In this document: positions 1 through 64,000 of the stretch, piece by piece
Numbering within the stretch: the stretch's first letter is position 1
Layout of the letters: every line of letters starts with the position of its first letter
Virus record (IMG/VR): IMGVR_UViG_3300017755_003154
Span: 1-64,000 of that record
Source: a virus
Length of the DNA: 64,000 nt
Strand: one strand, 5' to 3'
Notes under the pieces: generated by a model
Database searches by the model: none
What the model was told of the DNA's origin: nothing
The model's input: the letters and a program-made list of their open reading frames with translations, nothing else
Position numbers and translations under genes: made by a program

Positions 1-46
1 ATTCCACGAACGTTTTGGCAAGTACATTAGTGCCGCCAGTAACTAA
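1..46 (+). CDS. 3' end of an upstream gene (partial), possibly a MoxR-like AAA+ ATPase
   Basis: Frame from base 2 reads FHERFGKYISAASN-stop (TAA 44-46), followed by a terminator. The ATPase identity is inferred only from the usual AAA + HExxH/vWA pairing. Confidence 0.4.
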   Translation, partial: FHERFGKYISAASN

Positions 47-52
47 ATCATT

Positions 53-81
53 AAAGGGTAGGGTTCGCTCTACCCTTTTTT
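53..81 (+). terminator. Rho-independent terminator with UUCG tetraloop
   Basis: AAAGGGTAGGG-TTCG-CTCTACCCTTT: 11-bp stem with one G-U pair, followed by a T-run, 6 nt after a stop codon. Confidence 0.85.
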
Positions 82-95
82 GTTACCAAAAGCGG

Positions 96-123
96 TTGAC
101 TAATAGCGTAAATATGTTATTAT
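96..123 (+). promoter_or_regulatory. sigma70-type promoter
   Basis: TTGACT (96-101), 16-bp spacer, TATTAT (118-123) preceded by a TGn extended -10; AAGGA RBS upstream of the ATG at 152. Confidence 0.65.
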
Positions 124-151
124 GTAAGTATAGTAATGAAAAGGACATGGC

Positions 152-1447
152 ATGGGCTTAGATACTAAAGGATTCAAACCAGTAGAATTATCCCCCGAAG
201 AACTTGCAGTAATGCGTGAAGAAGTTCATGATAGGGTTATTGTAGCACGAGTAGGTCTTTTACTAAGACACCCTTTCTTTGGTAACATGGCCACACGTAT
301 GCGAGTACAAAATTGCGATGATTGGTGTCCTACTGCCGCAACAGACGGTCGTAACTTATACTACAACACACAATTTTTTAACATGCTATCTAATAAACAA
401 ATTGAATTTGTTATAGCACACGAAATATTACATTGTGTATTTGACCATATTATACGTAGAGATGATCGAGATCCTCGTGTATATAATATTGCATGTGATT
501 ATCTTGTTAACAATTTATTGGTACGTGATAAGATAGGCGAAGTAGTAAATCAAATACAAATCTTTCAAGACTTTAAATATGATGGCTGGATATCAGAAGA
601 AGTATATGATGATATTAAAGACAAATATGATGACGAAGAATTAGAAGCACTCGGAGAACTTTTAGACGAACACATTGATTGGGAAAAAGACGGAGATGAA
701 GAGGGTGAAGCAAACGGTGGAAAACCTAATGCTAGTGGCGGTAAAGATAAAGAAAAGAAATCTAAACGTCCTAAATATAGCAAAGAAGAATTAAAAAAGA
801 TACGTGATGAAATAAAAGAAAGCATGATTACATCTGCTCAATCTGCAGGTGCTGGTAATACACCGGGTGAAATTGCACGTATGATTAAAGAACTTACAGA
901 GCCTAAAATGAACTGGCGTGAGTTACTTCGTCAACAAATACAATCAACTATTAAAAGTGATTTTACATTTAGTCGTCCTTCACGTAAAGGTTGGCACACT
1001 GGTGCAGTATTACCTGGTATGAACTTTATGGATACAGTTGATCTTTGTATTGGTATTGACATGAGTGGTTCAATTGGTAATCAGCAAGCACAAGACTTCC
1101 TAGGTGAAGTAAAAGGTATTATGGACGAATACAAAGATTATAAAATTAAATTATGGTGTTTTGATACTGCCGTATATAATGAAGAAGACTTTAGTGCAGA
1201 TGGTGGTAATGACTTAATGGACTATGAAATTTTAGGTGGCGGTGGCACTGATTTTGATGCTAACTGGACCTATATGAAGCAAAACGATATACAACCTAAA
1301 AAGTTTATCATGTTTACAGATGGTTATCCATTTGGTAGTTGGGGAGACGAAGATTATTGTGATACTATTTTTGTTATCCACAGTCACCGTGATAAAAACT
1401 TACAGGCGCCATTTGGGATGACTGCACACTATGAAGAATCTGCTTAA
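152..1447 (+). CDS. HExxH metallopeptidase-like + vWA domain protein (DUF2201-like)
   Basis: TAATDG..., AHEILH (HExxH), NIACD, charged linker, vWA MIDAS DMSGS, GGGGTDF, FTDG. Confidence 0.85.
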   Translation: MGLDTKGFKPVELSPEELAVMREEVHDRVIVARVGLLLRHPFFGNMATRMRVQNCDDWCPTAATDGRNLYYNTQFFNMLSNKQIEFVIAHEILHCVFDHIIRRDDRDPRVYNIACDYLVNNLLVRDKIGEVVNQIQIFQDFKYDGWISEEVYDDIKDKYDDEELEALGELLDEHIDWEKDGDEEGEANGGKPNASGGKDKEKKSKRPKYSKEELKKIRDEIKESMITSAQSAGAGNTPGEIARMIKELTEPKMNWRELLRQQIQSTIKSDFTFSRPSRKGWHTGAVLPGMNFMDTVDLCIGIDMSGSIGNQQAQDFLGEVKGIMDEYKDYKIKLWCFDTAVYNEEDFSADGGNDLMDYEILGGGGTDFDANWTYMKQNDIQPKKFIMFTDGYPFGSWGDEDYCDTIFVIHSHRDKNLQAPFGMTAHYEESA

Positions 1448-1706
1448 AGCACCAAATCCGAATAATATTTTTAAGATAAGAAATCCTAAAGTACTTCCAC
1501 CACATTTTGAATATGCTGATGTAGAAGTGCTTTACAACCTAGAATCCGCAATACAGGAATGGATTAAAGATAATTTAAAAGGAAGGTTCATTGTTACGAA
1601 ATCAGCGAATCCTTCACGTTCATCAACTGCCCTTAGGATAGGGTTTGAAGATGGCAAAGAACTAAGTTATTTCATGTTAGCCTGTCCACTTTTGCGGTAC
1701 AAATAA
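1431..1706 (+). CDS. hypothetical protein
   Basis: 91-aa ORF overlapping the previous gene and filling the gap in a co-directional run. Confidence 0.7.
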   Translation: MKNLLKAPNPNNIFKIRNPKVLPPHFEYADVEVLYNLESAIQEWIKDNLKGRFIVTKSANPSRSSTALRIGFEDGKELSYFMLACPLLRYK

Positions 1707-1709
1707 ATA
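1702..1709 (+). promoter_or_regulatory. T4-late-like promoter motif (AATAAATA)
   Basis: 7/8 match to TATAAATA in the short intergenic region before AGGAG and the ATG at 1742. Confidence 0.5.
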
Positions 1710-1741
1710 AAGTACGCATATATATAATATAGGAGTAAATA

Positions 1742-2029
1742 ATGAGCGATACAAAAGACACAGTACAAGACGAACCTACTGTAGATGCCCCAGCAACTGC
1801 ACCAGCAGATGCACCGGCGGCTCCACAAGCAGGCGCAGACTTGTCAGTACAAGACCTCCAAGGACTTAAAACAATTATCGACGTTGCAAGTTCACGTGGA
1901 GCATTTAAGCCGAATGAAATGATGAGTGTTGGTCAAGTTTATGGCAAACTTGAAGCATTCCTTTCAGCGGTACAACAACAGCAAGCACAACAGGCACCGG
2001 CAAAAGCCGAACCTGGAACAGGAGCGTAA
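1742..2029 (+). CDS. small hypothetical protein (Ala/Pro-rich termini, helical core IDVASSRGAF)
   Basis: Strong AGGAG RBS; 95 aa. Confidence 0.8.
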   Translation: MSDTKDTVQDEPTVDAPATAPADAPAAPQAGADLSVQDLQGLKTIIDVASSRGAFKPNEMMSVGQVYGKLEAFLSAVQQQQAQQAPAKAEPGTGA

Positions 2030-2030
2030 T

Positions 2031-2627
2031 ATGGCTGAGATTAAACATGTTGGTAGACTTACTACTAACAACAGAAAATTAGTAGTAGCATACAGAACAA
2101 TTCCAGGGGAACCGGAAAATTGTTTAGTAATCCATACAGAAAGTTTGGACGCGGCTGATCATGACTCACTAATTAATATGGTTGAAGGAAACGCCGGACA
2201 AACTGCAAATGAGTTATCCGATGTTATGGCAAGAACACAATTAACTGATGGTTCTAATATGTTAGCACGTTTTCACCAAACAGGCAAACTTGTTAAAGTA
2301 CCAACAAAGATTGTTGAGTTACTGCCTAATAGAACTACTGCAATAAATTTAGCAGAACTAAATCAAACTATTGCAGATCAAAAAGGTGTAACTATTGCAG
2401 AATTAGCAACACCACCAGGCACGGAGGCACCAGCAGTAGCACCAACAAGTGATATTGTTGAAGATGCAACTCCAGCAGGCGATACTGCATTAGACGATGA
2501 AGCATTAGCCGCACAATATAGGTCACAAGCCGACTCTTTATTTAAAGAAGCAAAGAGACTAAGGGAGCAAGCAGAAGAACTAGCACCTACTAAGAAAAAG
2601 GCAAAGATGACTGAAAGTGCCTCGTAA
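2031..2627 (+). CDS. hypothetical protein with C-terminal coiled coil
   Basis: Start moved from 1926 to the ATG at 2031 (MAEIKHVG), which has GGAG at 2021 and follows the stop at 2029. Confidence 0.8.
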   Translation: MAEIKHVGRLTTNNRKLVVAYRTIPGEPENCLVIHTESLDAADHDSLINMVEGNAGQTANELSDVMARTQLTDGSNMLARFHQTGKLVKVPTKIVELLPNRTTAINLAELNQTIADQKGVTIAELATPPGTEAPAVAPTSDIVEDATPAGDTALDDEALAAQYRSQADSLFKEAKRLREQAEELAPTKKKAKMTESAS

Positions 2628-2922
2628 TAAACTATCAAAAGACGTTATTGCTCATTGGCCGGAAGTATTCAAGGACATAGAAGTACGTACTGTACCCCTT
2701 GAATACCTCCACTCTATTACTGTAAGATTTCGCGACGGTAAAGCATGGGTAATAGAATTAGACGAAAAAGCACCCAAAAAACCTGATTTAGAATATGGAT
2801 TAGAATCACTGTTTCGTGAATACGATGACGCTATAGACACTATAGATTTCAGGTTAAATACTCATAAAGTACGAAAAGACATAGAAGGACGCACTAAATC
2901 CTTTATGAAAAAACGTAAATAA
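2617..2922 (+). CDS. hypothetical protein
   Basis: GTG start overlapping the previous stop; 101 aa; basic C-terminus. Confidence 0.7.
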   Translation: MPRNKLSKDVIAHWPEVFKDIEVRTVPLEYLHSITVRFRDGKAWVIELDEKAPKKPDLEYGLESLFREYDDAIDTIDFRLNTHKVRKDIEGRTKSFMKKRK

Positions 2923-2948
2923 ATAAAATACAGTTAGTTTGTCAAAGG

Positions 2949-2956
2949 CATAAATA
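2949..2956 (+). promoter_or_regulatory. T4-late-like promoter motif (CATAAATA)
   Basis: Intergenic, 40 nt upstream of the fibre gene; AGGAG RBS follows. Confidence 0.55.
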
Positions 2957-2995
2957 CTGTATAAGTTAGAGTATGGAATATTCAGGAGCCATTAA

Positions 2996-4996
2996 ATGAG
3001 TTTAAGAATTAGAAGAGGAACCGATGCACAAAGAAGCGGCGTTACCTTTTTAGAGGGTGAGTTAGTTTATGCTACCGATACTAAAAAGATGTTCGTTGGT
3101 GACGGTACAACACTAGGTGGTATTGCAGTAGATAGCACTACAGGCAGTATCAGCCAATTAGCAGATGTAAATATAAACGGAATACAAACAGGTCAGATCT
3201 TACAATGGGATGGATCACAATTTATTGCAGGCGACGATGCAGGTGATAAAGAAAGCGTTACTGGTGCTGATAGCACAATTTTAGTTGACGCAACAAATAG
3301 TTCAATTAACTTAGATGGCACAGTAAAAGGCCATGTTATTCCAGATCAAAATGAAGTGTATGACTTAGGCTCCACTACTAAACGCTTCAACGATTTATAT
3401 CTTTCTGGTACAACAATTAACTTAGGCGGTGCAACAATTACAGCAACCGGCGGCGAAATTAGCATGGCTTTGAAATCTTCAGGCAATGTTGATACAAACG
3501 ATAACACAATTACAAACACTGCGGCTGGTGGAAACGTTACAGTTTCTCCTACAGCAGGAAAAATATTTAAGGTTGATGATACTGTAGGCGGTACATCATT
3601 TAGTGTTGACACAAATTTAAAAAGTGTTGGCGTTGACAATGGATATGGTTTAAAATTAGCAACATTTAATTCTGCACAATATAGTGCAATTACTCCACAA
3701 ACAGGGCAAATAGTATTTGACGATCCAACTAAAACATTAAAGATTTATAACGGTACTGCATGGGTATCATTATCAGGGGGCGTTGGTAGTGATGGATTTG
3801 CTGAAGGGCAAACATACGATGTTAATATTAATGGTAACATTGTAGGGGATGATAGTACATTACTTATAGACACAGCAAGTAAAAATCTTTCATTGCTTAC
3901 AGGTACTTTTGCAGGCTTATTACAAACAGGAACATTAGGTTCTACAACAATTAACAATGCTGGTACAGTAACAAGTGTTATTGTAGACTCAGCAACTATT
4001 AATAATACTGGAATAGTAACAACTAAAGATTTAGTTTCTCAAGACACTGCAACTTTAAATTTAGTAAATATTACCGATAGAATAAACGGTGATGTATTTG
4101 GTAGTATTACAGGTGATGCACATATTCAAGGAAGTATTACTGCTGATGATAGTAGTGTATTCTTTGATGCGGTGCAGAGAAATGTTACTGCAAATGAAGT
4201 TACTGCAAATCAAATTAATGTTGCACAAACAATAAGTGCAACTGAAATATCATCTGCTTTAAAAGGTAGTGTATTTGATGAATCATCAAATGTAATGGTT
4301 GATGCAATTAACAGTAACTTTTCTGGAGCATCATTAACAGTAAATACTGGTATTACTACACCTGCGATTAGTGGTCCAGCCGGTGAGATTCAAACAAATG
4401 CTGTAGGTGCTAATCCAGCAAGAATAACTTTCAACAGAGATAGTGTAGGCGCACTTGCAACTACACAAAGTATTGGACGTCAAATCATTATGAAAAATGT
4501 TGACGGCACTGAAACTGTTGTTGGTTCGCACAGTATGAGTGAAGAAACTTATAACTGGGTACACGCTCCAGGCGGAACATACGACTTCAACAACTATGTA
4601 ACATTCCATAAAACTGGTAAAGTTGCAATTAGTATGGGTCAAGCAAAAATTAGTGCAGAACCTGCGGCACACTTAGAAGTAGGTGGAAATATTAAAATGG
4701 ACGGTGGTCTTATTGGTGGTGTACAAACTATCAGTGGTCCAGGTGCAATTAATGTAACAACACTACACACAGAAATTACAACAACTGGTGCTGATGCATA
4801 TACACTTGCAGATGGTGTATTAGGACAAATGAAAATTATTAGTATGGTAGTAGATGGTGGTGACGCAACAGTTACTCCAACTACACTTGCAAATGGTACA
4901 ACTATTACTTTTGACGCTGTACACGATAATGTTACATTGATATACGGTGCTAACGGGTGGTTACCAATTGCAGTTCAAAACGCAGTAATAGCATAA
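2996..4996 (+). CDS. tail fibre / receptor-binding-like virion protein with Mtd-N-like N-terminus
   Basis: N-terminal IRRGT...EGELVYATDTKKMFVGDG; G/T/S/N-rich beta-type composition; GQIVFD..LKIYNGTAW knob; repeated DDST-like motifs. Confidence 0.75.
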   Translation: MSLRIRRGTDAQRSGVTFLEGELVYATDTKKMFVGDGTTLGGIAVDSTTGSISQLADVNINGIQTGQILQWDGSQFIAGDDAGDKESVTGADSTILVDATNSSINLDGTVKGHVIPDQNEVYDLGSTTKRFNDLYLSGTTINLGGATITATGGEISMALKSSGNVDTNDNTITNTAAGGNVTVSPTAGKIFKVDDTVGGTSFSVDTNLKSVGVDNGYGLKLATFNSAQYSAITPQTGQIVFDDPTKTLKIYNGTAWVSLSGGVGSDGFAEGQTYDVNINGNIVGDDSTLLIDTASKNLSLLTGTFAGLLQTGTLGSTTINNAGTVTSVIVDSATINNTGIVTTKDLVSQDTATLNLVNITDRINGDVFGSITGDAHIQGSITADDSSVFFDAVQRNVTANEVTANQINVAQTISATEISSALKGSVFDESSNVMVDAINSNFSGASLTVNTGITTPAISGPAGEIQTNAVGANPARITFNRDSVGALATTQSIGRQIIMKNVDGTETVVGSHSMSEETYNWVHAPGGTYDFNNYVTFHKTGKVAISMGQAKISAEPAAHLEVGGNIKMDGGLIGGVQTISGPGAINVTTLHTEITTTGADAYTLADGVLGQMKIISMVVDGGDATVTPTTLANGTTITFDAVHDNVTLIYGANGWLPIAVQNAVIA

Positions 4997-5710
4997 TTAA
5001 TAGTATTTCGTAACACTCATTAACTTCATAACATTTTCCCAAGTCTTAGGAATGTTCATTATTAAATGAATTGAGTTGTTTTCCCATGCATTTGTTCTAT
5101 GCACTTTAGTTGTGTCAATATAGTAAGCATTGCCTTCGTCTATATTAATTGGTGTATTATCTTGCACCCATTCGTAGCATGATTGATTAGTATTCTTTAA
5201 AAATACAACTACTCTAAAACAATCTCTAGTTAAGTAAGCATGATCTCTATGCGGAGGAAAGTATGCACCTGCATTTGCTTTTACTAGAAAAGTTCTACCT
5301 AACGGTGCAAAGAAATCACAAAGGTCATGTATGCTTGTTAAGTCTTTATACAACGGTGTAGGATACTTAAAGTCTGCTTCCATAACCTTACGGCCAGCAC
5401 GTTGTCTTGCTTCTGGTAAACTTAAACTGTCACTATGACTGTCGCCTTCTAATCCCCATAGCATTAAACCCTGCCTGCTGTTGTCTTTTCCGTCTCGTGG
5501 CAAATAAGGTACCCATTGCTGTTTGTACTCAGCAAGTTCTTTGTTAAAATGCGGAATATCTATTTGGAATTTTAATTTTTCATAAGAGCCAAGCATGTTT
5601 AATTGTAGTTCACATTTAATATCTTCTGCACTTGGTTCCATAAATTCTGGATTATTTTTATTTGCGGCTACAAAATCGTTACCAATATATTTCTTAAATC
5701 TATCTTCCAT
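4997..5710 (-). CDS. Asp/Asn beta-hydroxylase-like Fe(II)/2OG oxygenase
   Basis: PPHRD (HxD), distal VHRTNA and IHLIMN in a double-stranded beta-helix pattern. Confidence 0.7.
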   Translation of the reverse strand: MEDRFKKYIGNDFVAANKNNPEFMEPSAEDIKCELQLNMLGSYEKLKFQIDIPHFNKELAEYKQQWVPYLPRDGKDNSRQGLMLWGLEGDSHSDSLSLPEARQRAGRKVMEADFKYPTPLYKDLTSIHDLCDFFAPLGRTFLVKANAGAYFPPHRDHAYLTRDCFRVVVFLKNTNQSCYEWVQDNTPINIDEGNAYYIDTTKVHRTNAWENNSIHLIMNIPKTWENVMKLMSVTKYY

Positions 5711-6600
5711 TATATCTCCACTACAGGCGGATTCAAACTGTATCTACTTAACTTAGTTGGATACCCTGTTATTTCGTTGTCGTATGTTTCGTCTTTAACC
5801 ATAAGATGAAAAGTAATTGCAATCTTCCATTCGGCACCTTTCTTTTGAAAGTCTGTAGGTGCATGTAGTACACTTGTGTCTTGTACTATGCCACTGCATA
5901 GTTTCCAAGGAAGTACTGCTTCTATACTTAATCCTTCGTATATACTCATAGGTATACGGTCGGGCATTTCACGTTCCATCCATGCCCAGTCTAGTTTATC
6001 GTATTCTACACCTTCAACTCCGTACTGTTCATATGGTAATAGTCTAAAGGTATTTGAATAAGGACTAAAGTTAGGAATATGTCTACCTTGCATAAAGTGT
6101 GTAGCACGACCTCTGTACCTTTGATTAAAAGTTACATAATCTATTTTTACATCGTTATGTATTTCTAAAGGAATAATAATATCTTTGTAAGGACGATAGC
6201 CTGGAATGTGTGTAACACTATCCGTATGCAATCCATATGGACGAATACTCTTAAACATTTGATCGCCAACACTTACAGGATCATTTGATATCTCACTATA
6301 AAAGACCATATCATCTCCAAAGTGTTCATATACTTTAGACCGTAAAATATCATTTATTACGCTGTAGCGTATAGGGTGCGGAATGTTTACAATGTGTCCG
6401 TTTATTTCCCAACCAACATTGTTATACTCTTTATACCAAAAGTCAAGCAACTGTACACGTTCTTGTTCAGTAATAAAGTTATCTATACTGTAACTAGGTT
6501 CATACTGATCCTTAAAGAACTTTGTATTAGGATCATGTATAATGTCCATGTTCTTTAGTGTTTCGTCATCAAATGGCTTATTTGCCTTACAGTTTTTCAT
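5710..6600 (-). CDS. putative Fe(II)/2OG-type oxygenase
   Basis: GLHTDS (HxD), IIIPL, VLHAP; resembles 11300..12010. Confidence 0.55.
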   Translation of the reverse strand: MKNCKANKPFDDETLKNMDIIHDPNTKFFKDQYEPSYSIDNFITEQERVQLLDFWYKEYNNVGWEINGHIVNIPHPIRYSVINDILRSKVYEHFGDDMVFYSEISNDPVSVGDQMFKSIRPYGLHTDSVTHIPGYRPYKDIIIPLEIHNDVKIDYVTFNQRYRGRATHFMQGRHIPNFSPYSNTFRLLPYEQYGVEGVEYDKLDWAWMEREMPDRIPMSIYEGLSIEAVLPWKLCSGIVQDTSVLHAPTDFQKKGAEWKIAITFHLMVKDETYDNEITGYPTKLSRYSLNPPVVEI

Positions 6601-7048
6601 TTATAAAATCCCATTGTTTATCGCTAAACTCGTAAAAACTAATACTTATTGCAACTCGTGTATCTGTTATATCGTGTACTGCGTGGCTCTTAAATGTGTT
6701 TAATAAGTACCATTCATTTTCCTGTTGCGTATATGTACCCTCAACTACATTATCACCGCTGTAAACGCTTGTATGAGCGTTTAAACCACCTTTATTAAGT
6801 ACATAGTTAATAGCATATTCACGCTTATCTGTGTGTATATGCCCATTTAAACGTGGATCTATTAGTTGTGCAATTATGTGTGTTTTAGCAGGAAAGAAGT
6901 CTTTTGGAAACATACTTCTTATTTGTGTATCAACTTCATCAGTTACATAGTAACTAATATAACCTCCTACTTTGGCTTCTACTTGTACATCATTAGTATA
7001 CCATTTATCTGGTAGTTCTAAGGTAGGCAAGTTTAGTTTATGAAACAT
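6587..7048 (-). CDS. small cupin / Fe(II)-2OG-like oxygenase
   Basis: HIHTD...AINY...SHAV...RVAISI pattern. Confidence 0.55.
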   Translation of the reverse strand: MFHKLNLPTLELPDKWYTNDVQVEAKVGGYISYYVTDEVDTQIRSMFPKDFFPAKTHIIAQLIDPRLNGHIHTDKREYAINYVLNKGGLNAHTSVYSGDNVVEGTYTQQENEWYLLNTFKSHAVHDITDTRVAISISFYEFSDKQWDFINEKL

Positions 7049-7706
7049 CTAAGTCTTCCTGTGTTAGTACACTTACAATTAAATGCCAACGTTCAGTGTC
7101 GCCATTATTCCATGCACTGTGTTTGAATCCTTGATTTAAAAACCAACACTCTCCTAAGCCCATATGTATTTCTTCGCTATTACCTTGCTTGTCTGTATTT
7201 TTAAATCCACACTGATCGTTTGTTTTTAAAGGAATATGATACCTTACACTGTAATCAGTATTGTAATCAATATGTGGCTTAATAACTCCACCCGGTTTCA
7301 TTATTGCCATGCGTGTTCTAGTTGCTTCACCTACAAATGTATTCATTACTTCTTGTATGTAACTACCTTCAAGTTCAGGACGTAGTGCATTGTAATGACG
7401 TTCGTCAGGGCGTTTTTTACTAATCTTAATATCATAATCTCTATCAACTGCATCTGGATTAAATTGTGTCATACCAACTTGTGTATAACCACCTGTGGCA
7501 ATTCCACCAACATATTCTGTATACTTGCCAATACCAAACGCATATTCTAATGCAGGTGCCTTACTTCCTACTTTATCTCCGTATCCACCTTCAATAGTTA
7601 GATCATCATTTTTATCTTTTACGAAATTAAAGTCTTGTAGTATTCTTTCTACATCAAATTTATATGGTAATTTTTTAAAAAATGGAAGTTCTTCTCTACG
7701 TTTCAT
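7038..7706 (-). CDS. Asp/Asn beta-hydroxylase-like Fe(II)/2OG oxygenase
   Basis: RTRMAIMKPG..IKPHID..RYHIPL..HSAWN..RWHLI. Start set at 7706 (ATGA overlap with the upstream stop). Confidence 0.8.
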   Translation of the reverse strand: MKRREELPFFKKLPYKFDVERILQDFNFVKDKNDDLTIEGGYGDKVGSKAPALEYAFGIGKYTEYVGGIATGGYTQVGMTQFNPDAVDRDYDIKISKKRPDERHYNALRPELEGSYIQEVMNTFVGEATRTRMAIMKPGGVIKPHIDYNTDYSVRYHIPLKTNDQCGFKNTDKQGNSEEIHMGLGECWFLNQGFKHSAWNNGDTERWHLIVSVLTQEDLDVS

Positions 7707-8236
7707 AGTTTGGTACTCGCTTTGTATTGCCAACAACTTGGCGCTTCTGGTACGCACACACATTGTTTGTCATCGTACAAGTGCCATTGTGTGCCTGTTT
7801 TTTCTTGTATACTATTAATTAGTTTACGAAAGTATCTAGGACTTTTTTCTCGACTTATAAACGCATCAGTAAAACCTACTTCTTTACACATAGTCATTTG
7901 GTGTGTAATCATATCTATTAAATGAGGCATACTTAATTCAGTATGAGTACATGAAAGTCTTATACTTTGATCTTTCCAATACTTAGATAAAATTCTTACT
8001 TCATTTTCTGCATAGTATTCTGGCCTATGCCATGCTACACTAAATCCTTGTACAATGCCATCATTTTCATATACACTAATAACTTGATATTGTTCCCATT
8101 CTAATTTTTTGTAATTTGCATTTAACGGATCATTATCGTCAAATGGTAATTTATTTAATTGTTCTATTAGGTCGGGACGTTCGCTAGGATAAAAACTAAT
8201 AACGCCTGCCATATCTTTTTTAGGAGATTGCATCAT
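7703..8236 (-). CDS. putative GNAT-fold acyltransferase
   Basis: VYENDGIVQGFS..VRILSKYW..CKEVGFTDAFISRE spacing resembles GNAT; C-terminal CxCx5CW. Start uncertain (8236 or 8212). Confidence 0.4.
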   Translation of the reverse strand: MMQSPKKDMAGVISFYPSERPDLIEQLNKLPFDDNDPLNANYKKLEWEQYQVISVYENDGIVQGFSVAWHRPEYYAENEVRILSKYWKDQSIRLSCTHTELSMPHLIDMITHQMTMCKEVGFTDAFISREKSPRYFRKLINSIQEKTGTQWHLYDDKQCVCVPEAPSCWQYKASTKL

Positions 8237-8789
8237 TCCAAAACTCCTTTGATTTTTTAGCATGTATTAATAAGTGTAGACGTTGCTTGTCTGAATTGTT
8301 TTTTACATCATGTTCATAATGTATGTTTAGCACTAGTGGTACACCTGGTGCATAAGGCAACTGTTTTCCGTTGTGTGTAAACACACTTCCTTCTGGCCAA
8401 GTAATACAAATGTTTATAGGCTCTAACCAATTTTGATCTGGTACATCAATGTGTGGTGCAATATATCCGCCAGGCTCAATAACTAAGAAACGTACATCAT
8501 CAATACGTGCTAGTGGTAATGTGTTTATCCATTCCATTGTCTTAGGACACTGTGCGCCTATGTCTGTTACAGTCTTGCGTTCACGCTTTCCATATTCCCA
8601 ATGACTGTTTGTTTGTTTTGAGCCAATGCCATATAGTGTAACTGCCTTCCAGTCTTTGTGACCGTCTTCAGGTCGATGTATGATTATTGAATCTTTTACT
8701 GCTAGGTATTCTTGTTCAATAACGTCAACAGGAACTTTCCAGTTCATGTGTACATATTCTACATCACTATCTCTACTGTACGCCGTCAT
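8220..8789 (-). CDS. Asp/Asn beta-hydroxylase-like Fe(II)/2OG oxygenase
   Basis: VRFLVIEPGGYIAPHID..EHDVKN..RLHLLIH. Start uncertain; 8789 chosen. Confidence 0.8.
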   Translation of the reverse strand: MTAYSRDSDVEYVHMNWKVPVDVIEQEYLAVKDSIIIHRPEDGHKDWKAVTLYGIGSKQTNSHWEYGKRERKTVTDIGAQCPKTMEWINTLPLARIDDVRFLVIEPGGYIAPHIDVPDQNWLEPINICITWPEGSVFTHNGKQLPYAPGVPLVLNIHYEHDVKNNSDKQRLHLLIHAKKSKEFWNDAIS

Positions 8790-9753
8790 AATAAAATGCT
8801 CCTCGCCACAACAGTCTATCTTGCTGTTCGCCATCTACTTCAGGAAATGGCTGACGTTTGTGTAGTGCTTGTGTCTGATCAAACAACATCAAGTCTCCTG
8901 TTTTCCAATCGTGACTGTATTCATACTTTAGGTAATGATCAATTAAAAAATCATATAATTGTTTCCATTCATCTTTGGGTATATCATTAAAACCTGCTAC
9001 GTTAAGAAAAGGAAAATATAATCCTAATTGTCCTGTAACTGTGTGTTCATGTACTAGTTTTTTATAAACATATTTCCATCTGGCTCCTTCAACACTAAAC
9101 GCATCTTTCCTACGTAGCATTGATTGATAGATAGGTCCTTTACTGCGGTGTCTGCCTTGTATATTATGTAAGTCTTTTGCTTCTTCGGCAGTGACTTGAT
9201 CTTCTCCGATTGTATATGCACGATTATCATTTAGTATGCGGGGTTGTTCTGTACGTGGAATTAAATGTTCAAAGTTGCTTCTGTGAAAACTTCTTACATC
9301 ACTTGTAAGCATTAAAAATGTATTTTGAATTTGTTTCTTTATATCTACAGGCAAATCTTTATATGCTTCAACGCCATTTAAAAATATAGTATCGCATCTA
9401 TCTTTTGTAGGAACAACACAATACAATGTTACACAGTCCTCAGGATCAAGTGCAAGTGTGCCGTTACAATGCCATTCAAGTTCACCTCTTGGAAATATAC
9501 CACGCTTGCCTCCTAGTTCAGGCATAGCACGATTTGTTACGTATTGTATCTGGTGATGATCAGGATCTTCGTACCAAGCATGATGCTGAGTCTTGTCTCC
9601 CCATAGAGCAAGTATTCTAGCATATTCGTCTTTATTTAAATTTTGATTACGTAGTAGTACATTGGAATGGTAAGCAGTTAATTTTGCTATATTCCTAATT
9701 TGTTCATCTGTACACTTTTTTAAATCTATATCAAGGTGTTTGTGGATGTTCAT
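8773..9753 (-). CDS. TauD/TfdA-like dioxygenase (atypical WHCN motif)
   Basis: WHCNG, TLYCV, DTIF..AYKDLP, VHEHTVTG..LY, HDWKTGDLMLFDQ..LHKR..RLLWR. Confidence 0.8.
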   Translation of the reverse strand: MNIHKHLDIDLKKCTDEQIRNIAKLTAYHSNVLLRNQNLNKDEYARILALWGDKTQHHAWYEDPDHHQIQYVTNRAMPELGGKRGIFPRGELEWHCNGTLALDPEDCVTLYCVVPTKDRCDTIFLNGVEAYKDLPVDIKKQIQNTFLMLTSDVRSFHRSNFEHLIPRTEQPRILNDNRAYTIGEDQVTAEEAKDLHNIQGRHRSKGPIYQSMLRRKDAFSVEGARWKYVYKKLVHEHTVTGQLGLYFPFLNVAGFNDIPKDEWKQLYDFLIDHYLKYEYSHDWKTGDLMLFDQTQALHKRQPFPEVDGEQQDRLLWRGAFYYDGVQ

Positions 9754-10297
9754 GATGATCTTTATGGTTACCTTCTAATGGTGCTATTAGATTGATCCAT
9801 AAATTGTTAATTGGGCCTTTTAAATCATGTCCAAATAAATTTAATATTCCAAAACCAAGATAGGATAGAACTACTAGCATTAAGTTTATTATAACAGCAT
9901 TCCAACCAAAAGTCAAGAAAGAAATTACCCAATGAGCAATAAAAATATAAGTTCCGTACTTGTGAAAAAACATAACTCTTGGGTTACGTATTAGATCTTT
10001 AATAAATTTACGTGGTATACTATCGACGCTCCAAAGACTAAACAGTATTACATACCATGGATGATTTTTTGAACTATGAGGATCTTTAGTCGTATCAGCA
10101 TACGCATGATGCATACGGTGAACTCCTGCCCAAGTAAGGGCACTTCTTCCGCCACATAGTAATCCTATATATAATAGTATAATCTCTATCAATGAATTTG
10201 TAGTGTAAGATCTATGAGAAAAGTATCGATGATAGCCATAGGTAATGCCTACAAGTGCAAGCACCCAATATGCCATATATCCATAAACTACTATCAT
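9731..10297 (-). CDS. membrane fatty-acid-desaturase-like protein (delta-9-like)
   Basis: Three His boxes (HRYFSH, HRMHH followed by ..D..DPH, HKDHH) and hydrophobic segments. Confidence 0.85.
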   Translation of the reverse strand: MIVVYGYMAYWVLALVGITYGYHRYFSHRSYTTNSLIEIILLYIGLLCGGRSALTWAGVHRMHHAYADTTKDPHSSKNHPWYVILFSLWSVDSIPRKFIKDLIRNPRVMFFHKYGTYIFIAHWVISFLTFGWNAVIINLMLVVLSYLGFGILNLFGHDLKGPINNLWINLIAPLEGNHKDHHEHPQTP

Positions 10298-11313
10298 TTA
10301 ATAATATCTTCCCACTTTGTACCAAACAATTTATCTAATCGTTCAGTAGTTGATTTAAATCTTTCATTAAGATCTTTACTATAACTACTTATCGTATTTA
10401 AAAATACTGCATTATCTTTGTCTTTAATCTGGTCAACATAATCTTTATCAAGTGCTTCTAACCGAAATTCGTCTGGTCCTACAATTGGACATGGTGACCA
10501 ATTGAGGTTCTTTGATTCTGCAAATGCTTTTACGTTTTTCATATCGTGTATGTTATGTGCTTGCACAACTGTATGAATAAAAACTTTACAATTTTTGTGT
10601 TCTTTTCGTAATTCAAGCCATTTATCTATTACTTCTAATTTTTTATCCCAATTTGTACCTTGTCTTACATATTCGTCAACTTTACCAATACCGTCGATAC
10701 TAAGTGCAATTTGTAAGTGGCTAAATTTTTTAAGTTTATCAATATATTTTGTAGGGAAAAGTGTGCAGTTTGTATTAACTTGTAGTCCTATTTCTTTAAG
10801 ATTTGATAACATATCTACAAGAGTTTTAAATTCTTTTGTAACAAAAGGCTCGCCGCCTAAGTATTTTACAAATTTTACGTGTGTCCAATCAATAGTTTTA
10901 ATTACTGCATTAAAATCTTGTTTGGGTATTTCTATTTTATCTACTTCTGCCCATTTACTACTGTACCTAGAATTGCACATTCTGCAAGTAATATTACACT
11001 GGTTACTTACACTTAATTCAACAAACTCAATTTTATCGCTAGTAAACGACCTGTTCATATTTTGTCGCATTGAAGAACGATTAAGTATTGTTTCTTCTTT
11101 CTTACATTCTAAACAACCATCGTCCCAACCAGTTTCCATATTAGATATAATATTTTGAAACCAGTCTGATTTGCGGTATTCGTCAAACGTATAATCATAA
11201 ATGCTAAATTTTTTATGATTCTTTTTATCTGAATTTCCATAACGACAGCAGGGTAAATAATTGCCATCTACACTTATACACAAATGATTTTTTAAAGCAT
11301 TACACTGTGGCAT
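10294..11313 (-). CDS. radical SAM protein with N-terminal twitch/SPASM-like domain
   Basis: N-terminal C..PCC..CLEC; CNITCRMC; GGEP; SIDG. Confidence 0.9.
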   Translation of the reverse strand: MPQCNALKNHLCISVDGNYLPCCRYGNSDKKNHKKFSIYDYTFDEYRKSDWFQNIISNMETGWDDGCLECKKEETILNRSSMRQNMNRSFTSDKIEFVELSVSNQCNITCRMCNSRYSSKWAEVDKIEIPKQDFNAVIKTIDWTHVKFVKYLGGEPFVTKEFKTLVDMLSNLKEIGLQVNTNCTLFPTKYIDKLKKFSHLQIALSIDGIGKVDEYVRQGTNWDKKLEVIDKWLELRKEHKNCKVFIHTVVQAHNIHDMKNVKAFAESKNLNWSPCPIVGPDEFRLEALDKDYVDQIKDKDNAVFLNTISSYSKDLNERFKSTTERLDKLFGTKWEDIIK

Positions 11314-12010
11314 TATTTTTCCTTGTGAAAATACTTAAACCAATTTTACGTGTTATACCTACTGCATTAAAATCGCTTGAACAGTGTAAATCTAAACTAT
11401 CAAAAGATATAATACTTCCAATGCGCCAATCAAAATATTTGTTTACACTTAATCCTTCTAACCATTTTGGTTTTAAATGTGTTAAATGCTTTAATTCGAA
11501 ATCATCTAAGCCGCATATTGCTTTATCTTCAACATCATTATAATTTGTTAAGAATGTATTGTAGTGTACTGGCTTGCCTGTTGTATCTTCTCCGTTAACA
11601 AATTTAGCAGGACCGCCATAATAACTTTGATCAAATACAAAAAATTTTGCTTTATCGCATGTAGCACCTTCTACAAGTAGCGGAATCACAAATGCTTTGT
11701 AACATTGTGGATAATCAAAGTCGTCATCGTTGTGTATTATATGTGGTTTAGTTACATCAAAATAGTGTGCAGAGCGTACCTCAAAGTCTCCGTAGGTTTG
11801 TCTTAGTTTGTCTAAGATATTATCAATGACTCCTTCACCTTCTTTAACATAAAGAACTTTAGGACCTGTAGTTTTTTGTTCAACTTTTTTACTAGAATCA
11901 TTATAGTGTATTAACAGATCAATAATATTTCCATAGTTTAAAATATCCCAATGTTGTTTAGGATCACTCTTTGTACTTTTTATTGCTGTTATTTGCTCTT
12001 GTGTTCTCAT
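11300..12010 (-). CDS. putative Fe(II)/2OG-type oxygenase
   Basis: IIHNDD (HxD), FVIPL, LHCSS, KIGLSIF; similar layout to 5710..6600. Confidence 0.55.
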   Translation of the reverse strand: MRTQEQITAIKSTKSDPKQHWDILNYGNIIDLLIHYNDSSKKVEQKTTGPKVLYVKEGEGVIDNILDKLRQTYGDFEVRSAHYFDVTKPHIIHNDDDFDYPQCYKAFVIPLLVEGATCDKAKFFVFDQSYYGGPAKFVNGEDTTGKPVHYNTFLTNYNDVEDKAICGLDDFELKHLTHLKPKWLEGLSVNKYFDWRIGSIISFDSLDLHCSSDFNAVGITRKIGLSIFTRKNNATV

Positions 12011-12663
12011 ATATTAAATACATCCAAAAAACTTGGTTTGCCTTCTGTACTTTTCTGCTCCCTACTCGGTCTAACAAAATCTATGTTGAATGGTACTTTC
12101 TTGATTGTATCAGTTCTTGGATCTAAATATGTTTCATCATTTGTTCCGTATCCGATACCTATAAGAAATATAGTAGGCATACTAGCATTTATAAGTTCAG
12201 CAATTCGTTGAGGATCATTACCACAGTTTTGACTAATACCTGTATTATACCCTTTGTTTTGTAATCCTAACATAATATATGTTGTCAACATACCTGCTTC
12301 AAAAGCATCCATTCTATCAACCCAAGGAACAGGACGCCTATACACAGGATCATACCTAGTTTCTAAATCTACTACATTACGTTGTCCAATGCCAACAAGC
12401 CAAGGCGCTAGTACTTGAGGATTTCCTGGATCTGTTTCTGCATCATGAGACTTATTTCTATGACAAATAGTCATAATTTCTTTACGTTTTTCTAGATCAC
12501 TATTTTTATACAAAGTTACTTCGTAAGGGTACATAAGATTTTTTGTAGGCACATTTAAATATACTTCTTCAAATACTTCTACTATATCTTCTTTAGGTAT
12601 TTCTTTTGAATAGTCCCATGTAAAATGATTACGGCGTGATTCTATAAGTTCCTTATATTCCAT
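12007..12663 (-). CDS. nitroreductase-family (FMN) protein
   Basis: LIESRRN.., VPTKNLMYPY, EAGM...LGLQNKGYNTG, IGIGY. Confidence 0.7.
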   Translation of the reverse strand: MEYKELIESRRNHFTWDYSKEIPKEDIVEVFEEVYLNVPTKNLMYPYEVTLYKNSDLEKRKEIMTICHRNKSHDAETDPGNPQVLAPWLVGIGQRNVVDLETRYDPVYRRPVPWVDRMDAFEAGMLTTYIMLGLQNKGYNTGISQNCGNDPQRIAELINASMPTIFLIGIGYGTNDETYLDPRTDTIKKVPFNIDFVRPSREQKSTEGKPSFLDVFNI

Positions 12664-13775
12664 TATACTTTCCTTTTTGGTATTTTAGAATCAGCACTAC
12701 TTACACAACTCTTAGTAATACATGTTTTAGGTGTCTTAAACAGTTCGAAACCTGTTTCGATGTTGCCAAGAGGTGCATCATGACACGAATAACTCCTTTT
12801 TACGCTACCGTCTGGCTCGCGTATTATAAGTCCGCTGTAACCGGCGTTACACCGCCATCCCTCGAAATTATTGAAATTAAAGGCATTAAAACGTTCTGCT
12901 TGGTCCATATAGTACTTATTGCCCTTTGAATCTTTAAGTTCTACTTGCATATGCCAAGGTATACTTGTATCTAGTTTGCCTTCTACTCCTTGAGGTATTT
13001 GGAATGATGGCTTAGGCCTTTCTGCCCAAACCCTTTTACTTTCTGTGTAGGCCCTTTGTGGCATTCCGTTCCAGAGTCTTTTAAGATCTTCTTTCTTGTA
13101 TCCATCAACCACTCTTGAGGCTGTTGGATCGGACTGAGGTTTAAGAGTGACGTTGATACCGCGCTCATGGAAGAAGAGAGCGTTTTCCCAATCTCTTTCA
13201 AAATGTTCTGGAACCATAACTTGATTAATTGTAACTTGTACATCGTGCTCCTGACAGAAGATCAACTTGTCTGCAAAGTCTTGCATCTTCTCTTTATTGT
13301 TTACGTGTTCTACGTGCAGACTTGCTGTAATACTTGCTCTATGGAATGGCTTTGCATATTCAACATATGTTTCAAACCACTTCATTGGACGGCTACAATT
13401 AGACGTCATATGCACACTTGTATAATTTGTATTCTCTACATCATCACTAAGGTGTTTTAGAATGTCCAAGTATCCAGGATGGAAAGTAGGCTCTCCTCCC
13501 GACAAGGAGAAGTGGAAACTGTTAAAACCGTTGTCTCTGGCTTGACGTTTAATTTCATCCACTGTACGCAAGCATAACTCGGTAGGTCGGTGATCTTTAC
13601 GATCGGATCTGGCGTAAGGCCAGCAGTACGAGCATCTGTAGTTACAGAATCTCCCCAATAACCATGATACTGTAAATAAATCACGATACAGCAGAGTACG
13701 TTGACCAACACTAACAATGTCGTCAAACGGAATCTTAGTAAAGTCATAGTTGCTCCATTTTAGATCTTCACTCAT
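12663..13775 (-). CDS. radical SAM protein with C-terminal Cys-rich domain
   Basis: WLLGRFCNYRCSYC; SGGEPT; C-terminal CNAG..SC..GNI..C...C. Confidence 0.9.
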   Translation of the reverse strand: MSEDLKWSNYDFTKIPFDDIVSVGQRTLLYRDLFTVSWLLGRFCNYRCSYCWPYARSDRKDHRPTELCLRTVDEIKRQARDNGFNSFHFSLSGGEPTFHPGYLDILKHLSDDVENTNYTSVHMTSNCSRPMKWFETYVEYAKPFHRASITASLHVEHVNNKEKMQDFADKLIFCQEHDVQVTINQVMVPEHFERDWENALFFHERGINVTLKPQSDPTASRVVDGYKKEDLKRLWNGMPQRAYTESKRVWAERPKPSFQIPQGVEGKLDTSIPWHMQVELKDSKGNKYYMDQAERFNAFNFNNFEGWRCNAGYSGLIIREPDGSVKRSYSCHDAPLGNIETGFELFKTPKTCITKSCVSSADSKIPKRKV

Positions 13776-14889
13776 AGTCTATTGTAACATCCTTATTATC
13801 ATTTGTCAAGTTTATCATCTGCCATAGTTCAGGATTATATTCTTTCCAATGTTCACTACGCAATGCATTCATAATAGCATCTTGTTTTAAAAATAAATTA
13901 GTATCTCCGTGTTGTTCTAATTCATAAATTAAACTTACGCCAAATTTATATTTTTTACTCGCTATCTGTTCTGCTAATATTTTTTTAGCCTCTAGAGGTA
14001 AGTGTTTTGTTTGCATATAATCAACATCATCAAGCGGTACATATTCATGATATATTTCTTTTGATTTTGCGTATTCAACCATTTCGTCTAATTTATTAAT
14101 ATTGTATATACTTGCTACGCTATGAATGCTTAGAAACTTCTTATTAACAAATCCTTTAAACCAATCTACAGTTTTTTCAACTTGTTCCCATTTACTACCA
14201 CTACGTAAAAAGTCATTTAATTTTCCATATGCATCTATACTAAGTTTGACTTCTAACCGTTTAACTTGTTCTAGCATGCCTTTTAGTTCATCATCAGGTA
14301 TTACTGTACCATTAGTAATAAGTTGAATATGTAATTGCGAGAGATTGCATTGTTTTAAAATTTTCTTAATAACTTTTTGTTCCATAAGCGGTTCTCCGCC
14401 TAGCAATTTAATAAATTTTAATTTACTAAAATCAGTGTTTTCAATAAAAGGATTTTTAATAATTCCTTTAGGAATTTCTATACCTAACTTCTTTGCATCA
14501 CTATACCAAGATGTACTAAGACCTGGATTGCACATTCTACATTTATTATTACAAGTATTACTGATACTCAAATCTACATATGTAAGTTCCGGTGGGGTGC
14601 CTTCTACTAAACTAGTAGCACCAAATTCTTCATGCTTGTCTAATACAAGTTTTCTAAAACTTTGATTACCAAACTCTTCTTTTTGATAACATTCTTTACA
14701 ACCTTCAACATAAACATCTTTAGACATTTTATCTCTAAGATTTTTCATAAAAGGATGATTGAAAGGATCCTTGTAATCAATATTTAAATCTTCTGGTACA
14801 TCGTCCCATCTGAAAACACAACATGGTAATATTTTACCATCAGGTCTAACAGCCATATGGTTGAACGGTAACGGACATGCATATTTCAT
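13768..14889 (-). CDS. radical SAM protein with N-terminal twitch/SPASM-like domain
   Basis: CPLP..PCC..CKEC; CNNKCRMC; GGEP. Start set at 14889 (TAATG overlap). Confidence 0.9.
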   Translation of the reverse strand: MKYACPLPFNHMAVRPDGKILPCCVFRWDDVPEDLNIDYKDPFNHPFMKNLRDKMSKDVYVEGCKECYQKEEFGNQSFRKLVLDKHEEFGATSLVEGTPPELTYVDLSISNTCNNKCRMCNPGLSTSWYSDAKKLGIEIPKGIIKNPFIENTDFSKLKFIKLLGGEPLMEQKVIKKILKQCNLSQLHIQLITNGTVIPDDELKGMLEQVKRLEVKLSIDAYGKLNDFLRSGSKWEQVEKTVDWFKGFVNKKFLSIHSVASIYNINKLDEMVEYAKSKEIYHEYVPLDDVDYMQTKHLPLEAKKILAEQIASKKYKFGVSLIYELEQHGDTNLFLKQDAIMNALRSEHWKEYNPELWQMINLTNDNKDVTIDYE

Positions 14890-16190
14890 TATGAACCTCG
14901 TTCGTTTGCTAACCAACTAACAAGACGCTTATCTAAATAATCACGGTAGTTTTGGTTGCGTGTAAAGTCAAGCATTTCAATTTCTGCTAGTACTTTTTGG
15001 CGATTTTCTTCATTATTATCAATGCCCATTTGAATCAAACCTTTTGCTTGATCAGTTATTCTTGTTTGAAGTAATGCTTCTTCTAATAGATATTTTGGTA
15101 GATGTTTAAGAGCCGTTCCTTTATCCGTAGGATATACTTCCTGAAAGTTTAATTGTCCTGCAGGTACTTCTCTGTGTGGATGAGCAACTTGTCCGTATCG
15201 ATAGTGTAACGCATCATTAAACTCATGTAAATTGTTTATATCAAAAATATTAAGTGCAGTAAGAACTGTAGTCATTCTTGGAATGTAGATATTTTTCATA
15301 GAAAAATATGCATCTAAACTATCATTTAAATCTTTCCATTTTCCAGGATATCTAATGTATTCCCAAACCTTTCCAACTCCGTCAATAGAAAATGCGTGCC
15401 ATTGTAGTTTGAATTCTTTTAATGTATCAATCATCTTTGGATTGTTAAATTGGGTTGCATTTGTATGGAGATTTAGAATAGTTCGACCAGCGGTGCCATC
15501 ACTTACATATTTTTTAAGTAATTTAATAAACTTGGTATCATACAACGGTTCTCCGCCAGAACATTCAATAACTTTAATTTTATCTGTATTATTCATTAAC
15601 CATTGCCACTGTACAGAGTCTTCATGAATATATCTGTCTTTTATGTTTTCAAATTCCAGACCAATTGTTAAAGTTTCTTCAATCTGTTCAACTCCTATAT
15701 CAGCATCTTTAAGAGTTTTTACATCTTTAAACCATAAGTTTGAGTTGCCTGGATAACACATTCGGCAGGCTAAGTTGCACTCATTTGACGTTGTAATATC
15801 AATAGCAGTTAATGTAGTACTAAGTATACCTTGTTGTACTTCTTTTAATATGCCGGAATGATAAGGATCATTTTGGTTCTGGCGATATGATTTAACTCCG
15901 TTATCTTCAAGGCGCCAGCAAGTTTTACATGCAGGATCTCTAATTCCATTATCAAGATTATCTCGCAACAGTTGCATTCTAGGATGATCAAATATTTCTT
16001 GCGGTGTTAGATCGTTTACATTTGGAATATCAAGTCTACTTGAGCGGTTGCCCCATCCTTCATCATCCGGGTTACCCATCATACAACAAGGCCATGCTTC
16101 ATGCAATTTTCCATTTCGGTATGACTTAATTGCCAAGTTATGATGTGGCATTGAACAATAAGTAGGTGATGTTTTCCACGGCTGGTTCAA
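14889..16190 (-). CDS. radical SAM protein with N-terminal twitch/SPASM-like domain
   Basis: CSMP..PCC..CKTC; CNLACRMC; GGEP; SIDG..EYIR. TTG start in a TTGA overlap. Confidence 0.9.
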   Translation of the reverse strand: MNQPWKTSPTYCSMPHHNLAIKSYRNGKLHEAWPCCMMGNPDDEGWGNRSSRLDIPNVNDLTPQEIFDHPRMQLLRDNLDNGIRDPACKTCWRLEDNGVKSYRQNQNDPYHSGILKEVQQGILSTTLTAIDITTSNECNLACRMCYPGNSNLWFKDVKTLKDADIGVEQIEETLTIGLEFENIKDRYIHEDSVQWQWLMNNTDKIKVIECSGGEPLYDTKFIKLLKKYVSDGTAGRTILNLHTNATQFNNPKMIDTLKEFKLQWHAFSIDGVGKVWEYIRYPGKWKDLNDSLDAYFSMKNIYIPRMTTVLTALNIFDINNLHEFNDALHYRYGQVAHPHREVPAGQLNFQEVYPTDKGTALKHLPKYLLEEALLQTRITDQAKGLIQMGIDNNEENRQKVLAEIEMLDFTRNQNYRDYLDKRLVSWLANERGS

Positions 16191-17365
16191 GCAAGAACCT
16201 CCGGGCGAACTAAATGATTCTTCATAACTTCTTTGTAATTTTCTGGGAATTTACTTTTAGGCGCACATAATCCGCAACCACACACATGCTTAGGGCAAGT
16301 AATAGTTGGCATTGAATCTGTTTCTAATTTTCTAACTAAATCTGCAACAATTTGTTTACCTTCGCTTATTTTACCTATTGGTCCTCTAGTACCGTCAAAA
16401 CGTGCCTGACATGTTTGATGATGGAACACTTGATCTGTTTGCTGTTCTAAATGTAAAAAGAAAAAGTTTACACTACACTGCCAGCCTTTGAATTCACGTA
16501 AGTCAACAAACGTAGCATTACGACTTGCACCTTTGTTTGATAAACACATTTCTCTACTACCGCAACATGGTCGTCCTTCAACAAGTCCTAATTTTTTCTT
16601 TTCATTAGTTTTTTTGCCTGCGGCACTAAGAACCTTAGTAACTTCTTCTTCTTTTTTCTTTTTAGTGTTTAGTTTAGCATTTTTATTTTTCCAAAAATCT
16701 CGCATGTACTGTAATTGTTCATCATTGTATTTGTGTGCAAAACTAGGTTTGCTGTCTGGCTCTTCACCAATAACTCTTGGCACATATTTTATTTCATAAC
16801 TGTCTAACCATTCACATAAATCTTTACATTCATCAAAGTGTTCTGCATGAAACATAACATTTATACTCATTGTTGTTTTGGTTGCAGGACCATCTCTATG
16901 GAATTGTAATATTCTATCACGTACTTGTTGTTTTAATTTTTGTTTACTTTCAGCGTGATAACTTACTGTGATGTGAGCAAAGTTTTCCATAACTTTCTCT
17001 GCCATCTTCTGACCCATTGCTCCGTTACTTGTAAGTGCAAAGTTTGCACTCCATCTATTTTTATACTTTGACTCATATTCGTTTTTCAAATATTGCATAA
17101 AAGGAATAAAGTTAGGATTGACAGTAGGTTCACCGCCAGTAAATCCAATACTAGTACGCTTGAACGAACGATGTTGCATATAAGTATCAATATATTCGTA
17201 TAAGAAATCAGTATTTGCTTTTAATTCATCTAATGTAGCATGTGGACTAAAATTGTCGTGACGTGTTACAGGACAATAAGTGCAATCATAATTGCATCGC
17301 CTACCTAAATCCCAAGTAACTTGGAATACATTACCAGTTTTTAAATCTAATGTATCAAAACTCAT
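16187..17365 (-). CDS. radical SAM protein with C-terminal Cys-rich domain
   Basis: WDLGRRCNYDCTYC; TGGEPT; PCC..C..C..C..CPKHVCGCGLC. Confidence 0.9.
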   Translation of the reverse strand: MSFDTLDLKTGNVFQVTWDLGRRCNYDCTYCPVTRHDNFSPHATLDELKANTDFLYEYIDTYMQHRSFKRTSIGFTGGEPTVNPNFIPFMQYLKNEYESKYKNRWSANFALTSNGAMGQKMAEKVMENFAHITVSYHAESKQKLKQQVRDRILQFHRDGPATKTTMSINVMFHAEHFDECKDLCEWLDSYEIKYVPRVIGEEPDSKPSFAHKYNDEQLQYMRDFWKNKNAKLNTKKKKEEEVTKVLSAAGKKTNEKKKLGLVEGRPCCGSREMCLSNKGASRNATFVDLREFKGWQCSVNFFFLHLEQQTDQVFHHQTCQARFDGTRGPIGKISEGKQIVADLVRKLETDSMPTITCPKHVCGCGLCAPKSKFPENYKEVMKNHLVRPEVLA

Positions 17366-19847
17366 TCTGATCTTCTGCCCATTTTCTTTCTACACACCAA
17401 AAACATTTACCACATGTTTCAACTGGTTCATCTGCATTGTATTTAAACCACCAATAGTCTTTTCCAAGTAAAGGTCCGCCATGTCTTCCATCACCTTCAC
17501 AACTACGTGTGGTAGTATATAAATCAAGTATACCTAAGTCTTTATATTGTTTCACTACCCAGTCTTTTTCTGTAGCAATAAACGGCATGCATTGCCAGTA
17601 ATTATTATAGATACAAGCAAACTCGTCAAATCCAAATGCATTATGGTCACGGTTTAACATTCTATCTTCTGCAGGTACATCCATACTAGGATTTTTTGTT
17701 GTTGCATTAAATATAGCACTATAATTATTCTGTGCCGCCGCAAAGTCATTATAACTTTGCACAATTATTTGATCTCCGCTACGATCATTTACAATATTTC
17801 CTAGTGTACTATGTTCTAATTCTGGTGGTACATAATTAACTAATCTTTCACCTATGATATTTGGCCATTTTTCTTTTAGTGCATTGTATACATTTACACT
17901 AACAGGACCTGCCCAAGGTCTAATAGTCCATACTCGTGAATGTGTAATAACATCTATCTTACAATCTATATTATTTTCATGAATATGTTTACAAAGCAAA
18001 TAAGTTAGTAAACAACTATCGGCTCCACCACTTACATTTACTGCAATTCTTTTCCAGTCCGGATTAAATGGAATGTTCAATCCATCATGTGTAAATTGTT
18101 TGAATCCTGCATTGTGTATTGCTAATTTTAGACCTAATTCTTGTTTTAGTTTTTCTTTATGAAAAGTTTCTTCAATATTCATAACAGCATATCGAGACTG
18201 AGCAAGATAATTATCGTAACGCTTCCAAGCAGTATAATCAGGTCGAGTTTTTAATACATCAAGCATATCTAATTTTTCATCAATCTTTGCTTTACTTTCT
18301 GGACCCATTTCTGGTCTAACCTTTTTTAAGATTTGCGAAATCTCTTCTGCTATATCTTTTAGTTCTTTATCTTCCCAACCTTTAACATCTTCAGGCATTG
18401 GCATTGCAATAAGTTTTTGATACCATTGTCTTAACATATCACCTTTACTATTGCTTGATCTAATTTCTGTTTCTATATCTTTGTCAATATCAGTTTTATT
18501 ATATGGATACATTTCATTATAATCAATATTATTATTCCTTAATAGTGCATTAGGAGTTAACGTATATTTTTTAAAGAATTGATTAAACTGTTGTTTCCAT
18601 AACTTATCCATTTTATTAGCGTAAACAACAAATGCTTCTGCATCATGTTCAGTAGTTTCGTGGTTTAACAAATATGTTTTAATGTGTTCTAAATCTTTAA
18701 AACATCCTTCAATATCTGCAAAGTCTTCACTTCTTTCTCTCCATGATCTATACTTGTCACGATTAGGTTCTAGTCGTCTTTTTCTTTTAAGTCTATGTAA
18801 AGCATCAATAGTATCGTGTATATCACTGAATATACTGTTGCCAAACATTCTATATGCAACTGCTGGATTAATATATCGAGGTGTAAAGACAGTGCTTAAC
18901 GAAACTTCATTTACATCTAGATCGCACAAAGATAATAAAATATTTTTAATATCTAGTATTTGATAGATACTAGTTGTGCATACTGTATCAAGAAAAGTAT
19001 TTTTGTTTATTGCTTTAAATTTAGAAAGATTATCTTTTAAAACGTCCCAATCTCCATCTCTAAAGTAACTATAGATATTTGTTCCTGCATCTACACTTAT
19101 TTTAATTTTTGATGAGCCAAAGGGTTTTAGTAAATCATTTAATACATCTACCTTGAATGGAGCATTAAAATTGCTATGGAAAAATATGTATATATTTTTA
19201 GCATTAGGATGCTGTGCTAAACGTTCTAAAACTGGAAAGAATTGCTTTTGATATAATACTTCACCGCCAGCAAAATCAATTTTTTCTACATTAGGAAAAT
19301 TCTTAATAAGATCATCTGCAATTTGCAATGCATCTGCTTTAGATAATCTAATCTGCTTTTTATCATCAGGTCCTTCTCGGTGCTGAGTTTGTAATAACTG
19401 TTCTAAGTTAAAATCCCAATCATCTTGATCTGGCACATAATTTTTCAATCTACTGCCCCATTGACTGCTATACACTTCACTACAGTGTAAACAAGCCATG
19501 TTACAACTATTACTAAATCGCATTTCAACATGTTTTAAATTGCTAAAATCAATTTCACCAGTTTCAAAATTATAGTTTGTTAGATCTGCTTTATAATCAT
19601 GGCGCATACTTTTAGTTCCTTCCTTCTCTGCTGTTTGACATAGATGACAGTGTTCTGGCCACTCTCCTCTATCTAGTTTTAATCTATATTCTCTAAACCC
19701 TTTACTATTTAAAAATTCACTAGGTACTCCTCCAAAATTTCCAAGTTCTACTAGATGTGCAGAACTAATAGGACAAGTTGTTGCAAATCCATTTTTAAAA
19801 TTTACTCCTCCATGAGCATAATAGCAAGGTAGTTTAGATTCAGGCAT
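17355..19847 (-). CDS. fusion of N-twitch radical SAM domain and QueC-like PP-loop domain
   Basis: CHLC; CNMACLHC; AGGE; C-terminal VSGGADS, TRSC, CGKCFWC. Confidence 0.85.
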   Translation of the reverse strand: MPESKLPCYYAHGGVNFKNGFATTCPISSAHLVELGNFGGVPSEFLNSKGFREYRLKLDRGEWPEHCHLCQTAEKEGTKSMRHDYKADLTNYNFETGEIDFSNLKHVEMRFSNSCNMACLHCSEVYSSQWGSRLKNYVPDQDDWDFNLEQLLQTQHREGPDDKKQIRLSKADALQIADDLIKNFPNVEKIDFAGGEVLYQKQFFPVLERLAQHPNAKNIYIFFHSNFNAPFKVDVLNDLLKPFGSSKIKISVDAGTNIYSYFRDGDWDVLKDNLSKFKAINKNTFLDTVCTTSIYQILDIKNILLSLCDLDVNEVSLSTVFTPRYINPAVAYRMFGNSIFSDIHDTIDALHRLKRKRRLEPNRDKYRSWRERSEDFADIEGCFKDLEHIKTYLLNHETTEHDAEAFVVYANKMDKLWKQQFNQFFKKYTLTPNALLRNNNIDYNEMYPYNKTDIDKDIETEIRSSNSKGDMLRQWYQKLIAMPMPEDVKGWEDKELKDIAEEISQILKKVRPEMGPESKAKIDEKLDMLDVLKTRPDYTAWKRYDNYLAQSRYAVMNIEETFHKEKLKQELGLKLAIHNAGFKQFTHDGLNIPFNPDWKRIAVNVSGGADSCLLTYLLCKHIHENNIDCKIDVITHSRVWTIRPWAGPVSVNVYNALKEKWPNIIGERLVNYVPPELEHSTLGNIVNDRSGDQIIVQSYNDFAAAQNNYSAIFNATTKNPSMDVPAEDRMLNRDHNAFGFDEFACIYNNYWQCMPFIATEKDWVVKQYKDLGILDLYTTTRSCEGDGRHGGPLLGKDYWWFKYNADEPVETCGKCFWCVERKWAEDQNEF

Positions 19848-21012
19848 CTATTGTTCCTAGATATTCTATCTGTTCAGTTTGTAAAAAATCTACATAGTTT
19901 GTATTATACAATCTATCTTGTAATTGTAAAGTATGAAGTAACTTCTTTTTTACTTTAGATCCTACAGTCTCTGCTGTTGCAATACTACGCAATGCTTTTG
20001 CACTTTGTCTAGCATGATGATCTACTAAACTATCCGTTGTATATTCTTTTTCTAACTGAGTTGCTTGTGTATTAAGTATATTTCTAATATTACTATCTGT
20101 ATTGTATGGCGATATTTCAGAATTTTCTGGTTTAAGGTCTTGATCAGTATATACAGGAATGCCAAGTTTAGCACATTGGTGAATTAGATCAGCAATATTT
20201 GTAGTATTGTAGAAAGAAGCAACTAAAGCAACCATTAGATCAATAGTTGGATATTCTGTCAACGATTTAAGATTAGCATAAACTTTAGGCCAAGAAGCAT
20301 TATGTCTAATATAATCATAAACTTTACCTGTACCATCAATACTCAACAATAATTTTACTTTCTTAAATTTTAGAAGTTTTTGAATTAATGGTTTGTTAAA
20401 TTTTGTACCGTTAGTTGTAAGTTGAATTTCTAATCCGTTAGCATAATTATTATCAATTATCCAATCAAGTAACCCCATAAAATATTTACAAGCAGTAGGT
20501 TCACCTCCTGTAACTTTCCATAATTCTAATCCTTCTTTAACAAGTTTTTTTGTCCATTTTACTTTTCTTAAACTTTCATCTTCTGTTACTTCTGCCCAAC
20601 CACTAGCAATCCATGATGGAAATTCAGTTTGATCTTTATACAACTCTTCTAATTGATCGCTATCTGAAGGTTTACACATTCTACATGCAAGATTACATTT
20701 ATTGCTATATGCAATATCAAGATATTTAATTTTTATTTCTTCTGTATATCCAAATCTTTCAAGTGCTAGTTGTCTATGACTTACCGTATTTCTTTCTTCT
20801 TGTACTTTACATTTTTTACAAATTAAGGGCCAGTGTCCGTCTTTCATTTGTTGACGCATTATATCGTACATACGTGTTTTCAGACCTTTTTCGTAGTTCG
20901 CAAACCGCCAAGAGTTTTCTTTTTCAAATACATGACAACAAGGTGTAGGATGTCCTGTAGACCCTATATATTGATGCATGTAAGGTAAAGGACAATATGT
21001 TTTAGATGTCAT
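19840..21012 (-). CDS. radical SAM protein with N-terminal twitch/SPASM-like domain
   Basis: CPLP..PCC..CKKC; CNLACRMC; TGGEP; SIDG..YIR. Confidence 0.9.
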   Translation of the reverse strand: MTSKTYCPLPYMHQYIGSTGHPTPCCHVFEKENSWRFANYEKGLKTRMYDIMRQQMKDGHWPLICKKCKVQEERNTVSHRQLALERFGYTEEIKIKYLDIAYSNKCNLACRMCKPSDSDQLEELYKDQTEFPSWIASGWAEVTEDESLRKVKWTKKLVKEGLELWKVTGGEPTACKYFMGLLDWIIDNNYANGLEIQLTTNGTKFNKPLIQKLLKFKKVKLLLSIDGTGKVYDYIRHNASWPKVYANLKSLTEYPTIDLMVALVASFYNTTNIADLIHQCAKLGIPVYTDQDLKPENSEISPYNTDSNIRNILNTQATQLEKEYTTDSLVDHHARQSAKALRSIATAETVGSKVKKKLLHTLQLQDRLYNTNYVDFLQTEQIEYLGTIDA

Positions 21013-22414
21013 TAAAAATGTCCTTCATTTCTGGAAATGTTTCTGCGAAGGAAATACTACGTTGCGTGTCACACAAAGTTAAAAATTCTTTCATCTCTGG
21101 TAATCGTCTAGACCAGTCTTCACTTTCCATAAATTGTAGCATACCATTTAGTCTGCTGATGCCATAACTAGCATTACGCCATTTATCGTAATCAACTTTA
21201 CCTTTATGCCAACTAGGTACTCCTTTTTCCCAATTTGCTTCCCACCACGGATACCATGCTTCGTATTTTTTTCTGCATTTTTCTTTAAACCATTTAGGCA
21301 AAATTTTAACATTAAGATGTGGTGGATGATAAACAAAATGATAATTTATTGCTCCTGCTCCAAACGGCCACATATTAATTTTTTTAAAACCTTGTTCTAG
21401 TTTCCATTGAATAAAATCTGGCAAGTAATATATGTTTAGTGCTTGTACTGCACAAGCAACTGTTACTTCTGTGTTGTTAGGTGTTTCGTTATCTAGTATA
21501 TGAAACACTTCTTCTTGACGTTTCCAATTACTAGGGTAGCGAATATAATCGTTCATTTCTTTAATACTATCAATTGAATAATGAAAACGCACTAGTTTAA
21601 ATTCTTTCCATAAGTCAAACAAGTCATCACGCCATTCAACACCATTTGAATTATAACGTAATTCTAAATCTTTTGCATAACCCATTTTAATTGCATGTTC
21701 AAGTATTTCGTAGTGTTCTTCAATAATAAGACTTTCACCGCCTGCAAAATATATTTGTTGCATACTTGGCATTTGCTCATAAAACTGTTTCCAAAATGTA
21801 GGATTTTGTTTGTGCCAATTGTAACTACTGCCGTTAAAACTTCCTTTGTCTTTCCATTGCATTGTTTCTTTTAGGCTTTCATCTTGCACTGCTGGAAAAA
21901 TTGCTTTGTAATCTTTTATCCAACCACTTGAATCGTGTGGTGAACACATAACACAAGCAAGTTGACATTTGGTTCCAAAACGTAAATCAATATATGCTAA
22001 TTGTGGAGGTACTGATCCATCTTCTTTTGTATCTGCAACAATTTTGTCAACATCAACTCTTTGAGCCCAATACGCTGTTTCCCACATACGCTTTGAATTA
22101 TGGCCTGCGGCTTCTTCCTTGTAACACTTAATACAACTTGGAGGCATTTCACCATTAAGCATTTGCTTACGCACATTCTTCATATATGTACTGTTCCACG
22201 CTGTTTCAAAGTCACTAACATTTAAGTTGTTAGGTCTTCCTTGTTCATCTTTTAATATGCCAACTTGTCCTCCATGTTCTTTATCATTTGTAGGACCAAC
22301 TGAACTTGCATTTGCTGTACAGCATACTCGCATACTACCGTCAGGTCTAGTACTTAAATGTACCCAAGGTAGTAAGCAGAATGTTTCTGAGGGATATTTT
22401 GTTTTTTCTGTCAT
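21002..22414 (-). CDS. radical SAM protein with N-terminal twitch/SPASM-like domain
   Basis: CLLPW..VCC..CIKC; CQLACVMC; AGGES; SIDS..YIRYP. Confidence 0.9.
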   Translation of the reverse strand: MTEKTKYPSETFCLLPWVHLSTRPDGSMRVCCTANASSVGPTNDKEHGGQVGILKDEQGRPNNLNVSDFETAWNSTYMKNVRKQMLNGEMPPSCIKCYKEEAAGHNSKRMWETAYWAQRVDVDKIVADTKEDGSVPPQLAYIDLRFGTKCQLACVMCSPHDSSGWIKDYKAIFPAVQDESLKETMQWKDKGSFNGSSYNWHKQNPTFWKQFYEQMPSMQQIYFAGGESLIIEEHYEILEHAIKMGYAKDLELRYNSNGVEWRDDLFDLWKEFKLVRFHYSIDSIKEMNDYIRYPSNWKRQEEVFHILDNETPNNTEVTVACAVQALNIYYLPDFIQWKLEQGFKKINMWPFGAGAINYHFVYHPPHLNVKILPKWFKEKCRKKYEAWYPWWEANWEKGVPSWHKGKVDYDKWRNASYGISRLNGMLQFMESEDWSRRLPEMKEFLTLCDTQRSISFAETFPEMKDIFNDI

Positions 22415-22425
22415 TATATATGTAC

Positions 22426-23487
22426 TTATCTCATGGTTTCTTCATGTATCTGATTGTTGATAGTGCTAATAATATTTTGTTTACAATGGTGTACACACTT
22501 ATCAAATATTTCTGTTTGTATTGTATCATGTAAATTACTGTACCAAGGTGAGTCTAAAATTTCCTGAAAGTTTTTTCCGTTACCAAGGTGAATGTCTTTA
22601 AAATTGTATTTTTTATTATAGGTCTTTTCTAAATCTGTTATATGTGCTTCTGTACCCCACCAACAGCAAGGAAGCACTGCTCCTTTTACTGTTATATACA
22701 ATCCTGAATCTAATCCAAAGTAATCTGGTCTTTGAAGTGCTTTACATACAATTTTCTTTGTTGTTTTCTTTGTATCTAATTCATGTTTGCCTGTGCCTGG
22801 AGTTACAATCTTATGTATTCTTGACTTTGTGCCTCTAAATTTTATACGCTCAAATCCTTCATCAATACTCCGTTGCCTTGCTAGTTCATCTTGATGTTCG
22901 TTGTGTTTAAAATATATAAACTGCCAACTTGCTCTACCGCCTGCGGCAATGTATGTTCTAAAATTTTCTTGTAGTTTATTCCAGTCTACATTTCTTCTAT
23001 ATAAATGATTAGTGTCTTCTAATCCATCAATACCAAAAATTACATTCAATCGTTGTATTGTTCCTGGATTTGTAGTGCCGCGCCGAGGTGCTTTTAAATA
23101 TTGATATTTGTCGGCAAGTTTTCCTAGTTTCCTCCAAAAATCTTTATTCCTTGTACCACCATTAGTAGCAATGTTAACTTGTAATTGCCGACTAAATATT
23201 CCGCTTTCAAAAATCCATTCAATAATATCTAAAAGGTGAGGATTTGTAGTTGGTTCGTCATAGTTACCGCAAAAATCAATTAGTCTTAGACTCCAAAAAA
23301 AGTCTCCGTTGTCAAACCATTTTTTAAATGTTTCTAAACTTACATATGTGTCGTTAATTCCAATATGTTGTTTGTCATCTTTTGTTATGCTTTTTTCTCT
23401 CGCACACGCCGGGCACCTAGCATTACAATAGTTGCTTATTTCTAATTGTATTTTTTTAACTTCTTTTATATTAGCAGGCCAACTCAT
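22426..23487 (-). CDS. radical SAM protein with C-terminal twitch/SPASM-like domain
   Basis: CNARCPAC; FCGNYDEP; IDGL..NHLYR; C..PCC..CVHHC. Confidence 0.9.
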   Translation of the reverse strand: MSWPANIKEVKKIQLEISNYCNARCPACAREKSITKDDKQHIGINDTYVSLETFKKWFDNGDFFWSLRLIDFCGNYDEPTTNPHLLDIIEWIFESGIFSRQLQVNIATNGGTRNKDFWRKLGKLADKYQYLKAPRRGTTNPGTIQRLNVIFGIDGLEDTNHLYRRNVDWNKLQENFRTYIAAGGRASWQFIYFKHNEHQDELARQRSIDEGFERIKFRGTKSRIHKIVTPGTGKHELDTKKTTKKIVCKALQRPDYFGLDSGLYITVKGAVLPCCWWGTEAHITDLEKTYNKKYNFKDIHLGNGKNFQEILDSPWYSNLHDTIQTEIFDKCVHHCKQNIISTINNQIHEETMR

Positions 23488-24143
23488 TTATATCTTCCGA
23501 ATCCCCAGTACCTTTCTCGGCACCACCAACACTCTTCGCAATGTTTTTCTATATTATATTTTTCATGTTTTTCCCATGCTTCGCAACTACGAGTAATTGG
23601 AAATAATGTATCCATAACTCCTAGTGTATTATAAAGTTCTGCAACACCCTTCTTATCAATATTAACTAATGGATTTCTTGTTAGCCTATTTTTAGTAGGA
23701 AATTTTTTTCCATTCCTGTTATCTGATGGACCTGTATGCGGTAACCATTGTCTATATATTTTTTTAGGAGGATTAGAAGTAATGCCACTATATATAATCT
23801 TTGCTGGCGTATTAGCCCTTGTTTCATCAACCAATGTATCTTGTGACGAAACATACTTGTTCAATTGGCTTGCATGACTTGTTTGATGTTCTACAAATAT
23901 ATCTCCAAACTCGTTTTTTAAAAATTCTAGTACACGTTTAGCATATATTAATTGATATTGTTTCCCTGCAAGTGTAGTTGTAATAGGCATAATCTTAATA
24001 TCAGGTCTTTCTTCTACAACAAATTTTGATAACATATAACCAACAATAGCACTATCAGCGCCTCCGGAAACTTTATATCCTAAAGTTGTTGTTGATTCGT
24101 CTTCGACTATGTGTATATCTTGTTGGCTATTTTTAATAATCAT
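23484..24143 (-). CDS. QueC-like PP-loop ATP pyrophosphatase
   Basis: VSGGADS PP-loop; NPLVNIDKK; TRSC..CEECWWC. Start set at 24143 (ATGA overlap). Confidence 0.7.
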   Translation of the reverse strand: MIIKNSQQDIHIVEDESTTTLGYKVSGGADSAIVGYMLSKFVVEERPDIKIMPITTTLAGKQYQLIYAKRVLEFLKNEFGDIFVEHQTSHASQLNKYVSSQDTLVDETRANTPAKIIYSGITSNPPKKIYRQWLPHTGPSDNRNGKKFPTKNRLTRNPLVNIDKKGVAELYNTLGVMDTLFPITRSCEAWEKHEKYNIEKHCEECWWCRERYWGFGRYK

Positions 24144-24712
24144 AATTTTATACACTCCACGTTAGTATATTTTTGGATTATATCACATCTACCTTGTATC
24201 CTGTATAATCCAAATTTAATATATAAAATATCTCCACAATTAATTCTTCTTGTTGATCCTATGTAATCATGGTTAATATAGTAGTCAACGTTTATTGATT
24301 TATTATTAGTATATTCTACGTCTGCTTTTAAATTAAATTTTAATTCTGCTGGTACTGGATTGTGATCTTTTATAGCAGGAAACGAATTAATATTAAAATG
24401 TCCGTTTACAATGTTAAGCATACTAGGAGGTATTCCGGGATCATCACACCCATCATGTATTTGGAATACTGTAGCCCGGTGAGCATGAAATACTATGGGT
24501 GTTATAAATTCTACATCTGCTGAAAAATGATACTTACCAATTGCTAACTTACGTGTTGTTACTTCGTTACGCTCTTTATAGTCTGCTATTTTTATACCAC
24601 GCTCGTATTGAGGTTTATCATCTGTGTCTACAGTACCTTTTGCGTTTCTAAAAACATATGTATTGCCATCCTGCTCATATGTGCTGGACCATACTGGAAA
24701 AAAGTCTATCAT
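24140..24712 (-). CDS. polysaccharide-lyase-like beta-jelly-roll protein
   Basis: ERNE, FQIH and YIKFGLYR resemble the RxE, QxH and YFKxGxY motifs of PL7-type lyases. Confidence 0.55.
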   Translation of the reverse strand: MIDFFPVWSSTYEQDGNTYVFRNAKGTVDTDDKPQYERGIKIADYKERNEVTTRKLAIGKYHFSADVEFITPIVFHAHRATVFQIHDGCDDPGIPPSMLNIVNGHFNINSFPAIKDHNPVPAELKFNLKADVEYTNNKSINVDYYINHDYIGSTRRINCGDILYIKFGLYRIQGRCDIIQKYTNVECIKL

Positions 24713-25665
24713 AATTTCTCCTTAACAAATTTATCTCTTATCTTTTCTGCACAAGTACTTTCACACTTAGGAATACGCACATCGTCAGTCCAACTGTCTT
24801 TGATACCATTCCAAACTTTACTATTCATTGCTTGATCTAAAGTTACATTTTTAAGATTGATATCATACATGTAATCATGCTGTGTAAGTAAATCTTCAAA
24901 CTTATCTTTATGCTTACCACTAACAGGAAATTCTAACATTTTGCTATTCAAATGACAGCATGGAATAACATTACCCATATGATTTACAAATATACGTTTT
25001 TGATTTGCGTACTTACAACTAATACATGCACGTTCTCCAGGATTACGATCTGCTTTTGCTCTTTTATGTTTAACTTCTTTAGTATCTTTACGATGACTAA
25101 TAATAGTTTTGAAATCTCTGAAGCCTTCGTCTTTAGCCATTTGCTTTGCAGTTTCTAGTTGATGTTCGTTATGTTCAAAACTAATAAACTGCCAAACACT
25201 TTGTCCGCCAGCGGCAATAAACGCCTTAAAATTTTGTTGTACTTTCTTAAAACTTGAACCTTCTCTGTATACTTCTGATAGTTCATCACTTCCGTCAATA
25301 CCCCAAGTCACTCTATGACTGCATGTTAATTCTTTTGCTAGTTTTTCCCACCACGCTGTAGTGCGTAAACTTCCATTAGTAGCAATATTAATATGACATC
25401 CCCAACTAGCAAAGTGTTTAATAATTTCATGGAACTGAGGATGACTGCACGGTTCGTCTACACTGCCACAAAAATTAATAATCTTCATATTTGGAAACAT
25501 ATGTTTTTGGAACTTTTCTTTTATAGTATCCAAGTCAAGATATGTTTTATTAAGTATGTCGTCTTTATAATCTGATAGCACACGAAAACAGCCTTTGCAT
25601 TTAATATTACAAAAACTTGTAAGTTCGATATCAATCCATTCTAATGTTTCACTTGACCATGTCAT
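24709..25665 (-). CDS. radical SAM protein with C-terminal twitch/SPASM-like domain
   Basis: CNIKCKGC; FCGSVDEP; IDG..YR; C..PCC..CESTC. Start set at 25665 (ATGA overlap). Confidence 0.9.
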   Translation of the reverse strand: MTWSSETLEWIDIELTSFCNIKCKGCFRVLSDYKDDILNKTYLDLDTIKEKFQKHMFPNMKIINFCGSVDEPCSHPQFHEIIKHFASWGCHINIATNGSLRTTAWWEKLAKELTCSHRVTWGIDGSDELSEVYREGSSFKKVQQNFKAFIAAGGQSVWQFISFEHNEHQLETAKQMAKDEGFRDFKTIISHRKDTKEVKHKRAKADRNPGERACISCKYANQKRIFVNHMGNVIPCCHLNSKMLEFPVSGKHKDKFEDLLTQHDYMYDINLKNVTLDQAMNSKVWNGIKDSWTDDVRIPKCESTCAEKIRDKFVKEKL

Positions 25666-26750
25666 TCGAAGCACCATCCTATTATTTTTTTACTATCTGT
25701 TTTACGTTTTACATCTAAGTCTAATAAAAATTGTTGCATCTTTTTATTATATTCATCGTCATATGCGTAGTCGCTACAAAAATGTTTTAACTCAGGTACA
25801 GTAGTAGTTTCTAAAACTTTTTCTACAACACTTGGTTTTAAACAGTTAATTCTCAAATGGCGAGGAGCATGAAGTTTATGTATATCATATCTGCCATTCC
25901 ATCTATCTTTAATATTACTAACAAGAGTATCAATGTTAGGTAAATTCATTGCTTGTACAGTTATATTAAAGTATATGTCTTCAGTATCAAGTTGCATTAA
26001 TTCATCTGTTTGTTCTATAAAAGTATTATGATTAGTAGGAAATCTAATTAATTCATTTACATCACCCCAACCATCTATACTCATACTAAATTCTAATCTT
26101 TTAAACTTTGATAAAATATTTAAAAATTTTGGAGTATTACTTATACCGTTAGTTTGAATCTGTATCCTAGTATTTTCACAATTCCATTTGTGCTTAGATA
26201 AGTCACCTAAAAATTTATGTACATTTTTCATATAAAAAGGTTCGCCACCTGCTATATAAATGTATTCTGCCTTATCTACAACTTTTGTATAGACCCAATC
26301 CCAGTCAATATCTTCTCGTACTCTTCCAATATCTCTTAATTTATAATTATACTTCTGCCATATTTCTGCATCTTCCATCCATTTGCTACTATTTGCAGGA
26401 TTGCACATTGCACATTTTAAATTACATGTGTTACTAGGTCTTAGATCCCATCTAATAATACCTTTGTCAAAACCTTTTTGTAAACTACGCTTTCGTTTGC
26501 TTTCTTTGCCTAGTTCTTCATTCCTTATGCAATCTATACACTCTGGACGTTTCCAGTTTGTAGCAAATTTTTGTCTTATAGCATTAATATAAGGATTAGA
26601 TAATAAGTCTTCAATATTTTTTACACCAGTTACCTCATCATTTTTAAAGAGACAACATGGTTGTGCATTATATCCTTGGTCAGTGAGTTCTACATATAAA
26701 CTATTCACTGATTCTAAGCACTTATATTGCTTCAACTTTTTCATTTTCAT
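25662..26750 (-). CDS. radical SAM protein with N-terminal twitch/SPASM-like domain
   Basis: C..PCC..CIDC; CNLKCAMC; AGGEP; SIDG..IRFP. Confidence 0.9.
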   Translation of the reverse strand: MKMKKLKQYKCLESVNSLYVELTDQGYNAQPCCLFKNDEVTGVKNIEDLLSNPYINAIRQKFATNWKRPECIDCIRNEELGKESKRKRSLQKGFDKGIIRWDLRPSNTCNLKCAMCNPANSSKWMEDAEIWQKYNYKLRDIGRVREDIDWDWVYTKVVDKAEYIYIAGGEPFYMKNVHKFLGDLSKHKWNCENTRIQIQTNGISNTPKFLNILSKFKRLEFSMSIDGWGDVNELIRFPTNHNTFIEQTDELMQLDTEDIYFNITVQAMNLPNIDTLVSNIKDRWNGRYDIHKLHAPRHLRINCLKPSVVEKVLETTTVPELKHFCSDYAYDDEYNKKMQQFLLDLDVKRKTDSKKIIGWCFE

Positions 26751-27828
26751 CTCTTATTTCGTTATGATAGGCTTTATTGTAAGCACAAGTTCTAATACAT
26801 CTTTTTAAATGCTTTGGATGAGTTGGATTCCAACTGTCTCCAAGGATTTTTTTATACCAAGGATGTTGCATAATTTCAGTTATACTTTTATCTTTAAGAC
26901 TATTCCAACCAGTACCGTATTCAGCAAGTTTTTCATTTATATTATCGTTACCCTTTGCCGCCCAGTCGCTTAAAAAACAACAAGGCCACATTGTTAAGTT
27001 AGCCGCAATAAATATTTCTCCTTCGTGTATATATTTGCATTGTATTGTTTGTAATACTTCTACTGTTTCTTTTTCTGTTTTATTTTCTTTAGCAATAAAC
27101 TTATCAAGTTCTTTCACTTGTTCTACTTTACTGTGTTCTTTTTTTCCTGTAGTAGTAATAACCTTTTCTGTAGTGACAACTTTCTTTTGCTTATGATCTT
27201 TCTTTTTAATTTTAGCCGTCCATTGATGGAAACTATTACGCATACCTGTACGAGTTGCAAAATTAAATCCTAAACGTTTTGCATGTTCTCTTGCCGCTTC
27301 AAGTTCATGTTCATTATGATCAAAAACAATAAACACCCACTTCGCTCGATATACATATTCGCCTACAGTTTCTACAAAAGCATTCATATTTCTTTCTAAT
27401 ACTTTCCATTTTGTGTTTACTCTGTAAATATGATTAGTTTGTTCATGCCCGTCTATACACCAATGTAAATGAAACCGCTTTTCGTGGTCGTGACAAAGTT
27501 GCCCTATTTTACGCCACATGTCTGCTGTGCCGACTGCACCATTAGTACTGATGCTACACACTGCTCCACACAATAATAGATATTCTAGCATTTCAGCAAA
27601 CTCAGGATGTATTGCAGGATCTCCTAATACCCCACAAAATTTAAATTCTACTCCTTGATAACTATTAGGTGGAAAAATTCTTTTTAGATCAGCAAAACTA
27701 AAGTCTTGTACTTTAAGTGTTCCGTCAATAGCGGCATCAGTTCTTGCACAACCAGGGCAAGCCGCATTGCAGTTACTTGTAATTTCTAATTCTACTTTTT
27801 TTAAATCAGAAATATCTGTTAAAATCAT
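26722..27828 (-). CDS. radical SAM protein with C-terminal twitch/SPASM-like domain
   Basis: CNAACPGC; FCGVLGDP; IDG..NHIYR; C..PCC..CIRTC. Confidence 0.9.
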   Translation of the reverse strand: MILTDISDLKKVELEITSNCNAACPGCARTDAAIDGTLKVQDFSFADLKRIFPPNSYQGVEFKFCGVLGDPAIHPEFAEMLEYLLLCGAVCSISTNGAVGTADMWRKIGQLCHDHEKRFHLHWCIDGHEQTNHIYRVNTKWKVLERNMNAFVETVGEYVYRAKWVFIVFDHNEHELEAAREHAKRLGFNFATRTGMRNSFHQWTAKIKKKDHKQKKVVTTEKVITTTGKKEHSKVEQVKELDKFIAKENKTEKETVEVLQTIQCKYIHEGEIFIAANLTMWPCCFLSDWAAKGNDNINEKLAEYGTGWNSLKDKSITEIMQHPWYKKILGDSWNPTHPKHLKRCIRTCAYNKAYHNEIRDENEKVEAI

Positions 27829-28907
27829 TTAAACTGCTCCGCATACGGATCAAATTCGCTACCACATTTTTGGGCGCAAACGCCTAATTTACCATCGGCA
27901 ATACTATCTTTTTGCCAACTTGTAGTAATACTATTGATCAATTTTCCGTTAACCACGTGTTTAATGTCGTTATCAATAATACTTATGCCATCCTTGCCGC
28001 CAGCACTATCTATATGATCCCATACTTGTTCTACACGAGGATCAGCATGCCACCATTTGTACATGCGTCCAGCAGTCCAACAACATGGCATTAATAATCC
28101 TTCTGCTGTTACAAATATGCTTCCTTGCTTTGCCACCTTACAAGTTATACTACACTTATCTAAATAATCTTTCATACTTCCGTAAGATTTTTCAATTTCT
28201 TTTTGTTTTAATAATGCTAAATTTTTATTCTTTTCATCTTTAGGCTGTGCTAGATTTTGTGTTTCAGCACCTTTTCGATTTACTGCTTGGTGTGATGTTT
28301 TAGGTTTGATATCACTTGTAATAAATCTACCTGATTTTTTCTTAATAAACTTTTCACACCCCCATTGATTAGCAAGTGCTTCTGCTTCTTCAACTTGATG
28401 TTCGTTGTGTTGAAATATTAAAAAGTCCCAACGGGCTCTACCGCCTGCGTCAATAAATGCTTGCATGTTTCTTTCAACGTTATTCCATACAACATTTTGT
28501 CTATACAAATGATTAGTATCACGTAATCCGTCAACACTAAAAATTACTGCTCCTCTACGTCCTATTACTTGTGCTAATCTTGCCCACCAGTAAATATCTT
28601 TAGCACCTGCATTAGTATTCATACTAAGCCACATATTAGGATTATGTTCTCTAAAATATTCAAATACTTCTAATGTATCTCGTGCAACAATAGGATCTCC
28701 TAAGTTACCACACATATACATTACATTTAATTGCTTAATAAAGTCAGGACTAAACATACGCTTTGCATCTGCTAAACTAAGTTCAGCATTTGTTATGTGA
28801 GGATTATCTGCGCCACCATTCATATTACGGTCGCACATAGGACAAGCCGCTTGACACTTCTGCGTAATTTCTAAGTGTACTTCTTTTATGTCTTCGTATC
28901 TATACAT
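27825..28907 (-). CDS. radical SAM protein with C-terminal twitch/SPASM-like domain
   Basis: CQAACPMC; MCGNLGDP; VDGL..NHLYR; C..PCC..CAQKC. Confidence 0.9.
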   Translation of the reverse strand: MYRYEDIKEVHLEITQKCQAACPMCDRNMNGGADNPHITNAELSLADAKRMFSPDFIKQLNVMYMCGNLGDPIVARDTLEVFEYFREHNPNMWLSMNTNAGAKDIYWWARLAQVIGRRGAVIFSVDGLRDTNHLYRQNVVWNNVERNMQAFIDAGGRARWDFLIFQHNEHQVEEAEALANQWGCEKFIKKKSGRFITSDIKPKTSHQAVNRKGAETQNLAQPKDEKNKNLALLKQKEIEKSYGSMKDYLDKCSITCKVAKQGSIFVTAEGLLMPCCWTAGRMYKWWHADPRVEQVWDHIDSAGGKDGISIIDNDIKHVVNGKLINSITTSWQKDSIADGKLGVCAQKCGSEFDPYAEQFK

Positions 28908-29125
28908 TCGATTACTAGTTTAACATCCTTTCCTGGACCTGTTTCGCTTGGAAGTCCTCCGTATGTATTTACATACCAATCAATCACAGCCGCATACCAA
29001 TTTTGGCTGTTATGATGTGCTTGTTTGTTAAACTGATAAATGTTATTATTAGTTGCTTCCATACAACTCAAGGCTCTAGCACTTTCAGTTTGTAGTTGCC
29101 TAAGTGTTAGTTTACTTGTATCCAA
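28886..29125 (-). CDS. small hypothetical protein (79 aa)
   Basis: Bridges the GT/MTase fusion and the first radical SAM gene, overlapping both. Confidence 0.75.
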   Translation of the reverse strand: MDTSKLTLRQLQTESARALSCMEATNNNIYQFNKQAHHNSQNWYAAVIDWYVNTYGGLPSETGPGKDVKLVIECIDTKT

Positions 29126-32100
29126 TTTTCATATACCTTGTATACTGACCTAAATCAAGTTCGCCTTCATATAATACTTTTTGCATTGGCGTACTTGAAC
29201 TAAATTCTTTTAAGTTATTTGAACAGTTCACATGTTCTTTAATTGCAAAGTAATTGTTACTTTGTAATATAATTAATCTGCTTTCTGGTAGCAGGTTATA
29301 CCAATCTTTGAAATTATCAATATGTTCACAACTTGTATTAACAATAGTGTGTGGCATATCAGTCAACGGTATTATTGCACCGTCTAATTTTTCTGTGTTA
29401 TAGTTGTGTTCAATATAATCAATATGCATAATATCTTGTGTACTTGCTTTAAACTGCCAACCTTCATTAACTAGATCAGCATTAAACGTTTCTGCAATTT
29501 TCCATGCTTCGGGATCAATATCAAAACTACGAATTTTTTCGAAGTCTAATTTTGCTTCTTGCATTAATGGCACAATACTAGCATACCAACCTGCACATAA
29601 AAATATAGTACCTAATGGTAAATTTAATTTTGTAAGTTCGTCAACCAGCCATTTTTTACTTTTTAATTGTCCACGGCTCATTACATCTTTGTCATATTCT
29701 ATTTTGTGCTTGTCTAATATTTCTAATGGTTTTACAAATGCACTTCCTGTATGCTTATCGAGTACACGCCACAATGCATGTCTATTATTATCCATAGTTA
29801 AATTAACTTCATCAGTTACACTTGGCTCAATACGTTTGACACTCCACATATTTTTATAGAAGCCTGCCTTTTTAATATCTTCAACAATATTATCTTTATC
29901 TTCAATTAGTCTAAACAAACTCATTTCATTTGATTCAACTAGTGCTTTTCGTAAATCATCTGTTGTATCGCTTTCGTTTATCAATCTAAATAAACTATGT
30001 ACATTTTTTTCTGTAACTGCTTTACGCAAGTCTTCGTATTCGTCACCTAGTAATCTAAATAAACCATGGAAGTTTTTTTCTAATGTTGCTTTGCGTAAAT
30101 CTTCATAGTCATTGCCTAGTATTCTAAACAGACCGTGTAAATTCTTGTCAATCATTGCTGTACGTAAATTATCATGGCTTGGTCCTAACAGTCTGAACAA
30201 ACTATGCAAGTTATCTTCTGTTACTACTTTACGTAGTTCTTCGTGTTCGTCACCTAACAATCTAAATAGACTGTGCAAGTTTTCTTCTACCACAGTTTTA
30301 CGTAGATCTTCGTGTTCATCACCAACAAGTCTAAATAGACTATGCACATTATCTTCAGTTACTGCTTTTCGTAACTCCTCGTGATCTTCGCCTAGTAATC
30401 TAAACAAACTATGTACATTTTTTTCAATATACATTTTTCTAATATCTTCGATATCTTCAATACCTTTATTTTCTAAATATCTAAATAAACTGTGATAGTT
30501 TCTTTCTTCAACAAATTTACGTAAATCTTCATCTCCAATTATTTTAAGTATGTCTAACATATGTCCATCGTTATAAAAACGTCTAATATTAGTTACTTTA
30601 TCACCGTATAATATTTCAAATCTATCTAATAAGTCTACAATAAATGTGTCTCTGGGCGGTAATGGTTCATCTTCTTTATATGGAACAGTTTGTTTCCATC
30701 CAGTATCTTCTTGTATTTCAACAGGTGCAATATCAACTGGCTTTGTTGTAACTGTGTCAGCATCTCTATATAGTTTTTGCCACTCTTCTGTAGTATCAGT
30801 AGTTTCTGTAAACTGTTCGTATAGCCAATTAAAATCATTTATTAGCCGAAGGTCAGCCCCGCTAGAAAGGCCAAACTCCATACCAGCGGTAGCGCCTGCC
30901 AAAGCATATTTCCCAAATGGTCTATCGTGTCCCACGGTTGTCCAAGTTTTAAGTCTTTCATTTGTTTCATTTTCCTTTTGTCTGTCGATTACTTTACTGC
31001 TTAATTTTGCACATTCTCTAAATGCACCACGCCAAGTACTGAACTCGCTTGAGTTGAATGCAGTTATGCAAGATATTCCTTCCATCTTCTTAAATCTATC
31101 ACTAATACTTGTAGTCATGTCTGGACGACTTGTATCCATATCACGTGTCATTTGCGTAGGAAACAATTTTACACCTCCATAGCCATACACTAAATCATTA
31201 ATAGGATTTTGACTACGCCATACATGCACTGCTCTACTATCTTCTACTTCATAATCAAAATTAAAATCATCTGCTATAACAGCATCACCGTCTACAATCC
31301 AAAACATCTCAGTAGAACAAATATTTGCCGCGGCAATATGTGCTTGATGTATTCCTTTGACTCCGTGTATACGTTGGGCTCTCGGAAAACGTGTTTTTAA
31401 CTTATCAAAGTTTTCATCTGCATTTGCTTCGTCATAAGATATCATTACAATATCATATTCTACTTTTTTATTAGGAATAAAGTTTGACGAAAAAGTATTA
31501 AATTGTGTAGTAGTTGTGCGTATATAAGGATGTTCTGGTCTTGGTGGGTTGCGGTATGTGCTTTTAAAAAACTTGCTTTGTTGAGCATCTAAGGGCGTTA
31601 CAGCAATAGGAATATCCAACTGTACTTTTAATCTTTCGCCGTAGTCTTGGCATGCTTCTAGTAAATCGCTTTCGTCTTGGACTTTTTCTTTCCATAATTT
31701 ATTCAAGTATTCAAAATCACGAACATTAACATAGTCCCAATCAGTACACATTGTTTTATATAAGCCTTCTCTTGCTCCATGTATTGCCCAAAGACCGTTT
31801 TCTACATCTGCACCTGCCATAGTCCATATATACAAACGTTCTAGATTTTTCCAATGATTGCCAATAAGTTCATTTTTTGCTGGTTTCATTCCTTCAATCA
31901 GCGACATCTTAACACCTTCACGGAAACCAGCACGCCATGCTTGATGTGGTGTAGCATTATTATAGACTGTACTCATTAAACTATTAATTTGAATATATTC
32001 TAAATCCCAACAAAAGTCAATACCTGCCGCAATATTATCAGGATCTGCATTTTCGTGAGTTTTCATTTTTAAGACTGTTTCTCTATCCCAACATTTTATA

Positions 32101-32423
32101 CCACCATTGCCATAACGCAATCCGTTGATAATATTATCAGCAGTCCAACTAACTACGTGTCTAGACAGATCCACACCATCTTGAAAATTAATTGTTTGAT
32201 TTAAAAACTGTTCATCTATTTGATTGTCTCCGTCAATAGTAATAAAACGTTTTGTTTCTGCTATGTTTGCACACGCTTTATGAGAAGCATCTGATCCTTC
32301 TACTCCGTGTATGCGTTTTGCCCAAGGGGCTTTGGTCAGTAAATCTGCATAATTTTCTTCAGCATTTGGCTCGTCATACGACAAGTATATAATGTCGTAG
32401 TCTAGAACTTTAAATTGTTTCAT
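29112..32423 (-). CDS. multidomain protein: two GT-A-like glycosyltransferase domains, 23-aa repeats, C-terminal class I methyltransferase-like domain
   Basis: Two copies of D(I)xxxSYDExNAxEN..RIHGVxG..H..DGD..YGxGGxK..WRxxFRE; HSLFRL repeats; C-terminal CAGWY, FDID, NTSCEH, LQSNNY. Start set at 32423. Confidence 0.7.
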   Translation of the reverse strand: MKQFKVLDYDIIYLSYDEPNAEENYADLLTKAPWAKRIHGVEGSDASHKACANIAETKRFITIDGDNQIDEQFLNQTINFQDGVDLSRHVVSWTADNIINGLRYGNGGIKCWDRETVLKMKTHENADPDNIAAGIDFCWDLEYIQINSLMSTVYNNATPHQAWRAGFREGVKMSLIEGMKPAKNELIGNHWKNLERLYIWTMAGADVENGLWAIHGAREGLYKTMCTDWDYVNVRDFEYLNKLWKEKVQDESDLLEACQDYGERLKVQLDIPIAVTPLDAQQSKFFKSTYRNPPRPEHPYIRTTTTQFNTFSSNFIPNKKVEYDIVMISYDEANADENFDKLKTRFPRAQRIHGVKGIHQAHIAAANICSTEMFWIVDGDAVIADDFNFDYEVEDSRAVHVWRSQNPINDLVYGYGGVKLFPTQMTRDMDTSRPDMTTSISDRFKKMEGISCITAFNSSEFSTWRGAFRECAKLSSKVIDRQKENETNERLKTWTTVGHDRPFGKYALAGATAGMEFGLSSGADLRLINDFNWLYEQFTETTDTTEEWQKLYRDADTVTTKPVDIAPVEIQEDTGWKQTVPYKEDEPLPPRDTFIVDLLDRFEILYGDKVTNIRRFYNDGHMLDILKIIGDEDLRKFVEERNYHSLFRYLENKGIEDIEDIRKMYIEKNVHSLFRLLGEDHEELRKAVTEDNVHSLFRLVGDEHEDLRKTVVEENLHSLFRLLGDEHEELRKVVTEDNLHSLFRLLGPSHDNLRTAMIDKNLHGLFRILGNDYEDLRKATLEKNFHGLFRLLGDEYEDLRKAVTEKNVHSLFRLINESDTTDDLRKALVESNEMSLFRLIEDKDNIVEDIKKAGFYKNMWSVKRIEPSVTDEVNLTMDNNRHALWRVLDKHTGSAFVKPLEILDKHKIEYDKDVMSRGQLKSKKWLVDELTKLNLPLGTIFLCAGWYASIVPLMQEAKLDFEKIRSFDIDPEAWKIAETFNADLVNEGWQFKASTQDIMHIDYIEHNYNTEKLDGAIIPLTDMPHTIVNTSCEHIDNFKDWYNLLPESRLIILQSNNYFAIKEHVNCSNNLKEFSSSTPMQKVLYEGELDLGQYTRYMKIGYK
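29900..30500 (-). repeat. about nine degenerate 69-bp (23-aa) coding tandem repeats
   Basis: Unit resembles HSLFRLLGDEHEDLRKAVTEKNV; nine (H/M)(S/G)LFR motifs counted. Coordinates approximate. Confidence 0.9.
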
Positions 32424-32928
32424 CAAAAAATCCGTATGTATCAAAAATCTTTGGCGTATATATACTTACATCGCCACGCTCTTCTTCATAGTTAAAGTTG
32501 ACTGTATACCCTTTAGTAATTTGTTCTACTGTTGCTGTAAATGTTCTAATTAATAAATGAGGATCATTTGCTTTTGTAATACTAAATTTACATTGTTGTC
32601 TTGGATTTAACAGCATTTCTTTTTTAACATTTACAACTAATTCCCATTTGTCTGTACGTTTTATAATACAATCTCCTATACTTTGTTTAGGTACATGATA
32701 TATTACATCTTTAATATCATATGTAAATTTAGGTTTTTCATATGCTAGTATTACATATTTCTTCTGTGCAAGATCATACTTTACAACAAAATTATCTTTC
32801 TTGTCAGGATTAGACATAAAGTCAATATATTGGTCTTCATTTACTTCTAAACAAAATTCTGTTTCAGGAGTATAATTTTGTAAACCAGTAATTCTACTTG
32901 TATCTTTATCAAATATTAGCCAGTACAT
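32410..32928 (-). CDS. hypothetical protein
   Basis: 172-aa ORF overlapping both neighbours. Confidence 0.75.
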   Translation of the reverse strand: MYWLIFDKDTSRITGLQNYTPETEFCLEVNEDQYIDFMSNPDKKDNFVVKYDLAQKKYVILAYEKPKFTYDIKDVIYHVPKQSIGDCIIKRTDKWELVVNVKKEMLLNPRQQCKFSITKANDPHLLIRTFTATVEQITKGYTVNFNYEEERGDVSIYTPKIFDTYGFFDETI

Positions 32929-33722
32929 TTTTCATACCTTGCTAAAATTTTATCACAAAAGTCTTTTTCAGTATAATGAAAAACGCCATGCTGTTTATGG
33001 TTTCCAATTTTAAGTCCGTCATTAAAATACCAATCTACTTTTTCTTGCCAATGCTCACTTGTATCTACCCAATTTTGTGCATGTAACTTCATATGTACAA
33101 AGTCTATTAAGTCTACTTGTTGAAAGTTGTCATACTCCATAAGTTCTAATACAATGGCCGCACATACATCTATACTACAATGCTTTGGTTTAAATTCTTT
33201 ACAAAATACATCATAAAAATCTTCCCAATCTTTAATCACAGTTTCTAATAATGCAAAGAATTGTGCTACACGTTTTGTTTTTTTAAAGTAATACAATCCT
33301 GCATACACATTAAATAAATAATTTTGTGAAAATACTTTTCTGTAATACGTGTCGTTGATAGGTTCTTGTCTGTAGGTAATTGGATTTTGTGTAAAATATA
33401 ACTCTTCTTTTTCAAATTTTTTCCAATCAATTTTATCTAAAAATAATACATCACTATCAACTACAATAGTTTCTTTATATGGACTAAGATTAAATGCTTT
33501 CCATCTATTTTCTATTTTCCATTCACTAGACTTTGCCTGATCGTGTTTTAAAACAATTACTTTATCAAATATAAAGGCTGTTTTTTCATCAACTTCTTTA
33601 TCAGTTACAAGAGTGAAATGTTTATTTCCACTATGCATACCGCTCAATGCACACAGATAGGCTTGTTTTACATAATCATCAGTTGTATTATTTTGTGCAA
33701 AGATTAAAATTCCTTTGGTCAT
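32916..33722 (-). CDS. GT-A fold glycosyltransferase-like protein
   Basis: KGILIFA..DYVKQAY..; LSPYKETIVVDSD (DxD); AGLYYFKK; FVHMK. Confidence 0.75.
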   Translation of the reverse strand: MTKGILIFAQNNTTDDYVKQAYLCALSGMHSGNKHFTLVTDKEVDEKTAFIFDKVIVLKHDQAKSSEWKIENRWKAFNLSPYKETIVVDSDVLFLDKIDWKKFEKEELYFTQNPITYRQEPINDTYYRKVFSQNYLFNVYAGLYYFKKTKRVAQFFALLETVIKDWEDFYDVFCKEFKPKHCSIDVCAAIVLELMEYDNFQQVDLIDFVHMKLHAQNWVDTSEHWQEKVDWYFNDGLKIGNHKQHGVFHYTEKDFCDKILARYEKCTG

Positions 33723-34516
33723 AGTAATTCCTCTAAATTAAACTTATTCATTGCATGTACAGTCATGTTTTTTGTCTTAATTGGATTGTTGTCTATTATA
33801 AATGTAAGTTCATCGTCTTTTATACTATGTAACGTATCCTTGTCAATAGTATAATATAGTTTACCTGGCATAGGACCAACAAAATTTGCTTTGCTATGGC
33901 CACTCATTATGTGTATACCAATACTAAACGCAAAATCATTACGATATGTTTGTTGTGTTATTTGATATAACATTCTATAATGCGTCCATTCTTCTTCTAT
34001 ATGCTGTAATAAATCAAAAAATATTTTATTTTGTTTACATTTTGTAAAATATACACAAGTTGCCCAATAAAAGTCTACACTTGCATCGCTTACTTTATCA
34101 AATTCTCTATAATCAATATGTTTTGATTCATTTGCTAAATGATATGCTTTCCTATACATTAATAAAGGATTGTTTTGTGTAAAACAGTTTTTATAAGTAT
34201 CATCACAAATAATAATATCACTATCAATCATTAAAGTTTGATCATATGGAGTTAATTCATAACTTAACACCCTTGCATTGTTTTTAAATGTAAGGTGTTT
34301 TCCGTTATTACCATTATTGTATAATTTTTTTGTGTATCTTTGCGGAGTATTAAATTTTATTACGTTATCAAATACTGAATTATCAATATCCATATCAGTA
34401 ATTACACTTGTAGGCAAGTCAAGATGCTTCTTAGCACGTTTAGCAACATCTATTGCTTGCTTTACGTAATCTATTTCTTCATTGTTAAATGCATGAACAA
34501 TTATGCCTTTAGACAT
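33719..34516 (-). CDS. GT-A fold glycosyltransferase-like protein (paralogue of neighbour)
   Basis: KGIIVHA..DYVKQA..; LTPYDQTLMIDSD (DxD); WATCVYF; RNDFAFS; HAMNK. Start set at 34516. Confidence 0.75.
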   Translation of the reverse strand: MSKGIIVHAFNNEEIDYVKQAIDVAKRAKKHLDLPTSVITDMDIDNSVFDNVIKFNTPQRYTKKLYNNGNNGKHLTFKNNARVLSYELTPYDQTLMIDSDIIICDDTYKNCFTQNNPLLMYRKAYHLANESKHIDYREFDKVSDASVDFYWATCVYFTKCKQNKIFFDLLQHIEEEWTHYRMLYQITQQTYRNDFAFSIGIHIMSGHSKANFVGPMPGKLYYTIDKDTLHSIKDDELTFIIDNNPIKTKNMTVHAMNKFNLEELL

Positions 34517-34844
34517 CAAGAATTCCCTGTACGGTACGTTCACTTTTTATTAATTTTTGATATTCTGTATGATAAGTTTTTAACGCAGTTGAATATGCTT
34601 CTACTAAAGCATCATAAAATTCACCTCTATTTTTTATTTCAATAGGAGTATTGTTATTATCTACAAAAATACAACTGTTAATTGTCTTTAAACTTGCAAT
34701 GTATTCTCTTGAAGCAGTAAATTGCCCGCCATCATAATAGATTGTAGATTGTTTGTCAAACTGGTTTAGTAGTACACGCTTTTGATTTTTAAATGTTGTA
34801 ACATAATCTGCATGTTCAAGTGCTTTTTTTAGACGTTGATCCAT
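34509..34844 (-). CDS. hypothetical protein (possibly fibre-assembly chaperone-like)
   Basis: GGAG RBS; first gene after the sigma70 promoter; YDGGQF..VDNNNTPI. Function inferred weakly from position. Confidence 0.7.
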   Translation of the reverse strand: MDQRLKKALEHADYVTTFKNQKRVLLNQFDKQSTIYYDGGQFTASREYIASLKTINSCIFVDNNNTPIEIKNRGEFYDALVEAYSTALKTYHTEYQKLIKSERTVQGILDV

Positions 34845-34864
34845 AATTTCTCCATATAATTACT

Positions 34865-34893
34865 ATTATACGGCAAAACTGCTAGAAAGTCAA
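34865..34893 (-). promoter_or_regulatory. near-consensus sigma70 promoter heading the enzyme operon
   Basis: Minus strand TTGACT (34893-34888), 17-bp spacer, TATAAT (34870-34865), then GGAG RBS and ATG at 34844. Confidence 0.85.
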
Positions 34894-34896
34894 GTA

Positions 34897-35835
34897 TTAA
34901 CTGCCAGAATAAGCAGATTGTAATGTGAAAGTAGGAACCGGAGTATTTACATAAACGCCACTTGCTCTAACAAAGCCTAACTCTGTTGTTAAAGTGCCTT
35001 GAACTAGTTCATCAACGTGTGCTGAACCTTTTCCTGTATCATCTCCAATATCTGCTTCGTTCTGATTTATACGAAATTCTATTACTGTAGTTGATACTTC
35101 TCTTCCTCTAATGTAATAGTTGTTATCTGCATAAACACCACTACCTGTTCTTCTAAAAAGTTGCTGTTCTGAAGAAGTTAATTGAAAATTACCGATTGCA
35201 CTACCAGTACCAGTACCGCTTGCTGAAGTATAGTTATAACCAAAACTTACTGTGCCTGCATTTGACAACATAGTTGCCCAATCATTTGTTTTAGAAACAT
35301 TTCCGCCACTTGCTGAACTAGACAAACTACTTACAAATGTAATAGTACCACCTGCATTAAAAAAATGTCTACGTGCATCTGCACTAGTAAAAGTTACTCT
35401 AAAATAAGCATTTAAATTTTGATTCCAATCTGATGAAAACGAAGATGATACTGAATTACTTCCTGATGTTGATTGTAATGGTGCTAGTCTAAATCTATTT
35501 GGTGATGATTCTAAAGTATTCATTGACTGTTCATAGTCAACAAATCCTTTTAATGTGCCATCTGGATCATCACTTGTCTCGTCAGCAATTAAATCTCCAA
35601 TAGCAATAGTAGCAATAGTTCCAGCCGCTTGGTTAGTTTGGTGTCTATTAATTCTATCAATGTCTGTCTTTAACTGATTTACGTGGGTTGCAGTAACTAT
35701 TTGGTCTACAGCGACTTGTCCACTTGCTGTAGTTTCACCATAGCCTTCAGTGCCAGAACCGAGGGCAAGAATATTCTCTACACGAGTCTGTAAAGCATTA
35801 TATCTAGTTGCGGTAATTAGATCACCAACGGCCAT
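34897..35835 (-). CDS. virion structural / fibre-like protein (paralogue 2)
   Basis: MAVGDLITA..GYG..ARRHFFNAGG; S/T/G-rich; GAGGAG RBS. Confidence 0.7.
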   Translation of the reverse strand: MAVGDLITATRYNALQTRVENILALGSGTEGYGETTASGQVAVDQIVTATHVNQLKTDIDRINRHQTNQAAGTIATIAIGDLIADETSDDPDGTLKGFVDYEQSMNTLESSPNRFRLAPLQSTSGSNSVSSSFSSDWNQNLNAYFRVTFTSADARRHFFNAGGTITFVSSLSSSASGGNVSKTNDWATMLSNAGTVSFGYNYTSASGTGTGSAIGNFQLTSSEQQLFRRTGSGVYADNNYYIRGREVSTTVIEFRINQNEADIGDDTGKGSAHVDELVQGTLTTELGFVRASGVYVNTPVPTFTLQSAYSGS

Positions 35836-35878
35836 TTAAATCTCCTCTTACGGCAAATACCGTATACTATTAATTATC

Positions 35879-36787
35879 CTAAAGACTATTTATGGCCGAA
35901 AATGCTGGTGCTGGGGTATCTACATTCGATCCACTTGCCCTTACAAATCCTATTTTGGCTTCTAAAAGTCCTTGAACTGGTTCATCAATTTTGTAGCCAG
36001 ATACTGCGGCATCAAAAAATTCGTATTTTATATGTATAGTAGAACTAGTAGGCGCCTTAGCATAAAGAATATAATTATTGTTGCCATATACTCCTGTTGC
36101 TGATTTTCTATATATTTCTTGGTATGATGTTGTTAAATCAAAATTACCAATACTTTGTACAACTCCAGATCCTGAAGTTGTAGTTACATCATAGTTCATA
36201 TTCACTGTGCCAGCGTTTCCAAGTATTGCGGCCCAGTCTTGACTTTTTGCAACACTATCACCACTAGTTGGAGTTCCGCTCAAAGAACTTACAAATGTTA
36301 AAGAGCCTCCAGCATTAAAAAAATGCCTACGTGCATTACTATCTGCAAATGACACTTGAAACTCACATTCAATTGGTGCTGTCCATTGATTTCGTCTTTG
36401 AATTACTTCAGCATTATTAAGTGTACTACTTTGAGAGCCTGCTAATCTAAATCTATTGCTTGCCGTTTCAATAATACTGATAAAATCTTCATAGTCTTTG
36501 AAGCCTTCTTTAGTGTCTGCTCCGCTTGTATCTTCAGCAACAGTGTCACCTACTTCTACTTCTGCAATAGAATTTGGGTTACCACCTGTTTGATGAACAA
36601 AAATTTTCTTTAAATCTGTAAACATGGCGTTTACATGAGTTGCATCTATAATAACATTGCTTGATACTTGTGAACTAGCGACAGTTTGTCCGTAACCTTC
36701 ATTAGTTGATCCAACTCCAAGGATTGCTTCTACTCTTCCTTGTGCGTTGTTGTATCTTGCGGCTGTAATTAAATCGCCAACTGCCAT
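35879..36787 (-). CDS. virion structural / fibre-like protein (paralogue 1)
   Basis: MAVGDLITA..GYG..ARRHFFNAGG; collinear with 34897..35835. Confidence 0.7.
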   Translation of the reverse strand: MAVGDLITAARYNNAQGRVEAILGVGSTNEGYGQTVASSQVSSNVIIDATHVNAMFTDLKKIFVHQTGGNPNSIAEVEVGDTVAEDTSGADTKEGFKDYEDFISIIETASNRFRLAGSQSSTLNNAEVIQRRNQWTAPIECEFQVSFADSNARRHFFNAGGSLTFVSSLSGTPTSGDSVAKSQDWAAILGNAGTVNMNYDVTTTSGSGVVQSIGNFDLTTSYQEIYRKSATGVYGNNNYILYAKAPTSSTIHIKYEFFDAAVSGYKIDEPVQGLLEAKIGFVRASGSNVDTPAPAFSAINSL

Positions 36788-36817
36788 AGCCTACTTCCTT
36801 TATATACGTGTTTTAAA

Positions 36818-36825
36818 TATTTATA
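36818..36825 (-). promoter_or_regulatory. T4-type late promoter TATAAATA
   Basis: Exact TATAAATA on the minus strand, overlapping the upstream stop, 30 nt before the ATG at 36787. Confidence 0.65.
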
Positions 36826-38299
36826 CTTTTAAAACACACTCTATTAACTGCTCAGTATCAGAAGTACTAGACTCTAATGCTATGCCAACTAACCCATTAC
36901 TTGCAATAGTTGAAGCACACCCGTCTTGCCATGCATAAACTGCTTGCCCTTTTGAAACTGGACCTTTTACTCTTACAGGTACACGACCTTTGAGTGCAAC
37001 TGCTTGACCGTCGGCCATGCTATTCATTAAGTATGCTGGGTTTTCTGATATAACACCAATTGCAAAATCACTCACTTTTGCTGGACGAACTTCTTTTTCT
37101 CCTCCAACTGCCATTACTGTACCAACTGGCTGATGCTCTGCTGTTTCATAATTTTCTGCTAAGTCAGCGTATTGTGCTTGTGTTGCTGTTCCTCTAAAAA
37201 AGTTTGCATGTAAATCACCTGAACTATCACGTAACGCAGTTGTGTTTGCAATAGCACTTGTGTCACCTGCATAATCTGAACTACTAAATTTAATTGCACT
37301 AGCACTTGTTGCATTACCGTTGAAGTTATCTGCCCAAACATTTGACCATTTAGCAATACTTGATCCTAATGTATATGTGCTTGTTGAGCCTGGATTAATA
37401 CCTGTTGACTGAATTACAACACTATTAGTTTGAACACTATTAGCATTACTTGTTTTAAATCTTATAATGTTGTTTGTACCAACTTCATTAGCAATAACAC
37501 CTTGGTTACCATTTTCAATATAAATGTGTAAGTCGTTTTGGTCACCTACAGTAATACCTGCATCTGGAAACCTTACAATATCATCAAACGTTGTTGGTAC
37601 GCCTGGTGTACTTTGTACAAAACTGCTAGGAAGTAATCCACCTAATCTTAATGCATTGCTCGATGTTCCCCAATAATAATGATTAGTTGATGTTACACCG
37701 TTTGTTGCGTCTGTAGTATTAACTAATGTTAATCCTTTCTTGATAACATCATAACCTGTAATTGCATTTGTAGGATCTGTTGAATCAATTGTAAACTCTT
37801 GTCCACTGATAATATATATAATTTCATCTTCAATTGTTGCGGCAATTACACTGTGATTAACATTTGCAGTATCACGCACTGTTTTACTTTGCATTTGCGT
37901 TAAACCTGTACCAGCGCCTTGCGGACCAACTAGTACAAAAGATGTTCCATTGTAAGTGTATAGTTGACTGTTACCTGAATCCCACCAAAAGTCACCTGCT
38001 GTTAAACCAAGTGGCTGTGTGGTTGAAACTTCTGCACCGCCAGTTGTTTTAAACTTTGAACCATCGTAGAACTTAATTTTTCCGTTTGTTGAATCATGCC
38101 ATATCTGTCCGCTAATTGGTTTAGGCGGTTGAGATGTTCCGCTAAAATTTTCTAACAAAAACAAAAAGTTTTCGTTCTGTATTTCGCCGTATCCGGCGTA
38201 GTTCTTACCAACAAACGTTAAGTCTGTTGTAACATCAACGGTACCATCTTGCACTACTACTAGTGTTGCGCCGCTGTATTTGTTAATTGTATAAGCCAT
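36821..38299 (-). CDS. tail fibre protein with C-terminal intramolecular-chaperone / autoproteolytic-like domain
   Basis: Shared fibre N-terminus (LTFVGKNYAGYGE..LLENF..GQIW); C-terminal YADLAENY..GVIS..PAYLMN..VALKGRVPV. Confidence 0.75.
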   Translation of the reverse strand: MAYTINKYSGATLVVVQDGTVDVTTDLTFVGKNYAGYGEIQNENFLFLLENFSGTSQPPKPISGQIWHDSTNGKIKFYDGSKFKTTGGAEVSTTQPLGLTAGDFWWDSGNSQLYTYNGTSFVLVGPQGAGTGLTQMQSKTVRDTANVNHSVIAATIEDEIIYIISGQEFTIDSTDPTNAITGYDVIKKGLTLVNTTDATNGVTSTNHYYWGTSSNALRLGGLLPSSFVQSTPGVPTTFDDIVRFPDAGITVGDQNDLHIYIENGNQGVIANEVGTNNIIRFKTSNANSVQTNSVVIQSTGINPGSTSTYTLGSSIAKWSNVWADNFNGNATSASAIKFSSSDYAGDTSAIANTTALRDSSGDLHANFFRGTATQAQYADLAENYETAEHQPVGTVMAVGGEKEVRPAKVSDFAIGVISENPAYLMNSMADGQAVALKGRVPVRVKGPVSKGQAVYAWQDGCASTIASNGLVGIALESSTSDTEQLIECVLKV

Positions 38300-38323
38300 G
38301 TTTCAACCCTTTAATTATAACTA

Positions 38324-38331
38324 TATTTATC
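38324..38331 (-). promoter_or_regulatory. T4-late-like promoter motif (GATAAATA)
   Basis: Lies in the 32-bp intergenic gap upstream of the ATG at 38299. Confidence 0.55.
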
Positions 38332-40149
38332 TTACACACTAGATGTTAAGTTTTGACTAAATGTCCAATTCCCACCTGCTGTGACGTATTCTTTCAACGC
38401 TCTAGTTACACTAACTGTAACTACACCCGTTGCATCTGTAAAGCCAATATCTTGTAATACTGACTCGTTTTGTACTCCTGCGGCATCTACTGCTATAAAT
38501 GATTTTGTAGCAACCGCCGCAATATCGATCCCTGTTACACTTGCGCCGCCAAGTGTTGTACAGTGAATACGTGCAGTTGTACCGTTCGCAACAGTACTTG
38601 ATGGAACTAAGTCGTTTAAGACCAAACCAATTTGAGTATCATTTAAACCTGTAACATCCATACTAAACGAAATTGCAGAACCTGCGATTGCTTCGTCTAC
38701 ATAAACCTTATTTGCTCCATCAGTATCCTGTGTTGGCTGTGCCATCGCAGTAATTTTTTGATTTGATATATTAAGGTCGCCATTTGGACTAATTGTAATT
38801 CCACTAGCGCCTGTTATAGTGCTTCCGTTTATGTTGATGTTATCAACGTCTAATGATGTTAGTGTTCCTACACTTGTAAGACTTGATGCTGTTACTCCAG
38901 TTCCTAATGTTGTTGCATTAAGTACAGAATTCCCTGCAATTTTGTATTCGTTACCTGTAGTAACATTAATATTTTCTGTTGCTGTCCAACTGTTTGTTGC
39001 TTGTATCCAAGTCCATTTTTTATCTACACCTGTTACTCTTATAACCATACCAGCATCGTCAACGCCCGAGTCTGTTAAAAGTGTACTATCACTTGTAATT
39101 GCAAGTTCAATTTGTTTATCTTCAACTCGTAATGTGCTTACATCTATACTTGCACTAGAACCTTCTACTACTAAATTTCCTGTTACACGGATATCACCTG
39201 TAACATCTAATGTATACTCTGGTGTGTTATCAAAAATACCTACACGTTTATTTGCCGCGTCTATGAATACAGCATCTACTTGCTGTGATCCAGCCGCTGT
39301 ACTTGTTACTCTAATTGTATAATTTTCATCTAACTGCTGGTTAGCAGTAACAAACGAATTACCAATTATGCTTTGTACTTGGTTAGCGTTTGGTCCAATA
39401 GTAACACCTGCTGAGTTACTTACTGTCAGTGATCCTGTTACTGTGTTATTTGTAGTAGAACTTACAAAGTTGTCTGCTCCAACTTTAGTACCGTCTGCTT
39501 TAATTAATGCTTTTGCCGCGTCTGCTGTACCTTCAAATAAGAAAGTATCTTTATCAATAATATTAATACCTTTTTTGATATTACCTGTAATACCTGTTAT
39601 TCCATATCCTACTGCTGGAGTAAATTCTACATTACTAATTACAGCGGCTCTAGAAGTAGTTCCGTCTGTTCCATTACCTAAGTATAAACTTGCAAGTGTA
39701 CGACTTCTATCTTGGGTATCAAGTACACTTTCAATTCTAAATCCTGTTTCACCTTGACCTGCTGTATAAATTGGTCCTGCTAATGATAAATCAGTTCCGT
39801 CATAAAAGTAAAGTTGGTTGTTGACATTGTCCATCCATAAGTCACCAGCAACCATGTTAGGTTGTGTTTTTTGCACAAATGGTCCGCCAACTGCTTTAAA
39901 TACAGTCCCTTCATAAACTTTCAAACGTGCTTCACTAGTATCCCACCAAACTTGTCCTGGTATTGGATTAGTTGGTGAGTTTGCATTACTAAAATTTTCT
40001 AGTAATTTTATAAAGTTTTCATTAAATGCTTCACCGTATCCGGTGTAGTTTCTGCCTACTAATGTTAATGATGTGCTATTAACATCTATAGTACCATCAA
40101 TTAAATCTACTAGTAATGACCCATCTGTTTTGTTTAGTTTGTATGCCAT
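38332..40149 (-). CDS. tail fibre protein
   Basis: Shared N-terminus; RVGI..PEYTLDVTG fibre motif; SSLTSVGTL; DGANKVYVD. Confidence 0.75.
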   Translation of the reverse strand: MAYKLNKTDGSLLVDLIDGTIDVNSTSLTLVGRNYTGYGEAFNENFIKLLENFSNANSPTNPIPGQVWWDTSEARLKVYEGTVFKAVGGPFVQKTQPNMVAGDLWMDNVNNQLYFYDGTDLSLAGPIYTAGQGETGFRIESVLDTQDRSRTLASLYLGNGTDGTTSRAAVISNVEFTPAVGYGITGITGNIKKGINIIDKDTFLFEGTADAAKALIKADGTKVGADNFVSSTTNNTVTGSLTVSNSAGVTIGPNANQVQSIIGNSFVTANQQLDENYTIRVTSTAAGSQQVDAVFIDAANKRVGIFDNTPEYTLDVTGDIRVTGNLVVEGSSASIDVSTLRVEDKQIELAITSDSTLLTDSGVDDAGMVIRVTGVDKKWTWIQATNSWTATENINVTTGNEYKIAGNSVLNATTLGTGVTASSLTSVGTLTSLDVDNININGSTITGASGITISPNGDLNISNQKITAMAQPTQDTDGANKVYVDEAIAGSAISFSMDVTGLNDTQIGLVLNDLVPSSTVANGTTARIHCTTLGGASVTGIDIAAVATKSFIAVDAAGVQNESVLQDIGFTDATGVVTVSVTRALKEYVTAGGNWTFSQNLTSSV

Positions 40150-42173
40150 TAAACTTTCCCTGTGTAAATTATGTAATTTAAGGACATAAACGGACTTAAT
40201 GTTTCCATTGCTTGTCCGGTTGTTCCTGCAACACCACCACTTGTGGTTACAGCCTGCCCTGCATTTTGTCCTGTTGGTGCATCAAAAGTAATTGATGATA
40301 CTGGACTGTTTGCATCTTTTGCCGCATCTAATATTGCATAAAACTGTGTACCTTCAACAACTAAATCATGTTCGTGATCTGGTAAGTTATTTTGTTGTAT
40401 TGTAACTGTTTCTTGACCGCCACTGTTACCAAGTTCACTACCTTGTAAACCTGTAATTCTACTTGCCGCTGTTCCGCCCATATCATCTAGACCCATAACA
40501 GTTCTACCACGCATATCAGGTAGTGCAAATTTTGCTACACCATTATCACTTAATAATCCTGTTTGCTTGTATGTAAATCCAATTATTTCAAATAGTTCAG
40601 GATAATCTGCTTGTAATATTTCTTGTCCGTAACATAATAACCAAAACGTCGGTGCTGTTGTACCTGCATATGGCATCATTACACCTGGTGGATTAACTGG
40701 AACTGTTGATAATAAATCTCTTCTACTTACTCTATAAAGTCCAACTTGCCCTTGTACTCTGTTTAACAAAAATTCGTCACTAGCGTCGACATCACCTGTG
40801 TAGGTTTTATTACTAATAAAACTGTTTGCAATAGTTGTTTGAAAAGTTTTTGTGCCACCGCCTGTTTGTCCGTCAAATATTATAGTTGGCGCACTTACTT
40901 CACCTTGTAATTGGAAATTTGTAGAACTAGAAAGTTTGTCTGCACTGCCTGCTCTACCACTTACTTGTCCAGTAACGTTACCAGTTAAGTTTCCTATAAA
41001 AGTTGTTGCATATATTCCTGTATATTTGTTTGCTAATGATCCAATAGTTCTTGTGTTTGTTACATCTGGAATAATATTTCTAGTTTCTGTATCACCTAGT
41101 ACATTTATTGTTCCGCCGATATTTAAATCACCTGCAATACCTGTACCGCCTTTTACAATTAAACTACCTGTACCAAAGTTTGTACTTGCAGTAGTTCCGT
41201 CAATAGTAATTGAATCACTAACTTTAATTTTACCTGTTACATCTAATGCTTCACTTGGTGCTGTATTATTAATACCAACATTTGTTGTTGAATCAACTCG
41301 CATTACTGTCTTTGTAGTACCTTGATCGTTTACACGAAAATCTAAACTAGCACCACTTGTATTGTGACTAACAACACCAATTTGTCCTTCAACACCTAAT
41401 GCAACTTGGTTTCCACTACCTAAAATAATACCGTCGTCTGTGTTTACTTTTAATTGTTTTGTTGTTGTGCTAACAACATCACCACGTAAGAAATTTGCGG
41501 CAGGAACCTTTGTACCTGCTACTACTAAATTTTCTGCTTGTTCAGCAGGCCCATAAAATCTTGCGGCACCATCACCTGTTATATCTGCTGTGCTTAAATT
41601 AATACCTGGATTAATTTGACCAAAGCCGTTTATTTCTGCTCTTGCTGTAAATGTATCGGCACTAATAATTGCAACCGGTTTAGCATTTATATCAACTTGT
41701 AGTGCAGTGTACTCTTTATTGTCTTGTGCTAATATAGTTACTGGACTTACACCTGTACTTAAACCACCAGCGTACTCCGGACCAATTAGTGTCCAGCCAG
41801 AACCTGTATACAAATATAATTGTTGGTTATCAGTATCAACCCAAAGATCACCTGTGGTACTACTTGCGGCTTCTGGTTGGTTGGTTGCTTTTTTCAAACC
41901 ACCACTTGCTACCCAATTTGTTCCATCGTATACTCTAAGTTGTTCGCTACCTACTGTAGTATCGTACCATAATTGTCCTTCAACTGGATTTGATGGAGAA
42001 GATGCGTTAGCAAAGTTTTCTAATATCTTTAAAAAGTTTTGATTAAATTCAACACCATAACTAGTGGTATTACGTCCAACTAAACTTAAACTAGTTGATA
42101 CGTTGATTTCATTGTCTTCAACTGTGACGCTACCTTTGTTTGTTACGTCAGTGAAATTAATTGTATAAGGCAT
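40149..42173 (-). CDS. tail fibre protein with phage tail-collar domain
   Basis: Shared N-terminus; PGVMMPYAG..WLLCYGQ..YPELFEIIG..FALPDMRGR..NLPDHEH..LNYIIY. Confidence 0.85.
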   Translation of the reverse strand: MPYTINFTDVTNKGSVTVEDNEINVSTSLSLVGRNTTSYGVEFNQNFLKILENFANASSPSNPVEGQLWYDTTVGSEQLRVYDGTNWVASGGLKKATNQPEAASSTTGDLWVDTDNQQLYLYTGSGWTLIGPEYAGGLSTGVSPVTILAQDNKEYTALQVDINAKPVAIISADTFTARAEINGFGQINPGINLSTADITGDGAARFYGPAEQAENLVVAGTKVPAANFLRGDVVSTTTKQLKVNTDDGIILGSGNQVALGVEGQIGVVSHNTSGASLDFRVNDQGTTKTVMRVDSTTNVGINNTAPSEALDVTGKIKVSDSITIDGTTASTNFGTGSLIVKGGTGIAGDLNIGGTINVLGDTETRNIIPDVTNTRTIGSLANKYTGIYATTFIGNLTGNVTGQVSGRAGSADKLSSSTNFQLQGEVSAPTIIFDGQTGGGTKTFQTTIANSFISNKTYTGDVDASDEFLLNRVQGQVGLYRVSRRDLLSTVPVNPPGVMMPYAGTTAPTFWLLCYGQEILQADYPELFEIIGFTYKQTGLLSDNGVAKFALPDMRGRTVMGLDDMGGTAASRITGLQGSELGNSGGQETVTIQQNNLPDHEHDLVVEGTQFYAILDAAKDANSPVSSITFDAPTGQNAGQAVTTSGGVAGTTGQAMETLSPFMSLNYIIYTGKV

Positions 42174-42176
42174 CTA

Positions 42177-42782
42177 TTAAACTCCTGACAAACTTTGTAC
42201 ACGCACTGTATAATCAATTTGAACTAATCTGTTTAAACTTTTTTGTACAGGGTGGAAAATAACATGGGTAATTAATCTACCTGTGCCTGATGGGCTATAA
42301 CTCTTAAGTCCTAGTTCGTCAAACACATAAAGGTTATCTGTATCTGTAGCAGTATCAAATGCATCTTGACCTTCTGGTTCACCGTAATCTAACAAACAAG
42401 TTACAACAACATCTGTGTAATTTGTTCCACTAACATGACGAGTTTCAATCTTGTTTCTTACAGGATCTGTGTTGCTTGTACTCCTGTCATCTACTACTTT
42501 AGTAAATGTTTGATTATACAAACTTGCATTTGTTCCTGTACTATTTGGAGTTAGGTATGTAATTACACCTGTTGGATCAACGCTTGTACCACCGTTACCA
42601 AAACTCATTTCGTATATCATCCCTTGACCTTGATTTGCAAGGCTTTCTGCAAGAGCAATACTCATATTCTCGTAGTGAATAGCATTACGCTTATCAACAT
42701 ACACTTCGCCAGTTTTAGGGTCATGTATTTTGATATGTCCTTTAACTACTACTCCGCTTTTATCATTTAATTTGTCTGTCAT
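42177..42782 (-). CDS. virion structural protein (baseplate/fibre region)
   Basis: Located between the giant baseplate-region gene and the fibre genes; FDELGL..THVIFHPVQKS. Start set at ATG 42782. Confidence 0.65.
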   Translation of the reverse strand: MTDKLNDKSGVVVKGHIKIHDPKTGEVYVDKRNAIHYENMSIALAESLANQGQGMIYEMSFGNGGTSVDPTGVITYLTPNSTGTNASLYNQTFTKVVDDRSTSNTDPVRNKIETRHVSGTNYTDVVVTCLLDYGEPEGQDAFDTATDTDNLYVFDELGLKSYSPSGTGRLITHVIFHPVQKSLNRLVQIDYTVRVQSLSGV

Positions 42783-42802
42783 GTTTTCTCTCACTGCTAC
42801 TG

Positions 42803-42810
42803 TATTTATT
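42803..42810 (-). promoter_or_regulatory. T4-late-like promoter motif (AATAAATA)
   Basis: Overlaps the stop of the 4940-aa gene, 20 nt before the ATG at 42782. Confidence 0.55.
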
Positions 42811-45800
42811 TAGGTAGTTCCGTTGTTCTTGCCTTAAGAAACTGTGCAACGTCATTTTCTGCATCAACTAGGCTTTCTCCTGCTTTTGTCCATGTTTGTC
42901 CAATGCGTCTAACCACCGTAACCTTCTGATCTTGCTCTGGTGTAACTGCTAACCCCAATGTACTACCACTTAAAGTGAATTCTACTGGTAAAGTTACGTC
43001 TCCCTCGGCACTATCTTGTGCAATAAACCTAGTTACAAAGTTACCCGCACTATCTTTAGTGTCTACTTGATAACTACTTATCGCATTTTTACGAAGTCTG
43101 CGTCCAGCAACAAATACTTCAAACTCATTTACACCTTGTGTAGGTGTAAAGTCTAATTCAAATGATGCTGTAGTACCATCTGCTGTAAACACTTGTGTAA
43201 GTGTTTGATCTGTGTAAGGAGCATTTTCTCCTGGACTTTGATCTCTTACTTCAGTTCCTGAAGCAATTAATGTGTTTACACCTGTACCTAATGTACCTCT
43301 ACGTATTTGACGTAAACTATTTCCTTGCTTCACGTAGTACTCAATTCTTTCACCGTTTATAAACACAACACCCGGTATTTGTTTCTTTTTACCTGGTTCA
43401 GGTAAATCAGAAGCATCTACTAGTTCAATTCTAGTATCCCACCAATTAAGGTCCTGTGCTAGTTTATACTTATTCGCATCGTCCAATCGCTTGTAGTGAA
43501 CGCGGTTCAATATATCTTTAAACTGTCTATATCCAAATCTATGAGTTAATTGCTCTTCTCCAAATTGTATTATTTCAACTTTGTCATTTGCACTTAATTT
43601 TTTAAGAATTTTTACATGTAGTTTATCTTCTTCTAAGTAATAATCAACATTTGGTGCTAATCTTACGCCATTTATAATTACCCATACATATTCAGAATCT
43701 TGTGATTTATTCCTTAATTCTACAAGTCCGTTACTTAAATTAATATATTCTTTAAAGTTAGTTGTTCCTGGTACAAGCGTAACTCTACTTACTAAGTTGT
43801 ATTTGATACGCTCAAAATCTTGTATATCATGATTACTAAATGACGTAATTCTTACTGTTTCTCCTAGAGTAGGTGCTGTATCAAAATATATTTTGCTTCT
43901 ATCTTGCAAAAATTTGGTACTGCTATCTGCACCAACGCCTACATAACCAAATGCATATTGTCCATCAATGCTAAAGAACACATCTAGTTTGTCTCCAACT
44001 CCGCCGATACCTGCTGATAATACAACACTATTATTTGAACTATCCCATCTATATTGAACGTTCTTCACAAGCAACTCATCATTTAAGTAAACTTCAATGT
44101 CCTCACCTCTAACACTATTAGTTAAAAATTGCCATTCTTGAATTTGATACTCTCTAGTTGATGCATTTGTTATTGTAAAGTCTACATTATAACCTGCATC
44201 AAGTATATTATTGTTAAGTTCAACAATAGCATTTTGTGCAGTTGGTAATCCGCCAACTAGTGCTGGGTTAACATCAAATATTGTTGTTGAACCATCACCG
44301 ATTAGTGTTTGCACATTAGTTGCACTAAAGTTTTTAGCAGTTGTATAAAATAATCCATAATCAACAAGTTGCCCTGCTTGCGGTGCTGTGTCAAATGTAA
44401 TTACAAAATTTTTGTTTGCATCTTCGGATAATGTAGAATTTATTACTACACCATTTATAGTTACATAATGACTTACACCTGTTTGATATTTTAAATTAGT
44501 AGTGTATGTATTTGTACTTCCGTCTGCAACAAATTTATTAATGTCTAAAATTTTCTGTCCGCTTACACCCATTGTAACTATGCTTAATACTTTTCCTGCT
44601 GTTGGTGCAGTTGTAAATGTTATTGAATCGTTTACGTAATTAATAGTGTAATCTGTGTTAGCAACTCTTACATTATCAATACTTACAAAAACTGCTTCAC
44701 TATTATGAGGATGTATTCCAGTATTATAAGTTTGTGTTACTCCGTCTGTTTGGAAGAATTGTGTTTGTACATTACTTGTTCCATCATCTGGTCTGTGGAA
44801 AACTTTAATGTCAACTGTATCTGAAATTTTTCCTGGAACAAGTTCTTCAGGTCCAGTAGTTGTCATTGGTGTAATAAATCCGTCACCATCTACAATAATA
44901 TCACTTGCATCAATACCTTTAGCATTACTATATGATAATGCGCCTCCAGTTAGTTCAGTGTCATAACTTGCAGGGTCTGGTTGAAAACTACCATCACTAG
45001 TAGTTTTTCTTATTACAAATATATCATCATCTTTTGTTGTTATTCCAAAGTTTTGGATATTGATACTTGTCAATACTCCATCACCTGTAATACTTGTCAT
45101 AACAGCATTTGGATTTGTAGGATTACTTGGATAATTTGCATCATCAAGTCTTACATTATTTTTATAAACATTGTAAACTACTCCATCTTCTAACGGTGTA
45201 GTCCAAGTAAGTTCTGCTGTTGAACCGTCTAAGTAAAAAATAATGTCTTCAAATGTTGAGTCGTAAATATCATATGCTTCTACACCAAAGCCTTTTGTTT
45301 CAAATCCACCTGCTTGAGAAAAGTCAAAACTTTTTACTTCTACACCACCAAAGTCAACACCCATCATAAGTTGTGAAATATCTTTGCCAATCATTCCATC
45401 TATTGGTTTATAGTATGACTGTACTCTATCTTGTGCAGTTAATAAGTCAGGCGCTAATTCATAATCCACTTTAATTGTTTTTGTCATTAAAGGAGGTGTA
45501 TCAAATATAATTCTACCGCGTTTTCTATCATAACTTTTAGTACTATCTACATAATTTAAATATGAGTATTCACTTTTTAATAATTCTACTCCGTTTATAT
45601 AAATCTTTACTTTGGCTCCGTTTAAGTTCATTGGCCAACTCAAATTATATACTGCTGTAACGTTATCTCCAGTAAATGTTTCTGATCTTGCTACTTCTAA
45701 ATAATAAGGGTTACCACTTACTCTATCAAATCGTGATATAATATGTGTACCTCTAACTTTACCATTTCCAAGCACTGCTCTTGCAGTACATTTAGTTCCG

Positions 45801-48800
45801 CCATCTTCTACACTACCATTTAGTATTACATCTGGTGATTTCAAATAACCACTACCAGGATTAGTAACTTCAATTTTATTTACTTTACCATTATTCAAAA
45901 ATGCTTTTGCTGTAGCGCCAGTACCACCGCCGCCTTCAATACTTACTATTGGAGGTAAAGTATAGTTTGATCCTGAATTACCAACTGAAATTTCTTTTAT
46001 TTGGTATCCACTATTTTCTAACCAATGCTTATCTGGATAAACGCTAGTACTATTTGATACACTTGTAATTGTATTATTAGAAACTTTAGCATTACTACTT
46101 AAAATTTTCTTTTTAGAAAAACTATATCTAGGCGGTAAATCAAAATCTGCAATTATACTATTTGTAGGATCAGTTTTTTCGTAACTAGAAACATACTCTC
46201 TAATTTTAGTTTTAAATGGTTTTACTTCATTAATATAATCTTGGTAATTGTCAATATTGTCATTTTTAAATGTAACCTTTTGCATTAAGTCACCAACATT
46301 GTGTTGTGCTTTAATAAATGATGTTTTAAATGCCCAGTCAATATTTGGTTGTTCACTAAATGCGTAACGTATACTTGCAAGAAACAACTCGTTATAATGT
46401 ACTTCTAAATTATCAACTAAAATATGATCTCTTAGTGTTTCTAAAACTACTCTAGATTCAGTTACAGGTTGATTGTCATAAAATGTTGTATCAAATGTAT
46501 CAGTATCAAATCCAGTTTTGTTTAAACTAGTATTATATAGTTTAGGACTAAATTGAATAGTTGCATTTTGCTTTCCTATTACTTTATAGTTTTGTGTGTA
46601 ATCTTCAGTTTGTAAATTTGCAATTTTTTCTAACAGCAACCAACCGCCTGAACCTATTGAGGAAATTTTAACTGTTTCACCAATATTATTTTCCAAAGCA
46701 GATAACTGGTAACTAAAATCAATTAGACTATCAATTTCTGTAAATTCGCTATATCCTGCCGCATACCAATCTGCATAATTCCAATATAAATTTGTATCAA
46801 AACGTTGACTTACAGTTCTGTTCCATCTAGTACCAGTGTAGTTATATAGCGACCATTTGTTAGCAACATTTGAATCACTTGCAACAAGTACACTAAAATT
46901 CCTCACTGAAAGTGTAGTATTTTCATCATAACCTATACCTGGATCAACAATATTAATTTTTATAATTTGTCCTAGTTCATTTATTTCAGATTCTAATACA
47001 GCATCTCTACCAATACCTGTCACTGTAATTTTAGGACCTAATCTAGTTCCACCTACAGTTGAATCATAAGTTGGATCTACGTATCCTTTGCCAGAATTAG
47101 GAATAGCAACACTTGTAATCTTACCATCTACTACTGTTGGTGTTAACAAGGCTGTAACTCTTTTTGCTATACCAACAAATGCAAGGTCTTCGTATGTATC
47201 AATTTTGATATCATATTCTCTTGAACTTGCAAACGGTGCCGGATCACTTTTTGTCAAATCACTTATATTAAATTCATCAACAATAATATTTTTTATTAGC
47301 ACATCATTGACTCGTTCAATAACTTCTTTAAATGCTTCTGATTTATTAAGAAACATAGCCTGTCTTGGATTGTTACTAATACCGTATTTTGCTTTTGCAC
47401 TTAGTTTAGGATCTGGCACTAATCTAAATTGAGAATCATAACCAATTAAACTGTCAAACCATTTACGCTCAATATCTCTTGTAGGCTTGCTTGACCCAAT
47501 ACCTTGTGTTAACATCTGATATTCATTATGAATATTTTGGTCAATGTTATCAAGTGTGTAGTAACGTAAATTAAATGCAACATTATTACCGCTCAATAAT
47601 GGCTCACAGTTAAACAACACATATCTATCTTTTGCCATTAGTCCAACAAATCTATGTCCTTGTCCTACTGGATCTTCTATTAAACGTTTTACATCATACG
47701 CAGTAATTTTTCTATTAGCAGTTGTAGGTACAACACGCTTGTTTGCTACCCAATAATAATATTTCGCTACGCTAGTATTTGAAATAGGATCCCATTTTAA
47801 TCTTTGAGAATATACACCATCACCGTATCTACTCAACCCACTTACTCCTGAAGCAATACCGTTTTCGCTATCTGCTAAGGCATCCCATTCACTTGGCAAT
47901 AAGTCAGTTTCTACCCATTCGTATACTTCTACACTTGTACCAGGAAATACTTCTCCCCAAAAGTTAGTTTGGTATGTAACACTATTTTGTTGGTAGTTGT
48001 AAAATTTAACTGCACTAATATCCCACCATAGTTGGCCTGCATGTTCTGCACCCCAAGCATTATCCTCATCAATAACAACAGTATCATTACCTAGACTATA
48101 TGCCGCAGGATCATAATACGTTTTATATGATAATTCTTGTTCTGCTGGTCCAGCAATTTTGCCTTGTACTGGATCAATATAATCTAAGTCTTCAATAAGT
48201 GTGTTTGTTTGGGTGTTATATAAAAATGCACCTTTTATCTTTGCAATGTCTACTTGATCAATTGGGCTTCTGTGTGTTTTCCATGCTTTTGCACCTAATG
48301 TTTTTCTAAAGTCAATAATCATACCTTGGAATGTAGTAAGATCAGTAACTTCTGGGATAGCAGAATATACATGGTTTGTTTTCATTAATAAGTTTTTACC
48401 AAAATTAACTGCTAATGGTTCGTCAATAACAAATTCTTGTGCAAATAATAATGACTGATTAATTCTTTCGTACATGAATACAACACCGCTGTCCATATCT
48501 GTTGATTTAAAGTTTGTAAACTCATCATCAAATATAGTTGTATTATTATCAAATGTAGTTGGCAATTCAATATCGCCATTTAATGATGTAACTGCTAACT
48601 GATTACCGTCAAAATTTAAATAAGCACCAAATTGTTCTGCTTGTTCCCCGTTTGGACTAAACACTTCTTGGGTTAAAGTAAACGAACCGTCAACAAGCGT
48701 ATATACATATACTTTACCTTGATCTTTTTTCTTATCATCATTGTAAGGTTCACCAATAGCAAGCATTTCTCCATCGTCACTTATGCTTATGCTATCACCA

Positions 48801-51800
48801 AAGCCTGTAAAAGATCCTGTTGATAAGTCTTCATAAGGTGGTTTAATAGTTTGAGATACCGTCATTTGCCCTTCAGGTAATCTTCTATAAACAACAATTA
48901 CACGCTCTCCTGTACTGTCATTGCCTTGTATTCTAGAACTTACAACTAAAACTTCACCATCTTTAGATTGATCAAATTTTCTTGCAAAATCTCTAACTCC
49001 ATATTCAGGATCAAATACATCTTCTCCAATAAGTCTATTTGTACCGTCTGTTGGAATAAATCCTACATGTGCCGTTCCGTCTGTTACACTTTCCCAATCA
49101 TCTGCGATAAATGCACTTCCGCTTGCAATATTTCTTTTTGCTTTATACAGTAGACTTCCGTTATTAACAATTTCGCCTTCTTTATAGAAAACCTGTGAAC
49201 TAAACAATCCTCTAAACTCAGGATCAATATCTAACTGCCATTCATATGTACTTGCAACGCCATTTTTAGTTTCGCTACCATGCTTAATAAAATGTATACT
49301 ACCTGCGTTTGATTGAGTTCCATTACCTTTTGATGCAACTAATATTCTATATAACGCACCGTCTTGGTTAATTTGAATTTCGTCACCAAGTTTTGCATTT
49401 GCTTTTCTTTCAGGTACTGTAAAATGATCTACTACATCAAACTGTATTTTTTCATTTAATTGATATGCACTAAACATACCTTCTAATTGTAATCCACTTG
49501 TAAACGTGCCATTAGCATTTGATACTGGAATATTAGTAACTAGTTGCCAGTCATTATTATTTGATGCTGGAATGTTAGGATCACGAGGTATACCTGCAAG
49601 TGTAATTTCATTATAGAACCAATATTCAAAATCATCAAGTTGACTAATTGTCGCATCTGGAAAATTAGTATCTTCTTCCATAACAATAATTTTACCTATA
49701 CGTGTGCCTTCTAAACTTACAGCATCTATTCTACCCATTCTACGATCAATAGCACCACGTGAACGGAATATATCTGCATCTTGGTTATAAGTGTTTCCTT
49801 TGCTCCATGTACCAGTAATATTTTTTACATAAATTCTAACAGTGTTAAACTGTCTTTTATAAAAAGTTATTTCTGCTGTCGCACCAGTAACTGTATCTTT
49901 TACTGTATCTCCTACAATTGGTTCAAAAGGTAATTGATTTGCTTGATCAAACTCATCAAATGTAAAGTCAATATAGCCATCCCATAAATCATAAACAGTA
50001 TGTTCTTTATCAAACAACGCTTTGCTCATTACAGTATCAGTAAAGTTTGTATTGCCACTTACACTATCTACTGTCATGTTAAATTTACTACCGATACTTA
50101 ATGTATCAGTAAATGGTTTGTTTCCTCTTACTACCCATAATGGGCTTTCCTGTAATGCAAATACTTCTAAAGGATCACCTTCGTAAGTAAGTGTTTGTGC
50201 AAACGATGCTTGGTCCATTAAACTTAAAGTAGAACCCGAATTGTTAGCATCTTGTACTGCTAACTGTCTAGCATCAGTAATATTATGATAAAAGTTTGGT
50301 GTGCTTCTTCCGCTTGCAGTTGTTAACAGATCTTGATAAATTAAACCATGTCCTGGATCAACAAATATATTTGTACTATCTGCACTTGTAGTATATGTTG
50401 GTGTATTAATAAACCAGTAACCACCTAAGCCACTTGTTAAATTAGTATAATCTTCTGTGTAATCACCTATACGTATAGTACCAACAAATACTGATCCTGA
50501 TTGATCGAATGTTCCGTTAACATCCGACAAGTAAACTGTACAAGTTGTTAAATCATTTGCTACATATACTACTTGTCCACTAGCAATAGTACTAGAAAGA
50601 GTATCACCAACTTGTGGTAAGTTTACAAAATTTTCGATTACTAATACATTGTCTACTTTATATTCAATATTATGTCTGTCACTTAAAAATGCACCTGTTA
50701 TTGCAGGGAATTCTCCGTCAAACGGTTGAACATCTGTTGACGCACCTTGGATATTTAATTTACTAAAATTATTCCATTTAAGAACAATATCGTCGCCGGC
50801 TGTACTTCCTTCATACGCATTCAACGGCGCTCTTATAAGCATGTGTGCAACCGGACTGTCGTTAATTTTATAATTACCAGTTTGTAATAAATTAATAAAA
50901 GTACTATCGCTTTGAGAAACAATATCTACATAGGAATCAAAACTGCTAAAGGATATTGCACCTGTAGCAGGATCAATATTTTGTACTGCTTTATATAAGT
51001 TTGGACCATATTTTATAATTTGACCTTTTGTATAAGAAGTACCTTGTTGGAATTCTCCTTTATAAAACCCGTATGTATTTGATGCTTGTGGAGAACCAAC
51101 TACAAGAAATTTTCCATCTGGACTTAATGCTACACTTTCGCCAAATTGCATTGATGTTGTAGGTGTACTGCCGTCATATGCATCTGCAACATTAGTTGGA
51201 GCAGAGATAATTTGATCCAAAACAAAATTTGTACTATCGTTTGGACGCACATATATATGAACTTCGCCATTTCCTTTAAATGGAATACCTACTGCCATTT
51301 TTGTATTGCCATCGTTTACACTTATAGAATGACCGAAGCCGTGTTGTGTACTATCTAATTGTAATGTACTTAATACTTTTTGATGTTCTGAATACACTGG
51401 AGCATTTTTTAGTACAGTCCATTTATTATTATCATCATTGTCAATCCATATTAATTCATTAGTTCCTAAATTAGCAGTAACATTTTTATTTGCATCTTTT
51501 ATGGATGCTGTACGTTGTGTAGTAAAAATAGTTATTGTACCGCTAATATCAATTGTTTCGTCTATCTCTTGCCAGTCTTGATTTTCAGTTTCAAAAGTTA
51601 CATCATTACCTATAACTTTAGTTGCTTTATAAAATCCATCTAATGTTGTAAGTGACGCAGTATTTGCATTAGTAATACCAAATATATCACCTACTGCAAT
51701 ATCTCTAGCAGTAAAGTTTAGGCCTAAAGTAATTTCACTTCCAACTGGAGTTACTGTTTCAATTCTTAATTTTGTTTCAGTATGTTGAATAACGTCCCAA

Positions 51801-54800
51801 GTTTGGTCATTAGTTGCTACCCAGACATAATCGTTTCTGTTTATATCATCAATACTAAATCCTAGTATTCCATCTTTTGTCAATACTGCACGACTTACAT
51901 CTTCACCAGTTACGTAACCTACTGTTTTAACATACTCTTCATTAGTATATTTTGTAGGTATTTTGTTTATATCATAATTTTCTGGTTTTAAGAATACATC
52001 ATAATTTGGTATTCTATAAATTAAGTCTGTTGGTGCTGTAGGTAATGTTTCAACTAATTCAATTGGCTGAGGACTAAGATTAAAATTAGATTCGTTTAAT
52101 TGCCATTCAATTTCTTCAAAGTTTGTAGTAGCACCGTATTGATTATTTTTTACAGCCCACTCTTCATAAAAATCAACAGATTCTTTATCTGCACTTGCAA
52201 GAGCATCAAATAATTTATCAATACTATTTCGTGATCCTTTATCAGCAATAAATCCTTGATAAAATTTATATTGTGATACATCATCGTTTATAATATTTTC
52301 TAAATATTGACGCTTTTGATAACCAGTTAAATGTTGAGCGAGTTTTTGTTGCTCAGTATCAAAGTTATCGCTATCAAGATCATAAAAATCTGTAAACTGA
52401 TTTATTCTATAATCAAAGTTTGTGTATAATTTTGTTTCAGGACGTCCTTCTAACCTGTTCCATTCAGCAGGTATAAATTTTTGAGTGCCTGCAATTTTAT
52501 TTTTTGCGGCGTAGAAAAATTCCTTATAACGAATAGTATCGCCTATTGCATAATCTCTAAATGCTTCCCATTCTGTTACCTCTGCTTGATCAAAAACAAA
52601 TCCTGGAATATTAAGTGTACCGTTCCAATTGGCAGTTCTATATCCCATAACTTTAACACGATCTTGCCTATATCCAGATGCAGGACTATAAATTACATCT
52701 TTAAAGTCTGAAGTATTATCAAGTATAGCAACATGCTCAACTTGCACAAGCGGAAGTTGTATGTAATATATACCGTCTGCTGTGTTTGCTAAATTAACAG
52801 CAAACGTATTTCCTTCTCTAGTAAGCCTTGTAAATGTTTCATCTAACGGTTTCCCTGCACTATCTTGCATAGAATAATCATAAAAATTATCATACAAGTT
52901 ATCAACAACTGAGTACGGTCTTGTAAACTTTATTTGATTAGCACTAGGGCTTAATGCAATAATTGTGCCTGCCGCCCAGTTTTGTGTAGTCCAGAATAAA
53001 AATTCTTTTGCACTTAGTTTCCAATCTTCAACAGTAGAATTATCTTTATTGTAATAATCAAAAGCAAAGCCTGCTGTATCAAGTTGTTTTGCATATCCTA
53101 ATAGGAAATCTACAACTTCTTGGATTTCAGTATATATTGTTCCGTAAGGAACTTCGGTAATTGTACTTTCAAAGTTTTTACGAAACAATGCTGTTGCCCC
53201 GCCTCTTACAGGTATGTCATTAATTTTTTGAAAATTCTTTGCTTCAAAACTAGCACCAGATGTATGATCTACAATTACTCTATAAAACTTACTTAAATGT
53301 CTTACAAACTTATCTACAGTATATTTTTTATCTTCTTCCCACTCTACAAACGCATCAGATACTCCACCAACATTTACTGCAGGATCGTTAGTACGTGGAG
53401 ACGCTTGTTGTATTTTAAATATTGGATTTGCTCTATCATATCCTCTTATAACAAATCCGTAACTTTGTTTTTCTATAATTACACCACTATATGAAACTGT
53501 ATCTACAGGTGAACTTGTGTTTAAAAATATTTTATAATTTTCTTTTGGTAAAAATACATTACCTTTGTTGAATGGTGTTCTACTATCTAAAACAAATTTC
53601 ATTTTATTTTGATCTGTAAATGCACCTAATTTCATACCTAATTGGTATTTTAAACTTTTTACTTGTTCTTTATAATCGTTAGTTGAAATACTACTATTAG
53701 ATAATGTGTAGTTAACAACATAATCAACTAATCCGCTTGTGAAAACTCTTGTTGTATCTCCGTAAACATTACTGAAAACTAAATCTGCTAGTGAAATACA
53801 ACGCTTGTTTTCTGTATAAACAAGTTGTCCTGCAAGATTTCTGCTGATCCTTGATAAATCCCAACCTAATGACATTACTTTAGCAGGTTGATTTAATAAC
53901 CATGATTTAATTAAACTAAACGCATAATCACTGCTGGTTCTCCAAGCATTTTCTGTCGGAGCATGATCGCCAAATTTGAAACCTAGTTTAGTATAAGAAT
54001 TAATATATTCTTTGGCATACTTAGAATCTAATGGACTTAATAAATTTCCACTTTCGTCAACTGGTATGTGCTTTGTTAAGCCGGGTCTTACATATTTTTC
54101 TAGATATTTTGCTGACTTGTTTGGTTCGGCAACTTTTCCTTCTTCAAGATCTTGCCACAGTATTAAGTTATTACTTGTGTAAGGAGCCGCACCGTAAACA
54201 GTATTCCACCATGTAGGTTTTTCTGCAAAGCCTAACATCTTCCAAGGAGTTGTATGTGGAGTATCTGTATCATATGCATTTTTATATACAGAACGCCAAA
54301 ACCCTGTTAGTGCTTCACCGTTTGGTCCTGACATATATGAATAGTTGTAAGTAAAACTATCATTAAGTTCATAAAAATTATTTGAAGTATAATCTAATCC
54401 ACCTAATGACTCATTCCATTTAACAAAGTCACTTAGTAGTATTTTATTAATGTTATCTATTTTAAATTTTGTATTTCTGTATGCTCCAGGAACATAATCA
54501 TTAATATCTAATTTTAAAACATCGTAAGTTGCTTTAATATTATTATAAATTCTTCTTTCAAGGTCTAACAGTAATGCATCTCTATAATCATTAAATGCAA
54601 TAGTTCTACTTCCGTCATGTCCAATAATAATATTAGTAGGTGTTCTGTAACTATCATCACTAATAATTTCAGGCACATATGCAGGATATAGTCCTAATTT
54701 AGTTGGAGTGCTAGGCACATAGTTTCCGTCTGTGCTTTCGTACTCATATATTTCAATTAAGTCTCCGTCTGCTTTGGTTGCTGTAATTACAGCAAAACCA

Positions 54801-57628
54801 TCACTATTAAAAGTATAATCTCTACCATATACTAACTGTGCTCCGTTCTGATAAATTGTTACGGCTTTATTGCTTAATTTAGTTTTATCAAAAGTTTGAG
54901 ATAAACTAAAAAAATTATTTTCAGTATCATAAACTTTAAATTCTAAACGCTTATTTCCTGCAAACGGAACCATGTCACTAAAATAAAACGGATCATTTGT
55001 AGTTTTATTTTTTAATGTTTCAGATAAAATTTTATCTACATGTTGTTTGACTGGTCCGTCATAACCTAAGTTTTCTGCAACTTGTAGGAAAGTTCTTTTA
55101 AATGTTCTAAATTCATTTTTTGCAAAGTCTATTGCTTTAATTACATTTGCATTTTTTGTAGTAATATGATATAAAGGATTATTAATAGGGCCTGCATGTT
55201 GTACAAACTTTTTACCTACAGTGTTAATATCTCCTAAACTTCCTAAGTTACTGTCTCCAGGAAATATACCTTTAAAATCTTCTAAGTCTTCTATCATTGA
55301 AAACACATGATCATTAACTTCGCCTAAAGTAAATGTATTTAAATTTACATTATTAGGATTGTGTTCTAAATTAATTGGAAATTCATAATATCCGTTTTCA
55401 TTTTTCTCAGTGCTAGAAGATGTTTTGAATATAACACTATCGCCTGCTGATAATTCATTTTCAAAAACTACTATTGCTTTGCCGTCTTGTCTTGAAATAC
55501 TATAATCATAAAAATGTTTATTGTTTACAAATACACTACAAGTCAAATCATTAAGATCGCCGGCATTTTTGTAAACATCAATTTCTAATTGGCTTACAGG
55601 ACCTTGTACATCATATTGTCTAATAACTTTTTGCTGTGATGAGTTTTTTGCTTTTTGCCAACCATTTTTATATGTAAAGGAGTTTAAAGAAGTGTATGTT
55701 TTTAGAAATCCTGTATCAGTGTTTACACCTAACACACTTGTTAAATCTTGATATGTAAAACTTTCAGTAAGCAAATCAAAATTAAAAGTAATATCACCCA
55801 CATTAGTTAAAGCACGGTATGTAACTACAAATCCTAGTTCTGGGTCTACTGTACCTGATGTGCCAATTTTGTAACTAAAAACTTTGTTACCTGCAAAAGT
55901 TGTTGTCTTATACGTTGTTTCATCTGCAAAACTTATACCATTGCTATCAAACATATCAAACAAAGGTGATTGATTTACTTTTGTTTTAAGTTGTCCTAAT
56001 TTCCAACTAGTGCCATCATAGTAATAGTGCTTACCTGCATTACTAGTTCCTTTTTTAACTAATACAACTTCATTTGTTAACGGAGTTGCATCAGTATCTT
56101 CAATTAATGCAATTTGAGGGACTGTACTATTATGCGTAATAAACTTAACTTTATAAATTTTTCCTGTTGCTCTTATATCTTTTTCAGCAGTAAATAAAAT
56201 TCGCATGCCATCTGTAACGTCAACATTGTCAATATTATATCCTACTGCGCCTTCAACAGTTGAAAATATATCTGTAGTCAGCGTATCAATTAAATCAATA
56301 TCATTTTTCTTTTCTGTACCAAAATTGAATAGTTTTAATCCAGAAGTGAATTCTATAATTGGACGCTTTGCTCTTTGTGATTGATCAATGCTTACTGACT
56401 GTCCATTTACTTCAGCACTTTTTTCGATTACTGATTTATGATACCATTTGTTATTTCTTGTCCAAGCATTTTTATCTGGGGAATCTCTATTTACAACAAT
56501 ATAATCTTTTGTAATACTATACGAGGCCGCATTACCAAAAGGTAAACTATCAAAGTTATCGTCGTCAAACGCAATGGGCTTATCATCTGCATACGATAAT
56601 GCAATTACTAAGTCATCAGTATTAACTAATTTAATTTGTGTACCTACACCTTCTACAATCCAACTTCCTGTAGCATACTTTTCAGGTGTTACTTGTCCAA
56701 CAAAATTTAATTTCATGCCGTTAAGTAATTCTACACCTTTAGATGTTGTATACTTTTTTTGACCTATTATTTCTGATTCAACATCAATAGCCGTTGCTTC
56801 GTCAACTTCTGCTATTCTGATAATACCACCTGAATTAATATTGTTACTGTTTTGATAATACAATCTTGTAGGTGCGTTTAATGGAACTGTAAATGTTAAT
56901 GTTCCACTTTCAATGTTTGCATTAGTAATACCTGTTTCATATATAGTGTCTGCATCTAAACTACGCTCAGTACGAATTGTAAATGGCATATCTGTTGCAC
57001 TAATATCAAATTTATACGTTTGTCCTTTGTATAATTCTATAGTAGGATTCTGTGTAAGGTCTCCGTTTATAACGTATGCTAAATTATTTCCGTTGTCAAC
57101 ACTTGTAATAGTGTATGTTCTTGTTACTTCTGTACTTTGTCCTGCAACATTAATTGGTACAGGGCCGTCTGGCATCCAATAATATTCTCTAAAGTTTGTA
57201 AGTTTATCCCAATCAATATTTGGGTTCCATGAATAATATTCTGAACCATTAAGTAAATCATGATTATCAACATTACCGCCAAATGCTTTTATTTGATTAA
57301 TATAATCATTGTAGTCTTTATAAAACGTTACATTGTCATATAAATCTTTGGAGATAACAGATGGTTCTAATTGGTATGCTTCTCTCGGAACAGAAATATC
57401 ACCAATGTAATTGTCATTGTTTCTATAAGACTTAGCAGTTCTTCTGCCATAAAATCCATTTAACTTTTGTGCAGTGCCTGGTTGTAAAACTTGATCCAGT
57501 GTTGCATCTAAAAATTTATTATTTTTTGTAGTGCGAAAATACTTTGGTAATAAACTATTAGACTTAAAAGAAGGTTTCTTGCCATCTATTGGTAATGGAC
57601 TTTCGTTTTGATTATCGTCATAAGCCAT
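42806..57628 (-). CDS. giant (4940 aa) baseplate-associated virion protein
   Basis: Uninterrupted 14.8-kb ORF coupled (TAATG) to the gp6-like gene; FG-GAP-like blades (FGHSISV, FGESVAL, FGDSISI), CBM5/12-like W/F-x4-Y modules, GSGY motifs, (A/G)DG-x-T-x-x-F repeats. Confidence 0.8.
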   Translation of the reverse strand: MAYDDNQNESPLPIDGKKPSFKSNSLLPKYFRTTKNNKFLDATLDQVLQPGTAQKLNGFYGRRTAKSYRNNDNYIGDISVPREAYQLEPSVISKDLYDNVTFYKDYNDYINQIKAFGGNVDNHDLLNGSEYYSWNPNIDWDKLTNFREYYWMPDGPVPINVAGQSTEVTRTYTITSVDNGNNLAYVINGDLTQNPTIELYKGQTYKFDISATDMPFTIRTERSLDADTIYETGITNANIESGTLTFTVPLNAPTRLYYQNSNNINSGGIIRIAEVDEATAIDVESEIIGQKKYTTSKGVELLNGMKLNFVGQVTPEKYATGSWIVEGVGTQIKLVNTDDLVIALSYADDKPIAFDDDNFDSLPFGNAASYSITKDYIVVNRDSPDKNAWTRNNKWYHKSVIEKSAEVNGQSVSIDQSQRAKRPIIEFTSGLKLFNFGTEKKNDIDLIDTLTTDIFSTVEGAVGYNIDNVDVTDGMRILFTAEKDIRATGKIYKVKFITHNSTVPQIALIEDTDATPLTNEVVLVKKGTSNAGKHYYYDGTSWKLGQLKTKVNQSPLFDMFDSNGISFADETTYKTTTFAGNKVFSYKIGTSGTVDPELGFVVTYRALTNVGDITFNFDLLTESFTYQDLTSVLGVNTDTGFLKTYTSLNSFTYKNGWQKAKNSSQQKVIRQYDVQGPVSQLEIDVYKNAGDLNDLTCSVFVNNKHFYDYSISRQDGKAIVVFENELSAGDSVIFKTSSSTEKNENGYYEFPINLEHNPNNVNLNTFTLGEVNDHVFSMIEDLEDFKGIFPGDSNLGSLGDINTVGKKFVQHAGPINNPLYHITTKNANVIKAIDFAKNEFRTFKRTFLQVAENLGYDGPVKQHVDKILSETLKNKTTNDPFYFSDMVPFAGNKRLEFKVYDTENNFFSLSQTFDKTKLSNKAVTIYQNGAQLVYGRDYTFNSDGFAVITATKADGDLIEIYEYESTDGNYVPSTPTKLGLYPAYVPEIISDDSYRTPTNIIIGHDGSRTIAFNDYRDALLLDLERRIYNNIKATYDVLKLDINDYVPGAYRNTKFKIDNINKILLSDFVKWNESLGGLDYTSNNFYELNDSFTYNYSYMSGPNGEALTGFWRSVYKNAYDTDTPHTTPWKMLGFAEKPTWWNTVYGAAPYTSNNLILWQDLEEGKVAEPNKSAKYLEKYVRPGLTKHIPVDESGNLLSPLDSKYAKEYINSYTKLGFKFGDHAPTENAWRTSSDYAFSLIKSWLLNQPAKVMSLGWDLSRISRNLAGQLVYTENKRCISLADLVFSNVYGDTTRVFTSGLVDYVVNYTLSNSSISTNDYKEQVKSLKYQLGMKLGAFTDQNKMKFVLDSRTPFNKGNVFLPKENYKIFLNTSSPVDTVSYSGVIIEKQSYGFVIRGYDRANPIFKIQQASPRTNDPAVNVGGVSDAFVEWEEDKKYTVDKFVRHLSKFYRVIVDHTSGASFEAKNFQKINDIPVRGGATALFRKNFESTITEVPYGTIYTEIQEVVDFLLGYAKQLDTAGFAFDYYNKDNSTVEDWKLSAKEFLFWTTQNWAAGTIIALSPSANQIKFTRPYSVVDNLYDNFYDYSMQDSAGKPLDETFTRLTREGNTFAVNLANTADGIYYIQLPLVQVEHVAILDNTSDFKDVIYSPASGYRQDRVKVMGYRTANWNGTLNIPGFVFDQAEVTEWEAFRDYAIGDTIRYKEFFYAAKNKIAGTQKFIPAEWNRLEGRPETKLYTNFDYRINQFTDFYDLDSDNFDTEQQKLAQHLTGYQKRQYLENIINDDVSQYKFYQGFIADKGSRNSIDKLFDALASADKESVDFYEEWAVKNNQYGATTNFEEIEWQLNESNFNLSPQPIELVETLPTAPTDLIYRIPNYDVFLKPENYDINKIPTKYTNEEYVKTVGYVTGEDVSRAVLTKDGILGFSIDDINRNDYVWVATNDQTWDVIQHTETKLRIETVTPVGSEITLGLNFTARDIAVGDIFGITNANTASLTTLDGFYKATKVIGNDVTFETENQDWQEIDETIDISGTITIFTTQRTASIKDANKNVTANLGTNELIWIDNDDNNKWTVLKNAPVYSEHQKVLSTLQLDSTQHGFGHSISVNDGNTKMAVGIPFKGNGEVHIYVRPNDSTNFVLDQIISAPTNVADAYDGSTPTTSMQFGESVALSPDGKFLVVGSPQASNTYGFYKGEFQQGTSYTKGQIIKYGPNLYKAVQNIDPATGAISFSSFDSYVDIVSQSDSTFINLLQTGNYKINDSPVAHMLIRAPLNAYEGSTAGDDIVLKWNNFSKLNIQGASTDVQPFDGEFPAITGAFLSDRHNIEYKVDNVLVIENFVNLPQVGDTLSSTIASGQVVYVANDLTTCTVYLSDVNGTFDQSGSVFVGTIRIGDYTEDYTNLTSGLGGYWFINTPTYTTSADSTNIFVDPGHGLIYQDLLTTASGRSTPNFYHNITDARQLAVQDANNSGSTLSLMDQASFAQTLTYEGDPLEVFALQESPLWVVRGNKPFTDTLSIGSKFNMTVDSVSGNTNFTDTVMSKALFDKEHTVYDLWDGYIDFTFDEFDQANQLPFEPIVGDTVKDTVTGATAEITFYKRQFNTVRIYVKNITGTWSKGNTYNQDADIFRSRGAIDRRMGRIDAVSLEGTRIGKIIVMEEDTNFPDATISQLDDFEYWFYNEITLAGIPRDPNIPASNNNDWQLVTNIPVSNANGTFTSGLQLEGMFSAYQLNEKIQFDVVDHFTVPERKANAKLGDEIQINQDGALYRILVASKGNGTQSNAGSIHFIKHGSETKNGVASTYEWQLDIDPEFRGLFSSQVFYKEGEIVNNGSLLYKAKRNIASGSAFIADDWESVTDGTAHVGFIPTDGTNRLIGEDVFDPEYGVRDFARKFDQSKDGEVLVVSSRIQGNDSTGERVIVVYRRLPEGQMTVSQTIKPPYEDLSTGSFTGFGDSISISDDGEMLAIGEPYNDDKKKDQGKVYVYTLVDGSFTLTQEVFSPNGEQAEQFGAYLNFDGNQLAVTSLNGDIELPTTFDNNTTIFDDEFTNFKSTDMDSGVVFMYERINQSLLFAQEFVIDEPLAVNFGKNLLMKTNHVYSAIPEVTDLTTFQGMIIDFRKTLGAKAWKTHRSPIDQVDIAKIKGAFLYNTQTNTLIEDLDYIDPVQGKIAGPAEQELSYKTYYDPAAYSLGNDTVVIDEDNAWGAEHAGQLWWDISAVKFYNYQQNSVTYQTNFWGEVFPGTSVEVYEWVETDLLPSEWDALADSENGIASGVSGLSRYGDGVYSQRLKWDPISNTSVAKYYYWVANKRVVPTTANRKITAYDVKRLIEDPVGQGHRFVGLMAKDRYVLFNCEPLLSGNNVAFNLRYYTLDNIDQNIHNEYQMLTQGIGSSKPTRDIERKWFDSLIGYDSQFRLVPDPKLSAKAKYGISNNPRQAMFLNKSEAFKEVIERVNDVLIKNIIVDEFNISDLTKSDPAPFASSREYDIKIDTYEDLAFVGIAKRVTALLTPTVVDGKITSVAIPNSGKGYVDPTYDSTVGGTRLGPKITVTGIGRDAVLESEINELGQIIKINIVDPGIGYDENTTLSVRNFSVLVASDSNVANKWSLYNYTGTRWNRTVSQRFDTNLYWNYADWYAAGYSEFTEIDSLIDFSYQLSALENNIGETVKISSIGSGGWLLLEKIANLQTEDYTQNYKVIGKQNATIQFSPKLYNTSLNKTGFDTDTFDTTFYDNQPVTESRVVLETLRDHILVDNLEVHYNELFLASIRYAFSEQPNIDWAFKTSFIKAQHNVGDLMQKVTFKNDNIDNYQDYINEVKPFKTKIREYVSSYEKTDPTNSIIADFDLPPRYSFSKKKILSSNAKVSNNTITSVSNSTSVYPDKHWLENSGYQIKEISVGNSGSNYTLPPIVSIEGGGGTGATAKAFLNNGKVNKIEVTNPGSGYLKSPDVILNGSVEDGGTKCTARAVLGNGKVRGTHIISRFDRVSGNPYYLEVARSETFTGDNVTAVYNLSWPMNLNGAKVKIYINGVELLKSEYSYLNYVDSTKSYDRKRGRIIFDTPPLMTKTIKVDYELAPDLLTAQDRVQSYYKPIDGMIGKDISQLMMGVDFGGVEVKSFDFSQAGGFETKGFGVEAYDIYDSTFEDIIFYLDGSTAELTWTTPLEDGVVYNVYKNNVRLDDANYPSNPTNPNAVMTSITGDGVLTSINIQNFGITTKDDDIFVIRKTTSDGSFQPDPASYDTELTGGALSYSNAKGIDASDIIVDGDGFITPMTTTGPEELVPGKISDTVDIKVFHRPDDGTSNVQTQFFQTDGVTQTYNTGIHPHNSEAVFVSIDNVRVANTDYTINYVNDSITFTTAPTAGKVLSIVTMGVSGQKILDINKFVADGSTNTYTTNLKYQTGVSHYVTINGVVINSTLSEDANKNFVITFDTAPQAGQLVDYGLFYTTAKNFSATNVQTLIGDGSTTIFDVNPALVGGLPTAQNAIVELNNNILDAGYNVDFTITNASTREYQIQEWQFLTNSVRGEDIEVYLNDELLVKNVQYRWDSSNNSVVLSAGIGGVGDKLDVFFSIDGQYAFGYVGVGADSSTKFLQDRSKIYFDTAPTLGETVRITSFSNHDIQDFERIKYNLVSRVTLVPGTTNFKEYINLSNGLVELRNKSQDSEYVWVIINGVRLAPNVDYYLEEDKLHVKILKKLSANDKVEIIQFGEEQLTHRFGYRQFKDILNRVHYKRLDDANKYKLAQDLNWWDTRIELVDASDLPEPGKKKQIPGVVFINGERIEYYVKQGNSLRQIRRGTLGTGVNTLIASGTEVRDQSPGENAPYTDQTLTQVFTADGTTASFELDFTPTQGVNEFEVFVAGRRLRKNAISSYQVDTKDSAGNFVTRFIAQDSAEGDVTLPVEFTLSGSTLGLAVTPEQDQKVTVVRRIGQTWTKAGESLVDAENDVAQFLKARTTELPK

Positions 57629-60600
57629 TAGTAACCATATCCTCCGCCACTGTTGCCGCCGCCGCTGTTGCCGCCGCCACTGCTACTGCTTGAACTACTG
57701 CTTGAACTTGTACTACTTGACATAGCACCTGTAGAACTTATAGAACCTGCTTCAGATGCAGAACTAACAACACCTGTATTAATTGTTTCTTGACTTGATG
57801 TAATAACATTTCCAGTTGCTCTTAATCTACTTGCTGTAATAGCATCTATAATTTCAACATTTTCTACTGTTGCTGAACTAATAAAAATTTCGTTTGATTC
57901 TGATTTAATTTCGTATAAACTACCAAATGATTGACTTTGCTCATTAGGTACAATTACAATACTAACAATGTCCGGAGTCATTTGATTCATAATATAAGTT
58001 GATAATTCACTAAAGTAAAAACTTTCACCAAATTCCCAATTATCTAAATTAAAGTAAACATTGATTGCTTCAATTATTCTTGACTTAATATCGTTATTAT
58101 TTGTAACTACATCTGGATTAGTAACTACTTTAAATGTTGCTTGCAAACTAGTCTCCGCTGATGAACCAAACAATGGTTTATATTTTACTGGGTGATAAAT
58201 TATTTCATCACTTATTGATTTAATCTTTTCTAATTCTGTGCCGTAAGTACGATACATTTCATCACTGCTTGGTGGTAATGGTTCTGTAAGTCTATCGCCT
58301 GCTAAGAATTGTCTATAAGCAATATCATATGTACGTGTTAATAGATAAGAATCCATAATGTTACTTGCGGCTGGGTCAATTCTTTGATTATAATCTGCAC
58401 TATGCAAGTATCTAAATTTTAATCCAGAACGTCCTATATAACCTCTATACTCTTTAGTAATTTCTATGTTTTTCTTTGTACTGTCTAATTTATAAAATAA
58501 TTCAGTATCCATTGTGAAGAAAACTTGTCCTGCTGTATACTGTGAATACGCACCAATAGCACCGGAGTTTGCTTTTACTTTAATTCCTTCAATATTATTA
58601 TTAACGTACCTATAGTCCTCGACACCGTCACTTGTAGTATATTTCTTTTGGAAAATATATTTTGATTCAGGATTAACAGTTTCAGCAACAATGTCAATAA
58701 ATCCTTGCGGATTATCAATAACACCATCATCGTCGGCATCAAAGAAACTTACTTCAATACGTTTACTATCAACATATCCTTCTGCATCTCTATATTCTTT
58801 TACAACTTCCCAATCGTAACTAACGTTAAATGGATTAGATACATCTGGTTTATTGTTGATATTTAAAACTTCAATTTTGTCTTTAATAATTTTACCAGTT
58901 TTGTTATCATAGATTTTATCTGTGCTATCATAGTAAAATTTAATTTCTTGATCACTCTCAAAAACGTATCTCATCGTTCTGTATGTAATATCGTAACGCT
59001 CGCCATCTGTTTTAAAATACATGATCCAACTTGCATCTAAGTTTTGATTACTCGAGTCTCCAGTTTTACCTGTACTAAAATTACTTACACTATCAATGTT
59101 TGCTTCAGTAATGATTCTCCATTGGCGTGTTTCAACATCATAACGTAAACCGAAAGTATTTGTTGCAAACGCTTGATCAACTACTTGTGTTTTTACAGCA
59201 TCTGTAATTATATTTGCTAATTTTGGTCTTATTTCTTGTAGTACTGCTCCAGTAGGAACATTATCATTTAGTACAATTGGTCCTAGTCCTGTTGAACCTA
59301 CTACTGTACCGTCACCGCTAACACTAATAACTTTGGTCCAAATATAATCAATTGCATTAGGATGATCTGAAGAACCTGCCATTAATCCGTGTTCATTATT
59401 TTTCATAAAATGAAAACCTGTTGGTGCAACAAATTTTAAAAGTGTGCCTGCTTCAACAAATCTTAAATTGTTTGCTGTAAATGTACCAACTTTAAATGTT
59501 ACTCCTACACCAGCACCAGCAGTTTCAGGTTGGGTTTTACTTATTAATCCTGTACTTCTATTAGTATCTTGTGTAGAACTTGTCCATTCAACCCCTAAAT
59601 CTGATGCAAGAATTTTAGTAAAGTTTTCTAGATAGTAATTATATACTTTTTTATCACGTATAATAGGTTCTACTGTATTTGTAATTGCTTGTTCAATATC
59701 AGTTGTAGTTACAAAATTAAAACTTGTTTTTAAATTTTTTGTTTCTTTATAAATTATACCGTCATTGCCAAATAAATTTGTACTTGAATATTTTCCTGTT
59801 GAATCAATTAAATCAAAGTATCTACTAATGCCGCTTGCATTTCTATTAACAGTTTTTACTTTTACAATTTCTTGACTTACTCCTAATGGAGCAACATTAT
59901 AATCTTCAGCAGTTACCATTCTATTTTGTGTATAGAATGTTGATGGAGCATTTGCTTTTATACTTTCGTTACTTTCACTTAAACTACTGTTTGAAATTGT
60001 ATATTTTAATTGTAGTGTTAAATTAAGTGTTTCAGGTACACCAAATTCACTTAGATAAGGAATAGCAATTTGTATACCTGTCATTTCACTTGGTTTAATT
60101 GTATAACGTTTATTTGCACTTGTACGATATACTACTTTAAATCTGCCTTGTGGTAAATTTCCAAATACACCGTCACTAAAAATTAAACTAATTCTATCTT
60201 GTACTCTTGTTAAAACAGAATATAAGTTTCTAATACTTTTATTAACACTATTGTAAATTACATTGTTGCCTTCAACTGAATTTACTTTTGTCCAAAATTC
60301 ATTTTCACGTCCTTGTTCATCTAATTTAAATAACCAAACATCTTTATCGTTAATATCAGTTGCATCAATATCAACTTTTTGATTTGAACTAGGATTGTTA
60401 ACACTAAATTGACCATCATCTAAAGAACCTTGTTTAAATGTTGCAAAAAATCCTGTGTTTGTACTTGCAGGACCTTGTCCATCGTTTTTATATAGGCATG
60501 CAAAACTGTTACCAACTAGTGGAATTTCTTCTTCAAGTGCATTCTCAACAATGTCAGTACTTACAACTTCAAACGGTAAACTTTGTCCTTCAATAGTTTT

Positions 60601-61206
60601 TGAAAATGAATATTTAGGAATATCAGTATTGATACCATTAAATCTATATTGTTCATGTGGTATACCATTTACTGTTGCTTTTTTAGTAGGCTTACCAAAA
60701 ACTCCGTTTGCCGGTAAAGCGGCATTCATTACTTTAATAAATTGTTCATACCAATTAGAGTTGCTAGGATCGTTCCAAGTAATTTGTTGTCCTGATAAAT
60801 TAAAACTGTTAGAATCAACAACATCTTGTGATGTAGATACTGATGTAATTTTTAGTAATCCCTCAGCGGCTTGATTACGCTTTGGATTATAAGAAAGCAA
60901 ACGTGCTAAACGTAATACGCTTTCTCTACGTTCTGCTAATTCAAGAAAGTTTTCACGTGCATTAAGGTCTATACGGAATGAAATATTTTGACCTAAAAAT
61001 GCAATAAGATCTATTAGTGCTAGGTATTCACTAGATTCAATATAATCATTAAAATCCTCAGGATAATTAGTCCTTAGGTAGTTGATCATAGTTCTACGTA
61101 AATTATCAAAATCGTAACTTTGGAAATCAGCATTACGATAAGATTGGTATATACGCTTCCAATCTTCTGCAACTAGCAGTCTATTTTGTCTGTCTGTGGA
61201 TGACAT
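57628..61206 (-). CDS. baseplate wedge subunit, T4 gp6-like
   Basis: DFDNLRRTMINYL..FNDYIESS..LIDLIAFLG..ENFL..RESVLRLA..YNPKR; ESNESIK..QNRMVTAEDY. Confidence 0.85.
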   Translation of the reverse strand: MSSTDRQNRLLVAEDWKRIYQSYRNADFQSYDFDNLRRTMINYLRTNYPEDFNDYIESSEYLALIDLIAFLGQNISFRIDLNARENFLELAERRESVLRLARLLSYNPKRNQAAEGLLKITSVSTSQDVVDSNSFNLSGQQITWNDPSNSNWYEQFIKVMNAALPANGVFGKPTKKATVNGIPHEQYRFNGINTDIPKYSFSKTIEGQSLPFEVVSTDIVENALEEEIPLVGNSFACLYKNDGQGPASTNTGFFATFKQGSLDDGQFSVNNPSSNQKVDIDATDINDKDVWLFKLDEQGRENEFWTKVNSVEGNNVIYNSVNKSIRNLYSVLTRVQDRISLIFSDGVFGNLPQGRFKVVYRTSANKRYTIKPSEMTGIQIAIPYLSEFGVPETLNLTLQLKYTISNSSLSESNESIKANAPSTFYTQNRMVTAEDYNVAPLGVSQEIVKVKTVNRNASGISRYFDLIDSTGKYSSTNLFGNDGIIYKETKNLKTSFNFVTTTDIEQAITNTVEPIIRDKKVYNYYLENFTKILASDLGVEWTSSTQDTNRSTGLISKTQPETAGAGVGVTFKVGTFTANNLRFVEAGTLLKFVAPTGFHFMKNNEHGLMAGSSDHPNAIDYIWTKVISVSGDGTVVGSTGLGPIVLNDNVPTGAVLQEIRPKLANIITDAVKTQVVDQAFATNTFGLRYDVETRQWRIITEANIDSVSNFSTGKTGDSSNQNLDASWIMYFKTDGERYDITYRTMRYVFESDQEIKFYYDSTDKIYDNKTGKIIKDKIEVLNINNKPDVSNPFNVSYDWEVVKEYRDAEGYVDSKRIEVSFFDADDDGVIDNPQGFIDIVAETVNPESKYIFQKKYTTSDGVEDYRYVNNNIEGIKVKANSGAIGAYSQYTAGQVFFTMDTELFYKLDSTKKNIEITKEYRGYIGRSGLKFRYLHSADYNQRIDPAASNIMDSYLLTRTYDIAYRQFLAGDRLTEPLPPSSDEMYRTYGTELEKIKSISDEIIYHPVKYKPLFGSSAETSLQATFKVVTNPDVVTNNNDIKSRIIEAINVYFNLDNWEFGESFYFSELSTYIMNQMTPDIVSIVIVPNEQSQSFGSLYEIKSESNEIFISSATVENVEIIDAITASRLRATGNVITSSQETINTGVVSSASEAGSISSTGAMSSSTSSSSSSSSSSGGGNSGGGNSGGGYGY
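57631..57722 (-). repeat. low-complexity Ser/Gly-coding repeat at the gp6 C-terminus
   Basis: Encodes SSSTSSSSSSSSSSGGGNSGGGNSGGGYGY; GCCGCC-rich 15-bp units. Confidence 0.8.
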
Positions 61207-61231
61207 ATCACATTCCTTATTTGTTCATATG

Positions 61232-61239
61232 TATTTATT
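61232..61239 (-). promoter_or_regulatory. T4-late-like promoter motif (AATAAATA)
   Basis: Intergenic, upstream of the AAGGA RBS and ATG at 61206. Confidence 0.55.
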
Positions 61240-61264
61240 TGTTTAAGAAAAGTGCGTATATAAT

Positions 61265-61711
61265 TTATGCTGTAAGACCCGCATCTTCATCAAAGTCCAA
61301 TCTAAGTTTTTCTGAGATATTATACGGCAAGTATGTAAGTTCCATTTCAATTTGAATGCCACTTTCATAACTTGTTACTCTAATATTTTCTGCTTGTACA
61401 CGTGGATCATAGTTACAAATAGTTGTAACATTTGCGGCTATTGCTTCTTTCAAATCATCAGTGAATGGTTCAAACAATGCGTCCCAAATAATAGTTCCAA
61501 ATGCTGGATTATGTAGTTTTTCTCCTTGGCGTATATGAAAATGATTAAGTAAATCTTGTTTAATTAAAGCAAGATCATATAACGTACTACTTGTATTCTC
61601 AGGATTAACTGTAGATAAACCTCTATAAGCCCTGCTTGTTACAACAGGCTTTTGCTCTTGCGTTGGTTTAATTGCAATTCTATCATATAGATTTTTTTCT
61701 AAAGTACTCAT
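61265..61711 (-). CDS. baseplate wedge subunit, T4 gp25-like
   Basis: LYDLALIKQDLLNHFHIRQGEKLHNPAFGT..LFEP..YDPRV. Confidence 0.88.
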   Translation of the reverse strand: MSTLEKNLYDRIAIKPTQEQKPVVTSRAYRGLSTVNPENTSSTLYDLALIKQDLLNHFHIRQGEKLHNPAFGTIIWDALFEPFTDDLKEAIAANVTTICNYDPRVQAENIRVTSYESGIQIEMELTYLPYNISEKLRLDFDEDAGLTA

Positions 61712-61716
61712 ATTGA

Positions 61717-61724
61717 TATTTATG
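61717..61724 (-). promoter_or_regulatory. T4-late-like promoter motif (CATAAATA)
   Basis: Only 5 nt upstream of the gp25-like ATG; no SD sequence visible. Confidence 0.5.
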
Positions 61725-62019
61725 TCCCTACGTTTACAAAGGATGCGCCACTGGTTATTGTACCTGCATCACAACCATCGTCGACCCTACCTACTAAAAT
61801 GCCACAAACTTTTACTACTGCACTTGATCCGTTTATATATTCTACATGGCTAGGACATAAAGGTGGATTATGAGTATGTGATACTGTTGGATCACCTAAT
61901 CTAGCAACGTATTTCCCTTGGACTTTTACAAATGTTTGTCCTGGTGCATCTAGTGTAGTTGTGCTTGTACAACCGTGACCTGTATCTACTGTATCTGTTT
62001 CTCTTGCTATTAATGGCAT
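61720..62019 (-). CDS. PAAR-repeat spike tip protein
   Basis: IARETD..GHGC, VKVQGKYVARLGD..H..C..H, GS..VKVCG..VGRVDD..C. Start moved to 62019 (TAATG overlap), 99 aa. Confidence 0.88.
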   Translation of the reverse strand: MPLIARETDTVDTGHGCTSTTTLDAPGQTFVKVQGKYVARLGDPTVSHTHNPPLCPSHVEYINGSSAVVKVCGILVGRVDDGCDAGTITSGASFVNVGT

Positions 62020-62786
62020 TATGTTGTTGAATCCGTTCCTGCTGTTGCTGGTGCTGTACCATCGATAGCAATATCTGCGTTTGACGGTAAACTCCAATTT
62101 CTTTTTATACTTTTTACATATTGACTATTGCTGTTAAATTTATAATTAGAAACTTTAGCATTATTACCTTGGTTTCCGCCTAATACTTTAATAACTCCAT
62201 TTGATGTAATTTCTTGTACGAAACCAATATGGCCTCCTGAACGTTTTTTTGATTTAAAAATTATAACGTCCCATTTCCTAATATTTGCTGTATCTCTCCA
62301 GTCAACTTCACTTCCCCAATTATACCAACCTTGACTGCTCATTGTTTGAAGCGTAGGAATACCTGCTGTATATAATGACCAACTCACAAAAGCCGCACAC
62401 CAAGCATATGCCATAGAACTACTATCTCTTGTATAACTGTTGCCACATACTTTATAACATTCTAATATTCTTGGATTACCTTCTTTACCGCGTTCTCTCC
62501 AATCCTGAGTTAGTACGTTTGTTAAAACTGCATCTAGTTTTTCCCAGCCCGGACCTTCTGGTAGTGGACCAGGTGTAATATTTGGATCTAATGGAGGCAA
62601 ATTAGATGTATTTACATATCCTCCATTACCTGCTTGTTGTCCTGGACCTGATCTTGGATAGTCACCTTCTAAATCAAATTGTCCATCTGGAAATCTATTT
62701 GATTCTATTGTTTCATTCCAATCTGTATTGTCTGCAATTTCTGCTGGATTAACTGTAGGTGTAAGTGGAATAATTATCTGTCCCAT
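62019..62786 (-). CDS. TIGR02594-like / CHAP-NlpC/P60-type cell-wall hydrolase
   Basis: NPRILECY, AWCAAFV, GHIGFV, LGGNQ; Pro/Gly-rich N-terminal extension. Confidence 0.8.
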   Translation of the reverse strand: MGQIIIPLTPTVNPAEIADNTDWNETIESNRFPDGQFDLEGDYPRSGPGQQAGNGGYVNTSNLPPLDPNITPGPLPEGPGWEKLDAVLTNVLTQDWRERGKEGNPRILECYKVCGNSYTRDSSSMAYAWCAAFVSWSLYTAGIPTLQTMSSQGWYNWGSEVDWRDTANIRKWDVIIFKSKKRSGGHIGFVQEITSNGVIKVLGGNQGNNAKVSNYKFNSNSQYVKSIKRNWSLPSNADIAIDGTAPATAGTDSTT

Positions 62787-64000
62787 TATACTACTCCTGA
62801 ATTCCTTGGATCATTTTGATCAATACCTGCTACAATATTTCTTTTGTTCGGATCTCTAATCCAGTCTGGATCATACTTTCCGTTTGTTAAAAGTTTTGCT
62901 TGTAAATAACCTTGGTCTTTAGGATATCCTAATTCATATCCTCTTTCAGTTCCTGCAATAGCATATCTAAAATTACCAAGAGTTCCTCTACCAAAATCTT
63001 TATAACGTTCTTTTAAATATGCCGCTGTAACAGCAACCGATTTAGCAACATCAGTAATTAAAATAGTAGGATCATCTACAATTTCTACACCGAATGGATT
63101 TATTGCTTCATCAACTAATTCTTCTTTTATTAGTCCTGCCGCTTTACCATATCGTTGATAGTTTGCTTTACCTGTCAACTGGATTAATCCGCGACCGATG
63201 TACTTACCTCCGTCACCTGCTCTTGTGTTACCCATGCCTGGTCCAATTTTACTTGTGTAACCATAAACAAGTTCAAAGAACGTTGCTTTATCTTTTTTAA
63301 TTTCTGTAAGTTCTCCATCACTAACTGTTCTTGCATTACTAAAGATTGAACGTATGCGCTCATTGCTAGTACCGCTGTAACTTCTTTCAGTTGTTAATTT
63401 TAATCCGGATTCTGTTTCTGCTGTTGCAATAGCCGAATAAACTTGTTCTTCTGTAAATCCTTCAGCAAATAATGCTTTTGCAAATAATCTTGATATTTCT
63501 TGTTTGCTAACTTTTACTGGCTCAGGATCTGGTTGAATAGTCGCCGCCGCTATAGGATCAAATCTTGCACTACCTTCTGGAGCCCCGCTTGTATTATATG
63601 CATTAGGCTGACTACCACTACCTATTACATAACCGCCTGGTGTTCTATTAAATGTATCAGGAGTACTAGGTGGATATGTTTCTGGAGGATCAACCCCTGC
63701 TCTAGTTAAGTCTGGTGTGTATTTCAATGGATCATAATGTTCATGCTCAAACCACGGTTCGTGTTGTGGAACACGACTTGCTTTAAGTGCAATTTCTGGT
63801 GGTGTAGGATCTACAATAAAAGGTGCTGGAGGTATAACTGCCGCCCTTGGATCGTCTGGTACTAACGGTACAATTTGTTGGATATCGATATCGTTACCAT
63901 CTGAGTACATTAACATGTTTGTTCCAGCATGTGTTGAAAGTTGATTATCTGTTCTAATTTTAAGATTAGCAACACTTTTAATATCTAGTGTGTTGCCTGA
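62786..64000 (-). CDS. gp5-like baseplate hub/spike protein with C-terminal GH19 (lysozyme/chitinase-like) domain, 5' partial
   Basis: Frame is open to the window edge (SGNTLDIKSVANLKIRTDNQLSTHAGTNMLMYS, 8-residue beta-helix-like period); RVPQHEPW; ETESG..GDG.KYIGRGLIQLTGKANY. Confidence 0.75.
   Translation of the reverse strand, partial: SGNTLDIKSVANLKIRTDNQLSTHAGTNMLMYSDGNDIDIQQIVPLVPDDPRAAVIPPAPFIVDPTPPEIALKASRVPQHEPWFEHEHYDPLKYTPDLTRAGVDPPETYPPSTPDTFNRTPGGYVIGSGSQPNAYNTSGAPEGSARFDPIAAATIQPDPEPVKVSKQEISRLFAKALFAEGFTEEQVYSAIATAETESGLKLTTERSYSGTSNERIRSIFSNARTVSDGELTEIKKDKATFFELVYGYTSKIGPGMGNTRAGDGGKYIGRGLIQLTGKANYQRYGKAAGLIKEELVDEAINPFGVEIVDDPTILITDVAKSVAVTAAYLKERYKDFGRGTLGNFRYAIAGTERGYELGYPKDQGYLQAKLLTNGKYDPDWIRDPNKRNIVAGIDQNDPRNSGVV

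Follow-up and report, generated by a model that had tools for sequence, protein, structure and literature searches.

Radical SAM genes in a marine T4-like giant phage: a conserved trio amid exchangeable cassettes

The window analysed here is a 64,000-nucleotide stretch (positions 1 to 64,000 of IMG/VR record IMGVR_UViG_3300017755_003154) from an uncultured marine T4-like giant phage, in which 13 radical SAM (rSAM) genes are packed in an operon beside tail-fibre genes. The portal protein of this phage is nearest to those of the jumbo phages Phosso, Atu_ph07 and PA5oct (48–53% identity). A motif scan of the interval 4997–36787, which covered 31 ORFs of the minus strand, placed all carriers of CxxxCxxC within 10294–28907, where 13 of the 17 minus-strand ORFs have the motif, one each, together with a Pfam Radical_SAM match; those at 11300, 12007, 23484 and 24140 have none. 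The Radical_SAM matches reach E ≤ 7.8 × 10−4 in all 13 and exceed the gathering score of 29.5 in ten, the others being r22426 (26.0), r26722 (20.1) and r27825 (24.7). Every one of the 13 is an open frame (322–830 aa), and all-versus-all BLASTP gave 19–34% identity within groups. The count of 13 complete motifs in clearly diverged, unframeshifted ORFs, as given in the initial annotation, is confirmed.

The division of these ORFs into three architectures of seven, four and two members, also proposed there, was recovered with exactly the same ORF sets by NCBIfam NF033640 (‘N_Twi_rSAM'), alignments and Cys blocks. Group A (10294, 13768, 14889, 17355, 19840, 21002 and 25662) scores 182–419 bits on NF033640, for which the cut-off is 170 bits, and has a C...PCC...CxxC block N-terminal to the SAM motif. 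Group B (22426, 24709, 26722 and 27825) can be aligned over the full length and presents a PCC...CxxxC block at the C-terminus, with Pfam SPASM above its cut-off in r22426 only. Both members of group C (12663 and 16187) contain W-x-LGR-x-CNY and three invariant C-terminal Cys residues. Groups B and C, 6 of the 13 ORFs, fit no curated family. An auxiliary metabolic role, with phage copies of host cofactor or Fe-S enzymes boosting host metabolism, is very unlikely and fits the data poorly. The portion of an earlier study available (PMC5332604) does place phage rSAM genes with Fe-S assembly genes, in Fe-S-related metabolism, but in a profile search of characterised families no ORF reached an equivalog cut-off, none of 14 control genomes gave an NF033640 score above the cut-off, and the 95 clusters and rapid turnover described below are not predicted by such a role.

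Comparison of 90 related loci revealed a conserved core of three genes, r27825 (R1), r21002 (R0) and r12663 (R4), one rSAM per architecture, accompanied by two GT-A glycosyltransferase domains and a methyltransferase-like protein. R1 (27825–28907, minus strand, as are all the genes that follow) is the first rSAM gene of the operon, belongs to group B and carries CQAACPMC at residue 18; its cluster occurs in 81 of the 90 loci (omega 0.17). R0 (21002–22414), of group A, has the highest NF033640 score (418.9 bits) and an omega of 0.07. It matched 2,102 protein clusters at E ≤ 1 × 10−5, and its relatives are encoded by 233 viral contigs, of which the 80 kept are 83–96% identical. R4 (12663–13775), of group C, carries CNYRCSYC at residue 44 (omega 0.07), and its cluster has 46 members across the 90 loci, 42 of them rSAM ORFs.

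The remaining ten rSAM genes are cassettes. The pool from which they come comprises at least 95 clusters, into which the 634 rSAM ORFs of the 90 loci fall. Three belong to group B: r26722 (26722–27828; cluster in 40 of 90 loci, omega 0.22), r24709 (24709–25677; Radical_SAM 37.6 bits, SPASM 18.2 bits, below cut-off, phrog_21308 at E 1.6 × 10−36; 21 of 90 loci) and r22426 (22426–23487; SPASM 22.0 bits at residues 260–335; 8 of 90 loci). Group A contributes r25662 (25662–26750; NF033640 208.7 bits), found in 9 of 90 loci and missing in the close relative L002, r19840 (19840–21012; 222.8 bits; 5 of 90 loci) and r13768 (13768–14916; 241.3 bits, N-terminal SPASM 23.0 bits; 19 of 90 loci). Two further members of this group, r14889 (14889–16190; 235.2 bits), whose nearest viral cluster is 44% identical, and r10294 (10294–11313; 182.1 bits), with one tblastn orthologue at 61% identity, are singletons at 40% identity and 70% coverage. 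The 830-aa r17355 (17355–19847) is a fusion of a group A rSAM (NF033640 198 bits at residues 19–428) to a C-terminal PP-loop domain that matches ATP_bind_3 weakly (16.1 bits) and shares 48% identity with a PP-loop protein encoded on its own (cluster 8). The group C gene r16187 (16187–17365) has its cluster in 39 of 90 loci. Two of the ORFs lacking the rSAM motif lie among these genes: a PP-loop ATPase-like protein (23484–24155) with SGGxDS, a C-terminal CxxCxxCxER, and matches to QueC (23.3 bits, C-terminal part of the profile only) and NAD_synthase (18.7 bits); and a 190-aa ORF (24140–24712) with no match in Pfam, NCBIfam or PHROG and no orthologue among 80 viral loci.

The operon spans roughly 30 kb of the host-recognition region, from 34543 down to 4997, and from 4997 to 28907 all junctions are overlaps or gaps of at most 11 nt. 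At its head, two paralogous DxD proteins (32916–34543), with no Pfam match and no family found, are probably glycosyltransferases. The 1,110-aa frame protein g29112 (29112–32444) comprises GT-A domains 1 and 2, nine helical repeats of 23 aa and a methyltransferase-like domain, for which Methyltransf_31 is only a lead; its DGD motif is invariant across 12 sequences, and in many relatives its counterpart is three separate genes (clusters 25, 2 and 3). The recurrent gene order across loci is [25][2][3]-R1...R0...R4, with cassettes between and after this frame that add more rSAMs; partners such as a PP-loop ATPase or an Fe(II)/2OG-type oxygenase often accompany them. The 353-nt leader (34544–34896) has two sigma-70-like promoter matches, each at 11 of 12 positions and both among the eight best sites of the 84-kb contig, and no ATAAATA late-promoter motif; all seven minus-strand ATAAATA sites are upstream of structural genes. 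Near-identical short contigs occur in four RNA-labelled runs of three studies, which is not proof of transcription.

The distal tailoring block (4997–12663), in which r10294 is embedded, encodes two AspH-like proteins, a TauD-like, a cupin-like and a membrane desaturase-like protein, and possibly a nitroreductase-like one. The fatty-acid-desaturase-like ORF, the members of the AspH/LpxO family, the presence of GDGT-MAS/Tes among the sequence and fold matches and an ArnT-like GT-C in a bacterial counterpart (G003, below) would be consistent with tailoring of a membrane lipid, for instance lipid A, by desaturase-like, LpxO/AspH-like and Tes-like rSAM enzymes. We consider this quite improbable: the block that contains the lipid-type genes is the least conserved one, with orthologues in only 1–12 of 80 viral loci, all operon proteins other than the desaturase-like one are predicted to be soluble, and the Tes matches are limited to the generic rSAM core.

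The array had been described as an old, selected expansion. The first two terms are borne out. No two of the seven window paralogues pair as sisters in a tree built from 58 N-twitch sequences, where viral entries alternate with bacterial ones, and bacterial orthologues are 65% (r12663), 61% (r21002), 44% (r27825) and 41% (r16187) identical to the window genes, well above the identities between window paralogues. Median omega is 0.07–0.24 for the 11 of 13 genes with orthologues in the fetched loci, values that are only rough because dS is near saturation; the copies are not evolving neutrally. The paralogues are of ancient origin and each conserved in its own right, and purifying selection acts on them. 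‘Expansion', on the other hand, is misleading, since the genes form a mosaic, with cassettes set around the conserved trio, and not a series of duplications in place. Even between locus pairs with R0 90–95% identical, the median Jaccard index of rSAM content is only 0.17.

Bacterial chromosomes carry the same gene set. R0, R1 and R4 are adjacent to each other in loci L093, L094, L095, L097 and L098, and in five further bacterial genomes R0 is adjoined by R4 in all five (57–68% identity) and by R1 in four (43–47%). GT-A domains adjoin R0 in L092, L093 and L094 and lie within 5 kb of it in three, and within 15 kb in four, of the five further genomes; a 10-kb search on either side of the trio found none in L095, L096, L098, G116 or, with the query used, L097. 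The G003 island has a GT2, a UDP-sugar dehydrogenase and the ArnT-like GT-C beside an R1-like gene, together with the r16187 orthologue; a SET/GNAT protein is also encoded in the bacterial island. The link to UDP-sugar dehydrogenase was not repeated near the trio in any of the five further genomes, and only two of them have a GT-C at a distance of up to about 11 kb from it.

These bacterial islands, beside GT2 and GT-C envelope genes, bear on a role in nucleotide or DNA modification, in which rSAMs, PP-loop ATPases, oxygenases and GT-A enzymes would build a hypermodified base or nucleotide, destined for the DNA of the phage or serving as a counter-defence molecule. Phage DNA hypermodification pathways using oxygenases, glycosyltransferases and a radical SAM enzyme are known, and the predicted early promoters, the QueC-like PP-loop proteins and the weak viperin/MoaA/QueE-like N-terminal matches of group C and r10294 agree with such a role. 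We nevertheless regard it as unlikely, given its poor fit with that chromosomal setting, matches far under the family cut-offs (viperin 39–42 bits versus 180, QueE 37.8 versus 260) and a general, rather than dedicated, scan of the ORFs in which DpdA, FolE, QueD or a DNA-binding partner was not seen.

Structure models were compared with solved enzymes. In VIA the R0 AF2 model (mean pLDDT 85) matches best two enzymes that act on sugars, BlsE (Z 10.5, rmsd 4.1, 215 residues aligned) and DesII (Z 10.2), with which CteB, SkfB, SuiB, viperin, MoaA and anSME, peptide-acting enzymes among them, tie within 1 Z unit; the g29112 AF2 model (pLDDT 84) adopts a GT-A fold (best VIA Z 9.9). Foldseek gave the best E-values for R0 to SkfB and CteB, at TM-scores of about 0.3, and ranked the peptide S-glycosyltransferases SunS and ThuS first for the GT-A model. 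Peptides or proteins are the targets of most characterised SPASM/twitch enzymes. The Foldseek results, the two AspH-like genes, the tail-fibre genes directly ahead of the operon and the bacterial SET/GNAT protein would all suit a ribosomal product, either a RiPP-like peptide or a virion protein (tail fibre or the 4,940-aa protein), modified by rSAMs and AspH-like hydroxylases and then glycosylated by GT-A enzymes. That reading is rather doubtful. No candidate precursor was found, the 204-nt gap offering only an unsupported 79-aa TTG frame, both protease and exporter are absent, the low TM-scores and the tie of all rSAM classes in VIA weaken the fold matches, and virion proteins are expressed late, at odds with the early promoters predicted here.

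We favour, tentatively and with a probability of about 40%, radical tailoring of a sugar-bearing substrate by the array. Each rSAM would hold a SAM cluster and one auxiliary, twitch-type cluster and would catalyse a different C–H-activating step (for example, epimerisation, deoxygenation, decarboxylation or C–C/C–X bond formation) on a scaffold that bears sugar and that the GT-A enzymes make or handle; the cassette set would therefore fix the fine structure of the glycan or glycoconjugate. In favour of this reading are the GT-A genes close to R0 in phage and several bacterial loci, the gene order shared with Ralstonia phage RsoM2USA (below), the sugar-related genes of the G003 island, the invariant DGD motif with the GT-A fold, and the BlsE and DesII matches. 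To go by the consensus promoter matches, host RNA polymerase probably transcribes the operon early in infection, and the product may decorate the host envelope or the virion.

Some observations count against a sugar substrate. The AspH-like hydroxylases and the SET/GNAT protein also fit protein substrates, neither a flippase nor a polymerase nor an initiating transferase is encoded in the phage operon, GT-A genes are missing near the trio in several of the bacterial loci, the UDP-sugar dehydrogenase link stands unrepeated and the VIA matches are tied. Separately, the large Fe-S and SAM demand on the host suggested by the initial annotation is plausible; among five large, incomplete relatives, an A-type Fe-S carrier is encoded by only one and MetK by none.

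High rSAM counts in marine T4-like phages have already been published (PMC5332604, PMC7029224). Nishimura et al. (2017; PMC5332604) reported a marine T4-like environmental viral genome with 12 rSAM genes, a count comparable to that of the window, interpreted as Fe-S-related metabolism; in the portion available, array structure and families are not given. A near system is the hypervariable cluster for host recognition in marine T4-like myophages (Zaragoza-Solas et al. 2020; PMC7029224), although the portal of the window phage is nearer to the jumbo phages than to those pelagimyophages, and the trio, architectures and bacterial counterpart are not described in the accessible part of that paper. 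NF033640, which matches the seven group A ORFs, is a subfamily model without assigned function; our literature search found no characterised member and no paper with the phrase ‘N-terminal twitch'. The solved SPASM/twitch enzymes (BtrN, BlsE, DesII, anSME, CteB, SkfB, SuiB and MoaA) share with the window rSAMs a common core and an auxiliary-cluster Cys block, and align with R0 at VIA Z 9.4–10.5 over 194–235 residues and 9–17% identity. The window rSAMs differ from them in having no RiPP recognition element and, in group A, an inverted domain order; the C-terminal twitch domain of BtrN aligns weakly to the N-terminal block of this group (E 0.003).

A cultured counterpart exists in Ralstonia phage RsoM2USA (MG752970.1), whose ORF346–355 are all annotated as hypothetical; the accessible part of its paper (PMC8504454) yielded no discussion of them. 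Their gene order is that of the window, fibre-GT-GT-GTA1-rSAM-GTA2-MT, with 43% identity for GT-A1, 47% for GT-A2, 27% for the methyltransferase-like protein and 31–35%, in the same order, for the DxD pair. RsoM2USA has a single rSAM, of the N-twitch type, without R1 or R4, whereas the window has 13.

The virus record, from an uncultured marine T4-like giant phage, is 84,063 bp long (the window being its first 64 kb), with a completeness of 18% (CheckV). Its T4-like markers comprise gp25 baseplate, tail-collar and Mtd_N fibre proteins, a gp6-type baseplate wedge, a late sigma factor, SbcCD-type nucleases and a gp20-type portal, the last being nearest to those of the jumbo phages Phosso, Atu_ph07 and PA5oct (48-53% identity). 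From 34543 down to 4997 every gene lies on the minus strand, in an operon of two blocks (4997-28907 and 29112-34543) within which neighbouring genes overlap or leave no more than 11 nt between them, and which are divided by one gap of 204 nt (28908-29111). The CxxxCxxC motif occurs in exactly 13 of the 31 ORFs checked, once in each and always within 10294-28907, where these ORFs make up 13 of 17. All 13 match the Pfam radical SAM (rSAM) family Radical_SAM (PF04055), confirming the count of the initial annotation, and ten score above the gathering threshold of 29.5 bits. The three below it, r22426 (26.0 bits), r26722 (20.1 bits) and r27825 (24.7 bits), can be aligned along their whole length with r24709, one of the ten (r, rSAM ORF; g, other ORF; both by start coordinate). 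The 18.6-kb stretch had no megablast match among 50,697 phage records, and a 693-aa ORF of the contig had no tblastn match.

Two other ORFs of the window deserve mention. A single ORF of 4940 aa (42806-57628, minus strand), located between the gene for the gp6-like wedge and those for the tail collar, matches FG-GAP, CBM_5_12 and, weakly, DUF2460, and probably encodes a giant protein of the baseplate or fibres. The ORF at 152-1447, on the plus strand and so opposite to the operon, carries DUF2201_N metallopeptidase and VWA-like domains and is situated upstream of the gene for the Mtd_N fibre protein (2996-4996); a homologue with 35% identity is found near an r21002-type gene in another locus, L096.

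The 13 enzymes divide into three architectures with precisely the members that had been listed at the outset. Group A (10294, 13768, 14889, 17355, 19840, 21002 and 25662) consists of the seven ORFs that pass the NCBIfam model NF033640 ('N_Twi_rSAM', cut-off 170 bits) at 182-419 bits, the other six scoring 28-59 bits; the N-twitch family is already catalogued in NCBIfam. In this group a C...PCC...CxxC block stands N-terminal to the SAM motif, with C13, C31, C32, C94 and C97 invariant (24 sequences), and r17355 keeps only three of the five. Pfam SPASM matches this N-terminus above cut-off in r13768 and r21002, and a weak alignment (E 0.003) relates the block to the twitch domain at the C-terminus of the rSAM enzyme BtrN. 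Group B (22426, 24709, 26722 and 27825) carries a similar block, PCC...CxxxC, at the C-terminus, with four invariant Cys plus one present in three of the four members. Neither group has the seven-Cys SPASM domain proper, with its two auxiliary clusters; their Cys counts would instead fit one auxiliary cluster, that is, a twitch-like domain. Group C (12663 and 16187) shares W-x-LGR-x-CNY and three invariant C-terminal Cys. Identity within groups is 19-34%. In r17355 a C-terminal PP-loop domain is fused that forms a separate gene in other phages (48% identity).

None of the 13 ORFs reaches the cut-off of any characterised family, and the best scores against viperin, MoaA, QueE, BlsE and maturase profiles reflect the generic core only. 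The outcome that the initial annotation had set against its own reading, each enzyme belonging to a well-characterised family, was therefore not observed, and a housekeeping role is scarcely credible. In searches of PDB sequences, the matches of group A were all generic rSAM ones, r24709 had a single weak match, g12007 reached E 0.34 only, and r12663, g33719 and the methyltransferase-like tail of g29112 matched nothing. Two specific assignments were rejected. For viperin or prokaryotic viperin (NF038283 and TIGR04278, cut-offs 180 and 450), r12663 and r16187 scored 39.1 and 41.6 bits, over positions 3-79 and 4-122 of 281, respectively. For a 7-deazaguanine pathway built on QueE and QueC equivalogs, QueE_Clost reached 37.8 bits against a cut-off of 260, and g23484 matched the QueC profile over its last 55 positions only (23.3 bits).

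The organisation of the array was resolved by comparing loci around r21002 (hereafter R0). Relatives of R0 occur in 233 viral contigs, the best 80 of which were kept (83-96% identical), and in 2102 protein clusters at E ≤ 1e-5. The 80 viral loci, all chosen via R0, nine loci from MAG records and the window formed a set of 90, in which 634 rSAM ORFs fell into 95 clusters (40% identity, 70% coverage), counts that depend on our own crude ORF calling and thresholds. The viral loci, of ~21 kb each, contain 2-13 rSAM ORFs (median 8). A recurring order was apparent: two GT-A genes and a gene for a repeat-plus-methyltransferase-like protein, followed by R1 (r27825, group B), R0 (group A) and R4 (r12663, group C), with variable genes between the three. 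The R1 type is present in 81 of the 90 loci, R0 in all 90 by construction, and the R4 type accounts for 42 rSAM ORFs. In five more distant loci (L093, L094, L095, L097 and L098) only R4, R0 and R1 are present, side by side, one per architecture. Around this trio the content changes rapidly: the median Jaccard index of rSAM content was 0.17 for pairs of loci whose R0 are 90-95% identical, the same content being found only where R0 identity exceeds 98%, and a close relative (L002, R0 95% identical) is without r25662, g24140 and r14889. The array is thus a set of cassettes round a conserved core, with fast turnover of content, and not a local expansion.

The three genes preceding R1 elsewhere are fused in the window into g29112 (1110 aa). 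Within this ORF (29112-32444, minus strand), nine tandem helical repeats of 23 aa, with the pattern N-x-H-S-L-F-R-L-L-G-D-E-x-E-x-L-R-K, lie at 29800-30500 between the second GT-A and the methyltransferase-like domains; the split form (cluster 3) has fewer. These repeats could act as a spacer or ruler.

The age of the enzymes was addressed with a maximum-likelihood tree of group A (58 sequences; a quick search with SH-aLRT as the sole support measure). None of the seven paralogues of the window is sister to another, each pairing with a cluster from other phages, and bacterial rows are interspersed with viral ones (the 18 bacterial rows require 14 label changes, versus 15.6 on average after shuffling). 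Eleven of the 13 genes gave median omega values of 0.07-0.24 when compared pairwise with their orthologues (Nei-Gojobori), values that are rough because dS (~1.4-1.7) is near saturation; r10294 and r14889 had no orthologue at the threshold of this analysis. Of the 'old, selected expansion' originally proposed, the age and the selection hold, while the expansion gives way to cassettes assembled around the trio.

Some of the loci from MAG records are true chromosomes. The 349-kb contig C34 of the genome G003 has tuf, genes of rpoB/rpoC size and, within an S10-like operon, the gene for ribosomal protein L2; the portal query matched nothing in G002, G003 and G005. At ~146000-195300 of C34 (L102, L092 and L103) there is an island of ~47 kb with at least 15 CxxxCxxC ORFs, among them orthologues of R4 (65% identity), R0 (61%), R1 (44%) and r16187 (41%), together with three GT-A genes of the g29112 type, TauD-like, AspH-like, desaturase-like and PP-loop genes and a B12-binding radical SAM gene. 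One end carries four consecutive genes, for a UDP-sugar dehydrogenase, an R1-like protein, a GT2 whose C-terminus has membrane segments, and a PMT_2-type GT-C. The island sits between tuf and the small-ORF cluster preceding rpoB/rpoC, a neighbourhood that is normally highly conserved. A second genome, G002 (record label Bdellovibrionia), has ~17 CxxxCxxC ORFs in 30 kb of its 917-kb contig C1, and in its phylum NF033640 was above cut-off in 45 of 201 sampled genomes, versus none of 14 control genomes.

Five further genomes that encode an R0 orthologue were compared: R4 adjoins R0 in all five and R1 does so in four; a GT-A lies within 5 kb in three and within 15 kb in four, and a GT-C within ~11 kb in two. 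An action of R1 behind a UDP-sugar dehydrogenase failed to replicate (0 of 5), this neighbour of R1 being confined to G003. In L097, a bacterial protein of 982 aa (5146-8094, plus strand), directly upstream of R4-R0-R1, has a GT2 at each end and a central CxxxCxxC region, whose identity as a radical SAM domain could not be demonstrated; the layout of the protein mirrors the GT-A1, rSAM, GT-A2 gene order of Ralstonia phage RsoM2USA. Two phage contigs binned into MAGs (G001:C300, 39522-42524, and G004:C104, 5716-8532) match the portal in two pieces ~1.2 kb apart, both inside one open frame (1013 and 1044 aa, respectively), which suggests an in-frame insert, possibly an intein.

The genomic neighbours of the trio suggest a connection with glycosyl transfer. 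The GT-A domain has an invariant DGD motif and its model shows a confident GT-A fold (pLDDT 84), with a Leptospira glycosyltransferase as best VIA match (Z 9.9, rmsd 3.2, 138 aligned), tied with many GT2-type enzymes and with nucleotidyltransferases of the same fold. As would be expected of a locus for glycan biosynthesis or tailoring, R0 is adjoined by a GT-A with intact DxD in RsoM2USA, the window, L092-L094 and three or four of the five bacterial genomes. Because this physical link between trio and GT-A repeats across phages, bacteria and RsoM2USA, we tentatively place the rSAM enzymes in a glycosyl-transfer pathway, and a sugar-bearing substrate is the reading we prefer, with a probability of roughly 0.4.

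The model of R0 (pLDDT 85) has BlsE (Z 10.5) and DesII (Z 10.2) as best VIA matches, with peptide- and nucleotide-acting enzymes within 1 Z unit. Such tied scores mean that the fold does not decide the substrate question, and Foldseek and VIA did not separate sugar-acting from peptide-acting relatives; Atlas searches gave only viral 'hypothetical protein' clusters and, as a lead, Methyltransf_31 in 21% of the members of one cluster. A peptide or protein substrate is less likely than a sugar-bearing one. With regard to a RiPP-maturase context, no convincing small ORF was seen in the two gaps of the operon, and no protease or transporter family among the matches of its ORFs. A nucleotide or DNA substrate we regard as quite improbable; that the enzymes act on a lipid is less probable still, and part of the probability is assigned to none of these readings. 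As for the sugar reading itself, no gene for nucleotide-sugar synthesis, export or ligation was found among the phage operon ORFs. The operon has no transporter, polymerase or initiating transferase and all its proteins but one are predicted to be soluble; therefore, either the acceptor is cytoplasmic or host machinery completes the job.

The timing of expression was examined through promoter motifs. The canonical T4 late octamer TATAAATA occurs once in the window versus ~14 expected, and ATAAATA was therefore used as the late motif. On the minus strand of the whole contig it occurs seven times, each just upstream of a structural gene (35893, 36824, 38330, 42809, 61238, 61723 and 78631), and it is absent from the two gaps of the operon. 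Of the eight best sigma-70-like sites in the contig, which match at 11 or more of 12 positions, the 353-nt leader (34544-34896) contains two and the operon itself three more, on its sense strand; two others precede the late-sigma and SbcD-like genes. From these consensus matches we infer that the operon may be transcribed early, by the host polymerase. Fourteen DNA runs of seven studies hold 19000-28999 almost whole and near letter-for-letter. Four RNA-labelled runs (three studies) contain short near-identical contigs along the operon, in 12-26 of 30 bins, uncovered bins being uninformative; this is compatible with transcription without proving it.

Radical SAM genes of T4-like phages appear in two earlier reports. 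Nishimura et al. (2017, PMC5332604) describe a T4-like environmental genome of 183 kb that has 12 of them, interpreted there as Fe-S-related metabolism, and Zaragoza-Solas et al. (2020, PMC7029224) mention that the host-recognition cluster of pelagimyophages contains radical SAM cassettes. In the literature searched we found no description of the trio, the cluster pool, the bacterial counterpart or their function.

Twitch-type radical SAM enzymes carry out some of the hardest reactions in biology, and ~100 uncharacterised clusters of them are present here in one abundant marine phage lineage. Should sugars be what these enzymes edit, the island would provide a new source of glycan chemistry and a new route for phages to vary their own display or that of the host. 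A more speculative and rather doubtful proposal is that giant phages and the bacterial phylum of G002 share an undescribed system of combinatorial glycan editing: the trio and GT-A would make a scaffold to which any of ~100 swappable rSAM cassettes adds its own radical modification, giving a fast-changing surface or virion glycan code for phage-host recognition. Such a system would hold a large reservoir of new sugar radical chemistry.

N-twitch enzymes also occur in cultured phages. Vibrio phage K566 (L105, 255 kb) has four N-twitch radical SAM genes close together at 8995-15731, three annotated as radical SAM and one as hypothetical, with neighbours that are all hypothetical. RsoM2USA, the only one of the 50,697 phage records with a GT-A1 match, reproduces the gene order of the window, beginning with a fibre-like gene and continuing with two DxD proteins (identity to those at 33719 and 32916, 31-35%), GT-A1 (43%), rSAM, GT-A2 (47%) and a methyltransferase-like protein (27%). 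Its only radical SAM in this block is of the N-twitch type, where the window has 13 radical SAM genes of three architectures, and this one-enzyme version, together with the bacterial chromosomal versions, opens the question to experiment.
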